DNA of 64,000 nucleotides from Acidimicrobiia bacterium (lineage in GTDB: Bacteria; Actinomycetota; Acidimicrobiia; Spongiisociales; ZC4RG35): positions 2,300,391-2,364,390 of the forward strand of contig OZ253443.1 of the NCBI GenBank assembly GCA_965261135.1, written 5' to 3'. This document shows, piece after piece, positions 1 through 64,000 of this stretch. Position numbers and translations under genes: made by a program. Numbering within the stretch: the first letter of the stretch is position 1; every line of letters starts with the position of its first letter. The notes below the pieces were generated by a model. The model saw only the letters and a list, made by a program, of their open reading frames with translations. It had not been told where the DNA came from and did not search any database.

Positions 1-799
1 GCACCATCTCCGGCCCGTGGCGCCCCAGACAGAAGGCCTGCACATCCCGGGGTGACACCCCGGCCTCGCGGGCCAAGAAGTAGCGGAACCGACTGGAATC
101 GAGCGTCCCGGCCATCCCCAGCACCTGCTTACGCCCGAATCCCGAAGCAGAGAGCGCCTCGTGGGTCATCTCATCCAGCGGATTGGTCACCACCACAATC
201 ACTGCGTCGGGGGCATGAGCCGCCACCTCCTCGGCCACCGAGCGGACCACCCTCCCGTTGATGGCTATCAACCCAGCCCGGTCCATCCCCGGGGAGCGGG
301 GACGGCCGGCGGTGATCACCACCACCTCGGCGTCGGTGAGCAATCCTGCTTCCGATCCGCCCCGCACCGCGGTCGTGGAGCCGGTTATCCCCGAGGCATG
401 CTCCACATCGAGGGCCACCGAGGCTGCCAGTCCGGAAACCACGTCCACCATGGTGATCTCGGTGGCCATGTCGGCGGACGCCGCCAGGTGCGCCACCGTG
501 GTTCCGACGTTTCCTGCTCCCACCACCGCCAGACGGCCGAACCGGCGGGGATGCGTCCCCATCGGAGGATCGGGGGCCATCCAACGCGGGGCGCTGCGGT
601 ACAGCACCCGCCGGACGGCGGTGGCCGGGTCGGCGGCCCGAGGCTCGGGGACGGGAAGCGGACCCTCCACCAGTTCCAGGCCGAGCGCACCGATCACCTC
701 CCTGGCCTGGGGGGTTAGGATGTCTCCGGGGAGATAAACGATTTGACGGCGGCCCTTCGCCTTTTCCTCCCGGACCAGGGACTCGCCAATGACTCTCAT
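1..799 (-). CDS. Malate/lactate dehydrogenase family protein with an extra N-terminal domain of about 85 aa; partial, runs off the left edge; absent from the ORF track
   Basis: Manual translation from ATG at 799: MRVIGESLVREEKAKGRRQIVYLPGDILTPQAREVIGALGLELVE...LAVVGAGNVG...VITAGRPRSPGMDR...VVTNPLD...GMAGTLDSSRFR...LGRHG. These are the MDH/LDH Rossmann and catalytic motifs; the frame is open to position 2. Confidence 0.9.
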   Translation of the reverse strand, partial: MRVIGESLVREEKAKGRRQIVYLPGDILTPQAREVIGALGLELVEGPLPVPEPRAADPATAVRRVLYRSAPRWMAPDPPMGTHPRRFGRLAVVGAGNVGTTVAHLAASADMATEITMVDVVSGLAASVALDVEHASGITGSTTAVRGGSEAGLLTDAEVVVITAGRPRSPGMDRAGLIAINGRVVRSVAEEVAAHAPDAVIVVVTNPLDEMTHEALSASGFGRKQVLGMAGTLDSSRFRYFLAREAGVSPRDVQAFCLGRHGPEMV

Positions 800-807
800 G
801 GTTGCGG

Positions 808-1431
808 CTAGCGGCCCTCCACCGCCTCGACCGCCTCCACCGCCGCCTCCAAAGCGGTGGCCACGTTCTCCTCTGATCCGCTGATGAACAGCCTCCCATA
901 GCGCCCTACCGCTTGCACCTGGACCATGCTGATCAGGGCAGCCTTCTCCGCGGAATTGGCCCCAATGGCAATGTAGGCGGCCGGGGCGCATTCCACGATG
1001 CCCAGAGTCTCCCCCGGAACCACCAGGCTGCCCCGCCGCCATTTGTTGAGAAGCTGCGCCTGGTAGGGCTCCACCGAATTGATGCGCTGGATGCTCTCGA
1101 TTCTGGGCTTGATGCGGTCATAGAGGGACCTGCCCAGATGCTCCAGGATGGCCTCCCGGGCGACGGTTACTTCCGAGGGGATAGGCGAGCGGAGAATAAA
1201 GAACCCGAACTCCCGCTCCACGATCTGGGTGGTGGCCTCCACGGTGGCGGCCTTGAGGCCGATGTCCACCAGCCGGAACACCTCGTTTCCCGGCGCCAGC
1301 TCGGCCACCAGCACCGAGTCCCCGGCGAGGGGGATCGAACCCTGCACGGTGGCCCCGTTGTAGGCGGCGAACTTGGGCTGCAGGCCGTCCAGTTGGAAGA
1401 ACGCCCGGATGGTCAGGGAGTTTTCGGTCAT
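808..1431 (-). CDS. BMC tandem-domain shell protein (BMC-T, double-stacking CcmP/CsoS1D-like)
   Basis: LDGLQPKFAAY...ELAPGNEVFRLVDIGLKA...QIVEREFG and PGETLGIVECAPAAY...ANSAEKAA...GRYGRLFISG match the BMC-Tdp pattern; ATGA overlap with the aldehyde dehydrogenase stop. Confidence 0.9.
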   Translation of the reverse strand: MTENSLTIRAFFQLDGLQPKFAAYNGATVQGSIPLAGDSVLVAELAPGNEVFRLVDIGLKAATVEATTQIVEREFGFFILRSPIPSEVTVAREAILEHLGRSLYDRIKPRIESIQRINSVEPYQAQLLNKWRRGSLVVPGETLGIVECAPAAYIAIGANSAEKAALISMVQVQAVGRYGRLFISGSEENVATALEAAVEAVEAVEGR

Positions 1432-2813
1432 CCGGATCTGCCCAATTCATCCCACAGGTCGCGCCAGGGACGGTTCTGATAGGCGATCCGCTTGATGTTG
1501 ATCAGATGCAGGGCGGTGATGTTGTCCGAGGATATCGAGCCCGACCAGGTGCCGGTGCCCAGCATGAAGCTCGGCTCCAGGTCCACCGAATACCCCATTC
1601 CCCCATAGAGGCAGGGAGTGTTCACCAGTATGCGCCCGGCGGGCAGCTTTCCGAACTCCGCCACATCGTCGGGATCGTGGGAATGAACCGCCAGAGTGTG
1701 ACCGAGCCCGCCGAAGTTGAGCACCTCTTCGCAACGCCGGTAGCCGGCCGCCCGATCGGCCGCCTCATAGAAGGCCAGCACCGGATTGAGCTTCTCGTGG
1801 GATAGGGGATGCTCTCGGCCGACCGCCTCCAGTTCGGCCAGGAGCACCCGGGTTCGGGGCGGAGTGTCGAAGCCGGCCAACTCGGCCAGTCGGACGGCCG
1901 ACTGGCCCACGGTAGAGGGGATGATGCTTCCGCGCTGTCCGAAGATCACTTTGCCCAGCCGCTCCGCCTCCCTCGGGGTGCAGAAATAGCCACCGGCCAG
2001 ACGCAGTTCGTTGCGCAGGGCCCGGGATATGTCCCGATGAGCGACTATCGCCTGCTCGGCAACGCAGGCGGTGCCGTAGTCGAAAGACTTGGAGTTAATG
2101 ATCTGCTCGGCCACCTCGTCCAACTCGTTGACCATGGAGGGGCCCACATAGACAGGGACGTTGCCCGGCCCCACCGCCAGGGTGGGCTTTCCCGAGGAGT
2201 AGGCGGCTCTCACCATGGCGGTGCCCCCTGTGGCCATCACCACCGAGGTCTGCCTATGGCGCATCAACTCCCCGCTTCCCTCCAGGGTCACCTCGGAGAG
2301 ACAACCGATCAAACCCTTGGGCGCCCCGGCCGCCTCGGCCGCCTCGGCCATGATGCGAGCAGTCTCCGCGCAGCACCGCACGGCGCGGGGATGGGGGGAG
2401 CACACCACCGCATTGCCGGATTTGACCGCCGAGAGCACCTTGAAAATCACCGTCGAAGTGGGGTTGGTGACCGGAATCAGAGCGGCCACCACTCCCATCG
2501 GCTCGCCCACCGCCATTACCTTGGTGGTTTGGTCATGCCACAGCACCCCCACACACCGGACATTGCGCAGCCATTCCCACACCCCCAGGGCATTGAAAAG
2601 GTTCTTGTACATCTTGTCCTCGGCGTTTCCGTACTGGGTCTCGATGGCGGCCATCTCCCCCAGACGGCCGCATTCGGGCTCGATGGCCACCACCATCGCC
2701 TCCACTATCCGGTCGATGGTCTCCTGGGAGGCGCCCCGGAATTTCTCGAAGGCGGCCCGGGCGGCGGTCACCGCCTGACGAGCCTGGGAGATGCTGCGAA
2801 GATCCGCGTCCAT
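1428..2813 (-). CDS. CoA-acylating aldehyde dehydrogenase (EutE/PduP/AdhE N-domain family)
   Basis: IPVTNPTST, SPHPRA, ATGGTAMVRAAYSSGKP, GPGNVP, SKSFDYGTACVAEQ (catalytic Cys), EKLNPVL, GTGTWSGSISSDN. Confidence 0.93.
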   Translation of the reverse strand: MDADLRSISQARQAVTAARAAFEKFRGASQETIDRIVEAMVVAIEPECGRLGEMAAIETQYGNAEDKMYKNLFNALGVWEWLRNVRCVGVLWHDQTTKVMAVGEPMGVVAALIPVTNPTSTVIFKVLSAVKSGNAVVCSPHPRAVRCCAETARIMAEAAEAAGAPKGLIGCLSEVTLEGSGELMRHRQTSVVMATGGTAMVRAAYSSGKPTLAVGPGNVPVYVGPSMVNELDEVAEQIINSKSFDYGTACVAEQAIVAHRDISRALRNELRLAGGYFCTPREAERLGKVIFGQRGSIIPSTVGQSAVRLAELAGFDTPPRTRVLLAELEAVGREHPLSHEKLNPVLAFYEAADRAAGYRRCEEVLNFGGLGHTLAVHSHDPDDVAEFGKLPAGRILVNTPCLYGGMGYSVDLEPSFMLGTGTWSGSISSDNITALHLINIKRIAYQNRPWRDLWDELGRSG

Positions 2814-2816
2814 GAC

Positions 2817-3947
2817 CTATCCTGCCCTTCCCACCGCCCGACGCACCGCGTCGAGATCGGCGTCTGCCCATCCCAGAGCCTCCAGGCGACGGCCCTCCGC
2901 CCACAGGTCGCGCCCGCACATGGCCGACACCACCGTCACCACCGATGAGGTAACCGGGACCGCAACCGAGGCCAAGGCCGCGGCCGAGCAGAGAGCCACC
3001 AGCGAGCCGGCCGTCCCATCCAACACCGAACAGGAGAGCCCTTCCCCATCGGACCTCGACGCCAAATCATCGACGGGAGCAAGGGGGGCGCGCACACCCC
3101 AGCGGGCGGCCACCGCCGCTCTTTCTTCCCCAAGCGCCTCCAAGAGGGATTCCATCTGCGGAGAGGGAACCGCCGGGTGGGGAAGGGGAGTGGCGCCGGG
3201 CAGTAGTTCTCTGGGCGTTTGGCGGGTGATGGGACCGTCCAGTATCCCCGCGGGGACCACCGACCAGGAACTCTCCGTGAGACTGGTGTGCAGCACGGTC
3301 GGCAACAGTTTCATGGCCGGGAAGTAGGCGGCCAAAGACTCCCTTACGCTTTGACCCCGATCGGCCGGGTAGGCGGCCAGGGCTGCGTCGGGAGTGGATT
3401 CTGCCCATTGCAACCGTCCGGTTCCCGCGGCCGCCACCGAAAAGGGGCAAGCCTGTAACTCGATCAGGGTTATCCCCTCAGATGTCCCGCCCGCCCGGAG
3501 CCACCAGGCCATCTCCAAGGCGCCGAAAGTTCGACCCGGTGAGATCGCCACCGTCTGTCCCTCGTCCAGCAACCCCGCCAAACGCATTCCCACCGCCCGT
3601 TGGTCGGTGAGTGATCCCACCACTACTACCAGATCCGCGCCCGCCACGGCTTGGTCGATCCAGGGAACGGGGCGGATGGCGTGCTCGGCGTCGGGGTCCA
3701 CCCGGTAGTTTCCCACCGGACCCCCACCGCGTACCGAAATGCCGGAGGCGGCCACCCGGGCGGCCTCTTCCCCTCTGGCCACCCACCAGCGAACCTGGGC
3801 GCCCCCGGCCAAGAATCCGGCTGCAAAAGCCCACGCCTGAGGACCTGATCCCAACACCGTCACCTCGCCCCAATGGGGGGCGGGAACCTGATGTTGGGAA
3901 GTAGCTTCGCTCAGGGCGGCGACGACTGCCTCGAAGTCAGACAACAC
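2817..3947 (-). CDS. NAD/NADP octopine/nopaline (opine) dehydrogenase-like protein, divergent
   Basis: N-terminal Rossmann VLGSGPQA, ISPGRTFGALE, and C-terminal PVTSSVVTVVSAMCGRDLWAEGRRLEALG typical of the family; located inside the BMC operon. Confidence 0.7.
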   Translation of the reverse strand: MLSDFEAVVAALSEATSQHQVPAPHWGEVTVLGSGPQAWAFAAGFLAGGAQVRWWVARGEEAARVAASGISVRGGGPVGNYRVDPDAEHAIRPVPWIDQAVAGADLVVVVGSLTDQRAVGMRLAGLLDEGQTVAISPGRTFGALEMAWWLRAGGTSEGITLIELQACPFSVAAAGTGRLQWAESTPDAALAAYPADRGQSVRESLAAYFPAMKLLPTVLHTSLTESSWSVVPAGILDGPITRQTPRELLPGATPLPHPAVPSPQMESLLEALGEERAAVAARWGVRAPLAPVDDLASRSDGEGLSCSVLDGTAGSLVALCSAAALASVAVPVTSSVVTVVSAMCGRDLWAEGRRLEALGWADADLDAVRRAVGRAG

Positions 3948-3964
3948 TCAATGCCGATTGCGGT

Positions 3965-4249
3965 CTAGGACCTTCCGCCGAGTTGTGGGAGCATTTCGAG
4001 CCCGGCATCGGGGCGGGCGATGACATGCACCGAGACCACCTCGCCTACCTTGTTGGCGGCGACGGCGCCTGCGTCGGTGGCGGCTTTGACGGCGCCCACT
4101 TCTCCTCGAACGAAGACCGATACCAGGCCTCCTCCGATTTTTTCCATCGCCACCAAATCAACGTTGGCGGACTTCAACATGGCGTCAGCCGCTTCCATCG
4201 AGGCAACCATACCCCGTGTCTCGACCATGCCTAAAGCAATTTTGTCCAA
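3965..4249 (-). CDS. BMC hexamer shell protein (BMC-H, EutM/PduA-like)
   Basis: ALGMVETRG...[12 protein letters not shown]...[14 protein letters not shown]...VHVIARP. Confidence 0.97.
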
Positions 4250-4313
4250 GTCTCTCTCCTTAGTGTTCGGCTGTTGGCAGGACCACTGCGGATCCCGGTT
4301 TCGGTCTTTTCAT

Positions 4314-4574
4314 TTACTTGGGAATCTGTACCTCGTCAACGATCAACACTGCCGCCGCATCGGTGGGAAGGCCCCGGAGGGAGACGGCCTGTCGGGCCGC
4401 CGAGCCCTCGACCACGAGGACCAGTTCTCCGACCCCCGCTCCCACCGCGTCGGACACCACCGTCTGCGTCCCGCTTTCGTCACCGACCTGGGTAACCACC
4501 AGCAGGGTCACTCCCTGCAGCCCGGGATCCTTGATGGTCCCGGTTACCTTGCCCTTGACCCTGCAAAGGCGCAT
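4314..4574 (-). CDS. BMC pentamer vertex protein (BMC-P, EutN/CcmL family)
   Basis: MRLCRVKGKVTGTIKD...DAVGAGVGELVLVVEGSAAR...PTDAAAVLIVD. Confidence 0.95.
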   Translation of the reverse strand: MRLCRVKGKVTGTIKDPGLQGVTLLVVTQVGDESGTQTVVSDAVGAGVGELVLVVEGSAARQAVSLRGLPTDAAAVLIVDEVQIPK

Positions 4575-4577
4575 ATC

Positions 4578-5888
4578 TCAGATAGCTTCCAGGTAACGGT
4601 CCCGCTCAAGCTGGGTTACCGTGTCGCGCCAACCCTCGGGGTCGGATTCCACCATGAAGTTGTGCTCCCGCTCGGCCTGCTGGGCCAAGGTGATGCGCAG
4701 CGGCTCGGAAAGAACCTCTGCGATCAACTCGGATTTACCGAACAGCTCCAAGGCGGTGGGGATATCGGTGGGAAGCGGCTGGTGGCGGGCAGCCGAATAA
4801 CCGTCGCTGAGCTCTTTTTCGGTGGGTTGGGCGCCGGTGGTTATCCCCTTCAGGCCGGCGGCGAGTTGCACGGCGGTCAGCAGATAGGGGTTGGCGTCCG
4901 AGGACCCGTCCCGCTGCTCAATGCGCACCGCATTCTCGCTCCCCTCGATCACCCTCAGCCCCACCGTCCGGTTGTCCCCACCCCAGGCGTTGCTGGTGGG
5001 ACAGAAGGTGTATCCCTGGCGACGTTTCATGGAGTTGGGGGTGGGCGCGGAAATCAGCGCGGTCTCCGCCATGTGCTGCTGCAGACCTCCCAGATAGGAG
5101 AGCCCCAGCGCCGAGAGTCGACCCCCGTCGGAAAAGGCATTCCTTCCGTCCCTCCACAACGACTGGTGGAGATGAAAACTGTTGCCGGACTCCTCGAAAA
5201 ACGGCTTGGCCATGAAGGAAGCCAGCATCCCGTGGTTGTAGGCGATCTCTTTGACGGCGTTGCGGAACAGCATGGCGTTGTCGGCCGAGACAAGGGCCTC
5301 TCTGTAGCGGAGATTGATCTCGATCTGCCCGGGAGCATATTCGGGGTTGGACATCTCCACCTGGATGCCCATTTCGCTGCAGAGATTGCGGATCGGCCCC
5401 ACCACATGCTCGAACATCGACCCCCGCGCCAGCCCGTAGACCGAGATTCCCGAATCCACCAACTCCTTGGTCTCCAGGTCGAGCAGGTAGAACTCGAACT
5501 CCACCCCGGTCATGACCTCGTAGCCCAACTCGGCGGCCTCGGCGAGCTGCTCCACCAACACGTTGCGGGGATCACAGCACACCGGACTGCCGTCCATCTC
5601 CTCGGCCCGCCCCAACACCAGCACCACCCCTTCTTCCCAGGGGACCGGCCTCATGGTCTCGAGCATGGGGATGACGTGGAAATCGGCGTAGCCGTTGGCG
5701 AAATTGGCATAGGGGGTGTCCCAGATGTCGTTGGTCATGTCCATCTGGAAGATGGCATTACACATGCCCACCCCGTGCAGAAACTCATCCCACACCCCAG
5801 CCTGAACCCGCTTGCCTCGGGCGATGCCATTCAGGTCTCCCAGAGCCAAAACCACCGTGTGAGTGCCTTCCGGCAACGATCGCGACAC
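4578..5888 (-). CDS. Glutamine-synthetase-like protein (probable gamma-glutamyl-amine ligase)
   Basis: DLNGIARGK, GVEFEFYL, EYAPGQIEINL, FMAKPF...SGNSFHLHQSLW, WGGDNRT, RIEQRDGSSDANPYL. Confidence 0.88.
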   Translation of the reverse strand: MSRSLPEGTHTVVLALGDLNGIARGKRVQAGVWDEFLHGVGMCNAIFQMDMTNDIWDTPYANFANGYADFHVIPMLETMRPVPWEEGVVLVLGRAEEMDGSPVCCDPRNVLVEQLAEAAELGYEVMTGVEFEFYLLDLETKELVDSGISVYGLARGSMFEHVVGPIRNLCSEMGIQVEMSNPEYAPGQIEINLRYREALVSADNAMLFRNAVKEIAYNHGMLASFMAKPFFEESGNSFHLHQSLWRDGRNAFSDGGRLSALGLSYLGGLQQHMAETALISAPTPNSMKRRQGYTFCPTSNAWGGDNRTVGLRVIEGSENAVRIEQRDGSSDANPYLLTAVQLAAGLKGITTGAQPTEKELSDGYSAARHQPLPTDIPTALELFGKSELIAEVLSEPLRITLAQQAEREHNFMVESDPEGWRDTVTQLERDRYLEAI

Positions 5889-6019
5889 GCAATGCTCCTC
5901 TCTCTACCGTCTTTGGTCTTTCAGTCTGTTTTAGTGCTTTCTACCTGTTATCCCAAGCAGGACGGCCGGTATACCATCATAGTGGAAGATACCTCAACCA
6001 GAGGCTGGAGAAACGGCTT

Positions 6020-7162
6020 TTGAGCAGACCCCTCGAAGCGGTAGTGGTGGGCGCCGGGATCGCCGGCGCCATGACCGCCCTGTACCTGCGCCGGGCCGGG
6101 CTCTCGGTGAAGTTGGTCGACGCCTGGGACCCGGGTCACGCCCGAGCCGCCTCCGCCGGCACCCATCGCCTGATCCGCTCCACGCACGGAACCGATGAGC
6201 TCTATACCTTGTGGAGCCGGGAGGCCCGCTTGCGGTGGATGGAGATGTCCCGGGAGATGGGGCAACGTTTCTACTACGAGTCGGGCGTGGTGATCCTGGC
6301 CGCGGAGGGCCACTCCGAATGGGAGGACGCCACCCAGATCACTCTTTCCCGGCTGGGGATACCCTTTTTTGTCGTTCCCCCCGGCGAACTCCCCATTCGG
6401 CTGCCGGTGGTGAACCCCCAGGGGATCGCCTACGGACTGTGGGAGCCCGAGGCCGGCTTCATATTATCCAAGGATGCGCTGGTGGCGACGGTGGCGCTGT
6501 TCCGCTCCGAGGGAGGAGAGGTGATCAGGGCCAGGGTGGAGACCGACGAGAACGAACGTCCGCTTCTCGGTGGAAAGCCCATCCGGTCCGATCTGGTGGT
6601 AATGGCCTGCGGGGCGTGGATGGGCGGACTCTTTCCCCGCACCCTGGGCAGGCTCTTGGACATTGTCCGCCAGGATGTGATCCTGGTCTCCCCGTCCGCC
6701 GGGGATACCCGCTATGACTGGGAGCACATGCCGGGTTGGATCGATCACGGCTATCCCGCCTATGGCGTTCCTGCCGTCGGTGGCCACGGGTTCAAGGCTG
6801 CTTTTGCCTGGCATCACGGTGCGATGGACATCGACCGATCCGACCGGGTGACCGACCCCTCGACAGTGGCGCGCTGTCGACGCTATCTGGCCACCCGCTT
6901 TCCGGATCTGGCCGACTCGGTGATCACCGATCAGAAGGTGTGCCAAATCGTCAATACCCCCGACCGCCACTTCATCATCGACCGTCACCCCAACCACGAG
7001 AACATAGTGCTGGTGACGGGAGGATCGGGACATCTCTACAAGCACGGGCCGGTGGTGGGCGAATATGTGACGGGCTTCGCCCTGGGCCGGCACGGAACGG
7101 ACCGACGCTTCCGACTGGACCATCCCCGCAACACCGCCTCCCCCGCCGATGACCCTCAGTAG
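6020..7162 (+). CDS. FAD-dependent oxidoreductase, monomeric sarcosine oxidase / N-methyltryptophan oxidase family
   Basis: VVVGAGIAG Rossmann motif, ASAGTHRLIR, TPDRHFIIDRHP, TGGSGHLYKHGPVVG. Confidence 0.85.
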   Translation: MSRPLEAVVVGAGIAGAMTALYLRRAGLSVKLVDAWDPGHARAASAGTHRLIRSTHGTDELYTLWSREARLRWMEMSREMGQRFYYESGVVILAAEGHSEWEDATQITLSRLGIPFFVVPPGELPIRLPVVNPQGIAYGLWEPEAGFILSKDALVATVALFRSEGGEVIRARVETDENERPLLGGKPIRSDLVVMACGAWMGGLFPRTLGRLLDIVRQDVILVSPSAGDTRYDWEHMPGWIDHGYPAYGVPAVGGHGFKAAFAWHHGAMDIDRSDRVTDPSTVARCRRYLATRFPDLADSVITDQKVCQIVNTPDRHFIIDRHPNHENIVLVTGGSGHLYKHGPVVGEYVTGFALGRHGTDRRFRLDHPRNTASPADDPQ

Positions 7163-7425
7163 CCGCTCCCGTTAGAAGGACCGGTCAAGGCTTGTGAGCC
7201 ACATAATTGTCACACCCCTGCTTTAGGCTGGAGTGTGTGAAAAGACTTTCTGGCTCGCGAAAAATACCAACCGGTAACCCCGAGACGGACAAAGGGAGAC
7301 AACTCCCTGTCTATCAGGAACAACAGAAGGGCTGAACCCACTTGTGACCCCGAGGCCCCGACTATTTAGCGTAGAGGACAACGGCTTTCACCAGACGTGC
7401 CCCCCAACCAGAAGGCCCCTCCCAT

Positions 7426-8847
7426 ATGGCGTATGACCGCTATGAGGAAGACGAATATCTAGACCAGCCTCCCTCGGGACCACGTAGAGGTCGAGTGGGG
7501 CGGGTGCCCCCTCATTCCCGGGAAGCGGAAGAATCGGTGCTGGGCGCCATCCTCTTGAGCAGGGACGCCACCAACAGGGTGATGGAGATGCTGGAGGTGG
7601 AGGACTTCTACGAGCCGGTCCACGGGTTGATGTTCGAGGCGGCCCGCCGGCTTTTCAACGAGAGCCGGGCCATCGACGTTCTCACCCTGGCCGAGGAGCT
7701 GCGACGCAGCGACTCCCTAGAGCGGATCGGTGGACATGAGCGGCTGGCGGACCTGAGCCAGAGCGTCCCCAACATCTCCCACGCCGACCGCTATGCCGCC
7801 ATCGTGGCAGAGCACTCCCAGCGGAGACGACTGATCGCGGTGAGCCAGCGGGTCACCGATCTGGCCATGAATCTCGACACAACAACAGAAGTGGTGGTCG
7901 ATCAGGCCGAGCGGATGATGCTGGAAGTCAACGACGATTCGGTCGAGGAAGGGCTTCAGCCCGTCAAAGACCTGATGAGAAGCGTCTTCGAGGGCATCGA
8001 GCTCCAGGGCGACCGGCTCCCGGGCCTCCCCACCGGGCTCACTGATCTCGACGAAAAGCTGATGGGTCTCAAGCCGGGAACCTTTGTGGTGGTGGCGGGA
8101 CGACCGTCCATGGGCAAATCGGCGTTCGCCCAGACCCTCGCCTCGCACACGGCCCAGGACGGCGGGGTGGTCGCCCTGTTCTCTTTGGAAATGTCGAAGG
8201 AGGAAGTGCTGACCCGCCTGCTTTCCATGGTGGGCGAGGTGAACTCGGCTCGCATTCGCGCAGGAGTGGCCAACAACCAGCAACTGTGGGACAGACTGTT
8301 GGAGGCGGGTGGCAAGATCCACGACTGGAAGCTATATCTGGATGACTCCCCGGAGCCGACCGTAACGGAGATCCGGGCAAAATGCCGCAGACTGCGTTAT
8401 GAGGAGGGACTCGACTTGGTGATCGTCGACTATCTGCAGTTGATGCCCTCCACGGGAGGCTCCTCGTCACGCAACCTCGATAACCGCCAACAGGAGATAG
8501 CCGAGGTATCACGCTCCCTGAAAGGCCTGGCCAGGGAGTTGGGAATCCCCGTGATCGGGATTTCCCAGCTCAACCGGGCGGTGGAACTTCGCAAGGACAA
8601 GCGTCCCATGCTTTCGGATCTGCGGGAATCCGGCGCCATCGAACAAGACGCCGACATCGTGCTGTTTCTCTACCGGGCCGAGTACTACAACGAGGACAAC
8701 AAGGCAGCCCACAATCTCGCCGAGGTTCTCATCGCCAAAAACCGCTCCGGGCCAACCGGAAAAGTGTTCACCACCTTCGCTAAGGAGTACACGCTCTTTC
8801 GCAACCACGCCGGTCCCGCCCCATCCGACGTTTACCAAGACTATTGA
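7426..8847 (+). CDS. dnaB: Replicative DNA helicase DnaB
   Basis: PPHSREAEESVLG, AGRPSMGKS (Walker A), FSLEMS, VIVDYLQLM, SQLNRAVE, PMLSDLRESGAIEQDAD, AKNRSGPTG. Confidence 0.98.
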   Translation: MAYDRYEEDEYLDQPPSGPRRGRVGRVPPHSREAEESVLGAILLSRDATNRVMEMLEVEDFYEPVHGLMFEAARRLFNESRAIDVLTLAEELRRSDSLERIGGHERLADLSQSVPNISHADRYAAIVAEHSQRRRLIAVSQRVTDLAMNLDTTTEVVVDQAERMMLEVNDDSVEEGLQPVKDLMRSVFEGIELQGDRLPGLPTGLTDLDEKLMGLKPGTFVVVAGRPSMGKSAFAQTLASHTAQDGGVVALFSLEMSKEEVLTRLLSMVGEVNSARIRAGVANNQQLWDRLLEAGGKIHDWKLYLDDSPEPTVTEIRAKCRRLRYEEGLDLVIVDYLQLMPSTGGSSSRNLDNRQQEIAEVSRSLKGLARELGIPVIGISQLNRAVELRKDKRPMLSDLRESGAIEQDADIVLFLYRAEYYNEDNKAAHNLAEVLIAKNRSGPTGKVFTTFAKEYTLFRNHAGPAPSDVYQDY

Positions 8848-8992
8848 CCCTCTCGGAGACCTTCCATCCCCTTGAGATCCTGAACCCATGGAACCCGTCG
8901 TGACGAAAGACCCTGCCGAGACCAGACTCCGGGGGCCGTCCGAGATAACGAAACCGCTGCCCGGATAACCGCTCGGTTACCCGGCGCTTTCG

Positions 8993-11203
8993 TCAACCTG
9001 CCGTGGTTGTCGTGGTGTCGTCGGGCGTCTCTGTCTCTTCCGGATCGGTGGTCTCTGTTCCCTCCGGAGCGGTGGTCTCGGTTGTCGTGGTGATCTCGGG
9101 GCCTTCGGAGACCACCACCACCACCTGGCTGCCCTCCTCCACTTCCTCACCCGCCCCCGGCTCGGTCCTGATCACTCCACCCACCACGACCGTATCGGAA
9201 GCCTCGACCACCTCCACCCAATCCAAGCCCAGATCCGCCAAGACCGAGAGCGCCTCACTGCTGGGCAACCCCACCACATCCGGCACCACCGGCAACGCGA
9301 CGCCACTCGAGATCACCACCACCACCTGCTCGACAGCGGCAATACCCCCACCTGCGCCCGGCTCGGTCCTGATCACATGGCCCACCGCGACCGTATCGGA
9401 AGCCTCGGTCGTCTCGGCCCACCTCAGACCCGACTGCGCCAGAACCGAGAGCGCCTCACTACTTGACAGCCCCACCACGTCAGGAATCACCAGCAGTTCC
9501 GGGCCCTCGGAGATCACCACCACCACCTGCTCGATAGCGGTAATACCCCCTCCTGCGCCCGGCTCGGTCCTGATCACATGGCCCGCCGCGACCGTATCGG
9601 AAATCTCGGTCGTCTCGGCCCACCTGAGACCCGACTGCGCCAGAACCGAGAGCGCCTCGCTGCCGGGCAGCCCCGCCAAATCGGGGACCACCAGCAATCC
9701 GGGGCCGGTCGCCACCATCAGATCGATCGGGGTTCCTGCTGGCAAAAGCGGCCCCGGCAGGGGATCCTGGTCGATGACCGTCCCCACCTGGAAACCGCTG
9801 TCCTCGACGAATTCGATCTGACCCACCGTGAATGCCTGGGCCAGGATGAGGTTCTCAGCCGTGCCCTGGGTTTGGCCGATCACCAAGGGAACGCCAAACT
9901 TCTCCAGCCCGCTGGAGACCACCACTTCCACCTCGGTGCGAGACTCCACCCGCTCCCCCGCCGCGGGATTGGTGGCGATCACCCTTCCTTCGGGCATCTC
10001 CTGGCTGTTCCGGCGGACGACCCGAACGATCAGCCCCGATTCCTGTATGGAGGAAAAGGCGTCGGTCTCCCATCTTCCCACCACATCGGGGATGGCGACC
10101 ACCACCGCGTCCGGTGTCGGCTCGGGCGCCTGGAGCAGGGACCAGACCACCCAACTCAAACCGGCCAAGGCGGCCAGAAGCACCAATACCCCCACTACGA
10201 AGGGCAGGGGCACCGAACGGCGCTCCTGCATGTGCGGGTAGTAGCTCTGGGGAATTACCCTCCCTCCCCTCCGAGCCCCGCTCCCGCCCACTCGAGACAC
10301 GGCAATGGGCTGGCGCACCATCACCTGCTCCTGTTTCGGAGTCACCGATGGTTGAGAAGGCGCGCCGGTGGGAATCCTCTCTCCCCTCAGCCATGCCTCC
10401 AAATCCCGGAGGAGCGACTCCGTATCCTGGTAGCGGCTATCGGGGTCCTTGGCAAGGGCCCGCAGCACGATGGTGTCCAGTTCGGGAGGGATCTCGCGGT
10501 TCTGGGAGGAAGGAGGAGGGACTTCTGTGGAGACATGCTGATAGGCGACGGCCATGGGAGTCTCGCCCTGAAAAGGAGGTCGGCCCACCAACATCTCGTA
10601 AAGAACCACCCCCAACGAGTAGATGTCGGAGCGTCGATCGGCAGAGCGACCTTGAGCCTGTTCAGGACTGAAGTAGGTGGCGGTCCCGATGATCGAGCCG
10701 GTCTGAGTCAAGTCGGTAGAGTGAATCCATGCCCGGGCGATCCCGAAGTCGGCCACCTTCACCGTCCCGTCGGTGGTGAGCATGATGTTTCCCGGTTTCA
10801 CATCCCGGTGGATCACCCCCAAACGGTGCGCGGTGGCCAGGGCCAGGACCACTTGGCGGGCTATCTCCACCGCCCGCCGGGGAGAAAGAGGTCTTCCCTC
10901 GCGGATGAGATCGCTCAGACAGTCCCCCTCCACCAGTTCCATCACCATGTAATACGACCCTTCCGCCTCTCCCCAGTCGTAAATGCCCACGATGTTGGGA
11001 TGGTTCAGATTGGCGGCGGATTGAGCTTCGCGGCGAAATCGTCGCACGAAGGATGCGTCTTCGCTGTGCGATTTGGGAAGAATTTTGACAGCCACCCGTC
11101 TGCCCAGGGCAACATCCACCGCCAGGTAGACGTCCGACATGCCCCCTTTGGCCAGATGGCTCACTAATCGGTAACGATCAGCCAGGGTGTAGGGGAGTTC
11201 CAT
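8993..11203 (-). CDS. pknB: Ser/Thr protein kinase PknB with a TM segment and five PASTA domains
   Basis: LAKGGMSDVY, VAVKIL, HRDVKPGNIM, VKVADFGIAR, GTATYFSPEQ, SDIYSLG; TM segment; five [IV]P[DL][VL][VIA]G PASTA starts. Confidence 0.95.
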   Translation of the reverse strand: MELPYTLADRYRLVSHLAKGGMSDVYLAVDVALGRRVAVKILPKSHSEDASFVRRFRREAQSAANLNHPNIVGIYDWGEAEGSYYMVMELVEGDCLSDLIREGRPLSPRRAVEIARQVVLALATAHRLGVIHRDVKPGNIMLTTDGTVKVADFGIARAWIHSTDLTQTGSIIGTATYFSPEQAQGRSADRRSDIYSLGVVLYEMLVGRPPFQGETPMAVAYQHVSTEVPPPSSQNREIPPELDTIVLRALAKDPDSRYQDTESLLRDLEAWLRGERIPTGAPSQPSVTPKQEQVMVRQPIAVSRVGGSGARRGGRVIPQSYYPHMQERRSVPLPFVVGVLVLLAALAGLSWVVWSLLQAPEPTPDAVVVAIPDVVGRWETDAFSSIQESGLIVRVVRRNSQEMPEGRVIATNPAAGERVESRTEVEVVVSSGLEKFGVPLVIGQTQGTAENLILAQAFTVGQIEFVEDSGFQVGTVIDQDPLPGPLLPAGTPIDLMVATGPGLLVVPDLAGLPGSEALSVLAQSGLRWAETTEISDTVAAGHVIRTEPGAGGGITAIEQVVVVISEGPELLVIPDVVGLSSSEALSVLAQSGLRWAETTEASDTVAVGHVIRTEPGAGGGIAAVEQVVVVISSGVALPVVPDVVGLPSSEALSVLADLGLDWVEVVEASDTVVVGGVIRTEPGAGEEVEEGSQVVVVVSEGPEITTTTETTAPEGTETTDPEETETPDDTTTTTAG
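9110..9710. repeat. Three near-identical 201-bp tandem units encoding PASTA domains 3-5
   Basis: CTCGGTCCTGATCAC recurs at 9161, 9362 and 9563, an exact 201-bp period. Confidence 0.9.
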
Positions 11204-11271
11204 CTCCTAGGCGATAATAGAAACCAGTCAGGCCTAACAGGCGTCGTTTCGCCCGTTCCGATGCCTCTGGG

Positions 11272-12642
11272 CTAGCTCCGCTGCAGCCAATAGGAGAGCA
11301 ACTCCGAGGCAACCGGCGCCGCGGCGGTGCCTCCGGTCACCGACTCTCCGAACTCCCCGCCCGGCTCGATCATCACCGCCAAGGCGATGGTGGGGGAATC
11401 CACCGGGGCGAATCCCACGAACCAAGCGTGATTTCGCCCATCCGCATCCCGTCCGGTGCCGGTCTTGCCGGCCACCCGGTACCCCGCCACCGTGGCTTCC
11501 TGACCCGTGCCTTCGGTGATCACCCGTTCCATCATGCGGGCCAGCTCGGCCGCGGTCTCCGCGGCGACCAGCCGCCTCTCTGGAGGGGTAGCCACCCTCT
11601 CGATGACGTCACCGTCTGCGTCTGTCCAACTCGCCACCAGATGCGGTACGGCCATACGCCCGCCGTTGGCTACCACCGCAGCCAGCGAAGCCATGTGGAG
11701 GGGGGAAGAATAGGCCAGTCGGCCTGTTCCGGCAGAAGCCAGCAGATCGGGATCGGAGGATCTCTCCGCTCCAAAAACCGGGATCGGTGTCTGCAGGGGA
11801 AACTCCATCGCCGCCCCGAATCCGAAAGCAGCAGCATAGGCCTCGAGGACCTCCGAACCCATTTCCAAAGCCAGTTCGGCGAAGGGCAAGTCACAAGACA
11901 GCACGAATGAGGTGAGCAAGCTGACCTGCGACGAATCCCCGCAGGGAACATTCCCGGGGTTGGCGATGGTCAAAGAGGCCCCCGGGATCTGCCATGCGGC
12001 GCGGTCCTCGAACAAGCTCTCGATGCCGACGGTCTCCGTATCGATCCCGGCTGCGGCGCTGACGATCTTGAACACCGACCCCAATGGATAGAGGGCGTCG
12101 GCAGCCCTTTCCGTCACCGGAGACCCCGGTGAGGAAACCAGCGCCAGCACCTCGCCGGTGTCGGGACGAACAGCCGCCACCGCACCACGACGGCGGGCCA
12201 GGATCTCATAGGCCCGCTGCTGTAGGTCGGCGTCTATGGTTATCTGCAGTCCGCGCGGACGAAGATCCTCACCGAACAGGGCCGCCATCAGGTCCGAGAC
12301 ACTGAGATCGCGACGGGAACGCAACTGGTCGGCAAAGATCTCCTCCAATCCACCCGGCGAGGATTCCGTTCCCACCACCGAGCTAAAGGCCTCCCCCGCC
12401 GGATACTTCCTGTTATAGGAACGGAAGCTATCGGGGTCCTGGGAGGAAAAAGCCAAAACCGTGCCCCCCACAGTGCTGATCATCCCCCGTTCTTTTCCAG
12501 CCTGGAGAAGGGCAATCCGTCGGTTGTCGGGATGGTCCCGGTAGCGATCGGCGGCCACCATTTGGTGCCAGGTCGCCCCCACCACCAACACGACCATCCC
12601 CACCATCAGAAACAGGGCAACCCGGCGGATAGGGCGATTCAC
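11272..12642 (-). CDS. pbpA: Class B penicillin-binding protein (PbpA-like)
   Basis: N-terminal anchor, YPLGSVFK (SxxK), SCD, AGKTGT, HAWFVGFAP; overlaps rodA. Confidence 0.88.
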   Translation of the reverse strand: MNRPIRRVALFLMVGMVVLVVGATWHQMVAADRYRDHPDNRRIALLQAGKERGMISTVGGTVLAFSSQDPDSFRSYNRKYPAGEAFSSVVGTESSPGGLEEIFADQLRSRRDLSVSDLMAALFGEDLRPRGLQITIDADLQQRAYEILARRRGAVAAVRPDTGEVLALVSSPGSPVTERAADALYPLGSVFKIVSAAAGIDTETVGIESLFEDRAAWQIPGASLTIANPGNVPCGDSSQVSLLTSFVLSCDLPFAELALEMGSEVLEAYAAAFGFGAAMEFPLQTPIPVFGAERSSDPDLLASAGTGRLAYSSPLHMASLAAVVANGGRMAVPHLVASWTDADGDVIERVATPPERRLVAAETAAELARMMERVITEGTGQEATVAGYRVAGKTGTGRDADGRNHAWFVGFAPVDSPTIALAVMIEPGGEFGESVTGGTAAAPVASELLSYWLQRS

Positions 12643-13907
12643 AGCAACCCATGCTCCTCATGGCTGATCCTCAGCAACAGCGCCATCGCCAACCAGCCCG
12701 CCACCAGGGGGATCCCCCCGTAGGCCAGGAACGGCAAACCAAGCCCGGTGGGCGGCAGCAGACGCTCCAGTCCCCCGGCGCCGGCCAAAAACATCAGGCC
12801 CAACAGAACCGAGAGCGCTGCGGCGGCCACTTTGCAGAAGAGATCACGGGAACCGATCGCCACTCCTATCCCCGCCGCAGCCACCAGTGCGTAGAGCACT
12901 ATCACCGCCACCGTTCCCGCCAATCCCAGTTCTTCACCCAAGGCGGCCAGAATCCAGTCGCTGGTGGCGTGAGGGACCAACTCGGGATCACCCATCCCCA
13001 ATCCGGAACCCGACAAATGTCCGCTTCCCACCGCCAGGAGACTTTCTTTCAACCCGGCGCCTGCTTCACCGGCGGCAAACGGATCCAGCCAAATCCCCAG
13101 GGTCTCCCGGACCCGGGAAGAAGTCAACCCCAAAACGACTCCGATTCCCAAGAGCGCCATACCCGTCCAGATAACCCGACCCTCGCCGGTCGCCATGTAG
13201 GCGATGCTCGCCGAGAGGACCACCAGCATCGCCCAGGCGGTGAGGTCGCCGGTCGCCCAGAGCAGCGGCAACGTAGCCGCCCACACCGCCGCCATCAAAA
13301 TAAGATCCCTCATGGAGGCCAACCGGGTGTCGGCCCCCGCAGAGGGCGGATCCAAAGCCCACCGTGAGTGGATGCCGGCCAGACCAACCGCCAACATCAC
13401 TGCACCCAATCCAAAAGGCTGGGCCAAAAAAGAGACGCGCCCCCAGCCGATGGTTAACCAGAGCCCTGCGCCGGCATCAGAACCACCGCCCAACAGGCGA
13501 GGCAGGAAAGGCAGGACGATCAGACACAGTCCGGCGACGGCAAGCCAATAGCCAACCGACATCAGCCTTCCCATCCCCGTGCGGAACGCCAGGACGCCGA
13601 TGGCGGCCACGACGCCCGCCACCACCCACCACATTTGGATAGGCGCTTGGGTGGGATCAATGCGATAGATCTCCACCAGTCCCAGGGCAACGAGCAACGC
13701 GGCGGGCGAGACCAGAAACGGTGTGGCGCCCGGCGCCCAACGGCGCACCGCCACCACCAGCCCGGCCAGACAACATCCGAAAGCCAGGAAAACCACCGCG
13801 GCCGCCCAACTGATTCGCCCGGTCTTTCCGAAGTCCACCAATGCCGCACCCAAGCCGGCGACCGCTGCCGAACCGGCCAACGAGGCCGCTTCGGTGATCC
13901 GTCTCAT
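12639..13907 (-). CDS. rodA: SEDS family protein RodA/FtsW
   Basis: Polytopic; WLDPF, G.GLGMGDPELVPHATSDWILAALGEELG, GLGLPFLAYGG. Confidence 0.88.
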   Translation of the reverse strand: MRRITEAASLAGSAAVAGLGAALVDFGKTGRISWAAAVVFLAFGCCLAGLVVAVRRWAPGATPFLVSPAALLVALGLVEIYRIDPTQAPIQMWWVVAGVVAAIGVLAFRTGMGRLMSVGYWLAVAGLCLIVLPFLPRLLGGGSDAGAGLWLTIGWGRVSFLAQPFGLGAVMLAVGLAGIHSRWALDPPSAGADTRLASMRDLILMAAVWAATLPLLWATGDLTAWAMLVVLSASIAYMATGEGRVIWTGMALLGIGVVLGLTSSRVRETLGIWLDPFAAGEAGAGLKESLLAVGSGHLSGSGLGMGDPELVPHATSDWILAALGEELGLAGTVAVIVLYALVAAAGIGVAIGSRDLFCKVAAAALSVLLGLMFLAGAGGLERLLPPTGLGLPFLAYGGIPLVAGWLAMALLLRISHEEHGLL

Positions 13908-14605
13908 GACGAGATGTCAGCCAGCACTACCGTGACGTTGTCCGAGGCGCCTCTGCCCAGTGCGATCTCCACCAAACCCCATACACACTCCTCGGCGTCA
14001 CCGCTCTCCAGCACTCTCCTCAAATCTTGGTCCGACAGCATCCTGTACAGCCCGTCGGAACAGACCAGCCACCGGTCGCCGTCCTTGAGAGACATCTTCG
14101 TCTCTTCCACCTCCAGCCCGGTGTCAAAACCGAGTACCCTCACCAGGCTCCCCGAGCTGGGAAGATTCTGGGCCTTGATCGGATCCATTCCCCTCTGTAC
14201 CCACTGCCAGGCAACGGTGTGGTCGTTGGTCAACTCCATGATCCGACCCTGCCGGTATAAATAGGCCCGGGTATCCCCAACATGCGCCACCCGGGCCATC
14301 CCGCCGGTGAACTCCACCAAGGTGAGCGTGGTGTATGTGCCTTCCCAACGGGGCTCGCGCCTCACCAATTCCAAAATGGCCTCATTTGCGGCCCTTACCC
14401 GGTCAGCGGGCAATCCGGTCGCGGCCCGGGCGGTGGTAACCGCCAACTCCGCGGAGACATGCCCGAATTTTTCTCCCCCCAATCCGTCCGCCACCATTAT
14501 CACCACCGGCTCCGCAGATCTGCCCGATCCGGCGGGATGCATGCGATCCTGATTGATTTCGGGGCCGAATCCCAAATGGGTGGCGGCTGCCCATGTGCAA
14601 ATCAT
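13904..14605 (-). CDS. pstP: PP2C/PPM family Ser/Thr phosphatase (PstP-like, cytoplasmic domain only)
   Basis: VADGLGG, AHVGDTRAY, LVCSDGL, ASDNVTVV. Confidence 0.88.
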   Translation of the reverse strand: MICTWAAATHLGFGPEINQDRMHPAGSGRSAEPVVIMVADGLGGEKFGHVSAELAVTTARAATGLPADRVRAANEAILELVRREPRWEGTYTTLTLVEFTGGMARVAHVGDTRAYLYRQGRIMELTNDHTVAWQWVQRGMDPIKAQNLPSSGSLVRVLGFDTGLEVEETKMSLKDGDRWLVCSDGLYRMLSDQDLRRVLESGDAEECVWGLVEIALGRGASDNVTVVLADISS

Positions 14606-15015
14606 CGAACCTCCAGGACCGTTCGACCCACCTGCAAGGCATCTCCGCGAGCCAGGTCGACCGGGTTCCGCAGCCTACGGCCATTGAGATAGGTACCGTT
14701 GTCGCTTCCCAGGTCGCTGGCTGACAGCTTTCCCTGGCGACGGCTTATACGAAGATGAAACTCCGACGCATACGGATCGTCTATCGGGACATCGGCATCG
14801 GGGCTCTTCCCCAACACCACCGAATCGGCTACGGTGAAATGCATACCGGCTTGAGAATCCGAGCGGATGAACACCAGCCTGAACCCGCGCCGAGAAGCAC
14901 GGAGGGAAAACCCCAGCCCCAAGTGATCGGTGAGACCCTTGGCGACATACCATACGAACAGGTAGATCAACGCCAGAAAAATCAACCGAAGCGCCGTAAA
15001 CACAAAATCGGTCAC
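14602..15015 (-). CDS. fhaB: FHA domain protein (FhaB/FipA-like) with an N-terminal TM segment
   Basis: LRLIFLALIYLFVW anchor; LGKSPDAD, DPYASEFH, DLGSDNGTYLNG. Confidence 0.85.
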   Translation of the reverse strand: MTDFVFTALRLIFLALIYLFVWYVAKGLTDHLGLGFSLRASRRGFRLVFIRSDSQAGMHFTVADSVVLGKSPDADVPIDDPYASEFHLRISRRQGKLSASDLGSDNGTYLNGRRLRNPVDLARGDALQVGRTVLEVR

Positions 15016-15151
15016 GGATGGAACCTCCCCGACGGGTCTCCACCATACATGGTGTTTAGTGTATGTCAGCCCCGGCCTTTCGCGCCGACACTATTTCCCA
15101 TTATTCTTTTTCCAGCCCCGTTTGGGATTGGGTACAATGGGCACTCCCCGG

Positions 15152-15240
15152 GGGCGAGTGGCGAAATTGGCAGACGCGCAGGATTCAGGATCCTGTGGGC
15201 TTTAACACCCGTGGGGGTTCAAGTCCCCCCTCGCCCACCA
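15152..15240 (+). tRNA. tRNA-Leu(CAG), CCA encoded
   Basis: Acceptor GGGCGAG/CTCGCCC, anticodon loop TTCAGGA, long variable arm, GTTCAAGTC T-loop, ends ACCA at 15240. Confidence 0.96.
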
Positions 15241-15440
15241 CGGTCCGTTAGGGAGTAATGGCCTGCGCGTTAGGGACTTAACCGCTGACGCGCTGATTTT
15301 GCCGTATTTTGGTGGTTTCGGGGGTTCTTTCCCCGTTTCAGAAGGTGGTCTTTGCTGGATCGCGTGGCCTTTAGGGTGCCCCGCTGTCAGGGTTGGGCTT
15401 TTCGGGCGCGGCGAAGCCGACAGTAGGGGTTACTGTCGGC
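15241..15440. repeat. Conserved left end, copy 1
   Basis: TTAGGGAGTAA (15248) and TTAGGGACTTA (15270); GACGCGCTGA; hairpin GCCGACAGTA-GGGGT-TACTGTCGGC (15416-15440); homologous to 37803-37995 and 39759-39947. Confidence 0.85.
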
Positions 15441-15461
15441 GAGAAGGCGGCATCGGTTGGG

Positions 15462-17249
15462 TTAGGGAGGTCCCCGGGGTGACTTGGCCGGAGTGGAGGG
15501 TGCCTCGCTGGGGGGCGTGTCCGTCGGTTCGGTTTCGGGGATGGTCTTTTCGTGTTGTGGTTGGTTTCTGCTGAAGCGGATGGCTTCTGCGATGTTGTGG
15601 GCTATGACTTTGGCGAGGGCGCCGAGGGTGATCGCCATCTGGTTGAAGACGCGGCACCATCCGACTGCGAAGGCGCCTTTGTCGCCGATCATCGAGTTTT
15701 TGGTTTCGCTGTTGTTGCGGCGGCCCTTGTAGCTTTTTGTCCACGCGGGCGTGCCCGAAGGGATTCGTTGGTAGCTGTCGAGTTTTTCGACCGGGACGGT
15801 TACCAGACCTTCACAACAGTATTCGTATTCGTCGTCGATGGCAAGATACGGAACCGGGCTTTTGGTGGGGGTTGCGTTGGAGTTGCGGGTCTTGGCGGAG
15901 GTTTTGACTCTTCCTGCGCATTGGGGGCAGATGAGTTGCACAGCACCGTCCTTGAGGTACCGGTGGACTGTCCACCGCCAGGGAGACCGGTCGACGCACC
16001 AATCTTCGAATGCCTCGCCGGTAAGGTCCGGGGACGGCACCAGGAGTTTTTCGGGTAGCCATGGTGAGAAGAACGACCCCAGATGGCGCATGAGCTGTTG
16101 TTTGTCGTTCCTTCCGACGTATACAGGGACAGGCCTTTCGACTTCGCCGGGGTTGTAGTCCATGACCACGTCCATGCCCTGCTTGTGGAGTTCTCGACAG
16201 AAGGTCTTTCGTTTGTTGGTGTAGGCGCGGTCGGCGATTATATCCTCGATCCCGGGAGCGATTTCTAATGCCCTGTCAACGAGGTCCAGTCCGACCAATC
16301 CGGGATTGGTGGCTCCGGGGACCAGGGCCATGGCGAGGATGAACTTCGGCGGAGCCTTTTTGAAGGCGAGCTTGCGGGGGTCGCCCGCCCACTTGACACC
16401 AGGAACCCCTGTAAGGAGATGGAGGTCATATCCGAGCACAATGCGGGCTTTTTCCCTGTTTGTGGCGGTTTTGTATGTGAGGCGGGCAAAGAAATCGTGG
16501 CTACGGATCATCCTCTTGTCGGAACCGAAAGTGCCGATCTCATAGGTGAAGGGACCAGTCACGGTCGGGAGTTCCGGTTCGGGAAGGTCAGCCTTGTCGC
16601 GTGCTGCAAGCTCGTGCTCGGCCAGAGCGTCCTTTTCCTTCACAAAGGTCTTGGACACCCCCCAAGATTCGAGGACCTTGGCATCTATAGAACCGGCAGT
16701 GATCAATCTCCGATATCTCTTGGGAACGGTTGCCTTCACAAAGGTGTGGCACATCCAGTCCAGATCGAAGATGGCTTCTATCTCTTCGGCCCATTTGGGA
16801 CCGAGAGCCTCTTCGAGACGTTGCATCTGGTCGCATACAGAGTGGTAACTGACCGGAGGCGGGTTGTCTAGGTCCCAGAGTCCCAGTTGGTAGGCAATCT
16901 GGGAAGGGAGACCGTTCAGCACGGCGCACAAATCGGTGCGGCGATAAGACCCCAAGATATTGGCAGCCACGATCGCGGCTAGGAATAGGGCTTCCAGGCT
17001 GATCCGAGACTTGTACCCCGGGTGGTCGCGGAGGCGCCTGTCCAACGACCGGACCCTGCGGTTCTTTCTGATTAGCGCAAGGATTGGCCGGACTTGTTCA
17101 TCGACGGTCCAGATGGGAAATGCGTTGTCGTCGAAAGTCGCAGGGAAGTCTGGCAGGCGCCGCATCTTGTCAAGGAACCGGGCATCGTCGGCGCAGAGCC
17201 GACCCTTCCTAGCGGCCCGTTGGCGGCGGCGGCGAAGCGCACGGGTCAT
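15462..17249 (-). CDS. DDE transposase-like protein (IS4/IS5/IS1182 clan), 595 aa
   Basis: Putative triad GSIDAK (D), IIADRAY (D), YKGRRNNSE (YREK-like E); CPQC...CC putative Zn motif; lies next to the element left end. Confidence 0.75.
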   Translation of the reverse strand: MTRALRRRRQRAARKGRLCADDARFLDKMRRLPDFPATFDDNAFPIWTVDEQVRPILALIRKNRRVRSLDRRLRDHPGYKSRISLEALFLAAIVAANILGSYRRTDLCAVLNGLPSQIAYQLGLWDLDNPPPVSYHSVCDQMQRLEEALGPKWAEEIEAIFDLDWMCHTFVKATVPKRYRRLITAGSIDAKVLESWGVSKTFVKEKDALAEHELAARDKADLPEPELPTVTGPFTYEIGTFGSDKRMIRSHDFFARLTYKTATNREKARIVLGYDLHLLTGVPGVKWAGDPRKLAFKKAPPKFILAMALVPGATNPGLVGLDLVDRALEIAPGIEDIIADRAYTNKRKTFCRELHKQGMDVVMDYNPGEVERPVPVYVGRNDKQQLMRHLGSFFSPWLPEKLLVPSPDLTGEAFEDWCVDRSPWRWTVHRYLKDGAVQLICPQCAGRVKTSAKTRNSNATPTKSPVPYLAIDDEYEYCCEGLVTVPVEKLDSYQRIPSGTPAWTKSYKGRRNNSETKNSMIGDKGAFAVGWCRVFNQMAITLGALAKVIAHNIAEAIRFSRNQPQHEKTIPETEPTDTPPSEAPSTPAKSPRGPP

Positions 17250-18175
17250 GCCCGCAGTGCCTCTCTGACAGCTTCGGTTTCATCGAAGGCGGTCTTGATG
17301 TGACCGAGCAACCCGTCCAAGGTGTTGGCCGACAGCGGACCCGCTACCTGCCTCAGAGCGGCAAGGGGCGTACCCGCCGCCAAGTGAGCAAGAATCCAGG
17401 TGGACCGCGCTCGGCGAAGCACAAGTCCCTCGCCGCTGCCGGGGTCGAGCCTCGCGCAGATGTTGTAAACCAGGTTGCGTCCCCCGGCCTGGATGAACCG
17501 ACCACTCCCGGTTCCCTGAAGGGCTTGACGGACCAGTTCTGTGTGCGGGGGGCGGAAGGGCGTCAAGCGGGAGTGCTTTCCCCTCACCCGCACCGCCAGT
17601 CGCCCGTTGCCCACCTCCTCAATATCCTCGACCTGAGCAACAGCGACCTCTTTGCCGTTCAGTCCCGCTCCCAGGGCGCTGGCCACTATCCACAGCCGCT
17701 CCGTTCGGTTTAGGCGGCCAGGCAGTTTGGCTACCCGCAGGTAGCACTTCTCTTCGGCACCGCCGTAGGGCGAAGCGATTGCGCTTTTGCCTACCTGCGG
17801 CGAAGGGGACGGCCACGCTCCCGGGTTGGCGGCCCGCCCCACAGCTCGCAGGACCCAACGGGCGTTCTCCCGCCAGGTCGTGGCCCGATGAGCGTTCACG
17901 GTCATTGTCCAGTATTCGACATTGTTCGGATTGAGGACGGTGCGGACATCGCTGGTCCCCAAAGAGCGGCTGGCCCAAACCGCCAAACCGGCCGTGCAAC
18001 GAAGAAACCACCGCGCCTTTTCCGGGTTCTTCGGACCCGCAGCCGCTACCCAACTCCGCACCGTGCCCATCAACGGCTCCAACACACGCAGGTCATCGTC
18101 GGTCCACCCGACGGGTTGCCACCGTTCCAACACCCTTGCCATGTCCGGCGCCAACACTGGGACTCGTTTCGCCAT
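17246..18175 (-). CDS. Tyrosine-recombinase-fold protein lacking the catalytic Arg and Tyr
   Basis: GAGLNGKEV...EDI (box A, R to N), VRGKHSR, LRRARSTW (box B), AAGTPL..LRQVAGPLSANTLDGL (box C, no His/Tyr). Its TGA overlaps the transposase ATG (ATGA). Probable start ATG 18175; the ORF track starts at 18190. Confidence 0.7.
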   Translation of the reverse strand: MAKRVPVLAPDMARVLERWQPVGWTDDDLRVLEPLMGTVRSWVAAAGPKNPEKARWFLRCTAGLAVWASRSLGTSDVRTVLNPNNVEYWTMTVNAHRATTWRENARWVLRAVGRAANPGAWPSPSPQVGKSAIASPYGGAEEKCYLRVAKLPGRLNRTERLWIVASALGAGLNGKEVAVAQVEDIEEVGNGRLAVRVRGKHSRLTPFRPPHTELVRQALQGTGSGRFIQAGGRNLVYNICARLDPGSGEGLVLRRARSTWILAHLAAGTPLAALRQVAGPLSANTLDGLLGHIKTAFDETEAVREALRA

Positions 18176-18538
18176 TACACGCCCTCCCACTGCTGATCCT
18201 CAACGGTGATCTCTGACGTTCCGCAACACCCCTCTGACCGGTTCCCACGAACAAACCCGCACCCGGGTAGCACCATCCCAACAGTCACCAAAAACGCGGT
18301 CTGAACACTCAAACCCGTCATGAACCAACGCAGTCGCAACACAACCAGTTGCAATCTCGGGTCGGGACTTGACGCGGTGCGGGAATCCATATAACCCAAG
18401 TGAAGTACAGGGTTCCCCGAATATGCAAACACGGTCGAAACTTCCCTTAAGGACCTGGTCAAAGCAATAGTGTGTTCATTACGATCGACACTACTTTGAG
18501 GGTGGGACACTCCAGAATGCTCGACTACGCTTCACCGC

Positions 18539-18871
18539 ATGCCCCAACCCCGCCAACACCCGATCACATACCTCGCAAAAAACGGTTCCTTCCCGGACGG
18601 CCCTTTCAGACCAAAAACCCCACCGGAGGTCTATCTCGCCGCTGCTTTGGCCAGGCGATTGAAGACGGGCATCCGGTATAACTCCATCCGATCCGTCGCC
18701 AAAAAAGCCGACCTCAGTCCCCAAACCATCATCAACATCCTCAACGGCAAATCCTGGCCAGACCTCCGCACCATCGCCAAACTAGAAAACGCTTTTAATA
18801 GCTGGCTATGGGGTACCGAACACCGCAGAGACTCGTGGACACACCGCAATAACCGCACTGATCGGTCTTAA
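18539..18871 (+). CDS. XRE-family helix-turn-helix regulator
   Basis: SIRSVAKKADLSPQTIINILNGKSWPDLRTIAKLE; divergent from the recombinase-like/transposase operon. Confidence 0.8.
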   Translation: MPQPRQHPITYLAKNGSFPDGPFRPKTPPEVYLAAALARRLKTGIRYNSIRSVAKKADLSPQTIINILNGKSWPDLRTIAKLENAFNSWLWGTEHRRDSWTHRNNRTDRS

Positions 18872-19225
18872 CTATCCGACAACCCCTGAACGCGGAGTCT
18901 CTCCAACGACAGGCGGGCAAAACCCGGATGTTCGACCAACCCTCACACATCTGCTGACCGCGACATCCCCTCCAAACACCAGACTTCCGAACACCACGGT
19001 CGGCATTCCATCTCAAATCTTGTCCGCCCCCACAAGACCTCGTGCGCTCGATGGTGTGACGCTTTCTCAGAGTAGGAATCGTCTTTCGGCTCGTGAGGTG
19101 TGGGGGCTTCTTTGGGGCTTGCGATGAACCTGTGCCCACTTCGAAGACCGGACAGGGTTGTCTATGGTCTTCTGACGCCAGCCCTCCGCGCATCGGGCAC
19201 CACAGCATAAGACCAGAGGCTGGCT

Positions 19226-22200
19226 CTAGCGGAACCCCATTGCGCAGATAATTGTCGGTTCGGCATGTGTGGTTGTTTGTGGGGGGATGCAGAGCATGCC
19301 GTCTCGCCAAAGGCTTACCACAAGGGCAGCGAGGTCTTTTGGAGAGCGGTCCTTGACGGCTTTAGCCAGTGTCTGTGTGGCGGACTCGCGTAGTGGTCGT
19401 TCATTTATGGCGTCGTGGGCGTTTCGGAGATCGGCCAGGGTGAACAGGAGATTGTCCTCGAAGGTGTCCATGTGGGCATGCAACTCTTGCCATACCCTGC
19501 CACGGACGCCTTGTAATGCGCCGGTGGCTTGGCCTCGTGGAGTACGAAGCGGCCCTTCGAAGGCTGCTGCTGTCAGTTCGTAGTGATCCTTGAGCCGTGG
19601 TAGGGGTGGGGTGGACGGGTCGCACGCCGCGAGAGTTAGTGCTTCTTGGGCTGTCATGCGTCTCTGTTCACCGTCGGGACTCACGAACGCGAACGCGTCG
19701 GAGCCGGTCACTGTTTGGGAATGTACAAGCACACCGCTCCAGTCGCTTCGATCCGGGCTTTGCCGTGTTGAGTGAACAACGTTGGGAAGGGTGCTCGCCC
19801 GTTTTGCAAGTTCAGGGTGCCGCTCTTGGGCTTGGCGCCAGATTTCATATGCCATGGAAACGGGATCGACATCGTCAACGCCGTCTTTGAGCATGTAGTT
19901 AGACGATTCGTCGTAGAGCCCGCAGATGATCTCTCCCTCGCGTTCGTCACCAAAGAACTTCTCGTCGGAACCGAGAAGTTCGGCGTTTTCGACCAAACGT
20001 TCGCGTATGCGCTTCCGGAGGGTGATTACGCCTTCGAGGGTGTTGGACGGCATTAGAGAGTAGAGCAACACTTCGGACGAGGTTTGACCGATGCGGTCCA
20101 CCCGTCCAGCGCGTTGGATGAGTTTCACCAGAGCCCAAGGAAGGTCATAGTTGACGACAATGTGAGCGTCTTGGAGGTTCTGGCCTTCAGAAAGCACATC
20201 GGTGGATACCAGCACTCTCAGTTCGCCGCCGAGGTCCTCCGGCCGTGACCGGTTGGAGACAGGCGAGAAGCGGTGGGCTGTTCTTGTTGGGTTTTCGGAG
20301 TTTCCGGTGACCAACGCCACACCTTCGACACCGCGGCGGCGCAGTTCCTCGGTCACGTATCTGGCGGTGTCTGCGGCTTCGGTGAACACCAGCACCTTTT
20401 CATTGGCGTGCTGCTGGGCGACGAGTTCCTCCAGAGCGTTCAATTTGCCGTCCGTTTCGGGTGTCCAAGTTCCGAAGTTGTCTAGCATCTGGTCGATCAG
20501 ATCCGTGTCGTGCAGCAGGCGTTGTCGGAATTTACTTACGAAAGCGCCGACGGGGGCCCAACGGACGTTCTTGGGTTTGGTGGCTTCGAGACGAGCGTAG
20601 GCTTGTTCTGGGCTGATACCTTCCCGCTTTACTAGTGTCCCTTCGTCGTCCGTGTCGTCTCCGTCGATGTCGGTTTCCACCGGCCACAGTGCGTTGCTGA
20701 CCGAGCCGACCGGTACTGGCAGGTTGTTATCGAGAGCGTGGGACGCAACCAGGTTGCGCAGTCGGTGACGGCGAAGCGTCGCCAGGAACGCAGGCCCGGA
20801 CGACGAGAGCCGTTTGAACATCATGATCCGGTTGAATCCAGAGAGATCCCCGTGGGCTGCTTCCCGAAGGTCTGCCAAGAGTTTTGCCTCGTCGGGTGTG
20901 GCCGGCTGATAGCGGGAGTTCAGGTAGGTTCCCACCTTTGATCGAGGCAGTTTCAGATCTTTAATGGCGTCGAGGGTTGTGCCAGAAGTCATGGGCTTGG
21001 CGGGGTCGCTCTCTGCCATTTCCCGTTCGACCGGCACTGGGATCCGCTTAGGGAAGTAGAACACTGTACCGTCGCCGAAACGCAGGTACTTGCGGCTCTC
21101 GCTGTCGGTGTCTGCGTAGTTGTCTTCCACGAAACGCCGGGTCCGTCTGATCAGGTAGTGAGACATCAGCCTTTGCCAGTCTTCCAAGTGCGCGGACCGT
21201 TTGAACGCGGCCAAGGTCGATGTGCGGCCACGGCAGGCCCGTTCGAAGTCGAGGTCTCCTGCTTCTGCGATGGCCTGCTCGGGCCGGATCCCCAAATCGG
21301 TGTCATTGTCGAGGAACAGCGACAACTGCGCCGCCAGATCGGAGAGGTCCTTGTTGTAGGGGGTGGCTGTCAGTAGTAGAACTTTCGAGTCGTTGTCGGA
21401 AATATATGCTTTCAGCGCCCGATGATCGCGGCGTTTCTCGTTGCGGAGGTTGTGAGCCTCGTCTATGATGACCAGGCGGTGCCGCCGCTCCTCGGGTAGC
21501 AACTTGTGGACCATCGACAGCGACATCACCTCGCCTCGCACCTCGTAGTCATGGAGGTAGCCATCCCACATGTTCTTAAGGTTCTTGGGGCACACCACCA
21601 GCGTTTCATAGCCGTTTTCTTCTTGGAGCAGCCGCGCTACTGCTGTTCCGATCAGTGTCTTCCCCAGCCCTACCACGTCGCCGATCATGGCCCCGTTCTT
21701 CTGAGTGACGATCCTCGCTGCTATCTTCACCGCGGCTGCTTGGAACTCCAACAGTTCCTGCTGCATCGACGCTGGCAATCCGTAACTGATCAGGCCCTCC
21801 CGCGCCTCTTTTGACAGGTGGTAGGCCATTTTCAAATACACGAGATAGGGATCGAGAAGATGCCCTGAGGCCCAGGACTCGTCCAGCACCTCAACAAGGT
21901 GCGGCATCACCTCAAGAGACAGCCGATCATCCCAGCGATCGTTGAACCAGCGAGCGAGCTTCCTGGTTGCGTCAACATCCAGCATGTCCACATTCAACTC
22001 GCCCTGGGTTCGCAACCCAGAATGGGTGAGGTTCGACGAGCCAACATAGGCAACCCGCGGAGCAGCGGTGTCGTCGCGGTGACACAGATACAACTTGGCA
22101 TGCAACCGATGGGCGGTATGCAACTTCACAGCCACATCGCCATCGCTGATCTGGCGGCGCAGAGTCTGCAGGCCCGCTTCGTCGCCGACCACCGGCAAAC

Positions 22201-22519
22201 CAGCCTCTAATTGCTTTCCGAACTCTTTCACGATCTCCGCTCTGTGCTGGACAGCGGTCTTTTGGTCCACCTGGTCGAGTTGCCTTCCCCAAGCCAGTCG
22301 GCGCATCTCGTCCTGAGGTGTCTCCGCCATCCCGACCAGCACCCGCACTTTCGGTTCGCCGTCAGGCGTGTCGGGCAAAAGGTCCACCGCATCGGCTATG
22401 AGATTCCATCCCCTCAGATTGAAATACCCAACAGCCACATCAAGCGTCCGTGACGATGCCAGAGTGGTCAGGAGCGCGTCCTCAACCCTCTCATCGATGT
22501 TGTCCAAAACCAGAGGCAT
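19226..22519 (-). CDS. PLD-nuclease-domain / SNF2-like helicase fusion
   Basis: LHAKLY...YVGSSNLT (HKD-like), DVVGLGKT, IIDEAHN, LLTATP, STDVLSEGQNLQ, VNYDLPW, QRAGRVDRIGQ. Confidence 0.88.
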   Translation of the reverse strand: MPLVLDNIDERVEDALLTTLASSRTLDVAVGYFNLRGWNLIADAVDLLPDTPDGEPKVRVLVGMAETPQDEMRRLAWGRQLDQVDQKTAVQHRAEIVKEFGKQLEAGLPVVGDEAGLQTLRRQISDGDVAVKLHTAHRLHAKLYLCHRDDTAAPRVAYVGSSNLTHSGLRTQGELNVDMLDVDATRKLARWFNDRWDDRLSLEVMPHLVEVLDESWASGHLLDPYLVYLKMAYHLSKEAREGLISYGLPASMQQELLEFQAAAVKIAARIVTQKNGAMIGDVVGLGKTLIGTAVARLLQEENGYETLVVCPKNLKNMWDGYLHDYEVRGEVMSLSMVHKLLPEERRHRLVIIDEAHNLRNEKRRDHRALKAYISDNDSKVLLLTATPYNKDLSDLAAQLSLFLDNDTDLGIRPEQAIAEAGDLDFERACRGRTSTLAAFKRSAHLEDWQRLMSHYLIRRTRRFVEDNYADTDSESRKYLRFGDGTVFYFPKRIPVPVEREMAESDPAKPMTSGTTLDAIKDLKLPRSKVGTYLNSRYQPATPDEAKLLADLREAAHGDLSGFNRIMMFKRLSSSGPAFLATLRRHRLRNLVASHALDNNLPVPVGSVSNALWPVETDIDGDDTDDEGTLVKREGISPEQAYARLEATKPKNVRWAPVGAFVSKFRQRLLHDTDLIDQMLDNFGTWTPETDGKLNALEELVAQQHANEKVLVFTEAADTARYVTEELRRRGVEGVALVTGNSENPTRTAHRFSPVSNRSRPEDLGGELRVLVSTDVLSEGQNLQDAHIVVNYDLPWALVKLIQRAGRVDRIGQTSSEVLLYSLMPSNTLEGVITLRKRIRERLVENAELLGSDEKFFGDEREGEIICGLYDESSNYMLKDGVDDVDPVSMAYEIWRQAQERHPELAKRASTLPNVVHSTRQSPDRSDWSGVLVHSQTVTGSDAFAFVSPDGEQRRMTAQEALTLAACDPSTPPLPRLKDHYELTAAAFEGPLRTPRGQATGALQGVRGRVWQELHAHMDTFEDNLLFTLADLRNAHDAINERPLRESATQTLAKAVKDRSPKDLAALVVSLWRDGMLCIPPQTTTHAEPTIICAMGFR

Positions 22520-22524
22520 GACCG

Positions 22525-25500
22525 CTAGCCCTCGTTCCCGAAGACCATACGATCACGCAGATTCCCCGCCGCCTCGTAGGCATCCTCAACACCCCACAAC
22601 TCCGCCAGCAACAAATCAGCTTCGTTGGTAATGTCACGACACTTGGACAAGTCATAATTCCCCACTATGAGCTTGTTATAAAGCGTCTCTGTGGGATGAT
22701 TCGGAAGTTCTTCTCTAAGTTTGATGGCGAGGCTGGCGAGGCTTCTCCGTCTTATCTGGAATCCCATGTTATCCAACGAGGTATAGGCCAAGCGTTCGAT
22801 GTCGCCTGGAAAGGAGGCCAGTGTACCTCGGTTGACATGGAAAGAATCCCCTAACATCAACCACCAAACACTTCCCCACCTTCCAGCCAACACCAAGAAC
22901 GCCAGATCCCGATGTCGCTCATCCTCAAAACTAAACCAATGCGTCTTAGAGCGAGATGCGACAACCTCCATGGTGGAGGAATCTATCGTGATGGGCTCCT
23001 CCACAAAGAGGCTAGGGGAGTAACTGCAAACCGATTTGAATCCCAACTTGTAACACCCCTTGGCATCTAGCAGGCTCGTGATCGGTTGCTGGCGTTTCAG
23101 CATGTCAACAAAAGCATTTGATAGCTTCCGAGATTTGAGGAAGGGCCATTGATGAAAACGGTCAGCGATTTCGGTTTCGAGGTGGATATATCTTATTTCT
23201 GAGAATAAGGTAGGTCGCTTCTCCGTTCTCCACCGATGACACAAGGTCGTATGCAATCCTCGATGCTGTTGGCCTCCTGAAACCAGAATTGAGTTTCGCA
23301 CATCCGCGGCAAAAAGGCTACTGGGTCGGCTGGCATACGAAGATATCCAAAGCGTCGGGAAGCGGCTGGATAGGTGCCGTCGCAATGGTTGAAAGTCGCG
23401 GCTGAAACACAGGTTGTGCATGACGATCATCGCCATCCGCCCTTGGTCGTTCAACAGCCTCGAGGCTCTCTCGACGCATGCCGCATACAGATCCGGGCAA
23501 TTCTGGGTCTTGTAACCCCGCCATTGGTAACCGAGTTTCTTCCATTGCCTTTTGGAGATGTAGGGAGGATTGCCGATGATCACATCGAAGCCTCCAGTCC
23601 CGTCTTGCCACACCTCGGGGAACTCCGCGAACCAGTGAAACGGGCTATGCGTTTCTTTCCAATCCTCAAAAGACAGAGAAGTGCTGTGCAGTTCATGAAG
23701 GGCTGGGTCTACAACTCTGCGGGCTTCCTCGAACCTGGCAACCAGCAGTTGGCGGGCATCCTCGTCCTGCCAGGCGCGGCCAGCGGTCGCCTGGGCGGAA
23801 GTGAACTCCCGGTATGCCTCTCCGGCACGTTTGGCCGCTTCGGTTGCTTTGGCGATTGCTGGGAAAGGAAGACCGCCGCCGGTGATACGGTCAGCGTCGG
23901 CGGTGTTTGCCAGACCGACCAGGAGGTTTCCTGCTTTGATGTTGAAATCCAAGTCGGGCAGCGGTTCCACCTCGGAAATATCGCTGATCTGAGCAACCAG
24001 TTTCAAGAACAGTCGCAGTTTGGCGATCTCAACAGCTTCCGGCATCAGGTCAACACCGAACAGGTTGTGCAGGCAGATGGTTTTGAGTAGCCAATAGCGT
24101 TCACCTCTATGCTGCCGGGCCTCGCTTAGAAACGATGCGGTGCCGCCCCCTCTGGCTTCGATCTCCGTAGCCCGGTACACAAGCGTCGTATACATCGGTT
24201 CGAGAACATCGATCGCAGCGAACAAAAATGCTCCGGAACCGACTGTGGGATCGCACACTGTCAGGGACCGCAACACTCCGAACGCCGTCTCGCATTCCTG
24301 CAGGGAAACCAACTGGGTCAGGTAGTCATGGATCAGCGTTTCCATGTCAAGGTTCTCGGTTACCGCGTCGTCAATGCTCCAAACCCGGGTCGGGTCGGCC
24401 AATTTCTTCCGCAAGGCGGCAACCCTTTCTCGGCGGTGAGTGATATCGCACCAGCGTTCGCCTGCCAAACCGACATCCAGAGTCGGGTCGGGTGTCTCTG
24501 ACGAGGGCCGTTCCTCTGGGGGCGGTAGGTCCTTGTCGGTTCCGTAAGTCTGGCTGTCATGTATGTATTCATCGTCAGAGTTGGACAGGAGAATGCAGGG
24601 GTCGTCCAACCCCGCGGCTACGAGTCGGTCCACCACCGCTGGAATGATCGCGGTCGCCGCCATGTAGCCGGTCACATCCGGTTTGGTGTAGTAGGCGCCT
24701 TGTTGCTTCTGGTTGACATACTGCTCGAAAATGAACCCGAGGATGTCAGGGTTGATGTCCTTGCCATCGTCATCGTCGAGATCGGGGCGCTCGTCCAGAT
24801 GCCACCGCCACTTGTCGAAGAACACAAAGATATCCTCAAAAGCCTCGTCCTTGATGTTGATGAGGTGGTTGGTTTCGAGTTGGTGCGGCAGGAATATCCC
24901 ACCGTTCACATAGGGAACCGTGCCGATGATCCGTCCAATGTCTGGGTCGCCGTATGCGACTGGAGGGGGCTGCCCCAAACCCTGGTGGAACAAGGGCAAC
25001 AGGAACTCGCGGAAGAACGCGTAGAACTGGTCGTGCCCGAAGTGCTCCCGAACCATGTTGAGCCTGTTGCTCAAATAATGGCCGTCGCCGTCGAGGAAGC
25101 CCTTCTGTTGGATGAAGTAGATGAACATGAGCCGGTTGAGTAACACCGATGCGTACCAGCTCCGTTTCTCGTCGTCTAAGGTCCCCTCGATGTGGTTGAC
25201 GAACACTTTCCGGTGACGATTGAAGGCTGTGTAGAAGGCCTTGGTGACCTTCGCGGCGTTGAACGAGCGCCGTACCCGCTCCAGTACCACCGAGGCGGTT
25301 AGATGTTCCTCTTCGTCGACGCTGAAAGAAGCCTTCCGCAGGCGCTGCATCAGGGCATGGCCGGGTTCACCCCTTCGGTGCTCGTGGTCCACCGGTCGAT
25401 ACCTGACAGCACCTAGCGGTTGCTCAGGCCACAGCCATCTCTGCGCCCCTTCGTTATCGACGAAGATCGTCAACTGGTCTCGGCAACGGCGGCGCAGTTC

Positions 25501-25737
25501 ACGCACCACCCTGTGCTGTTCCGGCCTGTCGGGGAGACCGGTAGGGCATCTCACCTCCCAGGCCGTCACGCCCCGCTTGTCGGCCACCGCCCGGGCGGTC
25601 ATGGAGGTGTCTGGCACCTGAACCTCACGCGACTGGTAGTACGGAGGTGGATTGTCCCACCCCATACTGCGGAACAAACCACTCAGATCGGCACCGTCCA
25701 ACAGGCGTTTGAGCTGCTTGTCAACTCCAACGGCCAT
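22525..25737 (-). CDS. Large N6-adenine DNA methyltransferase (Eco57I / type IIG-like)
   Basis: GAYYTKPDV, VCDPTVGSGAFL (motif I), FGVDL, IKAGNLL, FDVIIGNPPY (motif IV). Confidence 0.9.
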   Translation of the reverse strand: MAVGVDKQLKRLLDGADLSGLFRSMGWDNPPPYYQSREVQVPDTSMTARAVADKRGVTAWEVRCPTGLPDRPEQHRVVRELRRRCRDQLTIFVDNEGAQRWLWPEQPLGAVRYRPVDHEHRRGEPGHALMQRLRKASFSVDEEEHLTASVVLERVRRSFNAAKVTKAFYTAFNRHRKVFVNHIEGTLDDEKRSWYASVLLNRLMFIYFIQQKGFLDGDGHYLSNRLNMVREHFGHDQFYAFFREFLLPLFHQGLGQPPPVAYGDPDIGRIIGTVPYVNGGIFLPHQLETNHLINIKDEAFEDIFVFFDKWRWHLDERPDLDDDDGKDINPDILGFIFEQYVNQKQQGAYYTKPDVTGYMAATAIIPAVVDRLVAAGLDDPCILLSNSDDEYIHDSQTYGTDKDLPPPEERPSSETPDPTLDVGLAGERWCDITHRRERVAALRKKLADPTRVWSIDDAVTENLDMETLIHDYLTQLVSLQECETAFGVLRSLTVCDPTVGSGAFLFAAIDVLEPMYTTLVYRATEIEARGGGTASFLSEARQHRGERYWLLKTICLHNLFGVDLMPEAVEIAKLRLFLKLVAQISDISEVEPLPDLDFNIKAGNLLVGLANTADADRITGGGLPFPAIAKATEAAKRAGEAYREFTSAQATAGRAWQDEDARQLLVARFEEARRVVDPALHELHSTSLSFEDWKETHSPFHWFAEFPEVWQDGTGGFDVIIGNPPYISKRQWKKLGYQWRGYKTQNCPDLYAACVERASRLLNDQGRMAMIVMHNLCFSRDFQPLRRHLSSRFPTLWISSYASRPSSLFAADVRNSILVSGGQQHRGLHTTLCHRWRTEKRPTLFSEIRYIHLETEIADRFHQWPFLKSRKLSNAFVDMLKRQQPITSLLDAKGCYKLGFKSVCSYSPSLFVEEPITIDSSTMEVVASRSKTHWFSFEDERHRDLAFLVLAGRWGSVWWLMLGDSFHVNRGTLASFPGDIERLAYTSLDNMGFQIRRRSLASLAIKLREELPNHPTETLYNKLIVGNYDLSKCRDITNEADLLLAELWGVEDAYEAAGNLRDRMVFGNEG

Positions 25738-26249
25738 CTGTTACCCCACCCTCAAGACAGTGAGTAGCGGCAACAAGGTCGCCGGCCCGAAACGCTCTCG
25801 GCAGCGCTGCCCAAACCCCCTGCGCGTTGGGAATGGCGGAGACGCTTTCGAACCGCCGGATCGGCCACGGTAACGGCTCAGCAGTTTCGCCATCCGGTAA
25901 CGCTCAATCCGCACCCGGAGAGCCTTTACCAACGCCCACGCCTCTCTATGAACTCGCAACGCGGTCAACATCCGCTCTCTTGCCGATAGCTCATCCACCA
26001 CCGCAGAATACATTACACCCAGGCGCGGCAAACTCTCACTTAATGGATCGCAGAACCCTGAAGGAGCAGATCAGCAACCGAATCGACTCCATACAGTCGT
26101 CGTAACCGCCTTGCCACAGCATTGCGAGATTCGGCTATACGCAGGAGGATCCCGTTGGTGATCCCCCTGGCGAACATAATGAGACGGATAAGAGGGACTG
26201 CCCTGCCCTCCGACAATGCCCTCCATGTCGCTCTGCAAGCGGCACGGGC

Positions 26250-27107
26250 TTAGGTCTTTTTGGTAGGCAGAAGGCGTGCTATTGAATCCAGCGTCTGTCT
26301 AGGGTGCTGGGGAGGCTTATCTTCTGGTCGTTTACCTGGTATGAAGGGCAATTGGTGGTCCTGAAGGTATAGAAACCTGCCGAAGAGTCCGGTCGCGAAC
26401 CCTGCATCCTCCTGCAGGGGACCCAATGTCCATATCCGGCAAAGGGCGCGGGCTGCCCCCTGTAGGCAGGCTACCTGGATTCTGGCAAGGCGCGGGTACC
26501 ACTCCCCACCGAACAACCCGGGTTCCTTTTGCATGAGCCGGTTCAAAAACGCGGTGTCTTCTTTGTGTTGATAAATCCACATCTCCAATTCCGACCACCG
26601 ATCTAGAGGACCTCTACTCTGGTTGCCACTCCCGTCTAGCAGAACATCTAGGTTGTGATAGCGACCTCCTTGCCCAAAATCGCCTAAGATGCCGATGATC
26701 ATCCTCCAGTGCTCATCGTCTCGCAAAACCCGTACGTCGTCCGCTATTGCGGGTCTTGACAGAAACACGGTGTCTTTGGTTACTTCTTCCAGAACCAGGT
26801 CCACCAATTTTGGAAGCCTGTGACCGTACTTCTTCCTGATGTGAGCGGAAGTGGGTAGGGCACCATCTCTCTGAAAGAGCAACAGCGCACCGGTGAGTTT
26901 TAGCAATCGTTCATAGCCCTGCGATAGCAGCAGCATGCCGGTAATCCGGTCGTCTACACCGCCATGCCAATCGTCAATGAAATCGATCCCTTTGACTAGC
27001 CATGACATGGCGACCTCGGTCTCCTCGATAAAGGCGATACGCCTTTGGACATCAATCGTCCCGAGTTTCGGGGTATTTTCTCTGTTCACCACAAGGAAGT
27101 TAGTCAA
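26250..27107 (-). CDS. Hypothetical protein, possible HEPN-fold
   Basis: LSQGYERLLK...GHRLPKL...GRYHNLD resembles the HEPN E..LK / H.L..L / RY pattern; start uncertain. Confidence 0.45.
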   Translation of the reverse strand: MTNFLVVNRENTPKLGTIDVQRRIAFIEETEVAMSWLVKGIDFIDDWHGGVDDRITGMLLLSQGYERLLKLTGALLLFQRDGALPTSAHIRKKYGHRLPKLVDLVLEEVTKDTVFLSRPAIADDVRVLRDDEHWRMIIGILGDFGQGGRYHNLDVLLDGSGNQSRGPLDRWSELEMWIYQHKEDTAFLNRLMQKEPGLFGGEWYPRLARIQVACLQGAARALCRIWTLGPLQEDAGFATGLFGRFLYLQDHQLPFIPGKRPEDKPPQHPRQTLDSIARLLPTKKT

Positions 27108-27161
27108 AAGGCATTGGACGGCCTGCCGAGACCAGCGGTTCCACAGGGAAGGATTCTGAGG

Positions 27162-28082
27162 TCATCCCACCCCACTCGCTAAACGTCTGAGTTCTGGCGT
27201 GTCGGGCACGAGCAGCGTCTCTTGGTTCGGCTTGCCGATAATGCTCACCGTGAAGCGGTACTAGCGCTGATGCGCGTAGCCAAGGCCCTTGACAAACGGG
27301 ACTGCGGCACTTCGTTGTAGCAACGGGACGGATTCGATCAGGGGTTCGGCATCGTCGGTGTATACGACCGGTCCATGGGTCACCCACACCAACTGCTTGA
27401 ACGGTGTCTCGACGAGCATCATTTGGCGCTGTTTCTTATGGAACCACTCCTCAAGCGAGACTTTAGGAGGTGGCGTCATCTGAGCGACCGCGCTACCCAA
27501 TTCACGAGCAAACACCGCGGGTTCTCCGAGCGCCGTCACGCAATCGGCCTGGAACTCTCGCTCCAGTGCCATGCGTTCACGCCGTGACTTCGGAGGAAAC
27601 GATGTGCAAAACAGCCAGTCGCTGTCCGGCTTGTAGGTCACCGATCCTGAAGTCACTGCGCCCCACCAGAAGCTGTCCAAGGCTTCAGGATTCCACTTCC
27701 CTAAATGGCTTTGAAGCGACTCTTCATAGACCCCCTCGTCTGTGTCCCTGATGCCCACCCCGTCGCCTTCATACTTGCGGTAGTGCGCCGCGGTTGCCAG
27801 TTTCAACGCATCAGACCGAGTGAGTGCGTGACCCCGTTTGGAAAACTTGACAACCGACCGAGCCTCCTCCAATGCACCTATGGGATCGAGATTGACGGTG
27901 CGGACCAACACTTGATAGGGATACGGCTTGGCTTCAACGAACCCGGACTCCAAGCCAAGTTGCTCACAATCCAAATGCTCCCGCATTTCGTCACTGATCG
28001 AGGTCTCGGCCCGCAAGCCTTCTGCTTTCAGAATTGCCAGGGCATCGCTCGCCTCAAGCGGGACTGGCATTACGGCATTCAT
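27162..28082 (-). pseudogene. Paralog of the N-terminal domain of 28302-30374, interrupted by an in-frame TAG at 27261-27263
   Basis: The ORF ends FVKGLGYAHQR*; the same frame continues YRFTVSIIGKPNQETLLVPDTPELRRLASGVG to TGA at 27162, matching YADQREYRF...TPEL in the neighbour. Confidence 0.7.
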
Positions 28083-28301
28083 GGAATGAACTCAAAGTGG
28101 CTCATAGGACATTAGTTGGGGAGTGACGGTGGATTCAACGACCCAATGAACCCCGCCCTTCCCGAAAGCATGGCACCACCAGTCCTCAGGCCGCCCTTTG
28201 TTCCGTAACATCCAGTTCAAGTTCTCAATGTGGCTGCGGACCCTCGTCACAGGCGACAACCAGCCACTCCGAAGCCAGGGAGACAGACACGGAGATCAGC
28301 G

Positions 28302-30374
28302 TTAGGCAGTTTCCTCGTCACCTTCCGCCGTTCTCAATGCGATGTACTTGACCTGCGACTGGGATGTGCCATCCGGTGAGGTAGCCGTGACCGTGATCAC
28401 TGTGTCTTCGCCGTCAGGCACGGCGACGGTATGGCCTTCGCGGCCAAGACCGTTGCCCGAGGGGTCGATCACGACCGTCGCGTGGGGGTTCATGGTCTCG
28501 ACAAGGAGTGTCACATGGTCGTACCGCACTCGCTGTCGATATGTGCCGGTGAGCCCTTTTCGGACACCGTGCATCTTTGCTACTCCGCCGGGGCCGAGAT
28601 CAACGACGAGCTTCGTTATGCGTGCGTCGTCGGGTCGTGGTTCCACTTCGGCGTTGGCGGCGTCGATCTCGGCCTCGCTCAATTCCCGCGCATTCTTAGT
28701 AGTCACACGGTGGATTTGAGCTGAGCGGGTTGAGCGCCTGTCCACCCGCTCTGTTTCCTCCAGTGCGATTGACGGCTGAGGGGGCACATGGCCTTCGGCG
28801 ACCATGTGGGCGCATGTGAGGAGACCGAGACGGGCCAGGTCGTCGATGAGCGTGTCGGCGATCATGAAACCGTCCTCACAAGACACCTCCTCGCTTCCGT
28901 CATCGGTGGTGAGCCTGTATTGGGCTGTGCCATTTGGCCCGACTGACATCTGCCCTGTCGCGTTCGATCCACTCGGCATCTTGAATGTGACGACGAGCAC
29001 GCTATCGGTCCAGGTGAAGCTCTCAATCGGGTCGACGAAGGTCAGCAGAAGCCGCATCACGATCCATTCGAGGTGGAATGCGGCAGCGCACAGGTCTGCT
29101 GGGATGCCTTCTTCGAGCGCGGTCTGACGAAGAGCCTCGATCGCTGCCGCGAAACGGGCGGTAACTGCGCTCTGCAAAGCATCGCCAGGAGATAAGACGA
29201 TTTGAACCGGCTGAGACAGGCTGTCTTGATCCGAGGCCTCAGATAGTCCGCCAGCCACGTTCTCCATTGTCTCTCCGTTGGAGGCAGACGGAATCTGGTC
29301 TGCGCCTTGGGCCTGCGCCGCCGGTCGGCTGTGCTCGGTCGGCTGCACGGCCTGTACATTCGCGGAAGCGGCATCGCCGCTGTCGATCAGCGTGGTGCGC
29401 ACCCGAGAGAGCAACTCAGGCGTTGATTGCAGGTCGACCACGACATCCTCGGGTTCTGTCTCGGACCACACGACAAACCGATACTCGCGCTGGTCGGCGT
29501 ACCTGGCGTGCTTGAAGAACACAGCCCGCAGCATCCGTTCGAAGTCGTTGGCTGCGCCTGACACATAGATGTGTGGATCGTCCACATAAGCAACCGCACC
29601 GTGGAAGACGCTTACGGTCGGGTGCTCGGTCTGATGCTTGGTGAACGGATGCGTATAGGTAGCTAGTGACCCTAGTGATCCGATCTGCTGTGCGACCATC
29701 ATGGCCAGATGGCGAGCGAATGTCCTCGGGCTTTTGATCGTGGTCACACAGTCGTAGTCGTCGCCTAAGGACTGGAGCCACGCATCCCATTGGTGGTCGT
29801 TCTCCGGTTCGACCGCGGCACACCAAATCCAGCCGTTCTTACCATAGGTGTGCTTGGTCTTGGTGCTCTCCCTGTTCGTAGTCTTGGTGCTCTTTACGGA
29901 ACGGCGTCGTGTCGAACCGATGGCCGCAGCACCGCGGTTCATCTCGTCATTGACTTCCGCAGCACGGCTCAGATCTGCTCTGTCGTCAACGCGAACGGAT
30001 TCGCTCGACTCCTCGCGTCTTGTCACGCCCTCATCGAGATCGCTGATCAAGGTCTCGCCCTGGCTGCGGAATGCCTCGGGCTTGCTAAGACGAATCGTGC
30101 GACAGTGCGCAATCGCGAAACGCCGGGGAGAACCCTTGACCACCACAGGCATCTCCTTCGGCCACCGATAGTCGGCTGCCTGCCCGAGATGAACTGCGAA
30201 GGTCTTGAATAGCGTGCCATCATCGTCAACCAGCATGCCCTCAGCAAAAACCAGGTCTCGCTGGTCACGACCGTCGCAGGATCCGTCGCCGACAACTGAT
30301 GGGGTTATCACGAACGGCATTGTAGGCGTAGCCGAGTCGCCCTGGGTTATGAGTTCCTGCGATAGCCCAGTCAA
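28302..30374 (-). CDS. Multidomain hypothetical protein: uncharacterised N-terminal domain plus C-terminal cadherin-like beta-sandwich
   Basis: N-terminal WIWCAAVEP, PRTFARHL, FHGAVAYVDD, FFKHARYADQREYRF; C-terminal YRQRV.YDHVTL...HATVVI...GEDTVITVTATSPDGT. Confidence 0.7.
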   Translation of the reverse strand: MTGLSQELITQGDSATPTMPFVITPSVVGDGSCDGRDQRDLVFAEGMLVDDDGTLFKTFAVHLGQAADYRWPKEMPVVVKGSPRRFAIAHCRTIRLSKPEAFRSQGETLISDLDEGVTRREESSESVRVDDRADLSRAAEVNDEMNRGAAAIGSTRRRSVKSTKTTNRESTKTKHTYGKNGWIWCAAVEPENDHQWDAWLQSLGDDYDCVTTIKSPRTFARHLAMMVAQQIGSLGSLATYTHPFTKHQTEHPTVSVFHGAVAYVDDPHIYVSGAANDFERMLRAVFFKHARYADQREYRFVVWSETEPEDVVVDLQSTPELLSRVRTTLIDSGDAASANVQAVQPTEHSRPAAQAQGADQIPSASNGETMENVAGGLSEASDQDSLSQPVQIVLSPGDALQSAVTARFAAAIEALRQTALEEGIPADLCAAAFHLEWIVMRLLLTFVDPIESFTWTDSVLVVTFKMPSGSNATGQMSVGPNGTAQYRLTTDDGSEEVSCEDGFMIADTLIDDLARLGLLTCAHMVAEGHVPPQPSIALEETERVDRRSTRSAQIHRVTTKNARELSEAEIDAANAEVEPRPDDARITKLVVDLGPGGVAKMHGVRKGLTGTYRQRVRYDHVTLLVETMNPHATVVIDPSGNGLGREGHTVAVPDGEDTVITVTATSPDGTSQSQVKYIALRTAEGDEETA

Positions 30375-30570
30375 TGGTCACTAATTGTCCTGGCCCCACA
30401 CCCTGTCCCACGGGTGCCACTGGTTGCCGAGTTCCCGGTCGCGATCAGCACCGGGCTCCACTGAGAATGCACCCGTCCCGGGGGATGCAGAAAAAGGATG
30501 GTAGTCGGGATTGAGGATCCACCCGATGCGGGGGTTACAGGCAACGCCGCCTAACCCAAAAGACACCCGC

Positions 30571-31215
30571 TTAACGGGCGGCTTGGCAGTCAGTCAGAGA
30601 ATCCCGCGCCTCGCCCGCGACTGTGTTGAGTGTCGATTTCCATTCTTCGGTTTCCGTGGCGCCGCTCAGACGAATCGTCTTCTCCAGTACCCGCAGAGCT
30701 GGAACAAAAGTATCCACCCGACTACCGTGTCGTCGTTCCAATTCCCCAAGAGCCTCGTTGAGTGATTGGGTTTGGAGCAGCGCCGCGAAATCTTGGCGCA
30801 CCATGAATCGATAGCAGGGGTCGAGGGTCACTGGATACAGGATGCCTTTAGCGATCCGGTCAATACACACGGGGTCACTGCATTTGATTTGGTCGTTGTC
30901 CACCGCAAAGTCAACATCCATCTTTAGTTTGCGGGCTCTCTGGTCCAGGCCCTGCCGAAGGGCCGTGATTTGCTGTTCCCGTTTCTGCTGGTCAAAATCG
31001 CGGGCTTTCTGTCGTTTCACCCACGGGCGAATGTCCTGGTGGTAATGAACAATCACCCAAGCTATCCATCCCACATAGAGAACTGCGCCGGTGGTCGTAG
31101 CGGTTTGGAATCCAGTGGTTCCAGGTCCGCTGAGAAGATGCACAGCGAACAACAGGGCCGTGAATAATGTGGCGAGAGAAATTGTCAGATTGGTGCGATC
31201 AGTGGTGCTACTCAT
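30571..31215 (-). CDS. Hypothetical membrane protein (two N-terminal TM segments)
   Basis: LTISLATLFTALLFAVHLL and GAVLYVGWIAWVIVHY hydrophobic helices; co-oriented with the cargo genes. Confidence 0.6.
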   Translation of the reverse strand: MSSTTDRTNLTISLATLFTALLFAVHLLSGPGTTGFQTATTTGAVLYVGWIAWVIVHYHQDIRPWVKRQKARDFDQQKREQQITALRQGLDQRARKLKMDVDFAVDNDQIKCSDPVCIDRIAKGILYPVTLDPCYRFMVRQDFAALLQTQSLNEALGELERRHGSRVDTFVPALRVLEKTIRLSGATETEEWKSTLNTVAGEARDSLTDCQAAR

Positions 31216-31436
31216 GCATTGCCAGGGTAGATGTTTGGGTCACCGCAAGTCGAACGGGTTCTGTGTTCTCCTTCGGTAATCGAGACTGGGGAAATCGACC
31301 ATCGCCAACCAGGTAAACCTCAACCATCAGACAACGACCTCTCCAACCGGGGTTGAAACGCGCTGAAGGTACCGTCGCTCGGGGGATGGCGATCTCGCTG
31401 TCCAATTGGGTGTTAACGAGCCAGCTTGGCGGCATT

Positions 31437-34400
31437 TCAGTCGAACTCGACTCGGATCTGGATGCTGATCACCGTCCCATCTTTGGCCTTCGCGGTCGGA
31501 GTTGCTAAGAGCTGAAAACCAGCGTCAATCAAGAAAGCGAGGTGTCGGTGCTCGGATGCTCGGATGCGACCTACGGTCACACCGACATCGTTGGTTACGA
31601 CAAGGGGTCGGGGGTTCTCGTCACCGGTGGCTATGGACACTGGGAGGTCCCCGGCCCCCCAAGCGACACCGCTGGCATCAACCTTCATGGTGCAGACATT
31701 GCCACCGACGAGGGATGCACCGATTTCGGTTTCCGGGACATGGACGAAGTAGAGCAGGTCAGCGACTTCCGTGGGTACTGCGTCGAAGTTAGTTCGCCAT
31801 CGGGCTGGCCCCATGTTCGCCAGCCACGGGCGCAAACGGTGGGGGGAAATTCCGTCGAAAGCGGCTCGCTTCCCGACTTCTACTGCGATACGCCGCGAGC
31901 GCACACCGCCCATAAGAAGTCTCAAGGCTTCAGCGTCCGGGACACCGTAGTGAAGGTGGGCAGGAAGGGAAGGGCTCACTTCGTCGTTGCGATCAGCGTT
32001 GATCCACTCGACGACCGTTCCAAGGGTAAATGGGAGGTGGTGCTCACAGATGCGGGTGAGGAAAGTGCTTAGCTGCTCAAACCGGAAGGATTCCTCGTCT
32101 CCGCCTTGAACTTCCGAGAGATGAGTTTCGGCGAGGTTCTTGAGCGGCATACCTCGCACCCAGTCCAGCACGAGGGCCAGCAGGTCAACATTTATGGTTT
32201 CGATGGGACCGTAGCGGCGACGCTTGAACCGGAAATCCCTTGGGTTGGCCAGGCCCAGCAGGAGGTGCAGTCTGCCATCTCTGAGGATGGCGTCGATGAG
32301 AGCAACGGGATCATCAAACGCGGAAGGCTCCAGGGCGTCGATGGCCGCCGCCGCGCCACCGGCGACCTCTTCCAACACGATGTTGGCGGAGAGGGGAGTG
32401 CCGCTTCTAGCCCACCGACGGCGTTGAACCGGCGGGGTTTGCTCATAGAAATCAGCAACGAGTGAAGCGATGGCTCCCCATCTACTCTGGATGCCGGGGG
32501 GCAACTGGTGCCAGGCAAGGGTCTCCTGTATCCCGGCGATGACCCGGTCGCGGCGGTCATCGGGATTCAGCATGTCAGCGATGTCAGCGAGGAACCAACA
32601 GTAGGCGAGGAAGCCGTCGACCGTGGCCGGTACATTCTGTAGGGCGAGGGCAGCGGTTGCATGCACCAGGGTCTCGTACTCGGCCAGTTGCTCCAAAGCA
32701 CCCTCCACGCTCAGCGTGCTACGGATCTCGGGTTGCCGGTCAAGTCCTTGCAGTGCTTGACGTGGGTTGGGAGCGCCGTACTCATAGTTGACCACCACCC
32801 ACCCCTCGGTCTCTCGCCCAGCGCGTCCCGCGCGTCCCGCGGCATTCATCAATCCGACCGAGTCGATGAAGGCGTTGAACTTGGTGCCGTCGTAGTAGCC
32901 CCGCTCGGAGATGATGACAGTCCGGACCGGGAGGTTGACTCCTTCCGTTAACGTGCTGGTGGCGCAGAGGATTTTGATTGTCCCCTGTCTTACAGCGTCT
33001 TCAATTTCGGCTTGGATGTCCGCGGGTAGTGCTGCATGGTGGTAAGCGACGCCGCGGCGAAGCACCGTGACCAGGTTGTGGGCGGCACCCATTCGCTGCT
33101 CAGCCAGTTGGGCGATCTTGACCGTAGCTTGAGTCTCGTCACGGGTCTTTGCGATCTCTTCAGCTAGCCTCTCGGCGGATGGCCTGGTCGCATGCACGAT
33201 AAGCACCGGGCCTGATCTGGCAGCGAGGTCGACAATCGGCAGGAGTTTCTCGGCTCGGCTCGGTTTCTCCTGCGTGCCGCTGGGCGTGGTGCTGATCTGG
33301 CCGATCTTGGCTCGGCGGCTCGCAATCGCCGCACCTTCGTCGGCATACAGGTTGATAACCCCATAGAGGTCCGTGACAGTGCGTGGGACGCTTTGCCGCC
33401 CCGTTGGCGCACGCACGACTTTTGATGCTCGATCTTCCCAGTATGTGTAGGTGGCGTGAAGGCGGCGAGGGCCGCGCCAGGTGCTGGTTGTGGACGTTCC
33501 GGCTCCTTCTATTCCGAGCCATGTCTGGATGGCGGCCGTTCCTCCTAGGGCCGCCGACAGCAGGAGAATCCGATGGTCTGTGTCGGATGTCAGCGAGTGG
33601 AGCCTCGAAATGGTGGTTTCAAAGGACCAGCCTCGGGTGTCGTCGCCCACCAAATGCGCTTCGTCGAATACGAACAACCCGAACTTGTCAATGAGAGCCT
33701 GCTCGTCAGAACGAAGGCGAGACGCGAGTTGCTCCGGGGTCATGACGACTACATCAGCATGGGCGCCATGCGAGTCACCGAGTGGTCCGTCTTCGACGGT
33801 CCTGCGGCGCAATACCCACAGTCGGCGATCCAAACCTTCCCGTGTTTCGCGGCAGAGGCTGTGGCTGGGTGCGACGAAGCACACACCGGTGTCAGCCACT
33901 GCGAGGTGCTGGATGACAAGCAGCTGGGACAGCAGGGTCTTGCCGGCATTGGTGGGGAATGTGATCACTGCGCGTTTCATGTTGATCTGGAGAGGGCTAT
34001 TGGCAGCATCTGTGAGCAGTTTGACCTGCGGTGGCCAGAGCGTCATGACCGGAGGATCGCCGAGGGTCATGGCCTGCCCGACATCGTGTGGCGAATTGTC
34101 TGGGAGGATGGCCCAAATTGAAGACCGTCCGAAGTCGTCGCAGAGGTCTACGAGATGGGCGGCAACCCATCGAGAGTCGAGGTCTCGATGAGATGCCGGG
34201 TTGTTCGCTGCCCGGGTAAGGATGCGCCGCGCTTCGTCGAGGGAGCCGGGGCGGCCGAAAGTGAGATACTCCTGCAGTAGGCGGACACCCTCGGTGACTC
34301 CAGTAGCACTGGCCAACCCGGTGTTGAATAGATCCGCGTTTGGTGCGGCAAGTGAAATGGCTTGCGCCTGAGTCGACAGTGACCGCAGCAGTTTCAAGGT

Positions 34401-34865
34401 GGCGCTCCGGTCAAGTTTGAGTAGCGCACATCCGAGTTCTAGTGATGCTCGGCCCGGTTCGGTCACTAGAGCGGCCGAGGGGGAAGGTAGTCGACGACCC
34501 ATGGCTGTCGCATTAGGCGTTCTATCACCTCGGATGGCGCTGACCTGGCCGGCGAATGTAAGCACGAGTTGTTGGCCCGGGTCGAGATCGTCGTTCTGGA
34601 GCGCGAGGTCAAAGATGTGTGCGGCGACAGCGTTTGCCTGGACTTGCCGGGTGGTCTCGTAGATGGCGAGTTGGGGCCGGACCGTTCCGACATGGTGGAG
34701 ATTCCATGCCGTCTCGAGGAGTCGGTCGCTGACCTCCTGGTCGGATCGGAAGAACGCCGCCACTTCCGCTTCGGCCAGCATCCTTCGCAGTTGTTCAGGG
34801 CTCGGTAAGTTAGCGGTTTGATCGAGGGCACCGGCAACCAGCCTGCGGTCCAGGGCTTGATCCAT
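31437..34865 (-). CDS. Ski2-like DEAD/DEAH helicase (Hachiman HamB-like)
   Basis: FPTNAGKT, VMTPEQL, FVFDEAHLV, LLSAAL, RGVAYHHAAL, ATSTLTEGVNLP, NAAGRAGRAG. Confidence 0.85.
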   Translation of the reverse strand: MDQALDRRLVAGALDQTANLPSPEQLRRMLAEAEVAAFFRSDQEVSDRLLETAWNLHHVGTVRPQLAIYETTRQVQANAVAAHIFDLALQNDDLDPGQQLVLTFAGQVSAIRGDRTPNATAMGRRLPSPSAALVTEPGRASLELGCALLKLDRSATLKLLRSLSTQAQAISLAAPNADLFNTGLASATGVTEGVRLLQEYLTFGRPGSLDEARRILTRAANNPASHRDLDSRWVAAHLVDLCDDFGRSSIWAILPDNSPHDVGQAMTLGDPPVMTLWPPQVKLLTDAANSPLQINMKRAVITFPTNAGKTLLSQLLVIQHLAVADTGVCFVAPSHSLCRETREGLDRRLWVLRRRTVEDGPLGDSHGAHADVVVMTPEQLASRLRSDEQALIDKFGLFVFDEAHLVGDDTRGWSFETTISRLHSLTSDTDHRILLLSAALGGTAAIQTWLGIEGAGTSTTSTWRGPRRLHATYTYWEDRASKVVRAPTGRQSVPRTVTDLYGVINLYADEGAAIASRRAKIGQISTTPSGTQEKPSRAEKLLPIVDLAARSGPVLIVHATRPSAERLAEEIAKTRDETQATVKIAQLAEQRMGAAHNLVTVLRRGVAYHHAALPADIQAEIEDAVRQGTIKILCATSTLTEGVNLPVRTVIISERGYYDGTKFNAFIDSVGLMNAAGRAGRAGRETEGWVVVNYEYGAPNPRQALQGLDRQPEIRSTLSVEGALEQLAEYETLVHATAALALQNVPATVDGFLAYCWFLADIADMLNPDDRRDRVIAGIQETLAWHQLPPGIQSRWGAIASLVADFYEQTPPVQRRRWARSGTPLSANIVLEEVAGGAAAAIDALEPSAFDDPVALIDAILRDGRLHLLLGLANPRDFRFKRRRYGPIETINVDLLALVLDWVRGMPLKNLAETHLSEVQGGDEESFRFEQLSTFLTRICEHHLPFTLGTVVEWINADRNDEVSPSLPAHLHYGVPDAEALRLLMGGVRSRRIAVEVGKRAAFDGISPHRLRPWLANMGPARWRTNFDAVPTEVADLLYFVHVPETEIGASLVGGNVCTMKVDASGVAWGAGDLPVSIATGDENPRPLVVTNDVGVTVGRIRASEHRHLAFLIDAGFQLLATPTAKAKDGTVISIQIRVEFD

Positions 34866-35900
34866 CTACTCGATGCCCTTCAGGATTTCTGAGCGGACAT
34901 CTGCTGCGAACGCCGCCAAATCGGGGACCTCGATGACAATGCCTTCGCGATGTTGAGGGGTCTCAAGGTACGGGAACACCCTGCGAAGTCCCCGAAATGG
35001 GCGATCTGGCAATGCTTGGGTGGAGGTGGTTCCTACCGATACTCCGACACCGCCAGATGCATCCCGAATCGTCCAGAGCTTAACGATCTTGCCTGCGAGC
35101 TGCTGTATCCGCGGGTCGGCGTTGAGTTGAAGAGGCTTGGACATCCGCGCTAGATACATGGCACCCCGTGTCTTGAGTTGAGCGGACGCACCACTAACGA
35201 CCTCAGTGACAGACTTCGTGATCGAGTCATGCCGCTTCGATTCCCACAGCCGGAACCGAAGGTCGGGAGAGTCAGAGTCGTAGAGCGACAAACCGTCGCC
35301 TCCAGGGTCGATGACCGAGAAGTGATCGCGAGGCACACATATGGGCACCCCCCAACCACCGTTGATATCCTCCGCCAGACAAGCCCATAGATGCTCGACT
35401 ACGGCACCCTGTAGCCGCGGCTCGTTACTGTCGTCATCGAAGTCGCTGAGCAGGTACGCCTCGAGTACATCCTTGGTCGGCTCGTCGTGGGCGGGCCCAC
35501 CTCCGTGTCGCTCCATCCAGTTGGCTAGGGCCGCGGGGCTCGGATCAAGCAATCGGCAGACGATGTGAATGGTGACCAACCGCACGACTTCGCGGCGATG
35601 CCCGCTAATGATCTGAGCGTGAAACCACCAAGCGTCGCTATGCCGCGTCAGAGTTAAAGCGAAGTGATCGGAAAAAGTCACGACAGATGTTTCCAGGTTC
35701 GATCCTCCCTGCCGTGCTTTATTGGACGATGGGGACGGACGGGAATTGGGATCACTGGCAATCTCCGTTAAGGATATGTTCCCTAGGTTTGCTGTTTGTA
35801 CGGATGGTGGTTTCGCCTTCGCCGGTAGGAGTCCGGACCAGTCACACAGGTATCGGAGTGGCCGCCACCAAAAGAACCGGGGGCTGTGGCGGTGCCACAT
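34866..35900 (-). CDS. PD-(D/E)xK-like nuclease (Hachiman HamA-like); true start probably near GTG 35681
   Basis: GAVVEHLW, DPGGDGL, RFRLWESKRH; stop directly abuts the helicase start (TAG-ATG). Confidence 0.6.
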   Translation of the reverse strand: MWHRHSPRFFWWRPLRYLCDWSGLLPAKAKPPSVQTANLGNISLTEIASDPNSRPSPSSNKARQGGSNLETSVVTFSDHFALTLTRHSDAWWFHAQIISGHRREVVRLVTIHIVCRLLDPSPAALANWMERHGGGPAHDEPTKDVLEAYLLSDFDDDSNEPRLQGAVVEHLWACLAEDINGGWGVPICVPRDHFSVIDPGGDGLSLYDSDSPDLRFRLWESKRHDSITKSVTEVVSGASAQLKTRGAMYLARMSKPLQLNADPRIQQLAGKIVKLWTIRDASGGVGVSVGTTSTQALPDRPFRGLRRVFPYLETPQHREGIVIEVPDLAAFAADVRSEILKGIE

Positions 35901-36110
35901 AATGCTGGCCAGAACAGGTAACTCATCCCAAGCACTTCTCTAACTGGTTCCTACAAAAGACCTCGAGCGTACTGGTCAAGCGCCTTACGGAATGGATGGA
36001 TCCGCAAGGGCCTAAGTGCCGTCCGGAGACCACGACAGAGCACCGATAGTGCCGAACCGGGTAGCACAGTAGACCGGCCGGAGGTGTCAGTCACGGCTTT
36101 ACAGGCAGAT

Positions 36111-37154
36111 CTAGTCGAAAGTCTCGTATGGGATCTCAACGCCCAAATCCATGTCCGCCACCGCCTCGGCAAGCACATGAGAAGGTATGGCCGCATAGTG
36201 CGGCGAGAAAGCTACTTGGTCTTCGTATTCGCCATGGGTCAAATTCGTAGCCATCCCTACAACATAGCCATCCTCTGAGATGATCGCCCCGCCGCTGTCC
36301 CCAGGACGTGTTATGGCCGAATAAAGAAACAGTTCCGTCCTATCAGCCGCTACGACATGTTCGTTCGTCACTTCTCCGCTTTGCATGATGAGATAAGCAT
36401 CTGTCTCGCTCGGCCTCCTTGGTCTGACATTGGGTACCTTGGGGTACCCGAAGGTGTAGACCCTCTGTGCGATCATCGGAGCCAGAAAGACAAGACCCCG
36501 TGCTGGCGTCAGTGTTTCATCCACGCGGATTACGGCTACGTCGTAGTCGTTGTGTTTGAAGATCGAGTTTGACCTTATGACTATCTCCTGCTCTTGGAAC
36601 CTCTGGGTACATCTGACTGTCATCATCTCCACAACATGGCGACAGGTGAGCACGTGATAAGGATCGAAGACGATGCCACTTCCCGATCTCTCGTCACCCT
36701 TTTGGTTTTTTCCGACAATCTGCACAATTGCAGGAGAAACCTCATGATGGACGAATCTGCCACCTAACGAGCGGGCCAGCCACAGACTTCCCCTGCTTTG
36801 GGCTTCCGTCTGTTCGCCGAGGGCGTAGTAGGACTTGGGGATCATGACGAATCGGCCGCGGCTGCCCATCTCCACGAGAATGTTGTTTGATGCGAGTCGA
36901 TCAAGCAGATGTCGTATCTGGTGTATGTACTTGTTCGCTTCGTCTCCCAAGGTCTTCTCCAAGAACTCCACAAAGTCCCTACCGTCAAACGGAACGATCC
37001 GCCCTTGTTCTGGGGTTTTTCCTATGGCCTGGCAGAATTGTGGGTAGTTAGTGGGAGAAAAGAACGCTACAGCTAGCGTCGCTATTGTCTTCTCCATCTC
37101 GACAGGCAAGGGAGCAAGTCTGGAGTATCTTTCCCGTGCCATTCTGTTAGCCAC
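36111..37154 (-). CDS. Trypsin-like serine protease domain protein with an N-terminal helical domain
   Basis: GSGIVF, LTCRHVV (His), DYDVAVIRV (Asp), PGDSGGAII (Ser). Confidence 0.85.
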   Translation of the reverse strand: MANRMARERYSRLAPLPVEMEKTIATLAVAFFSPTNYPQFCQAIGKTPEQGRIVPFDGRDFVEFLEKTLGDEANKYIHQIRHLLDRLASNNILVEMGSRGRFVMIPKSYYALGEQTEAQSRGSLWLARSLGGRFVHHEVSPAIVQIVGKNQKGDERSGSGIVFDPYHVLTCRHVVEMMTVRCTQRFQEQEIVIRSNSIFKHNDYDVAVIRVDETLTPARGLVFLAPMIAQRVYTFGYPKVPNVRPRRPSETDAYLIMQSGEVTNEHVVAADRTELFLYSAITRPGDSGGAIISEDGYVVGMATNLTHGEYEDQVAFSPHYAAIPSHVLAEAVADMDLGVEIPYETFD

Positions 37155-37689
37155 CCTTCTCGGTCATAGTGCCCAACGTGATTTGAATAGACAAACTAAT
37201 ACTGGCAGCGGTGGCGTTGCGGCTTCCAATCTACGGGAAGAGAATCTCCTGAAGGACGCAATGCCGCCCTACCCCCGATCCCTATTTGTGCGCAGACTCT
37301 AACTGGCGTTCGGTCATCCGGTGCGGCTATGGGTCGCGGAATACCTGCCTAAAGCTCTTGGCTAACGCTCGGGAGGGGTAGGAAGTTCCCTCTTTCGATC
37401 CTTTCTATCTCTTGAACAGCATCAACGGATAAAAACCCGGGAACCTGATCAGGCCATCTGGTCTCACTCTATCTTGGGAGAACCGCCTCTGTGCTGATGA
37501 CTCCACCTTCTCTCCACTCAGGGCTCTCGGGAGTCCGCAACGCGACCTCGGTCTGAAAGCAGGGGGAAAAGATAGGTTCAAGCTGGCTCCTGCTAAAGCA
37601 ACTTGCCTCCGGCGATTTCCGTGGCTCAGGGGTGTCACCAATCACCCCAACAAAGAACACGAGGTACCCCGAAGCCGGTGTTTTGGGGT

Positions 37690-37783
37690 CCGCAAATGTG
37701 GAACAACCCCCCTTTCAAATGTGGAGCACTCCTGGCAACCCCCGCTAGGGTGCTGGTCAGGGGTGGTCACTAACGGACCACCA
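37690..37783. repeat. Conserved right end, copy 1 (end of element 1)
   Basis: CAAATGTGGA at 37693 and 37716 (23-bp period), GGTCAGGGGTGG, TIR, then CCA repeats; homologous to 39668-39758. Confidence 0.85.
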
Positions 37784-39755
37784 CCACCAAGACCAAGGGG
37801 TCTTAGCGATTTATGGCCCCGACTGTTAGCCACTTAGCGGCAGACGCGCCGATTCTCCTTGGATTTCCCTGGTTTTAGGGGTTCGCTACCGTTTTGGAGG
37901 GTGTTTTAGGCTGGTCAGCAGCCGTGATCCGGCGGCTTGGGGGAAGGGCCTGCTTTCTCGGACGCGGCGTGGCCGACAGTAGGGGTTACGGTCGGTTCAG
38001 GGGAGCGGTGGGGATGGTACAGGCTAGGGGATCATCGCCGGTTGAGAACGTCGTCTGGGTGGCGCAGTCGGCCGGGGCCGGACCAATGACCCGGGGGTGG
38101 CGAGTTCCGAACCAACCTTCATGGGGACCTGCTATCGGGAGGAGGAACATGCCCTTGGGGAACTCCTGGAGGGAATGACTCTGGCCAGCAACAGGTTCGC
38201 CGTGACAATCCCCACGGCACCTATCAGCACATAGTCGATGTTCGCCACTTGTATGTCCGAGAACACCCACAACCACAGCAGGCCGAAAAGGGGAGTGGCA
38301 TAGGAGAGGGCGCTGATGGACAGCGATCTGGTGCGGAGCATCGCAGTGCGGTGACATACGGCGGTGCCACATTGCACTATCAGCCCGTAAGCAAATGCGG
38401 CGGCAAGAGGCAGAATGCCCATGCGCTCTCCCGTGCCGAGAGCGATCACGAGTGTGGGCACCGACGCGCCGAGGCTGCCCACCCCAATCGCCAACAGCAC
38501 GCACGCCGACTCGGTTCGCTGCCGGTCAGCGGCTGATGCATGGCCCATGGTGCACAGATCGGAGGCCATCTCGGATCCCCATCGGAATGCCCTGGCACTG
38601 AACGATATCAACACGGGGGCCAGCAACGCCAGGAGCAATCCGATAACCAAACCTCCGAGACGTGCAGGCCGAGTAGAGGAGGCCAGGTCGGTCGTTCCCA
38701 GCACGACCAACGTCAGACCCGCGAAAGCAAGCAACAGCACTCCAAAGGTACCCGCGGTCAGTTTGCGGTATCTGCCCACGGTACGATCCTGTCTTGACAA
38801 CAGCACCACAAAGAGAATCGGCGCAGCGGCATTCAGTATGGCGGTGACGGCAGTATCCACATAGTTGGTGGACAACACATAAGGGATCATGCTGATCTGA
38901 GCGCAGATACACACCAAGCTCAAGCGGGACAGCAACATCTGGCGTTCCCGGTCGGCCGTGCCCTCGCCCCGTCCGATCCGCCAAGGGGCGGCCCTGCGGA
39001 GCAGCAACCGCAGAACGGTCCTGTCGGCCACCAGGTTCTTGTGGAAAAGGGCCAGATTCAACGCGACACCCGCGGAGTTGCCCACGAAAATCATTCCCGA
39101 CAACAGAAAAGCGTCCTCATGGGGCATGACCTCCACGAATATGGGGAACAGGGAGGCCAACAACACCGCGCCTAGTTGCCACCTCACCGGCGCGTACCGC
39201 CCCGGTTGGCGCGCAACGGATACGGAAGAGCCCTGACTGGTCATTAGGGCATCTAGCCTATGCTGGGAGCCCGGCCATCTACGAACCGCCGAACAACCGG
39301 CTCGGCGCGTCAGGCGTTCAGTCAGGGGTACCAGCGGAGGACTTCGTTCGTAGCGTGAAGAATCCGCCAGATACCAGCACCTACGCCCGATATGGGGATC
39401 CATTTTGACATACTCCTTGGAATGGCTCGCCGAACTCGCCGATGCCGCCCCGACAGTGCCCCAGGTTCCGCCCCCCACGCGTCTACTATTCCCAACGCCG
39501 CATGGCAACGCAGGCCACTCTTGAAGAATCACTACAAGAGATAGTCTGTCGCACCCGCCTCTTAGTGCTAGAACTCCAGGAGGAAGGTTTCTTTGTCGAG
39601 ACCTTCGGATTTTCCTGCATCGACGACTTCACCCCCCGTCGGGAAACCCAACCACACCTACTCTGCTGAAATGTGGAGCCCCACCCCCTTCAAATGTGGA
39701 ACCCTCTGCGAGCCCTTTTCTAAGGCGCAGGTCAGAGGTGGTAGCTAACAGCCCA
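37784..39755. mobile_element. Element 2: about 2-kb non-autonomous element (left end, EamA cargo, right end)
   Basis: Left-end motifs at 37803/37826 and hairpin 37973-37995; right-end motifs at 39669/39692; no mobility gene. Confidence 0.65.
38132..39244 (-). CDS. EamA/DMT family transporter (probable start ATG 39244)
   Basis: About ten hydrophobic segments; VDTAVTAILNAAAPILFVVLL and ISALSYATPLFGLLWLW are DMT-like repeats. Confidence 0.75.
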   Translation of the reverse strand: MTSQGSSVSVARQPGRYAPVRWQLGAVLLASLFPIFVEVMPHEDAFLLSGMIFVGNSAGVALNLALFHKNLVADRTVLRLLLRRAAPWRIGRGEGTADRERQMLLSRLSLVCICAQISMIPYVLSTNYVDTAVTAILNAAAPILFVVLLSRQDRTVGRYRKLTAGTFGVLLLAFAGLTLVVLGTTDLASSTRPARLGGLVIGLLLALLAPVLISFSARAFRWGSEMASDLCTMGHASAADRQRTESACVLLAIGVGSLGASVPTLVIALGTGERMGILPLAAAFAYGLIVQCGTAVCHRTAMLRTRSLSISALSYATPLFGLLWLWVFSDIQVANIDYVLIGAVGIVTANLLLARVIPSRSSPRACSSSR

Positions 39756-39758
39756 CCA
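39668..39758. repeat. Conserved right end, copy 2 (end of element 2), plus GCCCACCA junction
   Basis: AAATGTGGA at 39669 and 39692, GCAGGTCAGAGGTGG, TAGCTAACAGCCCACCA; same 52-bp spacing from the second repeat to CCACCA as copy 1. Confidence 0.85.
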
Positions 39759-39969
39759 CGATGCATTAGCGATTTAGGGTCCTGTGCGTTAGCGATTTAG
39801 CGACGGACGCGCCGAATTTCCCTGATTTTGGGGGTTTGTGACCGTTTCGGAGAGTGTTTTGGCTGGTCAGCGGCGGTGTTGTGACAGCCTGGTGGTTGGG
39901 TTAGGTTTTTCGGACGCGGTGAAACCGACAGTAGGGGTTACTGTCGGCGAAGAAGATCGAGAGGGTTGC

Positions 39970-40465
39970 TCAGGGCGGCGCTCGGGGTGACTCGTCCGGC
40001 GTATGGTGCGTTACGCCCGTGAATGTATCCGATGGTCCGGTCTCGTTGATGGGGGTGGGGTGTTGGGCTCTGCGGAAGCGGATGGCTTCTGCGAGGTTGT
40101 GTGCTATGACCTTGGCGAGGACACCGAGGGTCATGGCCACCCGGTTGAAGACGCGGTACCATCCGACTGCGAAGTTGCCCTTGTCGCCGATCATCGAGTT
40201 TTTGGTTTCGCTGGTGTTGCGACGGCCCTTGTAGCCCTTCCTCCACGCAGGCGTGCCCGGGGGGATGCGTTGGTAGCTGTCGAGTTTTTCGACCGGGACG
40301 GTTACCAGGCCTTCACAGCAGTATTCGTCGTCGATGGCAAGGGACGGAACCGGGTTCTTGGTGGGGATTACGTTGGGGTTGCGGGTCTTGGCGGAGGTCT
40401 TGCCTCTTCCTGCGCATTGGGGGCAGATGAGTTGCACAGCACCGTCCTTGAGGTACCTGTGGACC
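39970..40465 (-). pseudogene. 3' fragment of a transposase paralogous to 15462-17249
   Basis: VHRYLKDGAVQLICPQCAGR...YKGRRNTSETKNSMIGDKG...VIAHNLAEAIRF, roughly 85% identical by eye over about 130 aa; homology stops near 40465. Confidence 0.9.
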
Positions 40466-40641
40466 TGTAGAAGATCGGAGTTCCCAGAGCCGCTTCTTCT
40501 CATGCTGCGGCGTGTAGTCCCGCACAATCCCGCCATCGGCACCAGCCCAGAGCGACGACCCCTCTGGGCATGGCAATCGGATCCTATTTAACAATGCAAG
40601 TGGGAAGTGCCTACTGGCAATCCACCTCAGAATCCCCGTCC

Positions 40642-41046
40642 TTACTCCAAGGGCACTCTTCGGAGTCCGCCTGCCTCGGTTACTGCGAACATCCATGGAC
40701 CATCAGGCTCGTTTTGTATCTGCTCGAGGATCGACATCCAGTGCTTCTTGAGGGTTAGGAGACTTTCGGTGCTTGTTTGGTTCTTTCTCCCGGTCAACAC
40801 GAAGCCCCGCGTCTTGTAAGAGATCCACTTTGCTTTTTGTACGGGCCGCGTTCGTATACGTTTGTCACGAGTGATCACAACAAGTCGACGACGGCTTACG
40901 AGTTCTAACCATGTTTCGTCCGGGCACCCTCGAGGAATCTCTGGAAGGTCAGGATGACCGGGATAAACAACCTCTCCCGGCAGGAAGTCGTCCAGTCGCT
41001 TACCGAGTCCTAAGTCTGTCTCGTCTGCGAAGTACCGGTGTGGCAT
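40642..41046 (-). CDS. PIN-like toxin (VapC45-like)
   Basis: YFADETDLGLG, DETWLELV, VVITRDKRIR, GFVL. Confidence 0.82.
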   Translation of the reverse strand: MPHRYFADETDLGLGKRLDDFLPGEVVYPGHPDLPEIPRGCPDETWLELVSRRRLVVITRDKRIRTRPVQKAKWISYKTRGFVLTGRKNQTSTESLLTLKKHWMSILEQIQNEPDGPWMFAVTEAGGLRRVPLE

Positions 41047-41055
41047 AGGCGCTGG

Positions 41056-41760
41056 CTACGCCGCTAAGACCCTTTGCATCTCCTCGAAGGCAACTCCTGC
41101 CCTCACCAGGTGCTCATGCATTTCATAGTCTGCTGCGATCTCGCTCACCTTTTCTCCGGCTGCTCGTAGTTCCCAAAGTCGCTCAGTGGCCACGCCTCCG
41201 ATGGCCGGGCGGCCAAAGCACACCAGTGGGTCGATGCTCACATACGCATCCACGCCTCCCGGGTACATGCGGCAGGCCTCGCCTAAGGCATCGCCATTGG
41301 GATCAAACTCAATTTTGTTGAAGAAACTGTTGGCCTCGTCAGCCAGCATCATCATTTGTCCCGACCGCACCACCATGGCGAGAACGGAAGGCAGATTGTT
41401 TTCGACTTGCAGCTTCCAAACTATCTCGTGGCCATTGAGGTACAGGTTCTTTGTCGCCAGCGGATAGGGGAGTTCAAACACGTTACGCAACTCGTCTATG
41501 ACCGGACGCAGGTATTGGAGCGACACTCCTTTGCGACGGTACTCGCGGAGATAACCGAGTTCGACGAACTCTCCCCAAGTCACCGTGTCTTCGCCTGTGG
41601 CCTGTGGGCGAATTACCGGCGGATATGCCTTGCCCCGCCGTATGTAGCCATCAAGCCAAGCGCGAACACGGTCACGGCGGATGCCCAAGTGCTTGGCGGC
41701 TTCTGAAATCCCGTAGGTTGGGCGTTCAAGGATTGAGATATTCGTAGCTGTGACCACCAT
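41056..41760 (-). CDS. HTH plus DUF433 antitoxin (VapB45-like)
   Basis: PTYGISEAAKHLG, TWGEFVEL, SIDPLVCFGRPAIGGVATE, GEKVSEIAADY. Confidence 0.85.
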   Translation of the reverse strand: MVVTATNISILERPTYGISEAAKHLGIRRDRVRAWLDGYIRRGKAYPPVIRPQATGEDTVTWGEFVELGYLREYRRKGVSLQYLRPVIDELRNVFELPYPLATKNLYLNGHEIVWKLQVENNLPSVLAMVVRSGQMMMLADEANSFFNKIEFDPNGDALGEACRMYPGGVDAYVSIDPLVCFGRPAIGGVATERLWELRAAGEKVSEIAADYEMHEHLVRAGVAFEEMQRVLAA

Positions 41761-41838
41761 TCCCCGTGCTTAGGGCGGATAGTAACAGTAGCAGAAACAC
41801 AGGGATGTCATTCTGGTTCACGAGCGCATCGGAGAGCG

Positions 41839-42159
41839 TTGCGGTCGGTCGCGCCAGCGCCACGCGGCAACCGTTCGCACTCCCACAAGGCAAGAGCGTT
41901 TCCCCTCGCTGATCGCTCTCCAAGCGTTGACCCGACCCTCCCTTCTTCTGGAGAAGGATCCAAGAAGGTCTTTGTCGTTTACGGACATGATGATGTCGCA
42001 TGTGAACAACTAGAACTGCTGCTCCACCGTTTGGACCTGGATCCCTTCGTGCTTGGAAATACCAGCGGAGGCGGGCTAACGATCATCGAGGCACTGGAAC
42101 GCGAAATCGTATCTCCATCAAAGGGGATGCGATTCGGGATCGTGTTGCTCACCCCTGAT
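41839..42159 (+). pseudogene. Truncated TIR-like nucleotide-binding domain (CAP12/Pycsar-effector type)
   Basis: KKVFVVYGHD...LELLLHRLDLDPFVL...TIIEALE...FGIVLLTPD, then similarity is lost abruptly. Confidence 0.7.
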
Positions 42160-42315
42160 TTGCGGTTTAGGGCCCTGTTATGTAGCGAAGCCCCATGTCC
42201 ACTTGGCGCCCCGGTGCTGGAGATCTCTGCCTGAGTGGGCAGTCAGGGGGATCGAGACTTTTAACACCTGACTGTATTGTCACTTTGACTATCCCGCCAT
42301 AGGTGACAGGAGGCG

Positions 42316-42633
42316 ATGATGGAGACAGGCAATACCGGCAAACACTCCACGTGGGGCTCCGTGACGGTAACCCGCGGGTCCGCGATAGGTATCGCCGCGG
42401 CAGGCGGTTTGAACGCTTTCGGCATAGCTGCGTTGAGTTTTCTGAACGCAATAGGACTCGTCTCATTTGGCGTCGTCAACTCGATCGGTCTGGTAGCGGT
42501 GGGCGGCGTCAACGCCATAGGTGTGGTTGCGATAGGGGGTTTCAACTCAGTAGGCATTGTTGCAATAGGGGAAAACGCCACCGGTGTGATCGCCATGGGC
42601 GGGAACACCACCGGTCTTCTAACCGCTCCGTAA
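42316..42633 (+). CDS. Small Gly-rich hydrophobic protein with G-x-x-A-x-G repeats
   Basis: GIAAAGGLNAFGIAA...GLVAVGGVNAIGVVAIGGFNSVGIVAIGENATGVIAMG; GGAG-containing RBS upstream. Confidence 0.65.
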   Translation: MMETGNTGKHSTWGSVTVTRGSAIGIAAAGGLNAFGIAALSFLNAIGLVSFGVVNSIGLVAVGGVNAIGVVAIGGFNSVGIVAIGENATGVIAMGGNTTGLLTAP

Positions 42634-42790
42634 CCGATAAGCCAAAGTCGCCCCAACCACTGCGGGCTGGCTACCCACGAGGGGTAGATGGGATTCAAAC
42701 CCCAGGTGAATAACGGGATTTCAGAGGCCGGACAGCCCCGCCTTGCCGTGCCTCGTGTCCGAGGACCGAGAGTTTCCGTTCGGGGGTTCT

Positions 42791-43477
42791 CTAAAAGGGC
42801 AGGCCCACCGCAGTGGTCAGAAACCTCACATAAGGCACTGCTTGGTGGCAGATATCAGCGAAGTCGTCCAGGAAACCCGGCGAGACCGCGTCGTCCTCGT
42901 CCAATTCGAACCATGCGATGTGGTGCTTGCGCTTGAGGTCTTCGAGATGGGGGTGATCCGCATTGAAACCCTTGGGCGGGCGTTTCAGTGAGTCCCCACC
43001 GATCGAGAATTCGCCCAGAAAACCGGGGTCCTTTGCGGCTTTCTCCCATCCGCCGGGGTCCGAAACGATGGCGTTGCGAATCTTGGTCAATGCAGGCGTG
43101 TTGGGCCGCCAGATTCCCACCCCCGCCCCAACTTCTCCGGGCGCCAGATGAAGGTAGAAACCCGGAGCATGGGCTGTTTTGCCGGCCTCATGGCGAAAAT
43201 GGACCGCAGCCTGGGTCTTGTAGGGACTCTTGTCCTTGCTGAACCGGACGTCCCGGTAAATGCGGAACATCGACCCTCCGTGGGGCCGCGCGTCGGCGAC
43301 GAAGTGTGCGCTGATGGAGCCCAGCCACGGCCCGAAGTCTTCTATGAACCGGAGCAATGGCTCCTTGACGTGCTGTTCGTATCGATCTTTGTTGATCTGA
43401 AACCATTCACGGTTGTTATTGGCCGCCAAGTCGAGGAGAAATTCAAAGAGGTGCGGAGTTAAGTGCGGTTCCGTCAT
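42791..43477 (-). CDS. DUF2461 family protein
   Basis: LAANNNREWF, MFRIYRDVRFSKDKSPYKT, PGFYLHL, LKRPPKGF. Confidence 0.92.
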   Translation of the reverse strand: MTEPHLTPHLFEFLLDLAANNNREWFQINKDRYEQHVKEPLLRFIEDFGPWLGSISAHFVADARPHGGSMFRIYRDVRFSKDKSPYKTQAAVHFRHEAGKTAHAPGFYLHLAPGEVGAGVGIWRPNTPALTKIRNAIVSDPGGWEKAAKDPGFLGEFSIGGDSLKRPPKGFNADHPHLEDLKRKHHIAWFELDEDDAVSPGFLDDFADICHQAVPYVRFLTTAVGLPF

Positions 43478-43639
43478 ATTCGCCCCAGGATGCTAACGCT
43501 CCGAGCGTGCCCGCAGCCGGTCCCGGCCCGATGCCTGGAAGATCAAAGTTTGCAGGCGCCGAACAAAGTTGTGAGCCGATAAGGACCGACCGAGAATGTC
43601 AATAAACATCCGTGACACCTTAACCTACGAACAGAGCGC

Positions 43640-44626
43640 ATGGCTTCCTATCACTCCCGACCCCGCCCGTCCCGCGGAAAGTGGTGGCTGCTGGCGCTCG
43701 CCTTGGCGCTGGGTCTGGGGTGGGCATTCAATACGCTCGTCAACACCTCGCGCACCGAGACCACCCTCGGCGAGGAACTCCGCAGCCACACCATCACCTT
43801 GGATCGGGCGGCCCGCTCCTTCGTCAGGCTGATCGAACAGATCGACAGCGTGGACCGATCAGAGTTGGCATCGATCATCACCCAATCCCGAGAGTCGATC
43901 GGCGCAGTCTCTGCAGCTCTGGACGAGTCGGCCGAGCCCGACAACAGCCTGACCATTCTGTTGGATACCTCCCTGGACCTGTGGGACGAGGGGCTGGAGC
44001 GCTTCGAGGACGCCTTCCTGTCCGCGGTGGACGACCCGTTCAACTACGTAGTGGAGGAACAGCTAACCACGGCGTTGGTCAGCATCCGGAGCGGTGACCG
44101 TATATATCAGGTCTTTTTGGAGAAAACCGCCACCGATCCCGAAGTCCAGTCCTTCTCCGACTTCCGAACAGTGGTCTTCCTGCCTCCCGAGTACCCGGTG
44201 GTGGACACCGCCCAGTTCCTGGCCACTTTTGCCCGGCTGTCCCGGCCGACGCTGGAACTCACCGCCAACCTGGGGATAGAACAGGTTACCTCCTATCCCG
44301 AGTGGGTCTCCGACCTGGATGGGCATCCGGTGATAATCCCCACCGACACCTTCGATCTCTTGGTGGTGGTGGCCAACCGGGGCAACGTGGATGTGGTGGA
44401 AGAAACTTCCCTGCAGTTGAACATCTGGCCACCCGGAGACGTCATTCAATCCCGGGTGCTGGCCGTGCCGCCCCTGGCGCCGGGAGAAAAGACCACCGTT
44501 GCCTTCTATGAGTTGGCGGTGACCCCCGACACCTCCTACCAGGTGGAGGTACGCCTGGGTTTTGCCAAAGAGGAGCAATACCTGGATGACAACAGCTACA
44601 GCTTCACCTTGCGGGTCGGTGAATAG
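43640..44626 (+). CDS. Membrane-anchored hypothetical protein with a C-terminal Ig/CARDB-like domain
   Basis: N-terminal TM; VVVANRGNV...VPPLAPGEKTTVAF...EEQYLDDNSYSFTL. Confidence 0.7.
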   Translation: MASYHSRPRPSRGKWWLLALALALGLGWAFNTLVNTSRTETTLGEELRSHTITLDRAARSFVRLIEQIDSVDRSELASIITQSRESIGAVSAALDESAEPDNSLTILLDTSLDLWDEGLERFEDAFLSAVDDPFNYVVEEQLTTALVSIRSGDRIYQVFLEKTATDPEVQSFSDFRTVVFLPPEYPVVDTAQFLATFARLSRPTLELTANLGIEQVTSYPEWVSDLDGHPVIIPTDTFDLLVVVANRGNVDVVEETSLQLNIWPPGDVIQSRVLAVPPLAPGEKTTVAFYELAVTPDTSYQVEVRLGFAKEEQYLDDNSYSFTLRVGE

Positions 44627-44691
44627 GGATTTCTTCTCCCCAGAAGTTGATCGCTTCCCCACCCGTAGCTTTGTTTTAGCATAGGAGCCCA

Positions 44692-45951
44692 ATGCTCGAC
44701 CTCGCCATACTCCGCTCCTCCCCGGAGACGATCCGCCGATCCCTGGCTCGACGAGGCCTGGATATCGCGATCGAAGGCCTGGTGGAGACCGAGGCCCGGA
44801 TCCGGAGACTGCGCCACGAGGCCGATCAAATGCGAGCCGCCCAACGATCCCTGGGAAGGGAGATAGCCGGGTTGGAAGGAGAAGAAAAGCGGCAAGCCAT
44901 CGAGCGGGCGGCTTCGCTGGCCGGCCGGATCAAGGAGTTGAACTCCCAGGCCGAAGCCTCTTCCGACCGGTTCTACGAGGAGTGGAACACACTGCCCAAC
45001 CTGGTCGATCCCACCGCCGCCGACGGGCTCACCGAGGATGACGCACAGGAGGTCAGGAGGGTGGGGGAGATCCCCCGCTTCGGCTTCAAACCCGCCGATC
45101 ACGAAACCCTGGGAGACCGGCTGGATGTCATTGACACCAAGCGGGCGGCCAAGGTCGCGGGCTCGCGCTTTGGATACCTGAAGGGCAAGGCGGCCCTGCT
45201 GGAGTTTGGTCTGATCAACTGGTCCATGGATCACCTCGTGAAGGCCGGTCTGGTCCCCATGGTCACCCCGGTGCTGGTCCGGGAGATGGCGCTGTTCGGC
45301 ACCGGATTCTTCCCCGGGGACCGCCAGCAGGTCTACGAAATCCCCGCCGACGAGCTGTTCCTCGCCGCCACCTCCGAGATCAGCCTGGCCGCCTACCACG
45401 CCGACGAGATCCTGGAACCCGACCAGCTTCCCATCCGCTATGCCGGCTTTTCCAGTTGCTTTCGTCGCGAAGCCGGAACCCACGGCAAGGACACCGGAGG
45501 GATTTTCAGGGTTCACCAGTTCGACAAGGTGGAGATGTTCTCTTTCACCCGTCCCGAAGACTCATCCGAGGAGCACGAGCGGATTCTGGAGCTGGAGGAG
45601 AAGCTGACCAGGGAGTTGGAAATTCCCTACCGGGTGGTCAACGTGGCCGCCGGCGACCTGGGCGCCTCCGCCGCCAAGAAGTACGACATCGAGGCTTGGT
45701 TTCCCTCTTGGAACACCTACCGGGAGATAACTTCCTGCTCCAACACCACCGACTACCAGGCCCGACGACTCAAGATCCGCATGAAGGAACCGGGGGGCAA
45801 CCGATTGGTACACACACTGAACGGAACGGCGGTGGCGGTGGGCAGAGTGATCATCGCCCTGTTGGAGAACCATCAGCAAAGCGACGGTTCGGTGGTGATG
45901 CCCGAAGCGCTCCGGCCCTATCTGGGCTTCGATCGTATCGACCCACCGTAG
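44692..45951 (+). CDS. serS: Seryl-tRNA synthetase
   Basis: LAATSEI, CFRREAG, FRVHQFDKVEMF, KKYDIEAW, EITSCSN, HTLNGTAVA. Confidence 0.98.
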   Translation: MLDLAILRSSPETIRRSLARRGLDIAIEGLVETEARIRRLRHEADQMRAAQRSLGREIAGLEGEEKRQAIERAASLAGRIKELNSQAEASSDRFYEEWNTLPNLVDPTAADGLTEDDAQEVRRVGEIPRFGFKPADHETLGDRLDVIDTKRAAKVAGSRFGYLKGKAALLEFGLINWSMDHLVKAGLVPMVTPVLVREMALFGTGFFPGDRQQVYEIPADELFLAATSEISLAAYHADEILEPDQLPIRYAGFSSCFRREAGTHGKDTGGIFRVHQFDKVEMFSFTRPEDSSEEHERILELEEKLTRELEIPYRVVNVAAGDLGASAAKKYDIEAWFPSWNTYREITSCSNTTDYQARRLKIRMKEPGGNRLVHTLNGTAVAVGRVIIALLENHQQSDGSVVMPEALRPYLGFDRIDPP

Positions 45952-45956
45952 GGACA

Positions 45957-46595
45957 GTGACCGCACCTTCCCCCGAACACATTTTCTCGCGGATACACCG
46001 GCGGTATGACCGGCTCAACCGGGTCCTCTCCCTGGGCCAGGACCAGGCTTGGAGAAGACAGGGTATCTCCTGTCTTCCCGACGGTCTCATCCTGGATCTG
46101 GGAGCGGGGACCGGCGTGGCCATGCCGCTCTTCACCGAACGCCGGCAGGTGGTGGCGCTCGATCCGGTCTGGCCGATGCTCTCCGTCAATCCCGCTCCCC
46201 AACGGGTGGTGGGGAAAGGCGAGCGTCTCCCTTTTTCTGATGACACTTTTGACGGAATATGGTCCGCTTTCGTGTTTCGCAATCTCCAGTCGGTGGAAGA
46301 AACCCTGGTCGAGGCGGCCAGGGTGCTCCGCCCGGGAGGGGTGATGGTGGTAGTGGACGCGGGACGACCTCTCAGCCGCCTGGCCGCGCCGATTCACCGG
46401 ATGGGAACCGCGATGGTGACCCCGCTGGTGGGAATGCTTGCCGGTGCGGTGCGGGAATACTGGTATTTCCATCGTTCGATGGACAAGCTCCCTCATCCCG
46501 AAGAGATGTTTCGAGACGGCCCGCTCAAAGTCGACAAGCTGTGGCGAATGGGGATATGGGGAAGCGTCTACGGGGTGGCGCTGGTCAAGCCCTAG
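45957..46595 (+). CDS. UbiE/MenG-like SAM-dependent methyltransferase
   Basis: GTG start 5 nt after the serS stop; RYDRLNRVLSLGQDQAWRR, LDLGAGTG, LPFSDDTFD, RVLRPGG. Confidence 0.85.
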   Translation: MTAPSPEHIFSRIHRRYDRLNRVLSLGQDQAWRRQGISCLPDGLILDLGAGTGVAMPLFTERRQVVALDPVWPMLSVNPAPQRVVGKGERLPFSDDTFDGIWSAFVFRNLQSVEETLVEAARVLRPGGVMVVVDAGRPLSRLAAPIHRMGTAMVTPLVGMLAGAVREYWYFHRSMDKLPHPEEMFRDGPLKVDKLWRMGIWGSVYGVALVKP

Positions 46596-46626
46596 CGGCG
46601 GTGGGGGCCATGCCGCCTTGCGCCCA

Positions 46627-46897
46627 AGCGTGCACCCCGCCTTCGGACCCGACACCTCCGGTCGGCTGACAAGTCGCTTGCTCAGACCAGGCGCCCCCGT
46701 GGCACCGGGACACCCGCTTAGGGCTGCTTCCTTCCGGACCTGACCCGGTTCACGACCACCCCGACTCACGGGACCCGGCCATCAACGCTGCGCTCTTGCC
46801 GCCTGCCCGGGGCTCGGCATCCTGAGGCGGGGAATTCGGCCCCGCATAGAGAGGATTTCGGGTTCAGGGAACCCCTAGTGCCCCGCTTAGCACGCAT
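46627..46897 (-). ncRNA. ffs: Signal recognition particle RNA, large (Alu-domain) bacterial type
   Basis: Minus strand reads GCGTGCTAAGCGGGG...CCCTGAACCCGAAATCC...GGGCCGAAT (Alu), GTCAGGTCCGGAAGGAAGCAGC (helix 8), and closing GTGCACGC; downstream of tadA. Confidence 0.93.
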
Positions 46898-46936
46898 CCC
46901 GACCTTAGCACGATCCGAGATGACGAAACGGCGGGA

Positions 46937-47413
46937 TCACCCGTTGTCTCCACCCCTCTTGCTGCTGAAAAACGACCTGAGCAGTTCGGCGCTCTGGGCG
47001 GCGCCCACCCCTGCCACTATCTCGCACTGATGGTTGAGACGCCGATCGCCGGGAATGTTGTAGAGACTCAACACCGCTCCGGCTTTGGGGTCGGCCGCGC
47101 CGTACACGATCCGGGCGATTCGGCCGGAGACCGCGGCCCCGGCGCACATCGAGCATGGTTCCAGAGTCACATACAGAGTGTGCCCCAGCAAACGCCAGGA
47201 CCCCGCCCGGCGGGCGGCCTCGGCCAGCACCAGCACCTCGGCATGTGCGGTGGGATCCCCCCGTTCCTCCCGGCGGTTGTGGTCGGCGGCCACCAGTCTC
47301 CCGGTGGAGTCGACGATCACCGCCCCCACCGGCACATCCCCATGAGCCGGCGCCTTGGCGGCCTCGCGCAGAGCCAGTTCCATGAATCGGTGGTGATCCG
47401 TTGAGTCGGGCAT
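46937..47413 (-). CDS. tadA: tRNA adenosine deaminase TadA
   Basis: DVPVGAVIV, TAHAEV, TLEPCSMCAGA, DPKAGA, LNH. Confidence 0.95.
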   Translation of the reverse strand: MPDSTDHHRFMELALREAAKAPAHGDVPVGAVIVDSTGRLVAADHNRREERGDPTAHAEVLVLAEAARRAGSWRLLGHTLYVTLEPCSMCAGAAVSGRIARIVYGAADPKAGAVLSLYNIPGDRRLNHQCEIVAGVGAAQSAELLRSFFSSKRGGDNG

Positions 47414-47498
47414 ATTCCTTGTTTATCTCCGTTGAGCGGTTTGCTAATGTTTTAGTCGAACTGAGCGCTTTCTTAAACCTATACCAGTTATGGGTAAT

Positions 47499-47592
47499 GG
47501 AGGGATCGCATAGTCTGGTCTAGTGCGCGGCACTGGAAATGCCGTTGGGGGTGACCACCCCCTCGTGGGTTCAAATCCCACTCCCTCCGCCA
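47499..47592 (+). tRNA. tRNA-Ser(GGA)
   Basis: GGAGGGA/TCCCTCC acceptor, CGGCA-CTGGAAA-TGCCG anticodon arm, long variable arm, ends GCCA. Confidence 0.95.
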
Positions 47593-47629
47593 GCGTCAAA
47601 GAGGTTTGCTCTGAGGCGCCAAACCAAAA

Positions 47630-47720
<91 letters not shown>

Positions 47721-47772
47721 TGATAAGTGTGGGACAAATCTGTGAATTCCCCTAATTAACCAGGGCAATGAC

Positions 47773-47819
47773 ACGGGCTCATAATCCGTTGGTTGCAGGT
47801 TCGAGTCCTGCCGGGCCCA
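47773..47819 (+). pseudogene. 3' half of a tRNA(CAT) (Ile2/Met type); possible att-site remnant
   Basis: ACGGG-CTCATAA-TCCGT anticodon arm, GCAGG-TTCGAGT-CCTGC T arm and CGGGCCCA acceptor strand are present; no D arm or 5' acceptor strand upstream. Confidence 0.75.
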
Positions 47820-48254
47820 CACTGTTTCATACGGTTACCTCAGGTATCAGGAGACTGGGGCAGGGTATCCGATCAGTTGACTTGGACGAAGACTGGCGGG
47901 GGTTGGACGCCATCGACCGCGGCCTCGAACCGGGTGGGCGGTTGCCTCTGTTCGGTCTGGGATTGCTGTCCGTTTGCTATGGCGCCGCAAAGTACCCTGG
48001 GTAGAGTTAGATGAGTAACGACGCGGGTAGTCCTTCGGGATTGCTCCCCGAATGCAGCGGTTGGGAGCATCTAGCCCACCGGGGTGAGTAGGGTGAAGTC
48101 GCCTGACGCTTCTCGTGTTGGTTGCACAGCAGTTCGAGGCGTGAGAAGATAGGTTCGTGGTTGCTTTGCCGAGACAAAGAGCATGTCGAGTTCGTCATGG
48201 ATGCGGTGCAACCGTTGGCGATTGCACTGGTTTCTCCAGCCGGTTAGGTTCGCC

Positions 48255-49124
48255 ATGATCCTCAAAGGCAACCCAGTCATACCCGGACTGGAGGGGAACG
48301 TTGCACTGGTGACAGGCGCTGGCAGAGGTCTCGGCAGCGGAATTGCCAAGGCCTTTTTACGAGCCGGTGTGAAGGTGTGCGCTACCGATGTGGATGAAGC
48401 GGAGATGGAAGCTTCTTTCAAGGGGATGAAGGTGAGTGGAAACCAACTGCTCAATTTGCCTTTGGATGTAACCGACCCTGAAATGTTCGACAATGTCGTC
48501 CACAAAGTGGTTGATGAATGGGGCAGGTTAGATGTGTTGGTTCATGCTGCTGTGATAATGCCGGTGATCAGTTTTGAGAAAACATCTCATGCGGCTTGGT
48601 GGCATGAGGTCTTCATTAATCTGGGTGGTCTGTTTAATGGCACAAAAGCGGTGTGGGAGGTAATGAAGGCGCAAGGTGGTGGACATATCATGTCTGTGGC
48701 CAGCCTCTCCAGCTTTCATGGTTTTGCCAATGAGGTTGCATATTGTGTCGGAAAACACGGCCAAGAAGGGTTTGCCAAATCCCTGTCCATAGAGGCAGTG
48801 CCTCACAACATAGCTATCAACGCTGTGGGGCCTGGAAAGCGAATCAAGCCATCGGGGGTAACTGTTGCAGAGGCAGAGCTGGTGCCCGAAGACGTGAAAT
48901 CAACCTGGACGGATCCTACCGAACTGGGTCAGGCCTATGTCTGGCTGGCAAGCCAGCCTCCAAACAGATTCACTGGACTCTGCTTTAATGCGGGAAAGAT
49001 AGTAGATACCATGGCAACCGAAGGATGGGAGTTCGACTTCGCTCCTGAAAAGGTCACGTCGGATCCAGAAGGCATGAAGTCGCGATGGGAGTGGTATACA
49101 CAACAATCAGGCCGCGGATACTGA
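48255..49124 (+). CDS. Short-chain dehydrogenase/reductase
   Basis: ALVTGAGRGLG, GRLDVLVHAA, YCVGK (YxxxK); AT-richer than the flanking genes. Confidence 0.9.
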   Translation: MILKGNPVIPGLEGNVALVTGAGRGLGSGIAKAFLRAGVKVCATDVDEAEMEASFKGMKVSGNQLLNLPLDVTDPEMFDNVVHKVVDEWGRLDVLVHAAVIMPVISFEKTSHAAWWHEVFINLGGLFNGTKAVWEVMKAQGGGHIMSVASLSSFHGFANEVAYCVGKHGQEGFAKSLSIEAVPHNIAINAVGPGKRIKPSGVTVAEAELVPEDVKSTWTDPTELGQAYVWLASQPPNRFTGLCFNAGKIVDTMATEGWEFDFAPEKVTSDPEGMKSRWEWYTQQSGRGY

Positions 49125-49229
49125 GGGTCTTTCGTCATCTCTTGAGTCTGGTCACCGGGGAGTCGAGAGTTCTCTTTTTGACTGCGAACGATGTCTGCTT
49201 GCTATTGCAGGACGTCCAACGCGCCGTTC

Positions 49230-49360
49230 GCTGGCCCGGGAAGGTCCACGCCACCACGTCCATCCCGATGGCGTTGGCCAATCTAGCCAACTCCGAGCCG
49301 ATGTTTCCGGTCCCGACCACGCCTAGGGTTTTGCCCTGCAGGTAGACGTTTTCTCTGCGC
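49230..49360 (-). pseudogene. Fragment of a D-2-hydroxyacid dehydrogenase
   Basis: LQGKTLGVVGTGNIGSELARLANAIGMDVVAWT (Rossmann region) with no flanking domains. Confidence 0.7.
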
Positions 49361-49509
49361 CGGTAGAGTCAGATATTTGAAAGCGACCATCAGGCCTCTG
49401 TCCCCTGGCCATAGCGACCGGCGTCGGCGTATGCTCCTCTCGAGTAACGGGACAAGGGAAGTCCGGTTTGAGCTACCCACCTGGGTGTCTGGAGAGAAAT
49501 GAGGCGACG

Positions 49510-50454
49510 ATGCGCACTGCTCTGATAGGAAGCCTTCGGGTTTCGCAGGTCGGTTTGGGCTGCAACAACTTCGGTACCCGACTCGATAAATCCCAGACCG
49601 AGACAGTTGTCTTGACCGCGCTCGAACAAGGAATTACCTATTTCGACACGGCCGACATCTACGGGGGCAAAGGACTGTCCGAGGAGTACCTGGGCGCAGC
49701 GCTACGAGGCAGACGCCACCAAGCGGTTGTGGGCACCAAGTTCGGGATGAAGATGCTGAACGACGCCCAGACGGGCGGCAGCGCCCGATGGGTCGCCTTG
49801 GCCGTCGAGGACAGTCTCCGGCGTCTCGGGACCGATTACATCGATCTATACCAAATGCATACACCAGATCCCTCGGTTCCGATCGAGGAGACGCTGGATG
49901 CGTTGCATTTCCTGGTCGAACAGGGCAAAATTCGCGAGATCGGATGCTCGAACTTCACCGGCGCCCAAATCGACCAAGCAACCGCGGCGAGCATGCACCG
50001 CGGAATCCCTCGCTTCGTCAGCGCCCAGAATCACTACAGTCTCTTGGCCCGTACGGTAGAACGAGACGTTGTTCCCGCCTGTACACGCAACGGTCTTTCC
50101 GTGATGCCGTACTGCCCACTCGCCAACGGCGTGCTGACTGGAAAGTACCGACGAGGGAAGGAACCCCCCAAGGGTTCGCGGATGGAATGGGTCCGGAACG
50201 ATCCGGCGACAACCGACCGGGGCTTCTTGAGCGATCGGAACCTCGACATCGTGGAGAAACTCCAAGAGTACGCGGCCGACCACGGCCGGACCCTACTCGA
50301 ACTGGCTATTAGCTGGCTGGCTGCACAACCAGATGTCTCGACAGTTATCCCCGGCGCAAGCTCACCCGAGCAGGTTCTCACTAACTCGAAGGGAGCCGAC
50401 TGGCACCTGACCGACCGCGAACTGGTCGAGATCGGGATCATCACCGGTGGATGA
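49510..50454 (+). CDS. Aldo/keto reductase
   Basis: SQVGLGCNNFG, FDTADIYG, GTKFG, SLRRLGTDYIDLYQMH, IGCSNF, AQNHYSLL, VIPGAS. Confidence 0.95.
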   Translation: MRTALIGSLRVSQVGLGCNNFGTRLDKSQTETVVLTALEQGITYFDTADIYGGKGLSEEYLGAALRGRRHQAVVGTKFGMKMLNDAQTGGSARWVALAVEDSLRRLGTDYIDLYQMHTPDPSVPIEETLDALHFLVEQGKIREIGCSNFTGAQIDQATAASMHRGIPRFVSAQNHYSLLARTVERDVVPACTRNGLSVMPYCPLANGVLTGKYRRGKEPPKGSRMEWVRNDPATTDRGFLSDRNLDIVEKLQEYAADHGRTLLELAISWLAAQPDVSTVIPGASSPEQVLTNSKGADWHLTDRELVEIGIITGG

Positions 50455-50588
50455 GGTTCTGCGTCGTTAGTTCTGGCGTGAACCGTCCAGAGCCTCTTTG
50501 ATGCTTCTGTTCAAAGCTCTGAGCATTCAGTCTGTCTCCATCTCTTGATTCCCGTATCCACAGAGCCGCCCCGACCGGGAGCCACCGG

Positions 50589-51455
50589 CTACAACCGGGG
50601 ATTGATCCGTTCCTCGAGCGAGAAGGCGATGAGGGCGAATCCGAGGGATGCCAGCATGATCAAGAGGCCGGGCGGCAGCACCCACCACTTCCATGCCGGG
50701 GTCAGGAAGGCCCCCCGAGTCTGGGCCCAGTACAGCGTCGAGCCCCAACTCTTCTGGATCGGGTCGCCCAGACCCAGGAAGCTGAGCGCAGCCTCCAGCA
50801 AAATCGCCCCGGACACCGCCCGGACGAACGAGCCCGTAGCGAGCAGGGCTGTGCGGGGAACGATGTGACGCAGGATCGTCCAACGGTCAGGAGCGCCCAT
50901 CGAACGGGCTGCCAGCACGTATTCTCGCGAGCGGAGGGATAGGACCTGTGATCGGATGATCCGGGCCGGCTCCGCCCAGATGAGCACCCCGATGACCAGG
51001 ATCGTGTTCAGAAGGCTCCTGCCCAAGTAGGCAGCCAGCACTATGAGCAGCGGGAGGAACGGCAGGATCAAGATCACGTCAACCCCTCGCATCAAAGTAG
51101 AACCCAGCCGTTTGGGGTAATAACCGGCCACCACCCCCACAGTCGTACCGATCAGCAAGGCCACCGTTGCCGCCACAAGCCCCACCAACAAAGACACCCG
51201 CGATCCGAAGATGATCTCCGAGAGGAGATCATGGCCGACATCATTGGTACCCAGCAGATGTTGGGCGCTGGGCGGCAGAAAGGGTCTGGATACCCGCTCG
51301 GTGGGGTCGTACGGCGCCAACCACGGGGCGAACACAGCCGTGAACACCAGAGCCCCGACGATCGCCACCCCTGCCAGCCCGAGGATGGTGGGGAGCCGGG
51401 AGCGTCGCCGTAAGGCCCGTCTCACCTTCCTGTCTTCGCCGCTGGTCCCCGTCAC
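50589..51455 (-). CDS. Peptide/nickel ABC transporter permease (DppC-like)
   Basis: LLGTNDVGHDLLS, EYVLAARSMGA, LEAALSFLGLG. Confidence 0.93.
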   Translation of the reverse strand: MTGTSGEDRKVRRALRRRSRLPTILGLAGVAIVGALVFTAVFAPWLAPYDPTERVSRPFLPPSAQHLLGTNDVGHDLLSEIIFGSRVSLLVGLVAATVALLIGTTVGVVAGYYPKRLGSTLMRGVDVILILPFLPLLIVLAAYLGRSLLNTILVIGVLIWAEPARIIRSQVLSLRSREYVLAARSMGAPDRWTILRHIVPRTALLATGSFVRAVSGAILLEAALSFLGLGDPIQKSWGSTLYWAQTRGAFLTPAWKWWVLPPGLLIMLASLGFALIAFSLEERINPRL

Positions 51456-52426
51456 GATGCTCTGGTCCTGGGGTCTATCAGCGGATACAAGAGATCGGCC
51501 GCCAGGTTCGCCACCAACACCGCCCCCGTGAAGACCAGGAAAGCCGCCTGCATCACGGGATAGTCACGCCCTGAGACGGCTTCGAAGACCAGGCGACCGA
51601 GTCCCGGATAGGAGAACACCGTCTCGATGATCACCGTGCCCCCGAACGCGAACCCCAGACGTAGGGCTAGCACTGTTATCACCGGAGCGATGGCGTTGCG
51701 GGCAACATGTCCGAACAGCACCCTGTGCTCACCGGCGCCTTTCGCTCTGGCCGTTCGGATGTAGTCCTCTCCCAGCGTTTCGAGCATCGAATAGCGCATG
51801 GTCATGTAAACGCCCGGCGTCCCGATGATCGACAGGGTGGCCACGGGCATTATGGTGTGGCGGATGATGTCCCAGGTGTGAGCCCAACCCTCCAGATCGG
51901 ACGCGGGGGTCACCGCGCCGAACGAAGGCAGCAGACCCCACTGGACGGCGAAGACCGATATGAAAACCATACCCAACCAGAATGAGGGCAACGACTCGAT
52001 CGAGATCATCCCCGAAAGCAGGCTCAAGTCGCCCTTCGTGCCTCTTCGCCAAGCCGAGAGGGCGCCCAGCACCACACCTGTGATCGCCGATACCACCAGC
52101 GACAGGCCTGTGATCAAGAGAGTCCAAGGGAGCCGGTCCCAGATCATCTCGACGATGGGACGGCTAGCCCGGAACGAGTACCCGAAATCGCCGGTGAGGA
52201 TACCGCCCCAATACCGCAGATACTGCTTCCATAAAGGCGCGTCCAGACCGACCCGGGCGACGATCTCAGCCCGTTGCGCCGGGTCCAGGAGGCCGACATC
52301 CACTCCGGCGATCAGCGCCAGCGGATTTCCCGGCATCAGCCGGGGCAGCAGGAAGTTGAGCGTCACCGCCACCACTACTACTACCCCGTACTGGGCCACC
52401 CGACGGAGGTCGATGCGCCTTGTCAA
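51452..52426 (-). CDS. Peptide/nickel ABC transporter permease (DppB-like); probable TTG start at 52426
   Basis: LPRLMPGNP, GDFGYS, EDYIRTARAKG, IETVFSYPGLG, RDYPVMQ. Confidence 0.92.
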   Translation of the reverse strand: MTRRIDLRRVAQYGVVVVVAVTLNFLLPRLMPGNPLALIAGVDVGLLDPAQRAEIVARVGLDAPLWKQYLRYWGGILTGDFGYSFRASRPIVEMIWDRLPWTLLITGLSLVVSAITGVVLGALSAWRRGTKGDLSLLSGMISIESLPSFWLGMVFISVFAVQWGLLPSFGAVTPASDLEGWAHTWDIIRHTIMPVATLSIIGTPGVYMTMRYSMLETLGEDYIRTARAKGAGEHRVLFGHVARNAIAPVITVLALRLGFAFGGTVIIETVFSYPGLGRLVFEAVSGRDYPVMQAAFLVFTGAVLVANLAADLLYPLIDPRTRAS

Positions 52427-52563
52427 GCCATCAACTCGACCTGACCGGCAGCCTGCCGCGATCCTCGGAGCGTGCTGAGCTGTCCCTACCGGGCAGCAAC
52501 TCAAACACGCTATGCCCGAGCGAGCGGCAGGCCGCCACTAGCCGTCATTATTCAGTTTTTCTC

Positions 52564-54324
52564 CTACGGGCGGGCGGAAGGCGGGAGCAGCGACAGCTTG
52601 CTGACGATGCCCTGGCCGGCGATGAACTCCCAGTCCGAGTAGACGCTCGAGTCGTACACATATGCGCCATCCGGATACAAGAGCAGCACGAACGGCAGAT
52701 CCTCGGCGATTATCTCCTGCATTCGACCCAGGATCGCGTTGCGCTCCGCCGCATCGGGCTCGACAGACAGCGCCTCGGAAAGGGCGTCTATCTCGGCGTT
52801 GGCGTAGCCGGTCAGGTTTAGGAACCCGGAGTCCAATGAGCTGTGGACCAACCAAGGAAGTCGCAGTGTGTCGGCCTGCACGGGCGCCGACCATCCCCAC
52901 ATGGCGATTTCGTAGTTGCGACCGTTGTTTACGTCGAAACCCGGCCACACGGCCTGCTCCCAGACTCCGGTGTCGACCGGTACGACCTCGGTTTCGATGC
53001 CGATCGCAGCCAGCATCTCCGTAGTCAACTCGGCGATCCGCAGACGTAGCGAGTCGGGGGAGTTGGTGATGATCTCGAACGACATCGGCTGCCCGTCGAA
53101 CTCTCGGACGCCATCGCCGTCGGTGTCGGCGTAACCGGCGCCGTCCAAAAGCGCGTTGGCGGCGGCCACGTCGTACACGGGGACGATGGCGGGGTTATAA
53201 GACGAATGCCCGGGATGTATCCAGCCGGGACTCCCCACTGTGGCTGCCCCCAGGTACACGGTGTCGACGATGTCCTGGCGGTCCATAGCCAGGTTGATGG
53301 CTTGGCGGACCGCAACGTCGTCGAACGGGCGCTTCGAGGCGTCGTAGTTGATCATCTGGGTGCTGAACTCGGGTCCGAGGGCTATGTCCAGCGGGTCCTG
53401 GGCGTCCAGCAGATCGATCTGCTCGGGGGGTATCCGTTCGAATATCACGTCGACTTCCCCGGTACGGATGGCGGCTTGGGCGCCGGCGTCGTCGGCAAAG
53501 ACGATGACTACCAGTTCGTCAACCGCCGGGGCGCCCCGGAAGAAGTCGGGGTTGGCCTCGAATCGGTAACTCTGGCTTTCGACGTATTCGACCAACTTGT
53601 ACGGACCCGACCCGATGTTGGTACCGCCCTCGAACTGGTGCTCCGACGGGAGTGCCACCGACTCCCAGATGTGGCGCGGGATAATGGGTGCATCGGCCAG
53701 CGCTCCCACGTCGAATCCGGCGCTGGGACCGTTGAGAACGAAGGTGACATTGTAGTCATCGTGTACCACTACGTCCGCCACGCCGCTGAAGTCGCGTGCG
53801 AAACGGCTCGCCTCGGGGTTGGTCACGTAGTAGTCGACACTGAAGGACACGTCATCGGAGGTCAAGGGCTCCCCGTCATGGAAAGTTACGCCCTCGACCA
53901 GAGTTACCGACCACTCGGTGAGGTCGTCGCTGACGGTGACGCTCGAGGCCAGCCAGGGCTGGGGAACTCCGGCCGAGTCAAGCTGCATCAGAGAGTCGTA
54001 CTGGAGCATCATGATATTCCACCCGGGGAAGCCGCTGATGTACGTGTAGGGGGTAAGGGTTCCTTCATCCCCTGTGACCGCAGCCCGAACGGTGACTGGT
54101 TCCGGTGGGGGGGCCGGCGCCGCAGTGGTGGTTGTGGTCTCGGGCGCGGGTTCGGGCTCCTCATCCGTGTCGGACGGCGTCGGCGCTTCCGTGGTAGTCG
54201 GTGCCGGTGCGGCCGCAGTGGTCGCGGGTTCGTCTGGTGCGGAATCGTCGTCGCCACAGCCCACGACTGCCAGCGCGATAACGACCAGAAGGAGAGTTAT
54301 CTTGAACTTCATCAAGCGTTGCAT
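52564..54324 (-). CDS. ABC transporter substrate-binding lipoprotein, family 5
   Basis: Lipobox AVVGC, Thr/Pro-rich linker, YDSL...PWLASS, FHDGEPLTSDDV, GSGPYKL, VRQAINLAMDRQ. Confidence 0.95.
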   Translation of the reverse strand: MQRLMKFKITLLLVVIALAVVGCGDDDSAPDEPATTAAAPAPTTTEAPTPSDTDEEPEPAPETTTTTAAPAPPPEPVTVRAAVTGDEGTLTPYTYISGFPGWNIMMLQYDSLMQLDSAGVPQPWLASSVTVSDDLTEWSVTLVEGVTFHDGEPLTSDDVSFSVDYYVTNPEASRFARDFSGVADVVVHDDYNVTFVLNGPSAGFDVGALADAPIIPRHIWESVALPSEHQFEGGTNIGSGPYKLVEYVESQSYRFEANPDFFRGAPAVDELVVIVFADDAGAQAAIRTGEVDVIFERIPPEQIDLLDAQDPLDIALGPEFSTQMINYDASKRPFDDVAVRQAINLAMDRQDIVDTVYLGAATVGSPGWIHPGHSSYNPAIVPVYDVAAANALLDGAGYADTDGDGVREFDGQPMSFEIITNSPDSLRLRIAELTTEMLAAIGIETEVVPVDTGVWEQAVWPGFDVNNGRNYEIAMWGWSAPVQADTLRLPWLVHSSLDSGFLNLTGYANAEIDALSEALSVEPDAAERNAILGRMQEIIAEDLPFVLLLYPDGAYVYDSSVYSDWEFIAGQGIVSKLSLLPPSARP

Positions 54325-54558
54325 TGTTTGTTCCTCTTTCTCTTCCCCGCCAACAGATAGCGGAAAATTACGATTTGCGAGGGACTGGATCCCTCAACTG
54401 ACATCAGCCTAACAAACACCTGATGGTGTTGGTCAGAGGCCGCGACATTCTGGGCGTCCGGGGTTCGAAAGCGCTCGACTGTGGTTGTCCTTGGCGAGAG
54501 AACCACTGGCGCCGAGAGTCCAGGCGTTTGCTCCTAGGCCCCGCGTGACTTGCCGAGC

Positions 54559-56652
54559 CTAGGCGGGTGGGCTGACGAGGTGGCACGAGACCCATCGTCC
54601 CGGCGCCACCTTTTCCAGCAACGGCTTGACCGTCGAGCACAGCCCTTCGACAGCTACCGGGCACCGGGTGTGGAAACGGCAGCCGGACGGGGGATCGGCC
54701 GGGCTCGGCACGTCCCCTACCAGGCTGGTCCGCCGGGCTGTGTCGTTGTCGGGCTCGGGCACCGGCACCGCCTCCAAAAGCGCCTTGGTGTAGGGGTGAA
54801 GGGGAGCCTGGTACAGCTGGTCGCGCGGCGCCCTCTCCACGATCTCTCCCAAATACATCACGGCCACTTCGTGTGAGACGTGGCGCACCACCGCCAGGTC
54901 ATGCGCTATGAAAACCATCGCCATGCCGGTTCGTGTCTGCAGATCGGCCAGCAGGTTCACTACCTGGGCCTGCACCGATACATCCAGGGACGATACGGGT
55001 TCGTCGCACACCACGACCTCGGGGTCGGCCGCCAGGGCGCGGGCGACGGCGATCCGCTGCCTCTGCCCTCCACTGAACTCGTGCGGATAGCGCTCACCCG
55101 AGTCGGGAGGCAGACCCACCTGGGTCAGGAGTTGGGCCACGCGGTCGCGGACGGCCGCCTCGTCTGCGAGTCGGTGGATCCGGAGGGGCTCGGCGACGAC
55201 ATCCTCTACCCGCATCCCGGGGTTCATGGCCGAGAAGGGATCCTGGAAGATTATTTGCACCACCCGCCGATGCCTTCCGCTGCGGTGGTTGATCGGCGCT
55301 CCGTTGATCTCGATCGTTCCTCCGGTGGGCCGCACCAGCGCTACCAGAGCCCGACCCAGGGTGGTCTTCCCACACCCACTCTCGCCGACAATCCCCAAGG
55401 TCTGTCCCCGGGCCACGTCGAAGGAGACGCCGTCCACGGCCCGAATAGCCCCCTTGCGCGACTGGCTTAGGCCGCGGATGACCGGGAAATGGACCTGCAG
55501 GTCCCGGACCGAGATGACTACATCGCCGGTTTGATCGGCGGGCGTGTGGAAACCGGATGCTGCACCTTCCGGCCAGAGCGCGGAGGCGGGTCCCATCTGG
55601 TCGTGGTGAATACACGCCGACTGGTGCCCGCCAGGCCCAACCGTGTCCAACTCCGGGAGAGCATCCTGGCAGCCCTCTCCAGCCAGCGGACATCGGTCGT
55701 CGAAGGGGCACGCCTCCAACTCCCTGACGACCCGGAAGGGTGCACCCGGTATCTCTGCCAGGCTGGTGGTGACAGGGCGGTCCAGTCGGGGTATGGAGCG
55801 GAGCAATCCGGATGTATAGGGGTGGCGGGTCGCCCGGTAGAGGTCGGATGCCTGGCCGGTCTCGAGTATTCGCCCTGCGTACATGACCGCCACCCGATCG
55901 GCTATCTCGGCCACCACCCCTAGGTCGTGGGTAATCCAGACCACCGCCAAGCGGTATTCGGCTTGCAGTTCACGGACCAGATCCACGATCTGGGCCTGGA
56001 CGGTCACGTCGAGGGCCGTGGTCGGTTCGTCGGCGATCAGCAGTTTCGGCTCGCACGCCAACGCCATGGCGATCATGGCGCGCTGGCGCATACCTCCCGA
56101 GAACTCGTGCGGGTAGTCGTCAACCCTGGTCTTCGCCGACGGTATCCCAACCCGGTCCAGGAGGCGGATGGCGTGGCGCCGTGCCGCGGCCCGGGTAACA
56201 CCGCGATGTATGCGGAGGCTCTCGCCGATCTGCCGACCGACGCGGTGGACAGGATTCAAGGACGACATGGGCTCTTGGAAGACCATGGCCACGTCCCGAC
56301 CACGGAACCTTTTCAGTCGGCGTCCGGACATGCCCAGGACTTCCCGGCCCTCCAGCCGGATGGACCCCGATACCACCGCGGGCGGTGAAGGAAGGAGACC
56401 CATGACGGACAGCATTGACACGCTTTTGCCGGATCCGGACTCACCCACCAGGGCGAACGTCTCGCTCGGAGCCACGGTGAGGCTCACACCGCTGACCGCA
56501 CGGACCGTCTCGGTGGGCAACTCGAAGCGCACCGCCAGGTTCTCGATGTCGAGCAGGTTCGGACGGACGGCCGCGGCGTCCCGTGGGGGTCCGTGCCCGG
56601 CCACCGCGGTTCCGGCGGTCATCTCACCGCCCGCCCGCCCACGGTCCGTCAT
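54559..56652 (-). CDS. Fused double ABC ATPase (DppD/DppF-like)
   Basis: GESGSGKS and GESGCGKT; two FSGG signature motifs; two oligopeptide HPY-type C-terminal motifs (HPYT). Confidence 0.95.
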   Translation of the reverse strand: MTDRGRAGGEMTAGTAVAGHGPPRDAAAVRPNLLDIENLAVRFELPTETVRAVSGVSLTVAPSETFALVGESGSGKSVSMLSVMGLLPSPPAVVSGSIRLEGREVLGMSGRRLKRFRGRDVAMVFQEPMSSLNPVHRVGRQIGESLRIHRGVTRAAARRHAIRLLDRVGIPSAKTRVDDYPHEFSGGMRQRAMIAMALACEPKLLIADEPTTALDVTVQAQIVDLVRELQAEYRLAVVWITHDLGVVAEIADRVAVMYAGRILETGQASDLYRATRHPYTSGLLRSIPRLDRPVTTSLAEIPGAPFRVVRELEACPFDDRCPLAGEGCQDALPELDTVGPGGHQSACIHHDQMGPASALWPEGAASGFHTPADQTGDVVISVRDLQVHFPVIRGLSQSRKGAIRAVDGVSFDVARGQTLGIVGESGCGKTTLGRALVALVRPTGGTIEINGAPINHRSGRHRRVVQIIFQDPFSAMNPGMRVEDVVAEPLRIHRLADEAAVRDRVAQLLTQVGLPPDSGERYPHEFSGGQRQRIAVARALAADPEVVVCDEPVSSLDVSVQAQVVNLLADLQTRTGMAMVFIAHDLAVVRHVSHEVAVMYLGEIVERAPRDQLYQAPLHPYTKALLEAVPVPEPDNDTARRTSLVGDVPSPADPPSGCRFHTRCPVAVEGLCSTVKPLLEKVAPGRWVSCHLVSPPA

Positions 56653-56987
56653 CGATCAGCTGCAACGCCAGGGGCCATGCACCGGCCTCCCCGCCAGGCG
56701 CACGATCAGCCCGAGGCCGCCGCAGAAGAACCCTCTCATGCCTATTCATATGCATGAAGATACACCAGCCGACGCAGCTACCGCCACCCAGTCCCGATAC
56801 CCGTTACCCGATAGACCATGGCCACCAATAGCAAGATCAGGAAGGCGATCTGCCAGATTACGAGGTAATTTACCGGCCGCCACTACCAAGGCTTGTGACC
56901 GAACCGGTTGTGTGAATCCCTCCCCGCTTCAACCCGAGGGCTGTCCCATCCGGATTCCGGTTAGGCTTATCCTTGCCACAAAGCCCT

Positions 56988-57062
56988 GCGCCCGTAGCTC
57001 AATTTGGACAGAGCGTCTGACTACGGATCAGAAGGTTGGGGGTTCGAGTCCCTCCGGGCGTG
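56988..57062 (+). tRNA. tRNA-Arg(ACG), CCA not encoded
   Basis: GCGCCCG/CGGGCGT acceptor, TCTGA-CTACGGA-TCAGA anticodon arm, GTTCGAGTC T-loop. Confidence 0.95.
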
Positions 57063-57267
57063 CCGAGTCTCACTGCTGCTATCAGGTGCTATCTTCATCC
57101 ACCCGCCAAAAGCCCGCGTTCGGCGAGGCGGATCGGCCACGGAAAGGGCCGACCACGTTTACGCAAAATGTGAAGCTGTGAGCGAAGCAATGTCAGATAA
57201 GGTAAGCACCGAGCCTAAAGTGAAACCGGCTATCCCGGCCACGATCACAACTCCAAAGGAGAAACAC

Positions 57268-58038
57268 ATGCAGCACCCCCATGGCACTTTCTGTTGGATG
57301 GACATCTACCTCCCCGACCCCGGGCGGGGCAAGGCTTTCTACAGCGCCATGTTCGGTTGGGACTGGACCGATGTCCCCATGGGCGACTCCGGGATGGCAT
57401 ACACCATGTTCAACCTGGACGGCAAGAGCGTGGGAGCTCTCGGACCGCAGATGCCGGGGATGTTCCCCGAAGGCGTGCCGCCCTGCTGGTTTTCCTACAT
57501 CGCCACTGACGACCTGAACGCCTCCGCCGAACGGGCAAGAGCTTTGGGAGCAACCTTCCTCATGGGACCCGCCGACGTAGGCAACGGGCGGGTGGCTTTG
57601 TTGCAGGACCCCGGCGGCGCCACGTTCTTTCTCTGGCAGGCGCTCCAATTCGGTGGAGCGGAGATCATCCGCGCTCCCGACGCCATGGCCTGGAACGAAC
57701 TCTACACCCGGGATCTAGAAACCACTCAGAGCTTTTACAGTGATCTGTTCGGCTGGGAGTGGACCAGCTTGCCCATTCCCCAGGGCGGCGACTACCACCT
57801 GGCCAACCTGGGAGACTTCCAAGTGGCCGGCGTGCTGGTCATGGACGAGAACTGGGGCGAGATGCCGTCACACTGGATGGTCTACGTCCAAGTTGAGGAC
57901 GCCGATGCCGCGGCCGCCAAGGTCACCAACCTGGGAGGCGATGTCTGTGTACCGGTGACCGATATCTCGGTAGGCCGGTTCGCAGTGGTCAACGACGACC
58001 AAAAAGGAACGTTCACCATCTTCGAGCCCCACGGGTAG
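57268..58038 (+). CDS. VOC/glyoxalase family protein (two modules)
   Basis: AAGGAG RBS before ATG 57268; FCWMDI...FYSAMFGW, DPGGATF, WNELYT...FYSDLFGW, HWMVYVQV. Confidence 0.92.
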   Translation: MQHPHGTFCWMDIYLPDPGRGKAFYSAMFGWDWTDVPMGDSGMAYTMFNLDGKSVGALGPQMPGMFPEGVPPCWFSYIATDDLNASAERARALGATFLMGPADVGNGRVALLQDPGGATFFLWQALQFGGAEIIRAPDAMAWNELYTRDLETTQSFYSDLFGWEWTSLPIPQGGDYHLANLGDFQVAGVLVMDENWGEMPSHWMVYVQVEDADAAAAKVTNLGGDVCVPVTDISVGRFAVVNDDQKGTFTIFEPHG

Positions 58039-58413
58039 GACTCTTCGCGGAGAAAAGGCAGCCACCTCAACTGCCTCGAGAGTCAGTGAGACTGGGAAAA
58101 ATCAACTGGTTTTAGGGTTGCCTCTGTCCCACCCCCACTACATACTTGCATAGCTGCACAAAAACCTCCGGCCGGGCCAGAGCTCTCCCAGCCGAGACAA
58201 TCCAGAGGTCACACTGCGAACCCCCAGCCCTCGCCGGACCGCGGGTTTTCGCGACCTGCAAACGGTTTGGTGGTGGTGGGGGAGGGCCCGAAGGGGAAAA
58301 CCCCGGTTTTGCGGAATTCGCGAATTAGTTATTGATTTTCGCGACAAGTGCCCGTTTGCTGCGTCGTTCATGGTCCAACCAGCCCAACCCGGCGCCATGG
58401 ACCTGCTGAAAGC

Positions 58414-59832
58414 TCAACCAGATTTGATCCGGCGCAACGCGACTTGGGCGGCGTGGTAGCCGCACATACCGTGGACGCCTCCCCCCGGAGGAGTGGAGGA
58501 AGAGCACAAATAGACCCCGTCGACTCCCGTCGCATAGGGCGACCACCCTCCGAGAGGACCCCACAGCGCTCGTCTCACTCCAAACACCCCGCCGCCGATA
58601 TCGCCCCCCACGTAGTTGGGGTTGTAGCTCTCCAACTGGGAGGCGGACACGGTATGGCAGGCCAGGATGGTGTCTCGAAAGCCCGGAGCGTGCCGCTCGA
58701 TCTCGGTCTCCACCGCCGCCCGCATGTCGACCGTGCTGCCGGGGGGGACATGAGCGTAGGCCCACAGCGTGTGCTTTCCCTCCGGAGCGCGGGACGGGTC
58801 GAACCGGGAGGGCTGAGCGGCCACCACAAAAGGTCGATCGGGGGTTTCGCCCCGCCACACCATCCGTTCCGTCAAGGCGATCTGTCGATAGTCACCGCCC
58901 AGATGGAGAACCCCGGCCGTCGCCATCCGGGTATCTCTCCAGGGAACCGGTCGGGACAAAGCCCAATCCAGCTTGAACACCCCCGGCCCGTGCCGGAAGC
59001 TTCGCCTCACCCGAGCAGCCCGACCCGGCCCCTCCTCTCCGAGCATCCCGACCAGCGCCGAGGGCGCCACGTCGGCCAGCACCACCCGGGAACGAGGAAG
59101 CTCCGCCAAGGCCGCTACCCGCCGTCCGGTCTCGATTTCGCCGCCCATCGCCCGAAAGCAGGAAGCCAGGGCATCCACCAACGCCTGGGAGCCTCCGGCC
59201 ACGAAGGGCCAACCGTACCGATGGCCTCCCACCAACAGGAGCCATCCCACCCCGGCAGTGAACAGCTTTTCGGGCGGCATCACCACATGCGCGGCGCAGC
59301 CGGCCAGAAGGGAGCGGGCCGCCGGACTCTTGAACTTCCCGATATCCCAGGAGGCCGGCCAGGACAGGGGCGCCAGCCTTAGCCCCGCCCAGGGGTCAGG
59401 CGTCAACTTGACCGCCGGCCCCATGAGCCGCCCCTCTATCCGAGGCCACATCCGGTCGATGCCCTCGACCTTCCTTCGATAGCGCCCGGCGTCGACTCCC
59501 AGTCCCTCGGCGGTCTCCTCGATCGAACGCTTCAGCACCACCACCTCTCCGTCGTCGAGCGGATGGGCGAGGGCGACGGGCGGATGAATCCAGCGCAACC
59601 CGTGCTCGGCCAGGGGAAGCCGGCGAAAGAGGGGAGAGCCCCGCCCGAGAGGGTGGGCAGTCGCACAGACGTCATGACGAAACCCCCGAAGGGTCAACTC
59701 CGAAGTCCGGCATCCGCCACCGATGGTCTCGGCAGCTTCCACGACCAGCGTCGAACACCCCGCCTCTGCCAGGACGACCGCGGCCGCCAAGCCGTTCGGG
59801 CCCGCTCCGATTACTACCGCGTCATAAGACAT
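58414..59832 (-). CDS. Phytoene-desaturase-like NAD(P)/FAD-dependent oxidoreductase
   Basis: VIGAGPNGL, GFRHDVC, NPNYVGGDI, YLCSSSTPPGGGVHGMCG. Confidence 0.92.
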   Translation of the reverse strand: MSYDAVVIGAGPNGLAAAVVLAEAGCSTLVVEAAETIGGGCRTSELTLRGFRHDVCATAHPLGRGSPLFRRLPLAEHGLRWIHPPVALAHPLDDGEVVVLKRSIEETAEGLGVDAGRYRRKVEGIDRMWPRIEGRLMGPAVKLTPDPWAGLRLAPLSWPASWDIGKFKSPAARSLLAGCAAHVVMPPEKLFTAGVGWLLLVGGHRYGWPFVAGGSQALVDALASCFRAMGGEIETGRRVAALAELPRSRVVLADVAPSALVGMLGEEGPGRAARVRRSFRHGPGVFKLDWALSRPVPWRDTRMATAGVLHLGGDYRQIALTERMVWRGETPDRPFVVAAQPSRFDPSRAPEGKHTLWAYAHVPPGSTVDMRAAVETEIERHAPGFRDTILACHTVSASQLESYNPNYVGGDIGGGVFGVRRALWGPLGGWSPYATGVDGVYLCSSSTPPGGGVHGMCGYHAAQVALRRIKSG

Positions 59833-59895
59833 ACCCGCTTTTCACGATAGCCAAGCCCTCCCCACCGCCTGATCCTCTCCCCGGGACAGCCTCCC

Positions 59896-61257
59896 TCAGA
59901 GAGAAGCGTTCCCCCTTTCTGCCAAGGGAACCCGCAGGACAAAAGTGGATCCCTCCCCCAGCAAGCTCTCCACCATCACCGTGCCGCCGTGCCGCTCGGC
60001 CACATGCTTTACGATCGCCAAACCCAGGCCGGTACCGCCCGTCCGCCGGGAGCGGGCCACGTCCACCCGGTAGAACCTCTCGAAAATCCGTCCCAGATCG
60101 CGGCCTGGGATCCCCACTCCGGTGTCGGTGACCGTCAAGGCCGCCTCGCCGTCAAGCTCGTAGAGCGCCACCTCGATCCTCCCGCCCTCCTCGGTGTACC
60201 GGAGAGCATTGTCGCACAGGTTCCGGATGGCCAGACCAAGTTCGGCAGTCGATCCTCTCACCGCCGCCGGCACGGTCCGCACCGTAAACTCGATGCGCTT
60301 TTGGCGGGCGGACTTCACAAACGGCTTCACCTCGGCGATCACCACCTTGTCCAGATCGAAATTATCTGGCGTGGGCTCCTGTGTCTCCAGACGGGAAAGA
60401 TCCAACAGATCGGAGATCAATCGGGACAGGCGCAGCGCCGCGGACGAGATCTGCTCGGCGAACAGCCGGCTTACCTCCGGATCGCGCTCCAAAGCCATCT
60501 CCAAGGCCTCGGCGGAGGCAAGAATGGAAGCCACCGGAGTCTTGAGTTCGTGGGAGGCGTCGGTGACGAAGTCCCGCCGCATGGTCTCCACCCGCCGAGT
60601 TTCGGTGAGGTCCAGAACGATGATCAGCACCCGGTCCTCGGCATCTATCGTGAAGGCTGTGGCGCCCAGGGTGCGTTGGGGATAGCCGCGGGTCAGGGTC
60701 TCCTCATAGGCCTGATCACTTTCCCGGGCCCTTTTCACCAGCCTTCTGATCGGACGCAGCGCCAGACGGCCCGAAGGGTCTCCCACCACCCCCAGCATCT
60801 GGCGACAGGCCGAGTTCGAATAGGCCACCTGGTCGTCGGCCTCCACCAAAAGGACACCCCCGGGCAGAGCCTCCAGCACCACCTCCAGAAGAGCCTGCTC
60901 CCTCCGGAGAGCGTCCTCTGTATTTCGGAAATGCCGCCCCGCTTCGCGTAGGGAGGCAGCCAGGCGGTCCACCTCTTCGATTCCCAGGGGATGCGGAGCA
61001 GGTTCGGAGTCCCCCGTCAACAGATCATCTGCAGCCTCGCCCAACCCCACCAAGGCGTTGCGCAGTCGGAAAAGCACTGCGCCGTAGACGGTGAGACCCA
61101 AACTTCCACAGATCAAGCCGGCCAGCCAGGAAGGCGTTCCGAGCACTGCGCTCATCACCGCCCCCAAGATCGCCGAGATCCCCGCAACCACCAACAGGGT
61201 CAGAACCAGACGTTGGATCAGGCGGTGTCCCCGTCGCCCGCTAGGGCGCATCGACAA
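59896..61257 (-). CDS. senX3: Sensor histidine kinase (SenX3/PhoR-like)
   Basis: Two TM segments, DASHELKTP (H box), NLCDNALRY, DTGVGI, FERFYRVD, GGTGLGL. Confidence 0.88.
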   Translation of the reverse strand: MSMRPSGRRGHRLIQRLVLTLLVVAGISAILGAVMSAVLGTPSWLAGLICGSLGLTVYGAVLFRLRNALVGLGEAADDLLTGDSEPAPHPLGIEEVDRLAASLREAGRHFRNTEDALRREQALLEVVLEALPGGVLLVEADDQVAYSNSACRQMLGVVGDPSGRLALRPIRRLVKRARESDQAYEETLTRGYPQRTLGATAFTIDAEDRVLIIVLDLTETRRVETMRRDFVTDASHELKTPVASILASAEALEMALERDPEVSRLFAEQISSAALRLSRLISDLLDLSRLETQEPTPDNFDLDKVVIAEVKPFVKSARQKRIEFTVRTVPAAVRGSTAELGLAIRNLCDNALRYTEEGGRIEVALYELDGEAALTVTDTGVGIPGRDLGRIFERFYRVDVARSRRTGGTGLGLAIVKHVAERHGGTVMVESLLGEGSTFVLRVPLAERGNASL

Positions 61258-61954
61258 ACTTGTAACCCAGACCCCGAACGGTCACCAGAAAGCGGGGCGC
61301 CGAATGGTCCTCCTCGATCTTGTGACGGAGCCGCTTAACATGGACATCCAGCGTTCTGGTGTCTCCATAGAAGGAGGCGCCCCACACCTCGCTCAGCAGC
61401 ATTTCCCGGGTTACCAGCCGGTCTTTTCTGCGCATGAGCGTCTCCAGAAGATCGAATTCCTTGGGTCGAAGGGGGACCACCTCGCCTTTGATCCTCACCT
61501 CATGGGCGTCCACGTCCAACTCCACCGGCCCGCCCCGCAGCACCTCGTTGGTCTCCGACATCTGTCCCGAGCGGGCCGCCCGGCGAATGTGAGAACGGAC
61601 CCGGGCGATCAACTCCCTCATGGAAAACGGCTTGGTCACATAGTCGTCGGCGCCCAGTTCCAGACCGGCCACCTTGTCGGCCTCCGAGTCGCGGGCGCTC
61701 AGCACGATGATGGGAACGTCGGAGAACGCCCTGATCTCCCGGCAGACATCCAAGCCCGAGCCGCCGGGGAGCATCACATCCAGCAAAACCAGAGAGGGAG
61801 GACGCTTCCTCACCCGGGCAAGCGCCTCCGAGACGGTGTAGGCCGCCTCCACCGACATTCCCTCCGTCTCCAACGCATAGGAGATGGACTCGGAGATGGC
61901 GGGCTCATCCTCCACCACCAGAACCCGGTAGGTCACCTCAGTGGTCCGAGCCAT
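61241..61954 (-). CDS. regX3: OmpR-family response regulator (RegX3-like)
   Basis: VLVVEDE, LLDVMLPG, GADDYVTKPF, RTLDVHVKRLR, TVRGLGYK. Confidence 0.9.
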   Translation of the reverse strand: MARTTEVTYRVLVVEDEPAISESISYALETEGMSVEAAYTVSEALARVRKRPPSLVLLDVMLPGGSGLDVCREIRAFSDVPIIVLSARDSEADKVAGLELGADDYVTKPFSMRELIARVRSHIRRAARSGQMSETNEVLRGGPVELDVDAHEVRIKGEVVPLRPKEFDLLETLMRRKDRLVTREMLLSEVWGASFYGDTRTLDVHVKRLRHKIEEDHSAPRFLVTVRGLGYKFVDAP

Positions 61955-62627
61955 TTTCGGGTATGCGAGCGAATTCCTGGTGATCGCCGGTCATCAGGAA
62001 AGCAACCTGCTCTCCGATGTCGACCGCCTGGTCACCGACTCTCTCCAAGGCCCGCGACACCAGGACCATTCGAGTCGCCCATTCCAGAAGCGGCTGGTCG
62101 TGCCCGCATGCCACCACATGTTTCCACAAGCCGTCGTAGAGGACATCCACCGGAACGTCCATGGCCGGCAGCAGCAGGCACTCATCGGCGTCCCGGCGCG
62201 CGAAGGCGTCGACGGCGGTGCGGATCATCGGCTTCAGCAAATCGCCCATTTCTGCCAGCTTGGCCACGATGGTCTCCTCACGGGGCAGCCCGGCGGTGTC
62301 CCGAACTATGCGAGCGATGTTCTCCGCCTGGTCGCCCATGCGCTCCAAGGTGTTGTTGAGCTCCAGAATGGCGGCCATCATCCGCAGGTCTCTTCCCACG
62401 GGCTGCTGGCGAGCCATGATCTGCATCCATCTGCCCCGGATGTCCATGTAGAGATCGTCGACTATCTCGTCGGAGGCGATCACCTCCGAGACCAGCCCGT
62501 CGTCGGATGTCACCAGCGCCTTGACCGCCATGGCCACCATTCTCTCCACCCGGTCAGCCATGCTAAGAGTGGTCTCCTCGAGGCTGTTCAGCGCGGCGTG
62601 GAAATCAGGGCGCGCGTCGGTCGTCAT
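61938..62627 (-). CDS. phoU: Phosphate transport regulator PhoU
   Basis: [30 protein letters not shown]. Confidence 0.95.
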
Positions 62628-63490
62628 CCAAACCTCCCGGTGATGTAATCCTCGGTCTCCTTCAAAGTGGGGGCGGTGAAGACCTGATCGGTGGAGTCGT
62701 ACTCGACCAGCCGGCCGGTGCGCTGGCCGCTCTCTCCCGCGTTCACCGAGAAAAAAGCGGTGCGGTCGCTCACCCGGGCGGCCTGTTGCATGTTGTGGGT
62801 GACCACCACGATGGTGTACTGCTCTTTCAGTTCACTCATGAGAGTCTCGATCCGGTAGGTGGCGATCGGGTCGAGCGCCGAGCACGGCTCGTCCATCAGC
62901 ACCACATCCGGGCTGGTGGCGATGGCCCGGGCTATGCACAGTCTCTGCTGCTGGCCGCCGCTGAGTTCAAAGGCCGAGTCTCCCAGCTTGTCCTTGACCT
63001 CCTCCCACAGGGCGGCCCGTCGCAGGGACTCTTCCACCAACTCGTCGAAGTCGCCTTTCCATCCGGCCACCTTCGGGCCGAACACGACGTTCTCGTATAT
63101 TGACTTGGGAAAGGGATTGGGCTTTTGGAACACCATCCCTATCCGACGGCGCACCTCGACGGCATCGACCGATGCTCCGTACAGATCGATCCCGTGATAG
63201 AGAACATCGCCGTCCACCCGCGCTCCGTCGATCAGATCGTTCATCCTGTTCAGGCAACGCAGGACCGTGGATTTGCCGCATCCTGAAGGGCCGATCAAAG
63301 CGGTTATCTCGTTCTGATAAATGTTCAGAGAGGTGTCCGCCACCGCATGAAAGTCCCGGTAATAGACATTCAAGTCCTTGATATCGAAGATGACGGGCGT
63401 GGCTTGGGGCGCGGCGGAAGAACGCGGCGTTGGACCGATCGAAACCGCGCGCTCTACCACGACCGGCGCCGTTTCCATGCGCGTTGACAT
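62624..63490 (-). CDS. pstB: Phosphate ABC transporter ATPase PstB
   Basis: [51 protein letters not shown]. Confidence 0.97.
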
Positions 63491-63524
63491 GTTTTCTCCT
63501 TGTCCAGGTTTTGGTTTATGACTT

Positions 63525-64000
63525 TCACATCCTGTTGCGCCGCTCCAGCGCGTCTCGAGCCATTATCGCCCCGGCATTCACCACCAGCAGCACCACCAGC
63601 AACGTCACGATGGCGGCTGCCGTCAAGGCAACATATTCCTGCTGGGGCTGGCGTGACCAGTTGTAGATGATGATAGGCAAAGCCGTGTATTTCTCTCCGA
63701 AGAACAGTCCGGTGATCGGAGTCCCCTCGGGAGCGGCGAAGAAGGTGGAGAGGACCGCGCCCGCCAGTAGCAGCGGCGCCGACTCTCCGAAGGCGCGGGC
63801 CAGGGTCAGCACCGAACCGGTGAAGACGGCCGGGCTGGCCACCGGCAGCACATGGTGGCGAATGGTCTGCCAGCGGGTGGCCCCCACCCCGAAGGAGGCC
63901 TCGCGAATCGCAAGCGGCACGGCGCGCAGCGCCTCCTGGGTGGTGATCACCATGATCGACAGCACCAGCATCGACAGGGTAAGGCCTCCCGCGATCAGAG
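63525..64000 (-). CDS. pstA: Phosphate ABC transporter permease PstA (partial, 5' end beyond the window)
   Basis: TQEALRAVP...[34 protein letters not shown]; directly upstream of pstB. Confidence 0.92.

Follow-up and report, generated by a model that had tools for sequence, protein, structure and literature searches.

The microcompartment locus at positions 1-5888 of the window (the whole 64-kb stretch of DNA analysed) very probably encodes a metabolosome of the MIC2 type, and the best candidate for its aldehyde-making (signature) enzyme is a monomeric sarcosine oxidase (MSOX)-like flavoenzyme encoded divergently from the shell operon. MIC2 was defined from 22 loci, with function unknown (Sutter et al. 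2021, Nat Commun, Supplementary Data 2; PMC8217296), and is among the metabolosome types listed in that catalogue without an obvious aldehyde-generating enzyme. The assignment is based on a match to the catalogue's written description, made feature for feature, and on the conserved order of eight genes.

Gene content and MIC2 assignment

The shell genes and their enzymes form a tight operon on the minus strand, read from 5888 to 1, so that the part beyond the left edge of the window is its downstream end. Intergenic gaps of 3, 64, 17, 3, -4, and 8 nt along the operon fit co-transcription. Family matches place every gene named in the initial annotation at its reported position and strand; the interval given there was correct for these genes but left out the conserved divergent flavin oxidase.

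1-799, minus strand: MDH-like dehydrogenase, first 266 of 397 aa, cut at the window edge (Ldh_1_N, E 1.2e-32)
808-1431, minus strand: BMC-Tdp, CcmP/CsoS1D-like tandem-domain trimer, 207 aa (NCBIfam CcmP, E 3.4e-59)
1428-2813, minus strand: CoA-acylating aldehyde dehydrogenase (AldDH) of the AdhE/acetaldehyde-dehydrogenase type, 461 aa (Aldedh; TIGR02518, E 3.6e-149)
2817-3947, minus strand: opine-dehydrogenase (ODH)-fold protein, 376 aa (profile against PDB 1BG6, E 3.8e-33)
3965-4249, minus strand: BMC-H hexamer protein, 94 aa, TTG start (BMC domain, E 5.2e-27, residues 5-80)
4314-4574, minus strand: BMC-P pentamer (vertex) protein, 86 aa (EutN_CcmL, E 2.6e-23)
4578-5888, minus strand: GS-like glutamate-amine ligase, 436 aa, the operon's first gene (Gln-synt_C, E 3.6e-82)
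5889-6019, no strand: putative control region separating the divergent oxidase gene from the operon (motif at 5971-5986)
6020-7162, plus strand: MSOX-like FAD oxidase, 380 aa, divergent (DAO family, E 7.4e-41)

An alignment of eight Acidimicrobiia loci shows that the control-region motif TCCACTAT[G/C]ATGGTA at 5971-5986 is nearly invariant. The same region holds the SD sequence of the ligase gene, an invariant AGAGAGGAG ahead of its GTG start. The TTG start of BMC-H is preceded by the SD sequence AAGGAG; the public call for this gene, at 81 aa, loses the first strand of the BMC domain. BMC-Tdp combines PF27545 (CsoS1D_N) with a BMC domain and is 66-75% identical to its proteobacterial MIC2 homologues. 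The window contains a single gene for BMC-H, one for BMC-P, and one for BMC-Tdp, and no additional shell genes were found in its 64 kb.

The locus carries the enzyme set described for MIC2 by Sutter et al. (2021), namely an acylating pfam00171 AldDH inside the shell operon (1428-2813), a pfam02866 LDH/MDH with a BMC-specific N-terminal extension (about 70 aa in the description, 88 aa here), a member of the 6PGDH-like superfamily whose short N-terminal extension is helical (here an opine-dehydrogenase fold with a helix at residues 4-13 and a linker), and a pfam00120 glutamine-synthetase-family gene (4578-5888). The minimal shell of a single BMC-H, a single BMC-P, and a single BMC-Tdp is also the same, PTAC and alcohol dehydrogenase are missing from both, Actinobacteria lie inside the known range, and no conflicting feature was found. 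New relative to the published description are the conserved divergent MSOX-like oxidase, the accessory genes for Mgs', RidA, and an ABC transporter, and the reading of the extension as a EutQ N-terminus rather than a cupin; the Acidimicrobiia form also adds a downstream HpaE/HpaD-like pair.

We compared 36 related loci, including 28 from Proteobacteria. The order oxidase, ligase, BMC-P, BMC-H, ODH-like protein, AldDH, BMC-Tdp, MDH-like enzyme (the oxidase divergent from the rest) is kept and the genes are present in every scorable locus, across Acidimicrobiia, Alphaproteobacteria, and Gammaproteobacteria. BMC-P was found in 34 of 34 loci, and the oxidase gene in all 33 that could be scored for it.

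The metabolosome call of the initial annotation, with its three shell classes and acylating AldDH, is thus borne out, as are the identities given to the ligase, the opine-dehydrogenase homologue, and the MDH-like protein. Its exclusion of the EUT, PDU, GRM, PVM, RMM, and SPU types also holds, since EutBC, diol dehydratase, a glycyl-radical enzyme, class II aldolase, DeoC/RpiB, and an aminotransferase with a kinase are absent from the operon, the 8.5-kb downstream flank, and the upstream genes. The enzyme set is not an unrecorded type. It was already catalogued as MIC2 (PMC8217296), a type that has never been characterised, so the match does not overturn the earlier reading of the locus. A signature enzyme had been considered possible beyond the left edge. 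The operon does continue there, with the remainder of the MDH-like gene and then the Acidimicrobiia-only HpaE/HpaD-like pair (locus L001), but the recovered flank contains no canonical signature enzyme, and the best aldehyde-making candidate sits on the opposite side, at 6020-7162.

Conserved enzymes of the locus

The ligase scores below the model cut-offs for GlnA, for PuuA-type enzymes, and for TIGR03105, the mark of a canonical GmaS orthologue (220.6 versus 469.6 bits), and is 30% identical to Escherichia coli PuuA (E 7e-48). Residues E129, E131, E212, E220, H269, H271, R321, R339, R344, E357, and R359 are kept in all 34 MIC2 sequences. In the same 34 ligases the Asp50' loop is deleted, Y179 is replaced by Val (Phe in one), and the flap residue E327 by Phe. 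At the level of sequence, all metal, ATP, and glutamate residues are therefore retained and the ammonium site is lost, as in PuuA and GmaS, which lends support to the gamma-glutamylation of an amine suggested in the initial annotation.

The oxidase matches MSOX (1ZOV, E 2e-33), and none of the 32 sequences covering these positions departs from the MSOX residues R49, R52, K265, and K348. R52 and K348 bind the substrate carboxylate in MSOX and K265 forms the O2 site; their invariance points to an N-substituted alpha-amino acid as the substrate. Cys315, the covalent-FAD residue, is present in 15 sequences in total, including the oxidase of the window. No BLAST match to E. coli PuuB was obtained. 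The oxidase has neither a terminal extension nor an encapsulation peptide and, if it is cytosolic, the aldehyde would arise outside the shell.

By sequence score, the AldDH is closest to acetylating acetaldehyde dehydrogenases (420 bits to PDB 5J78 and 390 to Listeria 3K9D, versus only about 150 to PduP-type enzymes), and its catalytic Cys lies inside the motif FDYGTACVAEQ. It is 64% identical between phyla. The full-length MDH-like protein (397 aa, locus L001) passes the MDH subfamily cut-off NF004863 (325.6 versus 283 bits), has Chloroflexus MDH as its best PDB match (1UXI, 255 bits), and contains the Arg102-type specificity residues, a genuine MDH signature. Its Rossmann fold is preceded by the 88-aa N-terminal extension (window 536-799), which is kept in 32 of 32 loci. 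Among 3662 control sequences, an HMM of this extension matches only EutQ (22.6 bits, E 1.4e-5), aligning EutQ residues 3-48 with extension residues 2-46 (window 662-796). These EutQ residues form the H1/H2 region, for which experiments have demonstrated binding to the Eut shell (PMC12487888), and we predict that the extension is a shell-binding module of the EutQ type. In contrast to EutQ of the EUT microcompartment, the cupin domain is missing and the module is fused to a dehydrogenase. The H3/H4 part of EutQ binds cargo peptides, and the rest of the extension may do so too.

The 376-aa protein has no match in Pfam or NCBIfam. It is an opine-dehydrogenase homologue: its family profile matches CENDH (PDB 1BG6) over the full length (E 3.8e-33), and Foldseek superposes its AF2 model on the same structure with TM scores of 0.74/0.79. 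The fold, the full-length homology, and the Rossmann motif (GxGxxG/A) are common to this clade and to opine dehydrogenases such as CENDH and octopine dehydrogenase (3C7A). However, the canonical CENDH triad of His202, Arg292, and Asp297 is not conserved in the MIC2 clade, in which Val (Acidimicrobiia) or Glu or Asp (Proteobacteria) stands in place of the catalytic His and the RY..ED motif is lacking throughout. The clade instead conserves R73, D98, R286, and R369, carries an insertion of 8 residues in which an Arg-Gly is invariant, and gains an N-terminal helix of the targeting type. This amphipathic helix spans residues 4-13 of the AF2 model and leads into a disordered linker; residues 3-13 (window 3909-3941) look like an encapsulation peptide. 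The ODH-like protein is the least conserved of the core proteins (36% median identity between phyla).

Proposed pathway and competing readings

In many Proteobacteria the locus adjoins genes for an N-methylglutamate synthase paralogue (MgsA'B'C') and a class I amidotransferase-like protein (GATase1), RidA, and an ABC transporter. In 13 of the 28 proteobacterial loci the oxidase gene has the series GntR-MgsA'-MgsB'-MgsC'-GATase1 as its immediate neighbour. Among independently sampled carriers of MgsC', this placement is seen in three of five, and a fourth has the module elsewhere on the same chromosome. In at least 19 proteobacterial loci RidA, a member of the imine hydrolase family, comes after the MDH-like gene. 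Relative to the products of mgsA-mgsB-mgsC-gmaS in Methylobacterium sp. DM1, identities are 32% for MgsA', 33% for MgsB', 56% for MgsC', and 30-32% for the ligase, and the gene order A-B-C-ligase matches that canonical cluster. The window and the Acidimicrobiia flanks contain no Mgs', RidA, GATase1, or Liv genes.

We propose a five-step model in which MIC2 is a compartmentalised paralogue of the N-methylglutamate pathway, a reading to which we give close to an even chance. Judging from its residues, the ligase would use ATP to capture a small primary amine in the cytosol as a gamma-glutamyl amide. The amine would then be passed on to form an N-alkyl-alpha-amino acid, most likely an N-alkyl-glutamate, with the neighbouring MgsA'B'C' as the presumed catalyst in many Proteobacteria; the surroundings of the Acidimicrobiia locus have no Mgs' genes, which leaves this step unsupported in the organism of the window. 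Oxidation of the C-N bond would release an aldehyde and an amino acid. For this the conserved MSOX-like oxidase stands out as the candidate catalyst, and the ODH-fold protein, given its encapsulation-type helix, may be either a lumenal NAD-linked enzyme for this oxidation or a cargo adaptor. The toxic aldehyde would be confined within the shell, where the lumenal AldDH would convert it to an acyl-CoA and yield NADH. Finally, the MDH-like enzyme, anchored to the shell by its EutQ-like module, would restore NAD+ by reducing oxaloacetate to malate, standing in for the alcohol dehydrogenase of classical metabolosomes. With no PTAC encoded at the locus, transit of CoA and acyl-CoA across the shell would be required, perhaps by way of the gated BMC-Tdp. 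Besides the lack of Mgs' genes in the window's own lineage and of an encapsulation peptide on the oxidase, further points speak against the model. The ODH-like clade lacks the canonical triad and is the least conserved part of the core, and both it and the oxidase are assigned to the third step, so part of the chemistry may have been misread.

The relationship of the ligase to PuuA, including the shared changes at the ammonium site, would also suit a Puu-like route. Gamma-glutamylation of a diamine, a polyamine, or an amino alcohol would be followed by oxidation of its distal end, the resulting gamma-glutamyl-aminoaldehyde would be sequestered and oxidised, and a GATase1-type hydrolase would remove the glutamate; the proteobacterial class I amidotransferase-like gene has a faint PuuD/Peptidase_C26 signal. 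We regard this route as unlikely, since the oxidase lacks detectable similarity to PuuB and retains those residues by which MSOX binds an N-substituted amino acid at its alpha-carboxylate, the AldDH is of the acylating acetaldehyde-dehydrogenase type rather than PuuC-like, and the Mgs' module and RidA would have no role. Gamma-glutamylated aldehydes are also non-volatile, so a shell would probably be of little benefit to them. Quite improbable, too, is the cleavage of opine-type secondary amine dicarboxylates (N-carboxyalkyl amino acids) by the ODH-like and MSOX-like enzymes, even though both come from families that act on N-substituted amino acids. The reactive product would be a 2-oxo acid or glyoxylate, to be reduced by the MDH-like enzyme and acylated by the AldDH, and an LDH/MDH-family enzyme would be the natural partner for a 2-oxo acid. 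This chemistry is difficult to reconcile with the loss of the His/Arg/Asp triad of real opine dehydrogenases and with an AldDH that resembles acetaldehyde dehydrogenases and not known glyoxylate enzymes, and it leaves both the ATP-dependent amine ligase and the Mgs' module without a role.

The downstream genes of the Acidimicrobiia raise the prospect that the organelle supplies an aromatic pathway there, in which an arylethylamine (tyramine or dopamine, for example) would be oxidised through the aldehyde to the acid and the ring opened by the HpaD-like extradiol dioxygenase and HpaE-like semialdehyde dehydrogenase, taken as co-transcribed with the operon. The HpaE-like gene (TIGR02299, 482 bits) begins 18 nt past the end of the MDH-like gene and shares 8 nt with the HpaD-like LigB gene (PDB 8IQ8, E 8e-25), and the pair is kept in seven other Acidimicrobiia loci. 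We consider this reading very improbable. Neither L009 nor any of the 28 proteobacterial loci has the pair, it lies 0.35-3 kb away from the operon in L004, L007, and L008, neither protein carries an extension, and the identity of the AldDH between phyla suggests one small aldehyde everywhere.

Under the N-alkyl-glutamate model, we tentatively suggest that MIC2 would be the first metabolosome to draw its aldehyde from an N-alkyl amino acid by oxidative C-N cleavage, with an oxaloacetate/malate shuttle recycling NAD+ and a EutQ-type module tethering the shuttle enzyme to the shell. It is unlikely that the amine is methylamine, in which case the organelle would sequester formaldehyde as formyl-CoA. 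The model provides a concrete pathway for MIC2 with a named candidate signature enzyme, and would link a widespread amine route (gamma-glutamylation, then an N-alkyl-glutamate step) to protein organelles hosted by Acidimicrobiia, Rhodobacterales, Hyphomicrobiales, and SUP05-type Gammaproteobacteria. If true, it would extend compartmentalised chemistry to the oxidative deamination of secondary amines and show an alternative route of cofactor recycling. Experiments should be feasible in Hoeflea alexandrii and Aliishimia ponticola, two carriers that are probably cultured, as their records are not labelled as MAGs.

Comparison with other metabolosomes and amine pathways

The ARO microcompartment of Actinobacteria has two BMC-H and no BMC-T, an IclR regulator, two LigB subunits upstream of the shell genes, and no acylating AldDH (Doron et al. 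2023). The present locus likewise has an actinobacterial host and a LigB-family dioxygenase and semialdehyde dehydrogenase adjoining the shell genes. However, it has one BMC-H with a BMC-Tdp, a single downstream HpaD-like LigB, an acylating AldDH, and no IclR. RMM1/AAUM and MIC1 are, like MIC2, amine-related or uncharacterised metabolosomes whose core is incomplete. In the catalogue the MIC2 AldDH falls closest to that of MIC1, with RMM1 next, and an extended LDH/MDH of the same kind occurs in MIC1 (PMC8217296). In contrast to RMM1, the locus lacks a class III aminotransferase or phospholyase, a kinase, and a short-chain dehydrogenase; in contrast to MIC1, it lacks a Zn-ADH and a phosphatase as well as an MreB-like gene.

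The N-methylglutamate pathway (gmaS, mgsABC, mgdABCD) and the proposed MIC2 route have in common a GS-like amine ligase, a three-subunit synthase acting after it, and a last step by a flavoenzyme of the sarcosine oxidase family. Canonical mgsABC and mgdABCD are absent from the window and the Acidimicrobiia flanks, and the proteobacterial loci have paralogous Mgs' genes, with the monomeric oxidase in place of mgdABCD. The MIC2-linked components are all paralogues rather than orthologues, and the oxidase is monomeric and MSOX-like, unlike the four-subunit MgdABCD. Monomeric MSOX-like oxidases have no folate-binding subunit, so this enzyme would release a free aldehyde. Here, unlike in the N-methylglutamate pathway, a shell accompanies these components, together with an acylating AldDH and an MDH.

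The microcompartment locus, its flank, and its type

The microcompartment locus of the window consists of seven closely spaced genes on the minus strand (1-5888; intergenic gaps of 3, 64, 17, 3, -4, and 8 nt), next to a divergently transcribed oxidase gene. The initial annotation described the seven genes correctly, each being matched in place by Pfam/NCBIfam, profile, or Foldseek searches.

Genes of the locus: window position, strand, product, and match, followed by occurrence over the scorable loci of the survey described below and the median identity of the window protein to its proteobacterial homologues
6020-7162, transcribed divergently from the operon: MSOX-like oxidase; 33/33 loci, 44%
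4578-5888, minus: GS-like ligase (Gln-synt_C, E 3.6e-82); 34/34 loci, 52%
4314-4574, minus: shell protein BMC-P (E 2.6e-23); 34/34 loci, 47%
3965-4249, minus: shell protein BMC-H (E 5.2e-27); 34/34 loci, 72%
2817-3947, minus: 376-aa protein, ODH-like (no match in Pfam or NCBIfam); 36/36 loci (served as search query), 36%
1428-2813, minus: acylating aldehyde dehydrogenase, AldDH (TIGR02518, E 3.6e-149); 34/34 loci, 64%
808-1431, minus: CcmP-like shell protein BMC-T (E 3.4e-59; CsoS1D_N domain); 33/33 loci, 72%
799 to window edge, minus: LDH/MDH-family protein, MDH-like (Ldh_1_N, E 1.2e-32); 32/32 loci, 53%

The public BMC-H call (81 aa, ATG at 4210) lacks the initial strand of the BMC domain; starting instead from the TTG at 4249, which has AAGGAG ahead of it, yields a complete 94-aa protein.

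The metabolosome type MIC2 was catalogued by Sutter et al. 2021 (Supplementary Data 2; PMC8217296) from 22 loci of unknown function in Proteobacteria and two Actinobacteria. Its enzymes are an AldDH, a pfam00120 glutamine synthetase, a pfam02866 LDH/MDH with a BMC-specific N-terminal extension of ~70 aa, and a 6PGDH-like-superfamily protein with a short, helical N-terminal extension (PMC8217296). Since the window locus agrees with every item of this written description, it adds an Acidimicrobiia member to the catalogued, uncharacterised MIC2 type. The earlier interpretation of the locus as a metabolosome with an amine ligase is partly supported; its enzyme set, described there as unfamiliar, is already on record as that of MIC2. 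In the literature searched, no characterisation of MIC2 after the 2021 catalogue was found, and microcompartments were nowhere tied to N-methylglutamate (NMG), opine dehydrogenase, sarcosine oxidase, or methylamine; a "MIC2" match in PMC8153426 was a DOI string only.

The missing downstream side of the operon was taken from L001, a 2.3-Mb ENA metagenome contig found by exact-protein look-up, with 12 differences from the window across 12,813 positions. Here the MDH-like gene is complete (397 aa) and is followed after 18 nt by an NAD-type aldehyde dehydrogenase (491 aa; HpaE model, 482 bits), which overlaps by 8 nt a LigB-family extradiol dioxygenase (291 aa; HpaD model, 139 bits; PDB 8IQ8, E 8e-25), and then by a convergent ilvC. 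Retrieval of this flank, where a canonical signature enzyme might have lain unseen, revealed none: ethanolamine ammonia-lyase, diol dehydratase, glycyl-radical enzyme, aldolase, and an aminotransferase/kinase pair are all absent from the recovered L001 sequence. The HpaE/HpaD-like pair (L001 13227-15570, just past the window's left edge) is, among the surveyed MIC2 loci, present in Acidimicrobiia only (L001 and 7/8 other loci).

A scan with the ODH-like family of one genome per GTDB species yielded 36 true loci. Eight are from Acidimicrobiia MAGs, the nearest at 93% identity, which settles the taxon of the window, and 28 are from Rhodobacterales (Paracoccaceae and Rhodobacteraceae, with Amylibacter), Hyphomicrobiales, Granulosicoccaceae, and a SUP05 Ca. 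Thioglobus; Aliishimia ponticola MYP11 is the sole record among these 28 not labelled a MAG. The synteny survey suggested at the outset found gene order to be invariant across the 36 loci, with every gene present wherever the contig permits scoring.

A sigma-70 promoter scan returned 0 promoters, and a terminator scan performed at chance level. The divergent intergenic region contains the motif TCCACTAT[G/C]ATGGTA (operon strand; 5971-5986), which is near-invariant in 8 Acidimicrobiia loci whose intergenic region otherwise varies and may be a -10-like element or operator. No regulator gene adjoins the MIC2 locus in the Acidimicrobiia lineage.

Conserved enzymes and predicted targeting to the shell

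Alignment to GlnA and PuuA of E. coli shows that 34/34 MIC2 ligases keep the metal, ATP, and glutamate residues; all of them also lack the Asp50' loop and have Val (Phe in one) for Tyr179 and Phe for the flap Glu327. The same kinds of changes have been reported for GmaS and are seen in PuuA (PMC7948447), and on these residues the MIC2 ligase is a predicted amine ligase rather than a glutamine synthetase. It falls under the cut-off of every NCBIfam equivalog and is ~30% identical to PuuA and likewise to a canonical GmaS.

The oxidase belongs to the monomeric sarcosine oxidase family (1ZOV, E 2e-33). Arg49, Arg52, Lys265, and Lys348 of MSOX are invariant in the 32/32 sequences spanning those sites, and the covalent-flavin Cys is found in the window's lineage. 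It has no terminal extension or recognisable targeting signal. The catalogue does not list this oxidase for MIC2 and ties its DAO model to MIC6 (PMC8217296). A PuuB-type oxidase was ruled out, there being no BLAST match to PuuB.

AldDH is nearest to acetylating acetaldehyde dehydrogenases (5J78, 420 bits; Listeria 3K9D, 390 bits) and distant from PduP-type enzymes; its affinity to the acetaldehyde dehydrogenase family suggests a C1-C3 aldehyde as substrate. The C-terminal tail NRPWRD[I/L][Y/W][E/D]E[Y/F]G (window 1428-1470) is kept in all MIC2 AldDHs, extends past the region aligned to PDB homologues, and may act as a short peptide for targeting or interaction; the catalogue records no encapsulation peptide on the MIC2 AldDH (PMC8217296).

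The MDH-like protein scores above the MDH subfamily cut-off, is nearest to Chloroflexus MDH, and carries the Arg102-type motif along with the catalytic Arg, Asp, and His. An HMM of its 88-aa extension matches residues 3-48 of E. coli EutQ (22.6 bits), the sole match among 3662 control sequences (six-frame E. coli eut region, the whole window, and 2000 shuffles, the best of which reached 10.6 bits). In Salmonella, shell binding maps to this H1/H2 region of EutQ, and the first 99 residues are enough for targeting (PMC12487888). Because it is the H1/H2 region that is matched, the extension, remarked on as "EutQ/cupin-like" in the catalogue (PMC8217296), is better read as a putative shell-binding module. 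Cupin homology was rejected, as no Pfam match was found even at E 10 and the EutQ N-terminus alone shows similarity.

The 376-aa protein is homologous to opine dehydrogenases. Its distant relatives belong to PF02317, one being named opine dehydrogenase by JGI, and a profile of the family aligns with CENDH (1BG6) along the entire length (E 3.8e-33). 1BG6 is also the best Foldseek match (TM 0.74/0.79) of the AF2 model (pLDDT 73.9, pTM 0.76), followed by octopine, yersinopine, and pseudopaline dehydrogenases. Canonical relatives carry the motifs N.GA..HP and RY..ED.P..LVP; the MIC2 clade has Val (Acidimicrobiia) or Glu/Asp (Proteobacteria) in place of the catalytic His, and RY..ED is absent from the entire clade. 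The Rossmann motif is kept, and R73, D98, R286, and R369 are invariant and particular to this clade. The protein is probably ligand-binding and possibly catalytic, with a chemistry unlike that of opine dehydrogenases. Its N-terminus (xSDFEAVVAAL in the window, xxEFxxFxxA in Proteobacteria) forms an amphipathic helix that is conserved and leads into a disordered linker, an arrangement typical of encapsulation peptides.

Other features of the window

A defence island occupies 19226-35900 and includes:
19226-22519: HKD-Snf2 helicase
22525-25737: type IIG restriction-modification enzyme (PADLOC E 6e-161)
31437-34865: Hachiman HamB-like helicase

HamA could be encoded by the unannotated 344-aa gene that lies immediately upstream of the HamB-like helicase. 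A PknB-type Ser/Thr kinase gene (8993-11203), in the usual pknB-pbpA-rodA neighbourhood and adjoining dnaB, has three PASTA-region repeats (...SEALSVLAQSGLRWAETTE.SDTVA.GHVIRTEPGAGGGI...) whose near identity suggests a recent internal duplication.

Accessory genes, proposed pathway, and related systems

Clustering of flank ORFs in the proteobacterial loci identified a GntR regulator, a class II amidotransferase, a GXGXG protein, an FMN glutamate-synthase-domain protein, a Liv-type ABC transporter, and, upstream of the oxidase, a class I amidotransferase-like gene (GATase1). RidA immediately follows the MDH-like gene in 19 proteobacterial loci, and as a triple fusion in L025, a Hyphomicrobiales locus. 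This fusion (L025 14382-15611; 409 aa, three L-PSP domains), directly after the MDH-like gene where RidA is single-domain in other loci, was the sole yield of a noisy greedy ORF calling in high-GC flanks. No Mgs, RidA, GATase1, or Liv genes are present in the window or in Acidimicrobiia flanks.

Relatives of the FMN subunit at least 85% identical occur in many Alpha- and Gammaproteobacteria. Of five sampled, the three from Hoeflea alexandrii, a Nitratireductor MAG, and an Ectothiorhodospiraceae MAG directly adjoin a MIC2 locus; a fourth sits at another site on a MIC2-bearing chromosome, and at the fifth the contig ends. Since canonical plasmid-borne MgsC is only 52-56% identical, the MIC2-linked Mgs genes are treated as a putative paralogous clade; on the same identity, we rejected canonical methylamine genes, the name that JGI gives to a close homologue (P0192/P0199). 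The mgsA-glxC-mgsC-glnT cluster of Methylobacterium sp. DM1 has the same order as the MIC2-linked set (32, 33, 56, and 30-32% identity), and this homology and order make the ligase and neighbouring synthase genes a predicted old paralogue of the NMG module. In Falsiphaeobacter marinintestinus (L048 364-6572), a GntR-MgsA'B'C'-GATase1 module has N,N-dimethylformamidase-like genes (DMF_alpha, DMFA2_C) and a Liv-type ABC transporter as neighbours, a setting which hints that the paralogous synthase handles amines freed from substituted amides.

In the NMG pathway, GmaS, NMG synthase, and NMG dehydrogenase act in turn, and the C1 unit goes to tetrahydrofolate (PMC7948447). For MIC2, a five-step route from amine through N-alkyl-glutamate and aldehyde to acyl-CoA is the most likely of the readings considered. 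The ligase would turn the amine into a gamma-glutamyl amide, which Mgs' would convert to N-alkyl-glutamate; the oxidase and/or the ODH-like protein, aided by RidA, would yield aldehyde and glutamate; AldDH would convert the aldehyde to acyl-CoA; and the shell-tethered MDH would regenerate NAD+ with oxaloacetate. A monomeric MSOX-type enzyme has no folate-binding subunit and releases free aldehyde, which would give a reason for a shell and an acylating AldDH. Weak points are that no accessory genes lie near the locus in the window's lineage and that the oxidase lacks a recognisable targeting signal. Methylamine to formaldehyde is a possible but unproven substrate case.

Three other readings are less likely than this N-alkyl-glutamate route. 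A Puu-like pathway would draw on the ligase changes shared with PuuA, which GmaS also has, and opine catabolism on the ODH-like fold, in a clade from which the canonical motifs have been lost. An aromatic amine route would use the HpaD/E-like proteins, encoded in the Acidimicrobiia loci only. The N-alkyl-glutamate route provides a specific, testable mechanism for MIC2, with further conserved components recognised.

A single HpaD-like LigB with an HpaE-like semialdehyde dehydrogenase is reminiscent of the ARO microcompartment core, its link to the organelle being unproven. The ARO type, suspected from LigB and Aldedh in the flank, was ruled out by shell composition and gene content: unlike the window locus, ARO has two BMC-H and no BMC-T, an IclR regulator, no acylating AldDH, and two LigB subunits encoded upstream of the shell genes.

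What the first reader, a model, noticed from the sequence alone, without database searches (positions are those of the whole stretch)
15152..40465. Candidate new system: tRNA-CCA-targeted transposon family stacked three deep, driven by a DDE transposase plus a dead tyrosine recombinase
Seen in sequence: the layout is tRNA-Leu...CCA | element 1 (15241-37780) | CCA repeats | element 2 (37784-39755) | CCA | element 3 (39759 onward). All three share a co-oriented left end of about 200 bp, and elements 1 and 2 share a right end of about 90 bp. The tRNA stays intact. The element nearest the tRNA is complete (transposase, recombinase-like gene, XRE regulator, cargo), the next has no mobility genes, and the third keeps only a transposase stump. 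That gradient fits repeated insertion at the tRNA 3' end pushing older copies outward. Established: tRNA-targeted islands normally use active tyrosine or serine integrases; IS4-clan DDE enzymes are not normally tRNA-specific; Tn7-like elements can use a tyrosine-recombinase-derived target selector (TnsF). Inference: a non-Tn7 DDE transposon guided to a safe site by a co-opted dead recombinase. I do not recognise this as a described family.
Basis: partly seen in the sequence, partly recalled or inferred. Interest (0 to 1): 0.93.

Follow-up and report, generated by a model that had tools for sequence, protein, structure and literature searches.

The report
tRNA-end-targeting transposon family, stacked
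Downstream of a tRNA-Leu gene lies a stack of at least three mobile elements from an apparently undescribed actinobacterial transposon family that always inserts exactly five bases past the tRNA acceptor stem, leaves the tRNA intact, carries anti-phage genes, and encodes a cut-and-paste-type transposase together with a recombinase-like protein that has lost its catalytic residues.

Summary
tRNA-Leu(CAG) at 15152-15240 is followed by element 1 (15242-37779), element 2 (37797-39754) and element 3 (from 39760). All are co-oriented and share about 220-bp left ends. Elements 1 and 2 also share about 90-bp right ends.

Element 1 is flanked by the same 5 bp, ACCAC, made of the discriminator base, CCA and one more base. 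A related genome has elements 2 and 3 but not element 1, so element 1 is the newest.

Across about 40 fetched loci from Acidimicrobiia MAGs and cultured Streptomyces, Gordonia and Yimella, the module is the same. A divergent XRE gene is followed by a 300-aa gene B, then a 590-aa gene A overlapping it by 4 nt, then 210-275 bp, then the 3' end of a tRNA or tmRNA. At least 11 tRNA species and tmRNA are used.

The element starts exactly 5 nt after the acceptor stem whether or not CCA is encoded, so CCA itself is not the target.

A is a distant IS1182/IS4-like DDE transposase. B has a tyrosine-recombinase fold but lacks the nucleophile tyrosine.

That B selects the target is inference, not shown. 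I found no description of the family in the literature I could search.

The parts
15152..15240 (+). tRNA-Leu(CAG), intact; the target gene
   Evidence: ARAGORN; Rfam tRNA, 56 bits; promoter-like site at 15109-15138
15237..15241 (.). Left copy of the 5-bp target duplication ACCAC (discriminator A, CCA, one more base)
   Evidence: Read; the same 5 bp recurs at 37780-37784
15242..15461 (+). Element 1 left end. It holds the 13-bp terminal inverted repeat GGTCCGTTAGGGA, a second copy of the 12-mer GTTAGGGAnTTA about 30 bp further in, T-rich tracts, and a conserved hairpin CCGACAGTA...TACTGTCGG.
   Evidence: Alignment of 15 left ends; the hairpin has 4 compensatory pairs; the length is constant at 218-229 bp across Acidimicrobiia loci
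15462..17249 (-). Gene A, 595 aa: a DDE transposase distantly related to IS1182/IS4. It has invariant D188, D339 and E514, a Y506-R510-E514 motif, and a Cys cluster at C440, C443, C477 and C478.
17246..18175 (-). Gene B, 309 aa: tyrosine-recombinase fold without the catalytic Tyr. Its stop overlaps the A start as ATGA.
18539..18871 (+). XRE-type HTH regulator, divergent from B; the third conserved gene of the module
   Evidence: Pfam HTH_3, E = 3.9e-9; homologs in the same position in 11 other loci; HTH_31 in Streptomyces L041
19226..37154 (-). Element 1 cargo, mostly defence-like. It comprises an HKD/PLD-SNF2 helicase (19226-22519), a Type IIG restriction-methylase (22525-25737), four unassigned ORFs (26250-31215), a HamB-like DEAD helicase (31437-34865) with an unassigned upstream partner (34866-35900), and a trypsin-like protease (36111-37154).
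   Evidence: Pfam; PADLOC: REase_MTase_IIG 6e-161, HKD+Snf2 1e-48, HamB 2e-58
37694..37779 (+). Element 1 right end: two AAATGTGGA repeats, then GGTCAGGGGTGGT, then the terminal 12-mer CACTAACGGACC (the inverted repeat of the left terminus)
37780..37784 (.). Right copy of the 5-bp duplication ACCAC for element 1
37785..37796 (.). Twelve extra bases, CACCAAGACCAA, between elements 1 and 2. The last five, ACCAA, fit the duplication left of element 2. The rest is unexplained and may be a footprint.
   Evidence: the junction differs in L001 and L027
37797..39754 (+). Element 2, non-autonomous. It has a left end (37797-38020), one ORF for a multi-pass membrane protein (38132-39532, minus strand) and a right end (39669-39754). 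It has no A, B or XRE gene.
   Evidence: 90% identical copy directly at the tRNA in L027
39755..39759 (.). 5-bp spacer ACCAC between elements 2 and 3
39760..40465 (+). Element 3: left end (39760-39969) plus a 3' stump of gene A (39970-40465, minus strand, matching residues 428-595, 77% aa identity). It is truncated, and no right end was found.
42148..42192 (+). Probable degenerate left-end remnant of a fourth, oldest element. Chromosomal homology with a related genome resumes near 42284.

Best explanation
This is a family of site-specific DDE transposons of Actinomycetota that home to the 3' end of tRNA and tmRNA genes.

Shown by sequence comparison:
- Each element has about 13-bp imperfect terminal inverted repeats, lineage-specific subterminal repeats, and a fixed gene module at its left end (XRE regulator, B, A).
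- It is inserted so that its first base is the sixth base after the last acceptor-stem pair.
- In the lineages where both ends could be read, a 5-bp direct duplication (discriminator plus 4 nt) flanks the element. This leaves the tRNA gene intact.
- Repeated insertion at the same point gives head-to-tail arrays. Older copies are pushed outward and decay. Non-autonomous copies keep only the ends.

Inferred:
- A, an IS1182/IS4-like DDE transposase, binds the terminal 12/13-mers and makes cuts staggered by 5 bp in the target.
- B is a tyrosine-recombinase-fold protein that has lost its nucleophile and most of the catalytic pentad, yet is highly conserved and translationally coupled to A. I infer it acts as a DNA-binding accessory. 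Most likely it recognises the tRNA gene and positions A. Alternatively, or in addition, it binds the AATGTGGA repeats and organises the transpososome.
- The XRE protein controls expression of the divergent B-A operon.
- The cargo, here a Type IIG restriction-modification enzyme, an HKD-SNF2 helicase and a Hachiman-like helicase, is carried passively.
For: **Anatomy in the window:**

**Family-wide synteny and tRNA adjacency:**
- tblastn finds B directly upstream of every full-length A.
- ARAGORN finds a convergent tRNA or tmRNA 210-300 bp past the A stop in at least 19 distinct loci.
- The genes used are Leu-CAG, Leu-GAG, Ser-TGA, Ser-GCT, Lys-TTT, Val-TAC, Val-GAC, Val-CAC, Pro-CGG, Ala-TGC and tmRNA.

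**Precise junction rule:** the pattern discriminator+4 | element holds in most junctions read, including tRNAs with no encoded CCA and four Streptomyces, Gordonia and Yimella loci. L012 is one base longer, and L013 and L027 carry 5 extra bases.

**5-bp duplication:** identical 5 bp flank the tRNA-proximal element or array in the window, L001, L008, L003 and L028. Twenty-nine right ends were found, most followed by a 5-bp spacer and then the next left end.

**Order of insertion:** L027 has the tRNA followed by elements 2 and 3, without element 1.

**A is a DDE enzyme:**
- D188, D339 and E514 are invariant in 34 sequences.
- 14 of 34 members hit DDE_Tnp_1 and 13 of 34 hit DDE_Tnp_1_6.
- 19 of 34 hit the IS1182 model.
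- The AF2 model has pLDDT 82, and its best PDB fold match is Tn5 transposase at probability 0.93.
- The Streptomyces homolog aligns at hhalign probability 99.9.

**B is a dead recombinase:**
- The AF2 model has pLDDT 89, and Foldseek matches Cre, XerA, XerH and Tn1549 Int with E down to 8e-8.
- hhalign to XerD and Cre places Asn at Arg-I and Pro at His-III.
- Leu takes the place of Tyr by conserved spacing from the aligned Gly-Pro (XerD His270 to Tyr279 is 9 residues). The hhalign alignment itself ends at Gly279.
- Across 166 aligned family members the Tyr position is Leu in 153 and never Tyr.

**No other recombinase:** Pfam found no other integrase, resolvase or Tn7 gene in the element 1 ORFs scanned.

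**Transposase clades track tRNA identity.** One MAG holds four lineages, three of them at three different tRNAs and the fourth at a contig end.
Against: - Nothing here tests activity. No polymorphic or empty site of a single strain, no excised form and no biochemistry were available.
- The role of B is assigned only by analogy with TnsD and TnsF. It could equally be an end-binding or regulatory factor.
- The DDE assignment rests on sub-threshold profile hits and a weak fold match (Foldseek E about 0.009, TM about 0.3).
- The 5-bp duplication could be verified only in the Leu-CAG and tmRNA lineages. Right ends were out of reach for the others.
- Spacers inside long arrays differ at positions 4 and 5 (ACCAC, ACCAA, ACCAG, ACCGA). 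Strict re-insertion at one site does not predict this.
- The 12 extra bases at the element 1/2 junction are unexplained.
- A minority of B homologs carry a Tyr three residues further on (position 292, 25 of about 160). Residual chemistry in some branches cannot be excluded.
Confidence: 0.75

Rival explanations
1. B is not a target selector. It is an end-binding architectural or regulatory subunit, for example one that binds the AATGTGGA repeats of the right end, synapses the ends or inhibits transposition. On this view A alone reads the tRNA gene through its long N-terminal region or its Cys-rich insertion domain.
For: The right end carries 2-3 direct AATGTGGAG repeats that are absent from the left end and unrelated to the terminal 12-mer. 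This suggests a second DNA-binding protein acting at the ends. Tyrosine recombinases natively synapse DNA sites. A has about 180 residues ahead of the first catalytic Asp and four invariant Cys, which is room enough for a target-recognition domain.
Against: This is not excluded by any result here. The translational coupling and strict co-inheritance of B with A across a phylum, and the TnsF precedent, fit either role.
Confidence: 0.3
2. B is still the recombinase. It would work with a non-canonical nucleophile or with a host Xer partner and integrate the element at the tRNA like a classical island. A would be a co-travelling IS-type gene.
For: tRNA 3' ends are the classic targets of tyrosine integrases (PMC10484663). 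B keeps one or two conserved Arg (R255, R257) and an invariant Tyr137. A Tyr occurs at position 292 in 25 of about 160 homologs.
Against: - The duplicated target is only 5 bp, and the ends are inverted repeats. Both are hallmarks of DDE transposition, not of att-site recombination.
- Arg-I, His-II, His/Trp-III and the Tyr nucleophile are all lost or variable.
- Tyr292 is not conserved and is His in this window's protein.
- A is fixed at the element terminus with a constant 210-275 bp spacing. It is invariant at D, D and E, and it decays to stumps together with the elements.
Confidence: 0.05
3. The stack is not the product of repeated targeted insertion. It arose by tandem duplication or homologous recombination of one ancestral island that happened to lie next to a tRNA, and was then inherited vertically.
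For: Several of the closest loci (L001, L006, L008, L027) are the same chromosomal site in related Acidimicrobiia. Part of the tRNA-Leu association is therefore vertical.
Against: - The same module lies at 11 or more different tRNA genes and at tmRNA, in hosts from different actinobacterial classes and orders.
- The three left ends in the window are only 71-93% identical and carry different cargo.
- L027 lacks element 1 while keeping elements 2 and 3.
- Near-identical non-autonomous copies occupy two slots of the L003 tmRNA array.
- Each junction has the same 5-bp register.
Confidence: 0.03

Closest known systems
Tn6022-type Tn7-like transposons with TnsF (Faure et al. 2023, PMC10293859)
   Same: A DDE transposon that homes to one conserved host site and makes a short target duplication. 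It encodes an accessory protein derived from a tyrosine recombinase that has lost catalysis.
   Different: - This element has no TnsA, TnsB (rve), TnsC or TniQ.
- Its transposase is IS1182/IS4-like, not retroviral-integrase-like.
- B is about 300 aa with a complete two-domain recombinase fold and no zinc-finger N-terminus. TnsF is 498 aa with zinc fingers, two CB domains and only a partial catalytic domain.
- The target is a tRNA 3' end, not comM.
- Arrays show there is no target immunity.
IS1182 / IS4-superfamily insertion sequences (Tn5 and IS50 as the structural reference)
   Same: The predicted RNase-H-like DDE core has an insertion domain between the second Asp and the Glu, and a Y..R...E motif around the Glu. 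Elements have terminal inverted repeats and a short target duplication.
   Different: - All profile hits are below the curated thresholds.
- The element is a large cargo-carrying transposon (22.5 kb here), not a 1.3-2 kb IS.
- It carries two extra conserved genes, B and XRE.
- It has strict site specificity.
- The two ends are asymmetric, with different subterminal repeats.
tRNA-integrating genomic islands, AICEs and tycheposon-like elements driven by tyrosine integrases
   Same: They use the same niche, the 3' end of tRNA and tmRNA genes. They leave the tRNA intact, accrete in tandem and carry defence cargo.
   Different: Those elements use an active integrase and recreate the tRNA end through an att repeat that is usually much longer (own knowledge). 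Here the repeat is 5 bp, the ends are inverted repeats and the recombinase homolog is dead.
Family 2 casposons
   Same: These are non-tyrosine-recombinase elements that insert at tRNA 3' ends with a target duplication (papers listed; details from my own knowledge).
   Different: Casposons use a Cas1 integrase and a PolB polymerase. Neither was found in the element 1 ORFs scanned.

Membership tests
DDE transposases of the IS4/IS1182 supergroup (gene A) | RNase-H-like fold with a conserved Asp, Asp, Glu triad | tested here: met
   D188, D339 and E514 are invariant in 34 homologs. In the AF2 model they lie on strand 184-193, after strand 335-338 and in helix 500-521. The best PDB fold matches are Tn5, piggyBac and P-element transposases.
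DDE transposases of the IS4/IS1182 supergroup (gene A) | Score above the curated threshold of a family model (Pfam DDE_Tnp_1 or NCBIfam IS1182) | tested here: not met
   The window protein hits nothing. Relatives hit only weakly: 14 of 34 for PF01609 (best 5.8e-6) and 19 of 34 for NF033551 (best 7.6e-8).
DDE transposases of the IS4/IS1182 supergroup (gene A) | Terminal inverted repeats and a short fixed-length target duplication | tested here: met
   The 13-bp termini match at 12 of 13 positions in element 1. An identical 5-bp flank was found in 5 independent cases.
Tyrosine recombinases (gene B) | Two-domain recombinase fold (core-binding plus catalytic domain) | tested here: met
   AF2 pLDDT is 89. 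Foldseek matches Cre, XerA, XerH and Tn1549 Int at probability 1.0, with E down to 7.8e-8.
Tyrosine recombinases (gene B) | Catalytic Arg-Lys-His-Arg-His/Trp pentad plus the Tyr nucleophile | tested here: not met
   Assignments combine the hhalign alignments to XerD and Cre with conserved spacing beyond their ends, and counts over 166 members.
- The Arg-I position is Asn here and variable in the family (Arg in 49).
- The His/Trp-III position is Pro in 122.
- The Tyr position is Leu in 153 and Tyr in 0.
- Only R255 and R257 are conserved.
Tn7-like transposons | TnsB (rve-type DDE), TnsC (AAA+) and TniQ/TnsD, usually with TnsA | tested here: not met
   No rve, TniQ, TnsA or AAA+ regulator was found among the ORFs scanned in elements 1 and 2, or among the called genes of related loci next to B-A.
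TnsF (Tn6022 target selector) | About 500 aa; N-terminal zinc fingers, two CB domains, a partial catalytic domain, and operonic with TniQ | tested here: not met
   B is 309 aa with no Cys-rich N-terminus, and its neighbour is a DDE gene, not tniQ. Direct sequence comparison with TnsF was not done. The TnsF description comes from PMC10293859.
Integrase-driven tRNA genomic islands | An active integrase next to the tRNA and a long direct repeat of the tRNA 3' part at the far end | tested here: not met
   The repeat is 5 bp. The only recombinase-fold protein lacks the nucleophile. No serine recombinase was found.
RNA-guided transposition (bridge-RNA or CAST-like) | An element-encoded RNA with a stretch complementary to the target | tested here: inconclusive
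   The longest shared words between the tRNA and the left end or the region upstream of B are 6-11 nt, with no consistent position across 12 loci. Rfam finds nothing in the ends. Right ends and cargo were not searched.

The most novel reading that the evidence does not exclude
A compact system of two proteins (A and B) plus an XRE regulator is widespread in Actinomycetota. The B-like family has at least 1,600 clusters at 50% identity. In this reading, a domesticated dead tyrosine recombinase reads the tRNA gene and places an IS1182-like DDE transposase at a fixed 5-nt register from the acceptor stem. Lineages retarget between tRNAs through the evolution of B. This would be a second, independent invention of protein-guided safe-site DDE transposition outside Tn7. 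It would also be a small, cargo-tolerant site-specific insertion tool (at least 22 kb of cargo here) for high-GC Gram-positive bacteria.
Probability: 0.4. Interest if true: 0.9.

Novelty: new variant of a known kind. Interest (0 to 1): 0.82.

Why it matters
tRNA and tmRNA 3' ends are the best-known landing sites for genomic islands. That niche is considered the preserve of tyrosine and serine integrases, and DDE transposons are rarely found there (PMC10484663). This family shows a DDE transposon lineage occupying the niche with single-nucleotide precision and a duplication that preserves the tRNA.

Its recombinase-derived accessory protein parallels TnsF of Tn6022, but in an unrelated transposase background.

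The family builds long arrays that act as defence-gene depots in Acidimicrobiia, many from MAGs whose names suggest marine sponge sources. It is also present, unannotated, in cultured Streptomyces, Gordonia and Yimella, so it can be tested at the bench.

It offers three things:
- a new marker for delimiting islands in Actinomycetota;
- a natural experiment in how target selectors evolve;
- possibly a small site-specific integration system.

Tried and rejected
- **Direct family assignment of A and B failed.** Pfam, NCBIfam and PDB sequence searches, with single sequences and with profiles, gave nothing for the window proteins. Assignment needed family alignments, AF2 models and Foldseek.
- **RNA guide.** I looked for tRNA-complementary stretches in the left end and upstream of B in 12 loci and found only chance-length words. 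Rfam found no family in the ends. This idea was dropped as unsupported.
- **Terminator in the window's left end.** The simple scan found none. Canonical hairpin plus T-run terminators are visible only in the Streptomyces and Gordonia left ends, so this is reported only as a side note.
- **Verifying the 5-bp duplication outside the Leu and tmRNA lineages.** I searched for an inverted copy of the left terminus followed by the expected 5-mer in 13 loci. No right end lay within the 6-10 kb flanks.
- **Metagenome scan with the A profile.** It gave only 8 loci, mostly duplicates of genome loci.
- **Comparing divergence of the N- and C-terminal halves of B between same-target and different-target pairs.** There was no clear signal, so it was not used as evidence.
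- **DISARM or BREX for the cargo.** PADLOC points instead to a Type IIG enzyme, an HKD-SNF2 helicase and a HamB-like helicase.
- **Literature.** Seven full-text searches found no description of this family. ISfinder and TnCentral could not be consulted.


Full report
**1. The observation**

ARAGORN and Rfam find an intact tRNA-Leu(CAG) at 15152-15240, with a promoter-like site just upstream.

The repeat search confirms three co-oriented copies of a roughly 200-bp sequence starting near 15241, 37792 and 39755. It also confirms two copies of a roughly 90-bp sequence ending at 37779 and 39754. A 3' fragment of the large ORF at 39970-40465 is 89-93% identical in DNA to 15560-15968.

Reading the junctions gives these coordinates:

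| Feature | Coordinates | Notes |
|---|---|---|
| Element 1 | 15242-37779 | Termini GGTCCGTTAGGGA and, in reverse complement, GGTCCGTTAGTGA |
| Flanking duplication of element 1 | 15237-15241 and 37780-37784 | ACCAC on both sides |
| Extra bases | 37785-37796 | CACCAAGACCAA |
| Element 2 | 37797-39754 | Non-autonomous |
| Spacer | 39755-39759 | ACCAC |
| Element 3 | from 39760 | Truncated |

The left copy of ACCAC is the discriminator base, CCA and one more base. This is why the tRNA is unharmed.

**2. Gene content**

- Element 1 carries a 595-aa ORF (A, 15462-17249, minus strand) next to the tRNA.
- A 309-aa ORF (B, 17246-18175) has a stop codon that overlaps the start of A as ATGA.
- A divergent XRE-type HTH gene lies at 18539-18871.
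- About 18 kb of cargo follows. It includes a Type IIG restriction-methylase (PADLOC 6e-161), an HKD-SNF2 helicase, a HamB-like helicase with an unassigned partner, and a trypsin-like protease.
- Element 2 holds one membrane-protein ORF and no mobility gene.
- Element 3 keeps only the last 168 codons of A.
- Pfam found no integrase, resolvase or Tn7 gene in the ORFs scanned.

**3. The two proteins**

Neither protein hits Pfam, NCBIfam or PDB sequences on its own.

*Gene A.* The word-indexed search found only 53 homolog clusters.
- In an alignment of 34 sequences, D188, D339 and E514 are invariant. So are Y506, R510 and four Cys.
- 14 of 34 members give weak DDE_Tnp_1 hits, 13 of 34 give DDE_Tnp_1_6 hits, and 19 of 34 hit the IS1182 model.
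- The AF2 model (pLDDT 82) puts the three acidic residues on the expected elements of an RNase-H-like core. Its best PDB matches are Tn5 transposase (probability 0.93), then the piggyBac and P-element transposases.
- I conclude that A is a divergent DDE transposase nearest to IS1182/IS4. It is not a member of any curated family model.

*Gene B.* The AF2 model (pLDDT 89) matches Cre, XerA, XerH and Tn1549 integrase at Foldseek probability 1.0.
- Profile alignment to Cre and XerD places Asn173 at Arg-I and Gly279-Pro280 at Gly-His(III).
- Leu289 takes the place of the nucleophile Tyr by conserved spacing from Gly279-Pro280. The hhalign alignment itself ends at Gly279.
- Across 166 aligned family members the Tyr position is Leu in 153 and never Tyr. 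The His-III position is Pro in 122. The Arg-I position is variable. Only R255 and R257 are conserved.
- B is therefore a tyrosine-recombinase fold that cannot do canonical chemistry, yet it is strongly conserved.
- One caveat: a non-conserved Tyr lies three residues further on in 25 members. It is His in this window's protein.

**4. Is it a family, and is it tRNA-specific?**

I fetched 46 loci through homologs of A and B. Several are duplicates.

*Synteny.* tblastn shows B immediately upstream of every full-length A. In L003 and L004/5, B is split by IS21, IS3 and IS256 insertions. The XRE gene is found in the same divergent position in 11 other loci.

*tRNA adjacency.* ARAGORN finds a tRNA or tmRNA on the opposite strand, with its 3' end facing A and 210-300 bp from the A stop, in at least 19 distinct loci. 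The genes are Leu-CAG, Ser-TGA, Ser-GCT, Lys-TTT, Val-TAC, Val-GAC, Pro-CGG and tmRNA in Acidimicrobiia MAGs.

*Exceptions.* Most lie in long arrays (L003, L004, L015, L026), carry an IS inside the left end (L011), or reach contig ends.

*Size of the B family.* A profile search with B against 1.84 billion representative proteins returned 2,419 hits, 1,619 of them below 1e-10. This led to cultured actinomycetes:

| Organism | Locus | Adjacent tRNA |
|---|---|---|
| Streptomyces tateyamensis | L039 | tRNA-Leu(CAG) |
| Streptomyces sp. NBC_01725 | L041 | tRNA-Leu(GAG) |
| Gordonia spumicola | L043 | tRNA-Ala(TGC) |
| Yimella sp. cx-51 | L045/L046 | tRNA-Val(CAC) |

A further distant B-like locus from an NCBI assembly whose organism was not determined (L040) lies next to tRNA-Leu(CAG), with only a 275-aa ORF in place of A. 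The four isolate loci have the same HTH / B / A / about 210-275 bp / tRNA layout. In L043 the small divergent gene has no HTH hit. NCBI names these proteins 'hypothetical protein' or plain 'transposase'.

**5. The junction rule and the duplication**

In most junctions I read, the element starts exactly 5 nt after the last acceptor-stem pair. L012 is one base longer, and L013 and L027 carry 5 extra bases (section 10). Examples:
- ACCAC|GG... at tRNA-Leu
- GCTCA|GG... at tRNA-Ser, where no CCA is encoded
- ACCCG|GG... at tRNA-Lys and tmRNA
- ACAGC|GGG... and ACTCA|GGG... in Streptomyces
- ACAAG|TGG... in Gordonia

The register is therefore set from the tRNA body, not from CCA.

Left ends carry two direct copies of a lineage-specific 9-12-mer about 30 bp apart. 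In Acidimicrobiia they also carry a hairpin, CCGACAGT...ACTGTCGG, with four compensatory pairs.

Right ends carry 2-3 AATGTGGAG repeats, then GGTCAGGGGTGGT, then a 12-mer that is the inverted repeat of the left terminus. I found 29 such right ends.

The tRNA-proximal element or array is flanked by identical 5-mers in five cases:
- the window: ACCAC
- L001: ACCAC
- L008: ACCAT
- L003: ACCCG
- L028: ACCAG at the tmRNA and at the outer array border

Inside arrays, consecutive elements are separated by exactly 5 bp. Arrays reach at least 8 elements (L026).

Inverted termini plus a fixed short duplication are the signature of DDE transposition, not of att-site recombination.

**6. Order of events**

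L027, a related Acidimicrobiia genome, has the same chromosomal flank and tRNA-Leu. These are followed directly by a 90%-identical element 2, the same element 3 stump and the same downstream DNA. It has no element 1.

In L008 the array ends with ...CACCCC|ACCAA| followed by chromosome that matches the window from about 42284. The window has no intact outer right end. It does have a degenerate fourth left-end remnant near 42148-42192.

In L003, two near-identical non-autonomous copies occupy two slots of a tmRNA array. This argues for recent mobilisation in trans.

**7. Specificity**

Transposase clades track tRNA identity:
- The Leu-CAG clade is 71-84% identical.
- The Ser-TGA clade is 83% identical.
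- The Ser-GCT clade is 63-72% identical.

L010 (Lys) and L011 (Ser-TGA) are 71% identical, which indicates a switch of target. One MAG (OM1 bin76) holds four lineages, three at different tRNAs and the fourth at a contig end.

This pattern points to sequence-specific recognition by an element-encoded factor, not to a generic affinity for any tRNA. I found no tRNA-complementary stretch that could serve as an RNA guide.

**8. Mechanism**

*Shown:* the anatomy, the register, the duplication, the arrays, the co-inheritance of XRE, B and A, and the loss of catalytic residues in B.

*Inferred:*
- A binds the terminal repeats and inserts the element with 5-bp staggered cuts spanning tRNA positions 73-77.
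- B is a DNA-binding accessory, most likely the target selector, by analogy with TnsF (PMC10293859).
- XRE regulates the divergent operon.

*Main rival:* B binds the ends instead, and A reads the target.

*Other rivals:* a residual recombinase role for B, or a purely duplicative origin of the stack. Both are poorly supported.

**9. Comparison with known systems, and novelty**

- It is not Tn7-like, because no TnsABC or TniQ is present.
- It is not an integrase-driven island.
- It is not a casposon.
- Its transposase falls below the threshold of every curated IS model.
- The closest functional analogue is Tn6022 with TnsF. The closest relatives of the enzyme are IS1182/IS4 elements.

Seven full-text searches found no description of this family. 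ISfinder and TnCentral were not available, so prior curation there cannot be excluded.

I rate it a new variant of a known kind, namely a site-specific DDE transposon with a dedicated accessory protein. It forms a new family that spans Actinomycetota.

**10. Open points**

- The variable fourth and fifth spacer bases inside arrays.
- The 12 extra bases at the element 1/2 junction.
- The 5 extra bases at the tRNA junction in L013 and L027, which may be footprints.
- The function of the conserved left-end hairpin and of the AATGTGGAG repeats.
- The 5-bp duplication outside the Leu and tmRNA lineages. Right ends were beyond the fetched flanks.

Noticed in passing
window 40642-41760 (minus strand): A PIN_10 domain gene (40642-41046) and an HTH/DUF433 gene (41056-41760) form a toxin-antitoxin-like pair directly behind the element 3 transposase stump. 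They may be old cargo of element 3.
   Followed up: partly
window 42148-42192: A degenerate stretch of about 45 nt aligns with the first 45 nt of the left ends. It is probably the remnant of a fourth, oldest element. Homology to the chromosome of L008 resumes near 42284.
   Followed up: partly
window 37785-37796; L013 and L027 tRNA junctions: Extra bases lie between a 5-bp duplication and the next element: 12 nt in the window and 5 nt in L013 and L027. L027 also has a 29-nt mini-remnant that joins a left 13-mer to a right ...GGCCCC. These could be excision footprints or internal deletions.
   Followed up: no
window 46628-46895 (minus strand), 47499-47720, 56988-57064: Bacterial large SRP RNA, two adjacent tRNA-Ser genes (GGA and GCT) and tRNA-Arg(ACG). 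In this window none of them has a family element downstream, although tRNA-Ser(GCT) is a target in other genera.
   Followed up: no
L003 11764-19446; L004; L026: Arrays of 4 to at least 8 family elements lie at one site, a tmRNA in L003. They mix left-end types and include near-identical non-autonomous copies carrying N-terminally truncated A genes. Spacers differ at positions 4 and 5 within one array.
   Followed up: partly
L003 7426-9515; L004/L005 7247-9845; L011 about 11990-12660: Other insertion sequences (IS21, IS3, IS256, and an unidentified transposase-like insert in L011) have landed inside gene B or inside the left end. The arrays appear to act as sinks for further mobile DNA.
   Followed up: no
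proteins P0119, P0121, P0221, P0254 (B-like family): Some B homologs carry 2-4 tandem copies of the N-terminal (core-binding-like) domain ahead of one C-terminal domain. Others have long unrelated N-terminal extensions. P0174 starts with what looks like the C-terminal end of a transposase.
   Followed up: no
L039 9440-9535, L041 7940-8037, L043 7790-7879 (left ends): In the Streptomyces and Gordonia lineages a strong hairpin followed by a T-run lies 45-85 nt after the tRNA, in the tRNA's direction of transcription. The element appears to supply a new terminator for the tRNA gene. The simple scan did not flag an equivalent in the window's left end.
   Followed up: partly
window 15399-15439, 37955-37995, 39907-39947: A conserved left-end hairpin, CCGACAGTA-loop-TACTGTCGG, lies 20-50 bp past the A stop codon. 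Four of its pairs show compensatory changes across lineages. Its function is unknown; it could be a protein site, an mRNA 3' structure or a DNA hairpin.
   Followed up: partly
window 13904-15015 and L001 12237-18238: The chromosomal flank on the 5' side of the tRNA is an FHA / PP2C phosphatase / FtsW-RodA / PBP / PASTA-kinase cluster. This helped identify L001, L006, L008 and L027 as the same locus in related genomes.
   Followed up: yes

What the first reader, a model, noticed from the sequence alone, without database searches (positions are those of the whole stretch)
15235..37789. Element 1 boundaries: imperfect TIR and CCA/CCACCA direct repeat 22.5 kb apart
Left GGTCCGTTAGGGA (15242-15254) is the reverse complement, with one mismatch, of right TCACTAACGGACC (37767-37779). 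The tRNA-terminal CCACCA (15235-15240) recurs at 37781-37786. At the element 2/3 junction GCCCACCACG (39751-39760) repeats the tRNA junction GCCCACCACG (15233-15242). A short duplication with TIRs fits DDE chemistry better than the long attL/attR duplication typical of integrases. The duplication length (3 vs 6 bp) is ambiguous because the right end itself ends in CCA.
Basis: seen in the sequence. Interest (0 to 1): 0.75.

Follow-up and report, generated by a model that had tools for sequence, protein, structure and literature searches.

The report
Transposon family targeting tRNA gene ends

Summary
A near-identical strain lacking the element (L028) places the breakpoints at 15242 and 37779. 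The element (E1, 22,538 bp) has a perfect 10-bp terminal inverted repeat (12/13) and is flanked by ACCAC, which is the tRNA discriminator base, CCA and one more base.

No active integrase was found. Next to the tRNA-proximal end sit three conserved genes. One is a 595-aa divergent IS4/Tn5-superfamily DDE transposase with invariant D189, D340 and E515. One is a 314-aa protein with a full tyrosine-recombinase fold but no catalytic tyrosine. The third is a small Xre-like regulator.

Relatives in Acidimicrobiia genomes lie next to tRNA-Leu, Ser, Lys, Val and Pro genes and tmRNA, always in the same orientation. The left end starts exactly 5 nt after the acceptor stem in most junctions. In tandem arrays exactly 5 nt separate one element's right end from the next left end.

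E2 (2 kb) is a non-autonomous relative and E3 is a truncated one.

Best reading: an orientation-specific DDE transposon that makes 5-bp target duplications. The dead recombinase is inferred to select the target, as TnsF does in Tn6022-like Tn7 elements. The mechanism is not demonstrated. Cargo is anti-phage defence genes and differs between strains.

The parts
15152..15240 (+). tRNA-Leu(CAG), the target gene; left intact by the insertion
   Evidence: ARAGORN. It follows the conserved fhaB/pstP/rodA cluster.
15237..15241 (.). Left copy of the 5-bp target duplication ACCAC (discriminator A + CCA + 1 nt)
   Evidence: Comparison with the empty site in L028.
15242..15461 (+). E1 left end (LE). It holds the terminal inverted repeat 15242-15254, two direct TTAGSGAYTTA boxes (15248-15258 and 15270-15281), T-rich tracts, and the hairpin GCCGACAGTAGGGGTTACTGTCGGC at 15416-15440.
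   Evidence: About 230 nt are conserved in E1, E2 and E3. The LE aligns in register from its tip in 20 elements from diverse loci.
15462..17249 (-). tnpA: 595-aa divergent IS4/Tn5-superfamily DDE transposase (D189, D340, E515; Y507-x3-R511-x3-E515-x2-N518; four invariant cysteines, two of them in a C441-x2-C444 motif)
   Evidence: The window protein itself has no Pfam hit, but 11/27 relatives match PF01609. The AF2 model has pLDDT 81, and its top Foldseek matches are Tn5 transposase 1mm8/1muh.
17246..18190 (-). 314-aa tyrosine-recombinase-fold protein without catalytic Tyr (dead recombinase; inferred target selector or architectural partner). It overlaps the tnpA start by 4 nt.
   Evidence: AF2 model pLDDT 88.5. 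Foldseek matches Cre, XerA, XerH and Tn1549 Int at prob 1.0, E down to 5e-7. There is no conserved Tyr C-terminal of R262, L294 is invariant, and the Arg-I position is variable. The gene sits upstream of tnpA in 13 of the fetched loci.
18539..18871 (+). Divergent 110-aa Xre/HTH_3-like regulator of the core module
   Evidence: Conserved in 10 loci by tblastn. Pfam HTH_3 is recorded for the homologues in L027 and L033.
19226..37154 (-). E1 cargo: HKD-Snf2 helicase (19226-22519), type IIG restriction-modification enzyme (22525-25737), HamB-like helicase (31437-34865), trypsin-like protease (36111-37154), plus unknown ORFs
   Evidence: Pfam and PADLOC. Closely related core modules carry different cargo in L027 and L033.
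37680..37779 (+). E1 right end (RE). It holds two AAATGTGGA boxes (37694-37702 and 37717-37725), the motif GGTCAGGGGTGGT, and the terminal inverted repeat 37767-37779.
37780..37784 (.). Right copy of the 5-bp target duplication ACCAC
37785..37796 (.). 12-nt filler C-ACCAA-G-ACCAA between the E1 duplication and the E2 left end. It is made of ACCA-type units and may be a set of old footprints. Unexplained.
   Evidence: Read directly. L029 has a version 3 nt shorter.
37797..39754 (+). E2: complete 1,958-bp non-autonomous element with an LE, one 466-aa membrane-like ORF (38132-39532, minus strand) and an RE, but no transposase
   Evidence: LE and RE HMM hits. The same element occurs in L022, L028 and L029.
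39755..39759 (.). 5-nt ACCAC between the E2 right end and the E3 left end
39760..42159 (+). E3: decayed element with an LE, a truncated tnpA copy (39970-40542, about 90% identical to E1 15560-15968) and a PIN_10/HTH-DUF433 gene pair. It has no right end.
   Evidence: It is absent from L029, whose homology to the window resumes at 42159-42160.
42160..42195 (+). Truncated remnant of an older left end (TTGCGGTTTAGGGCCCTGTTATGTAGCG...)
   Evidence: Comparison of L029 with the window.

Best explanation
E1 (15242-37779) is an autonomous, cargo-carrying transposon of an undescribed family found in Acidimicrobiia.

Shown: the exact ends, the 5-bp flanking duplication against an empty site, a conserved 13-nt terminal inverted repeat, and asymmetric subterminal repeats. 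Also shown: a conserved core module at the left end (Xre-like regulator, dead tyrosine-recombinase-like protein, IS4/Tn5-like DDE transposase). Across the family, insertion is always in one orientation. The left end starts 5 nt after the last acceptor-stem base of a tRNA or tmRNA gene, so the RNA gene stays intact.

Inferred: the DDE transposase binds the GGNNNGTTAGCNA tips and performs strand transfer with a 5-bp stagger across positions 73-77 (discriminator, CCA and one more base). The dead recombinase, probably derived from a tRNA-targeting integrase, binds the tRNA gene DNA and/or the element ends. In that role it would supply site and orientation choice, by analogy with TnsF or TnsD in Tn7-like elements. 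Each new insertion at the tRNA pushes older elements outward. This would produce the array tRNA-E1-E2-E3 with exactly 5 nt at each RE/LE junction. E2 would then be mobilised in trans, and E3 is a wreck.

Whether movement is cut-and-paste or goes through a circle is unknown.

The confidence given (0.65) is for the DDE-transposon reading as a whole. For the specific role of the dead recombinase as target selector I would put about 0.45.
For: 1. Empty site. L028 matches the window at 100% and 99.2% in the two flanks and lacks exactly 15242-37784 minus one ACCAC.

2. Transposase. D189, D340 and E515 are invariant, together with Y507/R511/E515/N518. Eleven of 27 relatives match PF01609. The best structural match is Tn5 transposase.

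3. Partner protein. It has the Cre/Xer fold but no conserved Tyr. The Arg-I position is variable and the His/Trp-III position is Pro. It is encoded directly upstream of tnpA in 13 of the fetched loci, and also on a Streptomyces plasmid.

4. Target. In 21 of 25 genome loci the left end abuts the 3' end of tRNA-Leu(CAG), Ser(TGA), Ser(GCT), Lys(TTT), Val(TAC), Val(GAC), Pro(CGG) or tmRNA, always convergent with tnpA.

5. Spacing. In a hand-aligned set of 18 tRNA/tmRNA junctions, 16 have exactly 5 nt between acceptor-stem position 72 and the LE tip, whatever those 5 nt are. Three tmRNA junctions found later also have 5 nt. At least 11 RE|5 nt|LE junctions inside arrays also have exactly 5 nt.

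6. Matching 5-mers flank elements in L023 (ACCAG), L020 (ACCCA), L022 (ACCCT) and L003 (ACCAT).

7. The variable tip positions 3-6 are the same at both ends of one element but differ between elements: E1 TCCG/TCCG, L019 GGTG/GGTG, L020 GCAG/GCAG.

8. Core modules 98% and 85% identical in transposase sequence carry different cargo at the same tRNA in other strains.

9. There is a precedent for an inactivated tyrosine recombinase acting as target selector of a DDE transposon: TnsF (PMC10293859).
Against: There is no functional evidence. No excised, circular or transposed copy was seen, and a scan of JGI metagenome contigs for the E1 RE-LE junction found nothing.

The window's own transposase does not reach any Pfam threshold, and the Foldseek match to Tn5 is weak (E 6e-3, TM about 0.3).

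The empty site alone cannot separate a 5-bp staggered-cut duplication from a site-specific crossover inside a 5-7 bp identity.

Some junctions break the rule. L008 and L022 have 10 nt, L007 has 6, L046 has 9, and the L019 flanks match at only 3 of 5 positions.

The role of the dead recombinase in targeting rests only on analogy. Two partner proteins that are 70% identical sit at different tRNAs, Lys in L005 and Ser-TGA in L006.
Confidence: 0.65

Rival explanations
1. Site-specific recombination. The element excises as a circle carrying RE-ACCAN-LE and integrates by crossover within a short core shared with the tRNA 3' end. The catalyst would be either the 314-aa recombinase-fold protein using a non-canonical nucleophile or an integrase encoded elsewhere. 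The DDE protein would be an accessory or a passenger.
For: The 314-aa protein has a complete two-domain tyrosine-recombinase fold, and 3 of 33 relatives weakly match Phage_integrase. tRNA and tmRNA 3' ends and tandem arrays are the classic signature of integrase islands. The asymmetric ends with different subterminal repeats resemble attP arms. 'Foreign' 5-mers occur at internal junctions, such as RE|GCCAA inside a Lys array and RE|ACCCA inside a Ser array. This could mean the core travels with the element.
Against: No Tyr is conserved C-terminal of Arg-II. The expected Tyr position is an invariant Leu, and the Arg-I and His/Trp-III positions are lost. No other integrase was detected among the E1 ORFs. 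From general knowledge, a 5-bp repeat is shorter than known tyrosine-recombinase overlaps. The fifth base of the repeat differs between near-identical elements at the same tRNA (ACCAC in the window and L027, ACCAT in L033), as expected if it comes from the target. The DDE gene keeps its catalytic triad and a fixed position and orientation relative to the LE in every full-length locus.
Confidence: 0.15
2. DDE transposon as in the best explanation, but the transposase itself reads the tRNA target through its roughly 180-aa helical N-terminal region or its Cys-rich insert. The dead recombinase then has another job, such as end synapsis or bending, control of excision, immunity, or resolution of arrays.
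For: The transposase has a large helical N-terminal region and an invariant Cys-containing insert. Partner proteins 70% identical are found at different tRNAs. A Streptomyces plasmid homologue of the gene pair has no tRNA nearby.
Against: The only studied precedent for an inactivated tyrosine recombinase in a DDE transposon is as a target selector. tRNA genes are the ancestral targets of integrases. Clades of the partner protein largely follow the tRNA that is used.
Confidence: 0.2
3. RNA- or DNA-guided targeting. The conserved ~230-nt left end would encode a guide that pairs with the tRNA gene, as in IS110 bridge RNAs or the CAST homing guides.
For: The non-coding left end is long, conserved and contains a conserved hairpin.
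Against: The longest exact match between each element's left end and its own tRNA is 6-9 nt. That is no better than against the left ends of elements at other tRNAs (mean 7-8). There is no Rfam match. The hairpin lies just downstream of the tnpA stop codon and is equally well read as a terminator.
Confidence: 0.05

Closest known systems
Tn6022-like Tn7 transposons with TnsF (Faure et al. 2023, Mol Cell, PMC10293859)
   Same: A DDE transposon carrying cargo. It inserts at one fixed chromosomal site in one orientation and has asymmetric ends with multiple subterminal repeats. It encodes a tyrosine-recombinase-derived protein without a working active site, which in Tn6022 selects the target. The 5-bp target duplication of Tn7 is cited from general knowledge.
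   Different: The transposase here is IS4/Tn5-like (DDE_Tnp_1), not TnsB (rve). No TnsA, TnsC (AAA+) or TniQ was found among the E1 ORFs. The target is the 3' end of tRNA/tmRNA genes, not comM. The dead recombinase keeps a whole Cre-like two-domain fold and lacks the zinc-finger N-terminus described for TnsF. Homology to TnsF beyond the superfamily level was not tested.
IS4/Tn5-superfamily insertion sequences (IS50/Tn5, IS10, IS4, IS1634, IS701)
   Same: A DDE catalytic core with a Y-R-E signature after the third acidic residue, short terminal inverted repeats, and a target duplication.
   Different: The protein is too divergent for the Pfam model to detect it directly. It has a partner protein, strict site and orientation specificity, ends that differ beyond 13 nt, and 2-22 kb of cargo. 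The duplication is 5 bp, against 9 bp for Tn5 and Tn10 (general knowledge).
Integrase-borne genomic islands at tRNA/tmRNA genes (P4-type and similar; tycheposons)
   Same: The same targets, the same tandem accretion next to the RNA gene, strain-variable defence cargo, and preservation of the RNA gene.
   Different: There is no active tyrosine or serine integrase. There is no attL/attR repeat that rebuilds part of the tRNA, only 5 bp beyond the acceptor stem. The element has terminal inverted repeats and encodes a DDE enzyme.
Casposons and tRNA-homing CRISPR-associated transposons (types V-K, I-B, I-D)
   Same: Transposon-type elements with inverted repeats and a target duplication that home to the 3' side of tRNA genes (PMC4046053; PMC10293859).
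   Different: Those elements use Cas1, or TnsB with TnsC plus TniQ/TnsD or guide RNAs. CAST homing lands tens of bp downstream of the tRNA (30-33 nt for CyCAST), and casposon duplications are about 14-15 bp. Here the insertion is at positions 73-77 with a 5-bp duplication, and there are no Cas genes.

Membership tests
IS4/Tn5-superfamily DDE transposase (Pfam DDE_Tnp_1, PF01609) | Sequence match to the family model | tested here: inconclusive
   The window protein has no hit even at E<=10. Eleven of 27 aligned relatives match PF01609 (best E 5.8e-6) and 3 match PF13751.
IS4/Tn5-superfamily DDE transposase (Pfam DDE_Tnp_1, PF01609) | Conserved D, D, E triad with a Y-(2)-R-(3)-E-(6)-K-type signature around the E | tested here: met
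   D189, D340 and E515 are invariant in 27/27 sequences. Y507 and R511 are invariant, N518 is present in 26/27, and position 522 is K or R in 20/27. The spacing is Y-x3-R-x3-E, slightly different from Tn5.
IS4/Tn5-superfamily DDE transposase (Pfam DDE_Tnp_1, PF01609) | RNase-H-like fold resembling Tn5 transposase | tested here: inconclusive
   The AF2 model has pLDDT 81 and pTM 0.83. The top three PDB matches are Tn5 transposase, but they are weak (prob 0.69-0.87, E 6e-3 to 3e-2, TM about 0.3). They are followed by P element, Mos1 and retroviral integrases.
IS4/Tn5-superfamily DDE transposase (Pfam DDE_Tnp_1, PF01609) | Terminal inverted repeats and a target-site duplication at the element ends | tested here: met
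   The inverted repeat matches at 12/13 positions, and the 5-bp duplication is checked against an empty site. The tip consensus is shared by LE and RE across the family.
Tyrosine recombinase / phage integrase (PF00589) | Two-domain core-binding plus catalytic fold | tested here: met
   Foldseek gives 47 PDB matches at E<=1e-3, including Cre, XerA, XerH and Tn1549 Int, aligned over about 300 columns.
Tyrosine recombinase / phage integrase (PF00589) | Catalytic R-K-H-R-H/W-Y residues, above all the Tyr nucleophile | tested here: not met
   23 of 33 sequences have no Tyr at all after Arg-II (R262). The expected Tyr position is an invariant Leu (L294). The His/Trp-III position is Pro in 31/33. The Arg-I position (aligned to Cre R173) is R in only 12/33. 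The beta-hairpin Lys is not conserved.
Tn7-like transposons | TnsB (rve-type DDE) with TnsC AAA+ regulator and TniQ/TnsD (plus or minus TnsA) | tested here: not met
   Pfam, NCBIfam and PADLOC scans of the E1 ORFs show no rve, TnsC-type AAA+ or TniQ proteins.
Tn7-like transposons | Orientation-specific insertion at a fixed attachment site with a 5-bp duplication | tested here: met
   The left end is always proximal to the tRNA, and the spacing is 5 nt. This is a shared behaviour and does not by itself establish membership.
Integrase-type tRNA genomic island | Active integrase gene, and attL/attR direct repeats that include the 3' part of the tRNA | tested here: not met
   No active integrase was found. 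The direct repeat is 5 bp (at most 7) and lies beyond the acceptor stem.
IS110-type bridge-RNA or other RNA-guided elements | Non-coding end that encodes an RNA with a target-matching segment | tested here: not met
   There are no above-background matches between the left end and the tRNA and no Rfam family. Only exact-match complementarity was tested.

The most novel reading that the evidence does not exclude
A compact system of two proteins (plus a regulator) has evolved in which an integrase that lost its active site still recognises tRNA/tmRNA genes and hands the site to a Tn5-like DDE transposase. The result would be a site- and orientation-specific transposon able to carry at least 22 kb. 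Different lineages would be retargeted to different tRNAs by changes in the dead recombinase. This would be a second, independent recruitment of a dead tyrosine recombinase as a transposon target selector. It would occur in a transposase superfamily that has no AAA+ adaptor, and it would explain how defence islands accumulate at tRNA genes in Acidimicrobiia.
Probability: 0.45. Interest if true: 0.85.

Novelty: new variant of a known kind. Interest (0 to 1): 0.8.

Why it matters
Islands at tRNA genes are normally attributed to integrases. Here the same genomic pattern (tRNA/tmRNA target, intact RNA gene, tandem accretion, variable defence cargo) seems to be produced by transposase chemistry. 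If so, annotation pipelines that look for an integrase will miss these elements. Public annotation in fact calls both core proteins 'hypothetical'.

If the dead recombinase is the target selector, the system shows that Tn7's strategy of borrowing a DNA-recognition protein arose independently in the IS4/Tn5 superfamily. The system is small: two proteins, about 220 nt and 100 nt of end sequence, and at least 22 kb of cargo. It uses a precisely defined, harmless insertion point, which makes it an attractive subject for studying how a transposase is directed to a target. It also gives a concrete mechanism for strain-level turnover of anti-phage genes in an uncultured, partly sponge-associated lineage.

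Tried and rejected
1. A homologous recombinase in E2. The 466-aa E2 ORF is unrelated to the 595-aa protein and looks like a membrane protein, so E2 is non-autonomous.

2. Direct family assignment of the 595-aa and 314-aa proteins. Pfam at E<=10, NCBIfam, and PDB sequence searches with single sequences and with profiles all gave nothing. Only scans of individual relatives and structure prediction were informative.

3. A guide sequence in the left end. No excess complementarity to the cognate tRNA was found.

4. A known RNA family in the ends. None was found. The consensus promoter/terminator scan was uninformative.

5. A right end for E3. No AAATGTGGA pair or RE motif exists downstream of 39754. 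Comparison with L029 shows that E3 is fused to an older left-end remnant at 42160.

6. ACC as part of the right end rather than a duplication. This is rejected because some right ends are followed by GCCAA, GGTGC or CATAG, and because the spacing to the next left end is always 5 nt.

7. A circle or tandem junction (E1 RE-N0-12-E1 LE) in JGI metagenome contigs. There were no matches. This is weak evidence, because this organism's contigs come from ENA.

8. Naming by annotated relatives. tblastn against 72,556 plasmids gave only three weak hits, annotated as hypothetical or unannotated.

9. An exact-sequence look-up of the window transposase found no record.

10. Literature searches found no description of a tRNA-end-targeting IS4-like transposon. 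They did yield the TnsF precedent.


Full report
**Checking the observation.** tRNA-Leu(CAG) ends at A15240. GGTCCGTTAGGGA (15242-15254) and TCACTAACGGACC (37767-37779) are reverse complements at 12 of 13 positions, with the outer 10 perfect. With zero mismatches the 13-mer occurs only at these two places in the window, on opposite strands. The window comes from an actinobacterium. Upstream of the tRNA lies the conserved fhaB-pstP-rodA cluster, and the closest public relatives are Acidimicrobiia metagenome-assembled genomes.

**The empty site.** Looking up the exact FhaB protein of the window returned contigs from closely related strains with different content after the tRNA. One of them, L028, is 100% identical to window 37778-47558 and 99.2% identical to window 4602-15439. 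Across the junction it reads CTCGCCC-ACCAC-CACCAAGACC. The window reads CTCGCCC-ACCAC-[GGTCCGTTAG ... CTAACGGACC]-ACCAC-CACCAAGACC. E1 is therefore 15242-37779 (22,538 bp), flanked by ACCAC at 15237-15241 and 37780-37784, and no long att repeat exists. At this single site the ACC periodicity would also allow a 4- to 7-bp duplication, or a 2-bp one if ACC belonged to the right end.

**Three elements, not one.** E1, E2 and E3 share a conserved non-coding left end (LE) of about 230 nt. It has two direct TTAGCGATTTA-type boxes and a hairpin. E1 and E2 also share a right end (RE) of about 100 nt. It has two AAATGTGGA boxes and a GGTCAGRGGTGGT motif. E2 (37797-39754) is complete, but it carries only a membrane-like ORF unrelated to any recombinase. 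E3 (39760-42159) has an LE and a truncated copy of the E1 595-aa gene but no RE. Strain L029 lacks E3, which shows that E3 is fused to the remnant of a still older LE at 42160.

**The transposase.** No active integrase was detected among the E1 ORFs. The gene next to the LE (15462-17249, minus strand) encodes a 595-aa protein with no hit of its own in Pfam, NCBIfam or the PDB. It has 53 homologue clusters. Eleven of 27 aligned relatives match Pfam DDE_Tnp_1. D189, D340 and E515 are invariant, as are Y507 and R511, which gives a Y-x3-R-x3-E motif. A confident AlphaFold model (pLDDT 81) has Tn5 transposase as its three best PDB matches, although these matches are weak. A profile search of 1.84 billion representative proteins finds 1,508 relatives at E<=1e-3. 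Public annotation mostly calls the close relatives 'hypothetical'.

**The partner protein.** The next gene upstream overlaps tnpA by 4 nt and encodes a 314-aa protein (17246-18190). Its model (pLDDT 88.5) matches Cre, XerA, XerH and Tn1549 integrase over both domains (prob 1.0, E down to 5e-7). The active site, however, is gone.
- 23 of 33 family members have no tyrosine at all C-terminal of the conserved Arg-II.
- The position where the nucleophile is expected is an invariant leucine.
- The His/Trp-III position is proline.
- The Arg-I position, aligned to Cre R173, is variable.

This gene precedes tnpA in 13 of the fetched loci. A divergently transcribed Xre-like gene (18539-18871) is conserved in 10 of them. 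The same three-gene order occurs on a Streptomyces clavuligerus plasmid, where no tRNA is adjacent.

**Family-wide target rule.** In 21 of 25 genome loci encoding a relative of the transposase, the LE abuts the 3' end of a tRNA or tmRNA gene. The tRNA is always convergent with tnpA. The targets are:
- Leu(CAG)
- Ser(TGA)
- Ser(GCT)
- Lys(TTT)
- Val(TAC)
- Val(GAC)
- Pro(CGG)
- tmRNA

A distant relative sits at Tyr(GTA).

The LEs of 20 elements align in register from the tip. In a hand-aligned set of 18 tRNA/tmRNA junctions, exactly 5 nt separate the last acceptor-stem base from the LE tip in 16, whatever those 5 nt are (ACCAC, ACCAA, ACCAT, ACCCG, GCTCT, GCCAA, GCTAT, ACACC, ACTGA, ACCAG and others). 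Three tmRNA junctions found later (L009, L012, L021) also have exactly 5 nt.

RE profile searches show that at least 11 internal junctions in arrays are RE|5 nt|LE. Both spacings can equal 5 only if each insertion duplicates exactly positions 73-77.

Identical 5-mers flank elements in L023, L020, L022 and L003. LE and RE share a 13-nt tip consensus, GGNNNGTTAGCNA, and then diverge. The variable tip positions co-vary within an element.

Exceptions exist: 10 nt in L008 and L022, 6 in L007, 9 in L046, and a 3/5 match in L019.

Some internal junctions carry 5-mers typical of another tRNA. This is most simply explained by composite or nested units moving together, but it is also what a carried-over core would give.

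**Mechanism.** The data fit an orientation-specific DDE transposon that makes a 5-bp staggered insertion immediately after the acceptor stem and so keeps the tRNA intact. Successive insertions at the tRNA would build outward-growing arrays.

Specificity is inherited within a lineage:
- Related partner proteins use the same tRNA.
- Different lineages occupy different tRNAs in one genome.
- In this window only tRNA-Leu(CAG) is occupied. No LE follows the other three tRNA genes.

I found no guide-like complementarity in the LE, so recognition is probably by protein.

The most economical candidate is the dead recombinase. Integrases classically recognise tRNA genes. An inactivated tyrosine recombinase, TnsF, has been shown experimentally to direct Tn6022-like Tn7 elements to comM (PMC10293859). 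This role is inferred, not shown. The transposase's own N-terminal domain is a credible alternative.

Site-specific recombination by the recombinase-fold protein is the main rival. I consider it unlikely because that protein has no nucleophile.

**Comparison with known systems, and novelty.** The element behaves like Tn7/Tn6022: a fixed site, one orientation, a 5-bp duplication, a borrowed DNA-recognition protein, and defence cargo. It fails the membership test for that family, because it has no TnsB, TnsC or TniQ.

Its transposase belongs to the IS4/Tn5 superfamily by catalytic signature, but only distantly.

It mimics integrase islands and tycheposons in genomic pattern, but not in enzymology.

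Five literature searches found no description of such elements. I therefore rate it a new variant of a known kind.

**Cargo.** The cargo consists of anti-phage genes: a type IIG restriction-modification enzyme, an HKD-Snf2 helicase, a HamB-like helicase and a protease. It differs between strains whose core modules are 85-98% identical in transposase sequence.

Noticed in passing
window 19226-37154: The E1 cargo is a defence island. It holds a type IIG restriction-modification enzyme (PADLOC E 6e-161), an HKD+Snf2 helicase (DrmD-like) and a HamB-like DEAD helicase next to an unassigned 344-aa ORF that may be a Hachiman partner. It also holds a trypsin-like protease and several ORFs with no family (26250-31215).
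   Followed up: partly
L027, L030, L033, L026 (same tRNA-Leu site in related strains): Core modules 85-98% identical in transposase sequence carry quite different cargo. L027 has Abi_C plus the HamB-like helicase. L033 has a DnaJ-domain protein and a DrmA/MZB-like helicase. L030 has an SNF2/MZB DISARM-like set. The site is a strain-level hot spot for exchange of defence genes.
   Followed up: partly
window 37785-37796; L029 (reverse strand) about 4320-4340: Between the E1 duplication and the E2 left end lies the 12-nt filler C-ACCAA-G-ACCAA. L029 has a version 3 nt shorter. It looks like stacked old 5-mers, each separated by one nucleotide, and may be excision footprints. It remains unexplained.
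   Followed up: no
L021 and L017 (whole loci): These loci hold arrays of about nine to fifteen right-end-like sequences spaced 0.3-2.5 kb apart, many followed by 5 nt and a left end. The L021 array starts at a tmRNA 3' end. They look like long trains of miniature, mostly gene-poor elements.
   Followed up: partly
window 40642-41760: The E3 remnant carries a PIN_10-domain protein next to an HTH/DUF433 protein. This is a likely toxin-antitoxin pair.
   Followed up: no
L034 (Streptomyces clavuligerus pSCL3, 254930-258095): The same gene order (regulator, dead-recombinase-like protein at hhalign prob 99.3, DDE homologue at 25% identity) occurs on a linear Streptomyces plasmid. All three are annotated as hypothetical or 'transcriptional regulator', and no tRNA lies within 4 kb. 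The gene pair is therefore older and wider than the tRNA-targeting clade.
   Followed up: partly
window 15416-15440, 37972-37996, 39924-39948: The hairpin GCCGACAGTAGGGGTTACKGTCGG is almost identical in E1, E2 and E3, and also occurs in L021-L023. In E1 it lies just downstream of the tnpA stop codon. It may be a U-tail-less terminator insulating tnpA from tRNA read-through, or a protein-binding site.
   Followed up: partly
L026 8121-9941: In one strain an unrelated IS (DDE_Tnp_1_4 transposase) sits between the tRNA-Leu gene and fhaB. Further IS110- and ISL3-type genes lie in the adjacent island.
   Followed up: no
window 9090-9710: An internal ~200-nt tandem repetition (about 70-83% identity) lies inside the PknB-like kinase gene. 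It corresponds to the repeated PASTA domains and is ordinary.
   Followed up: no
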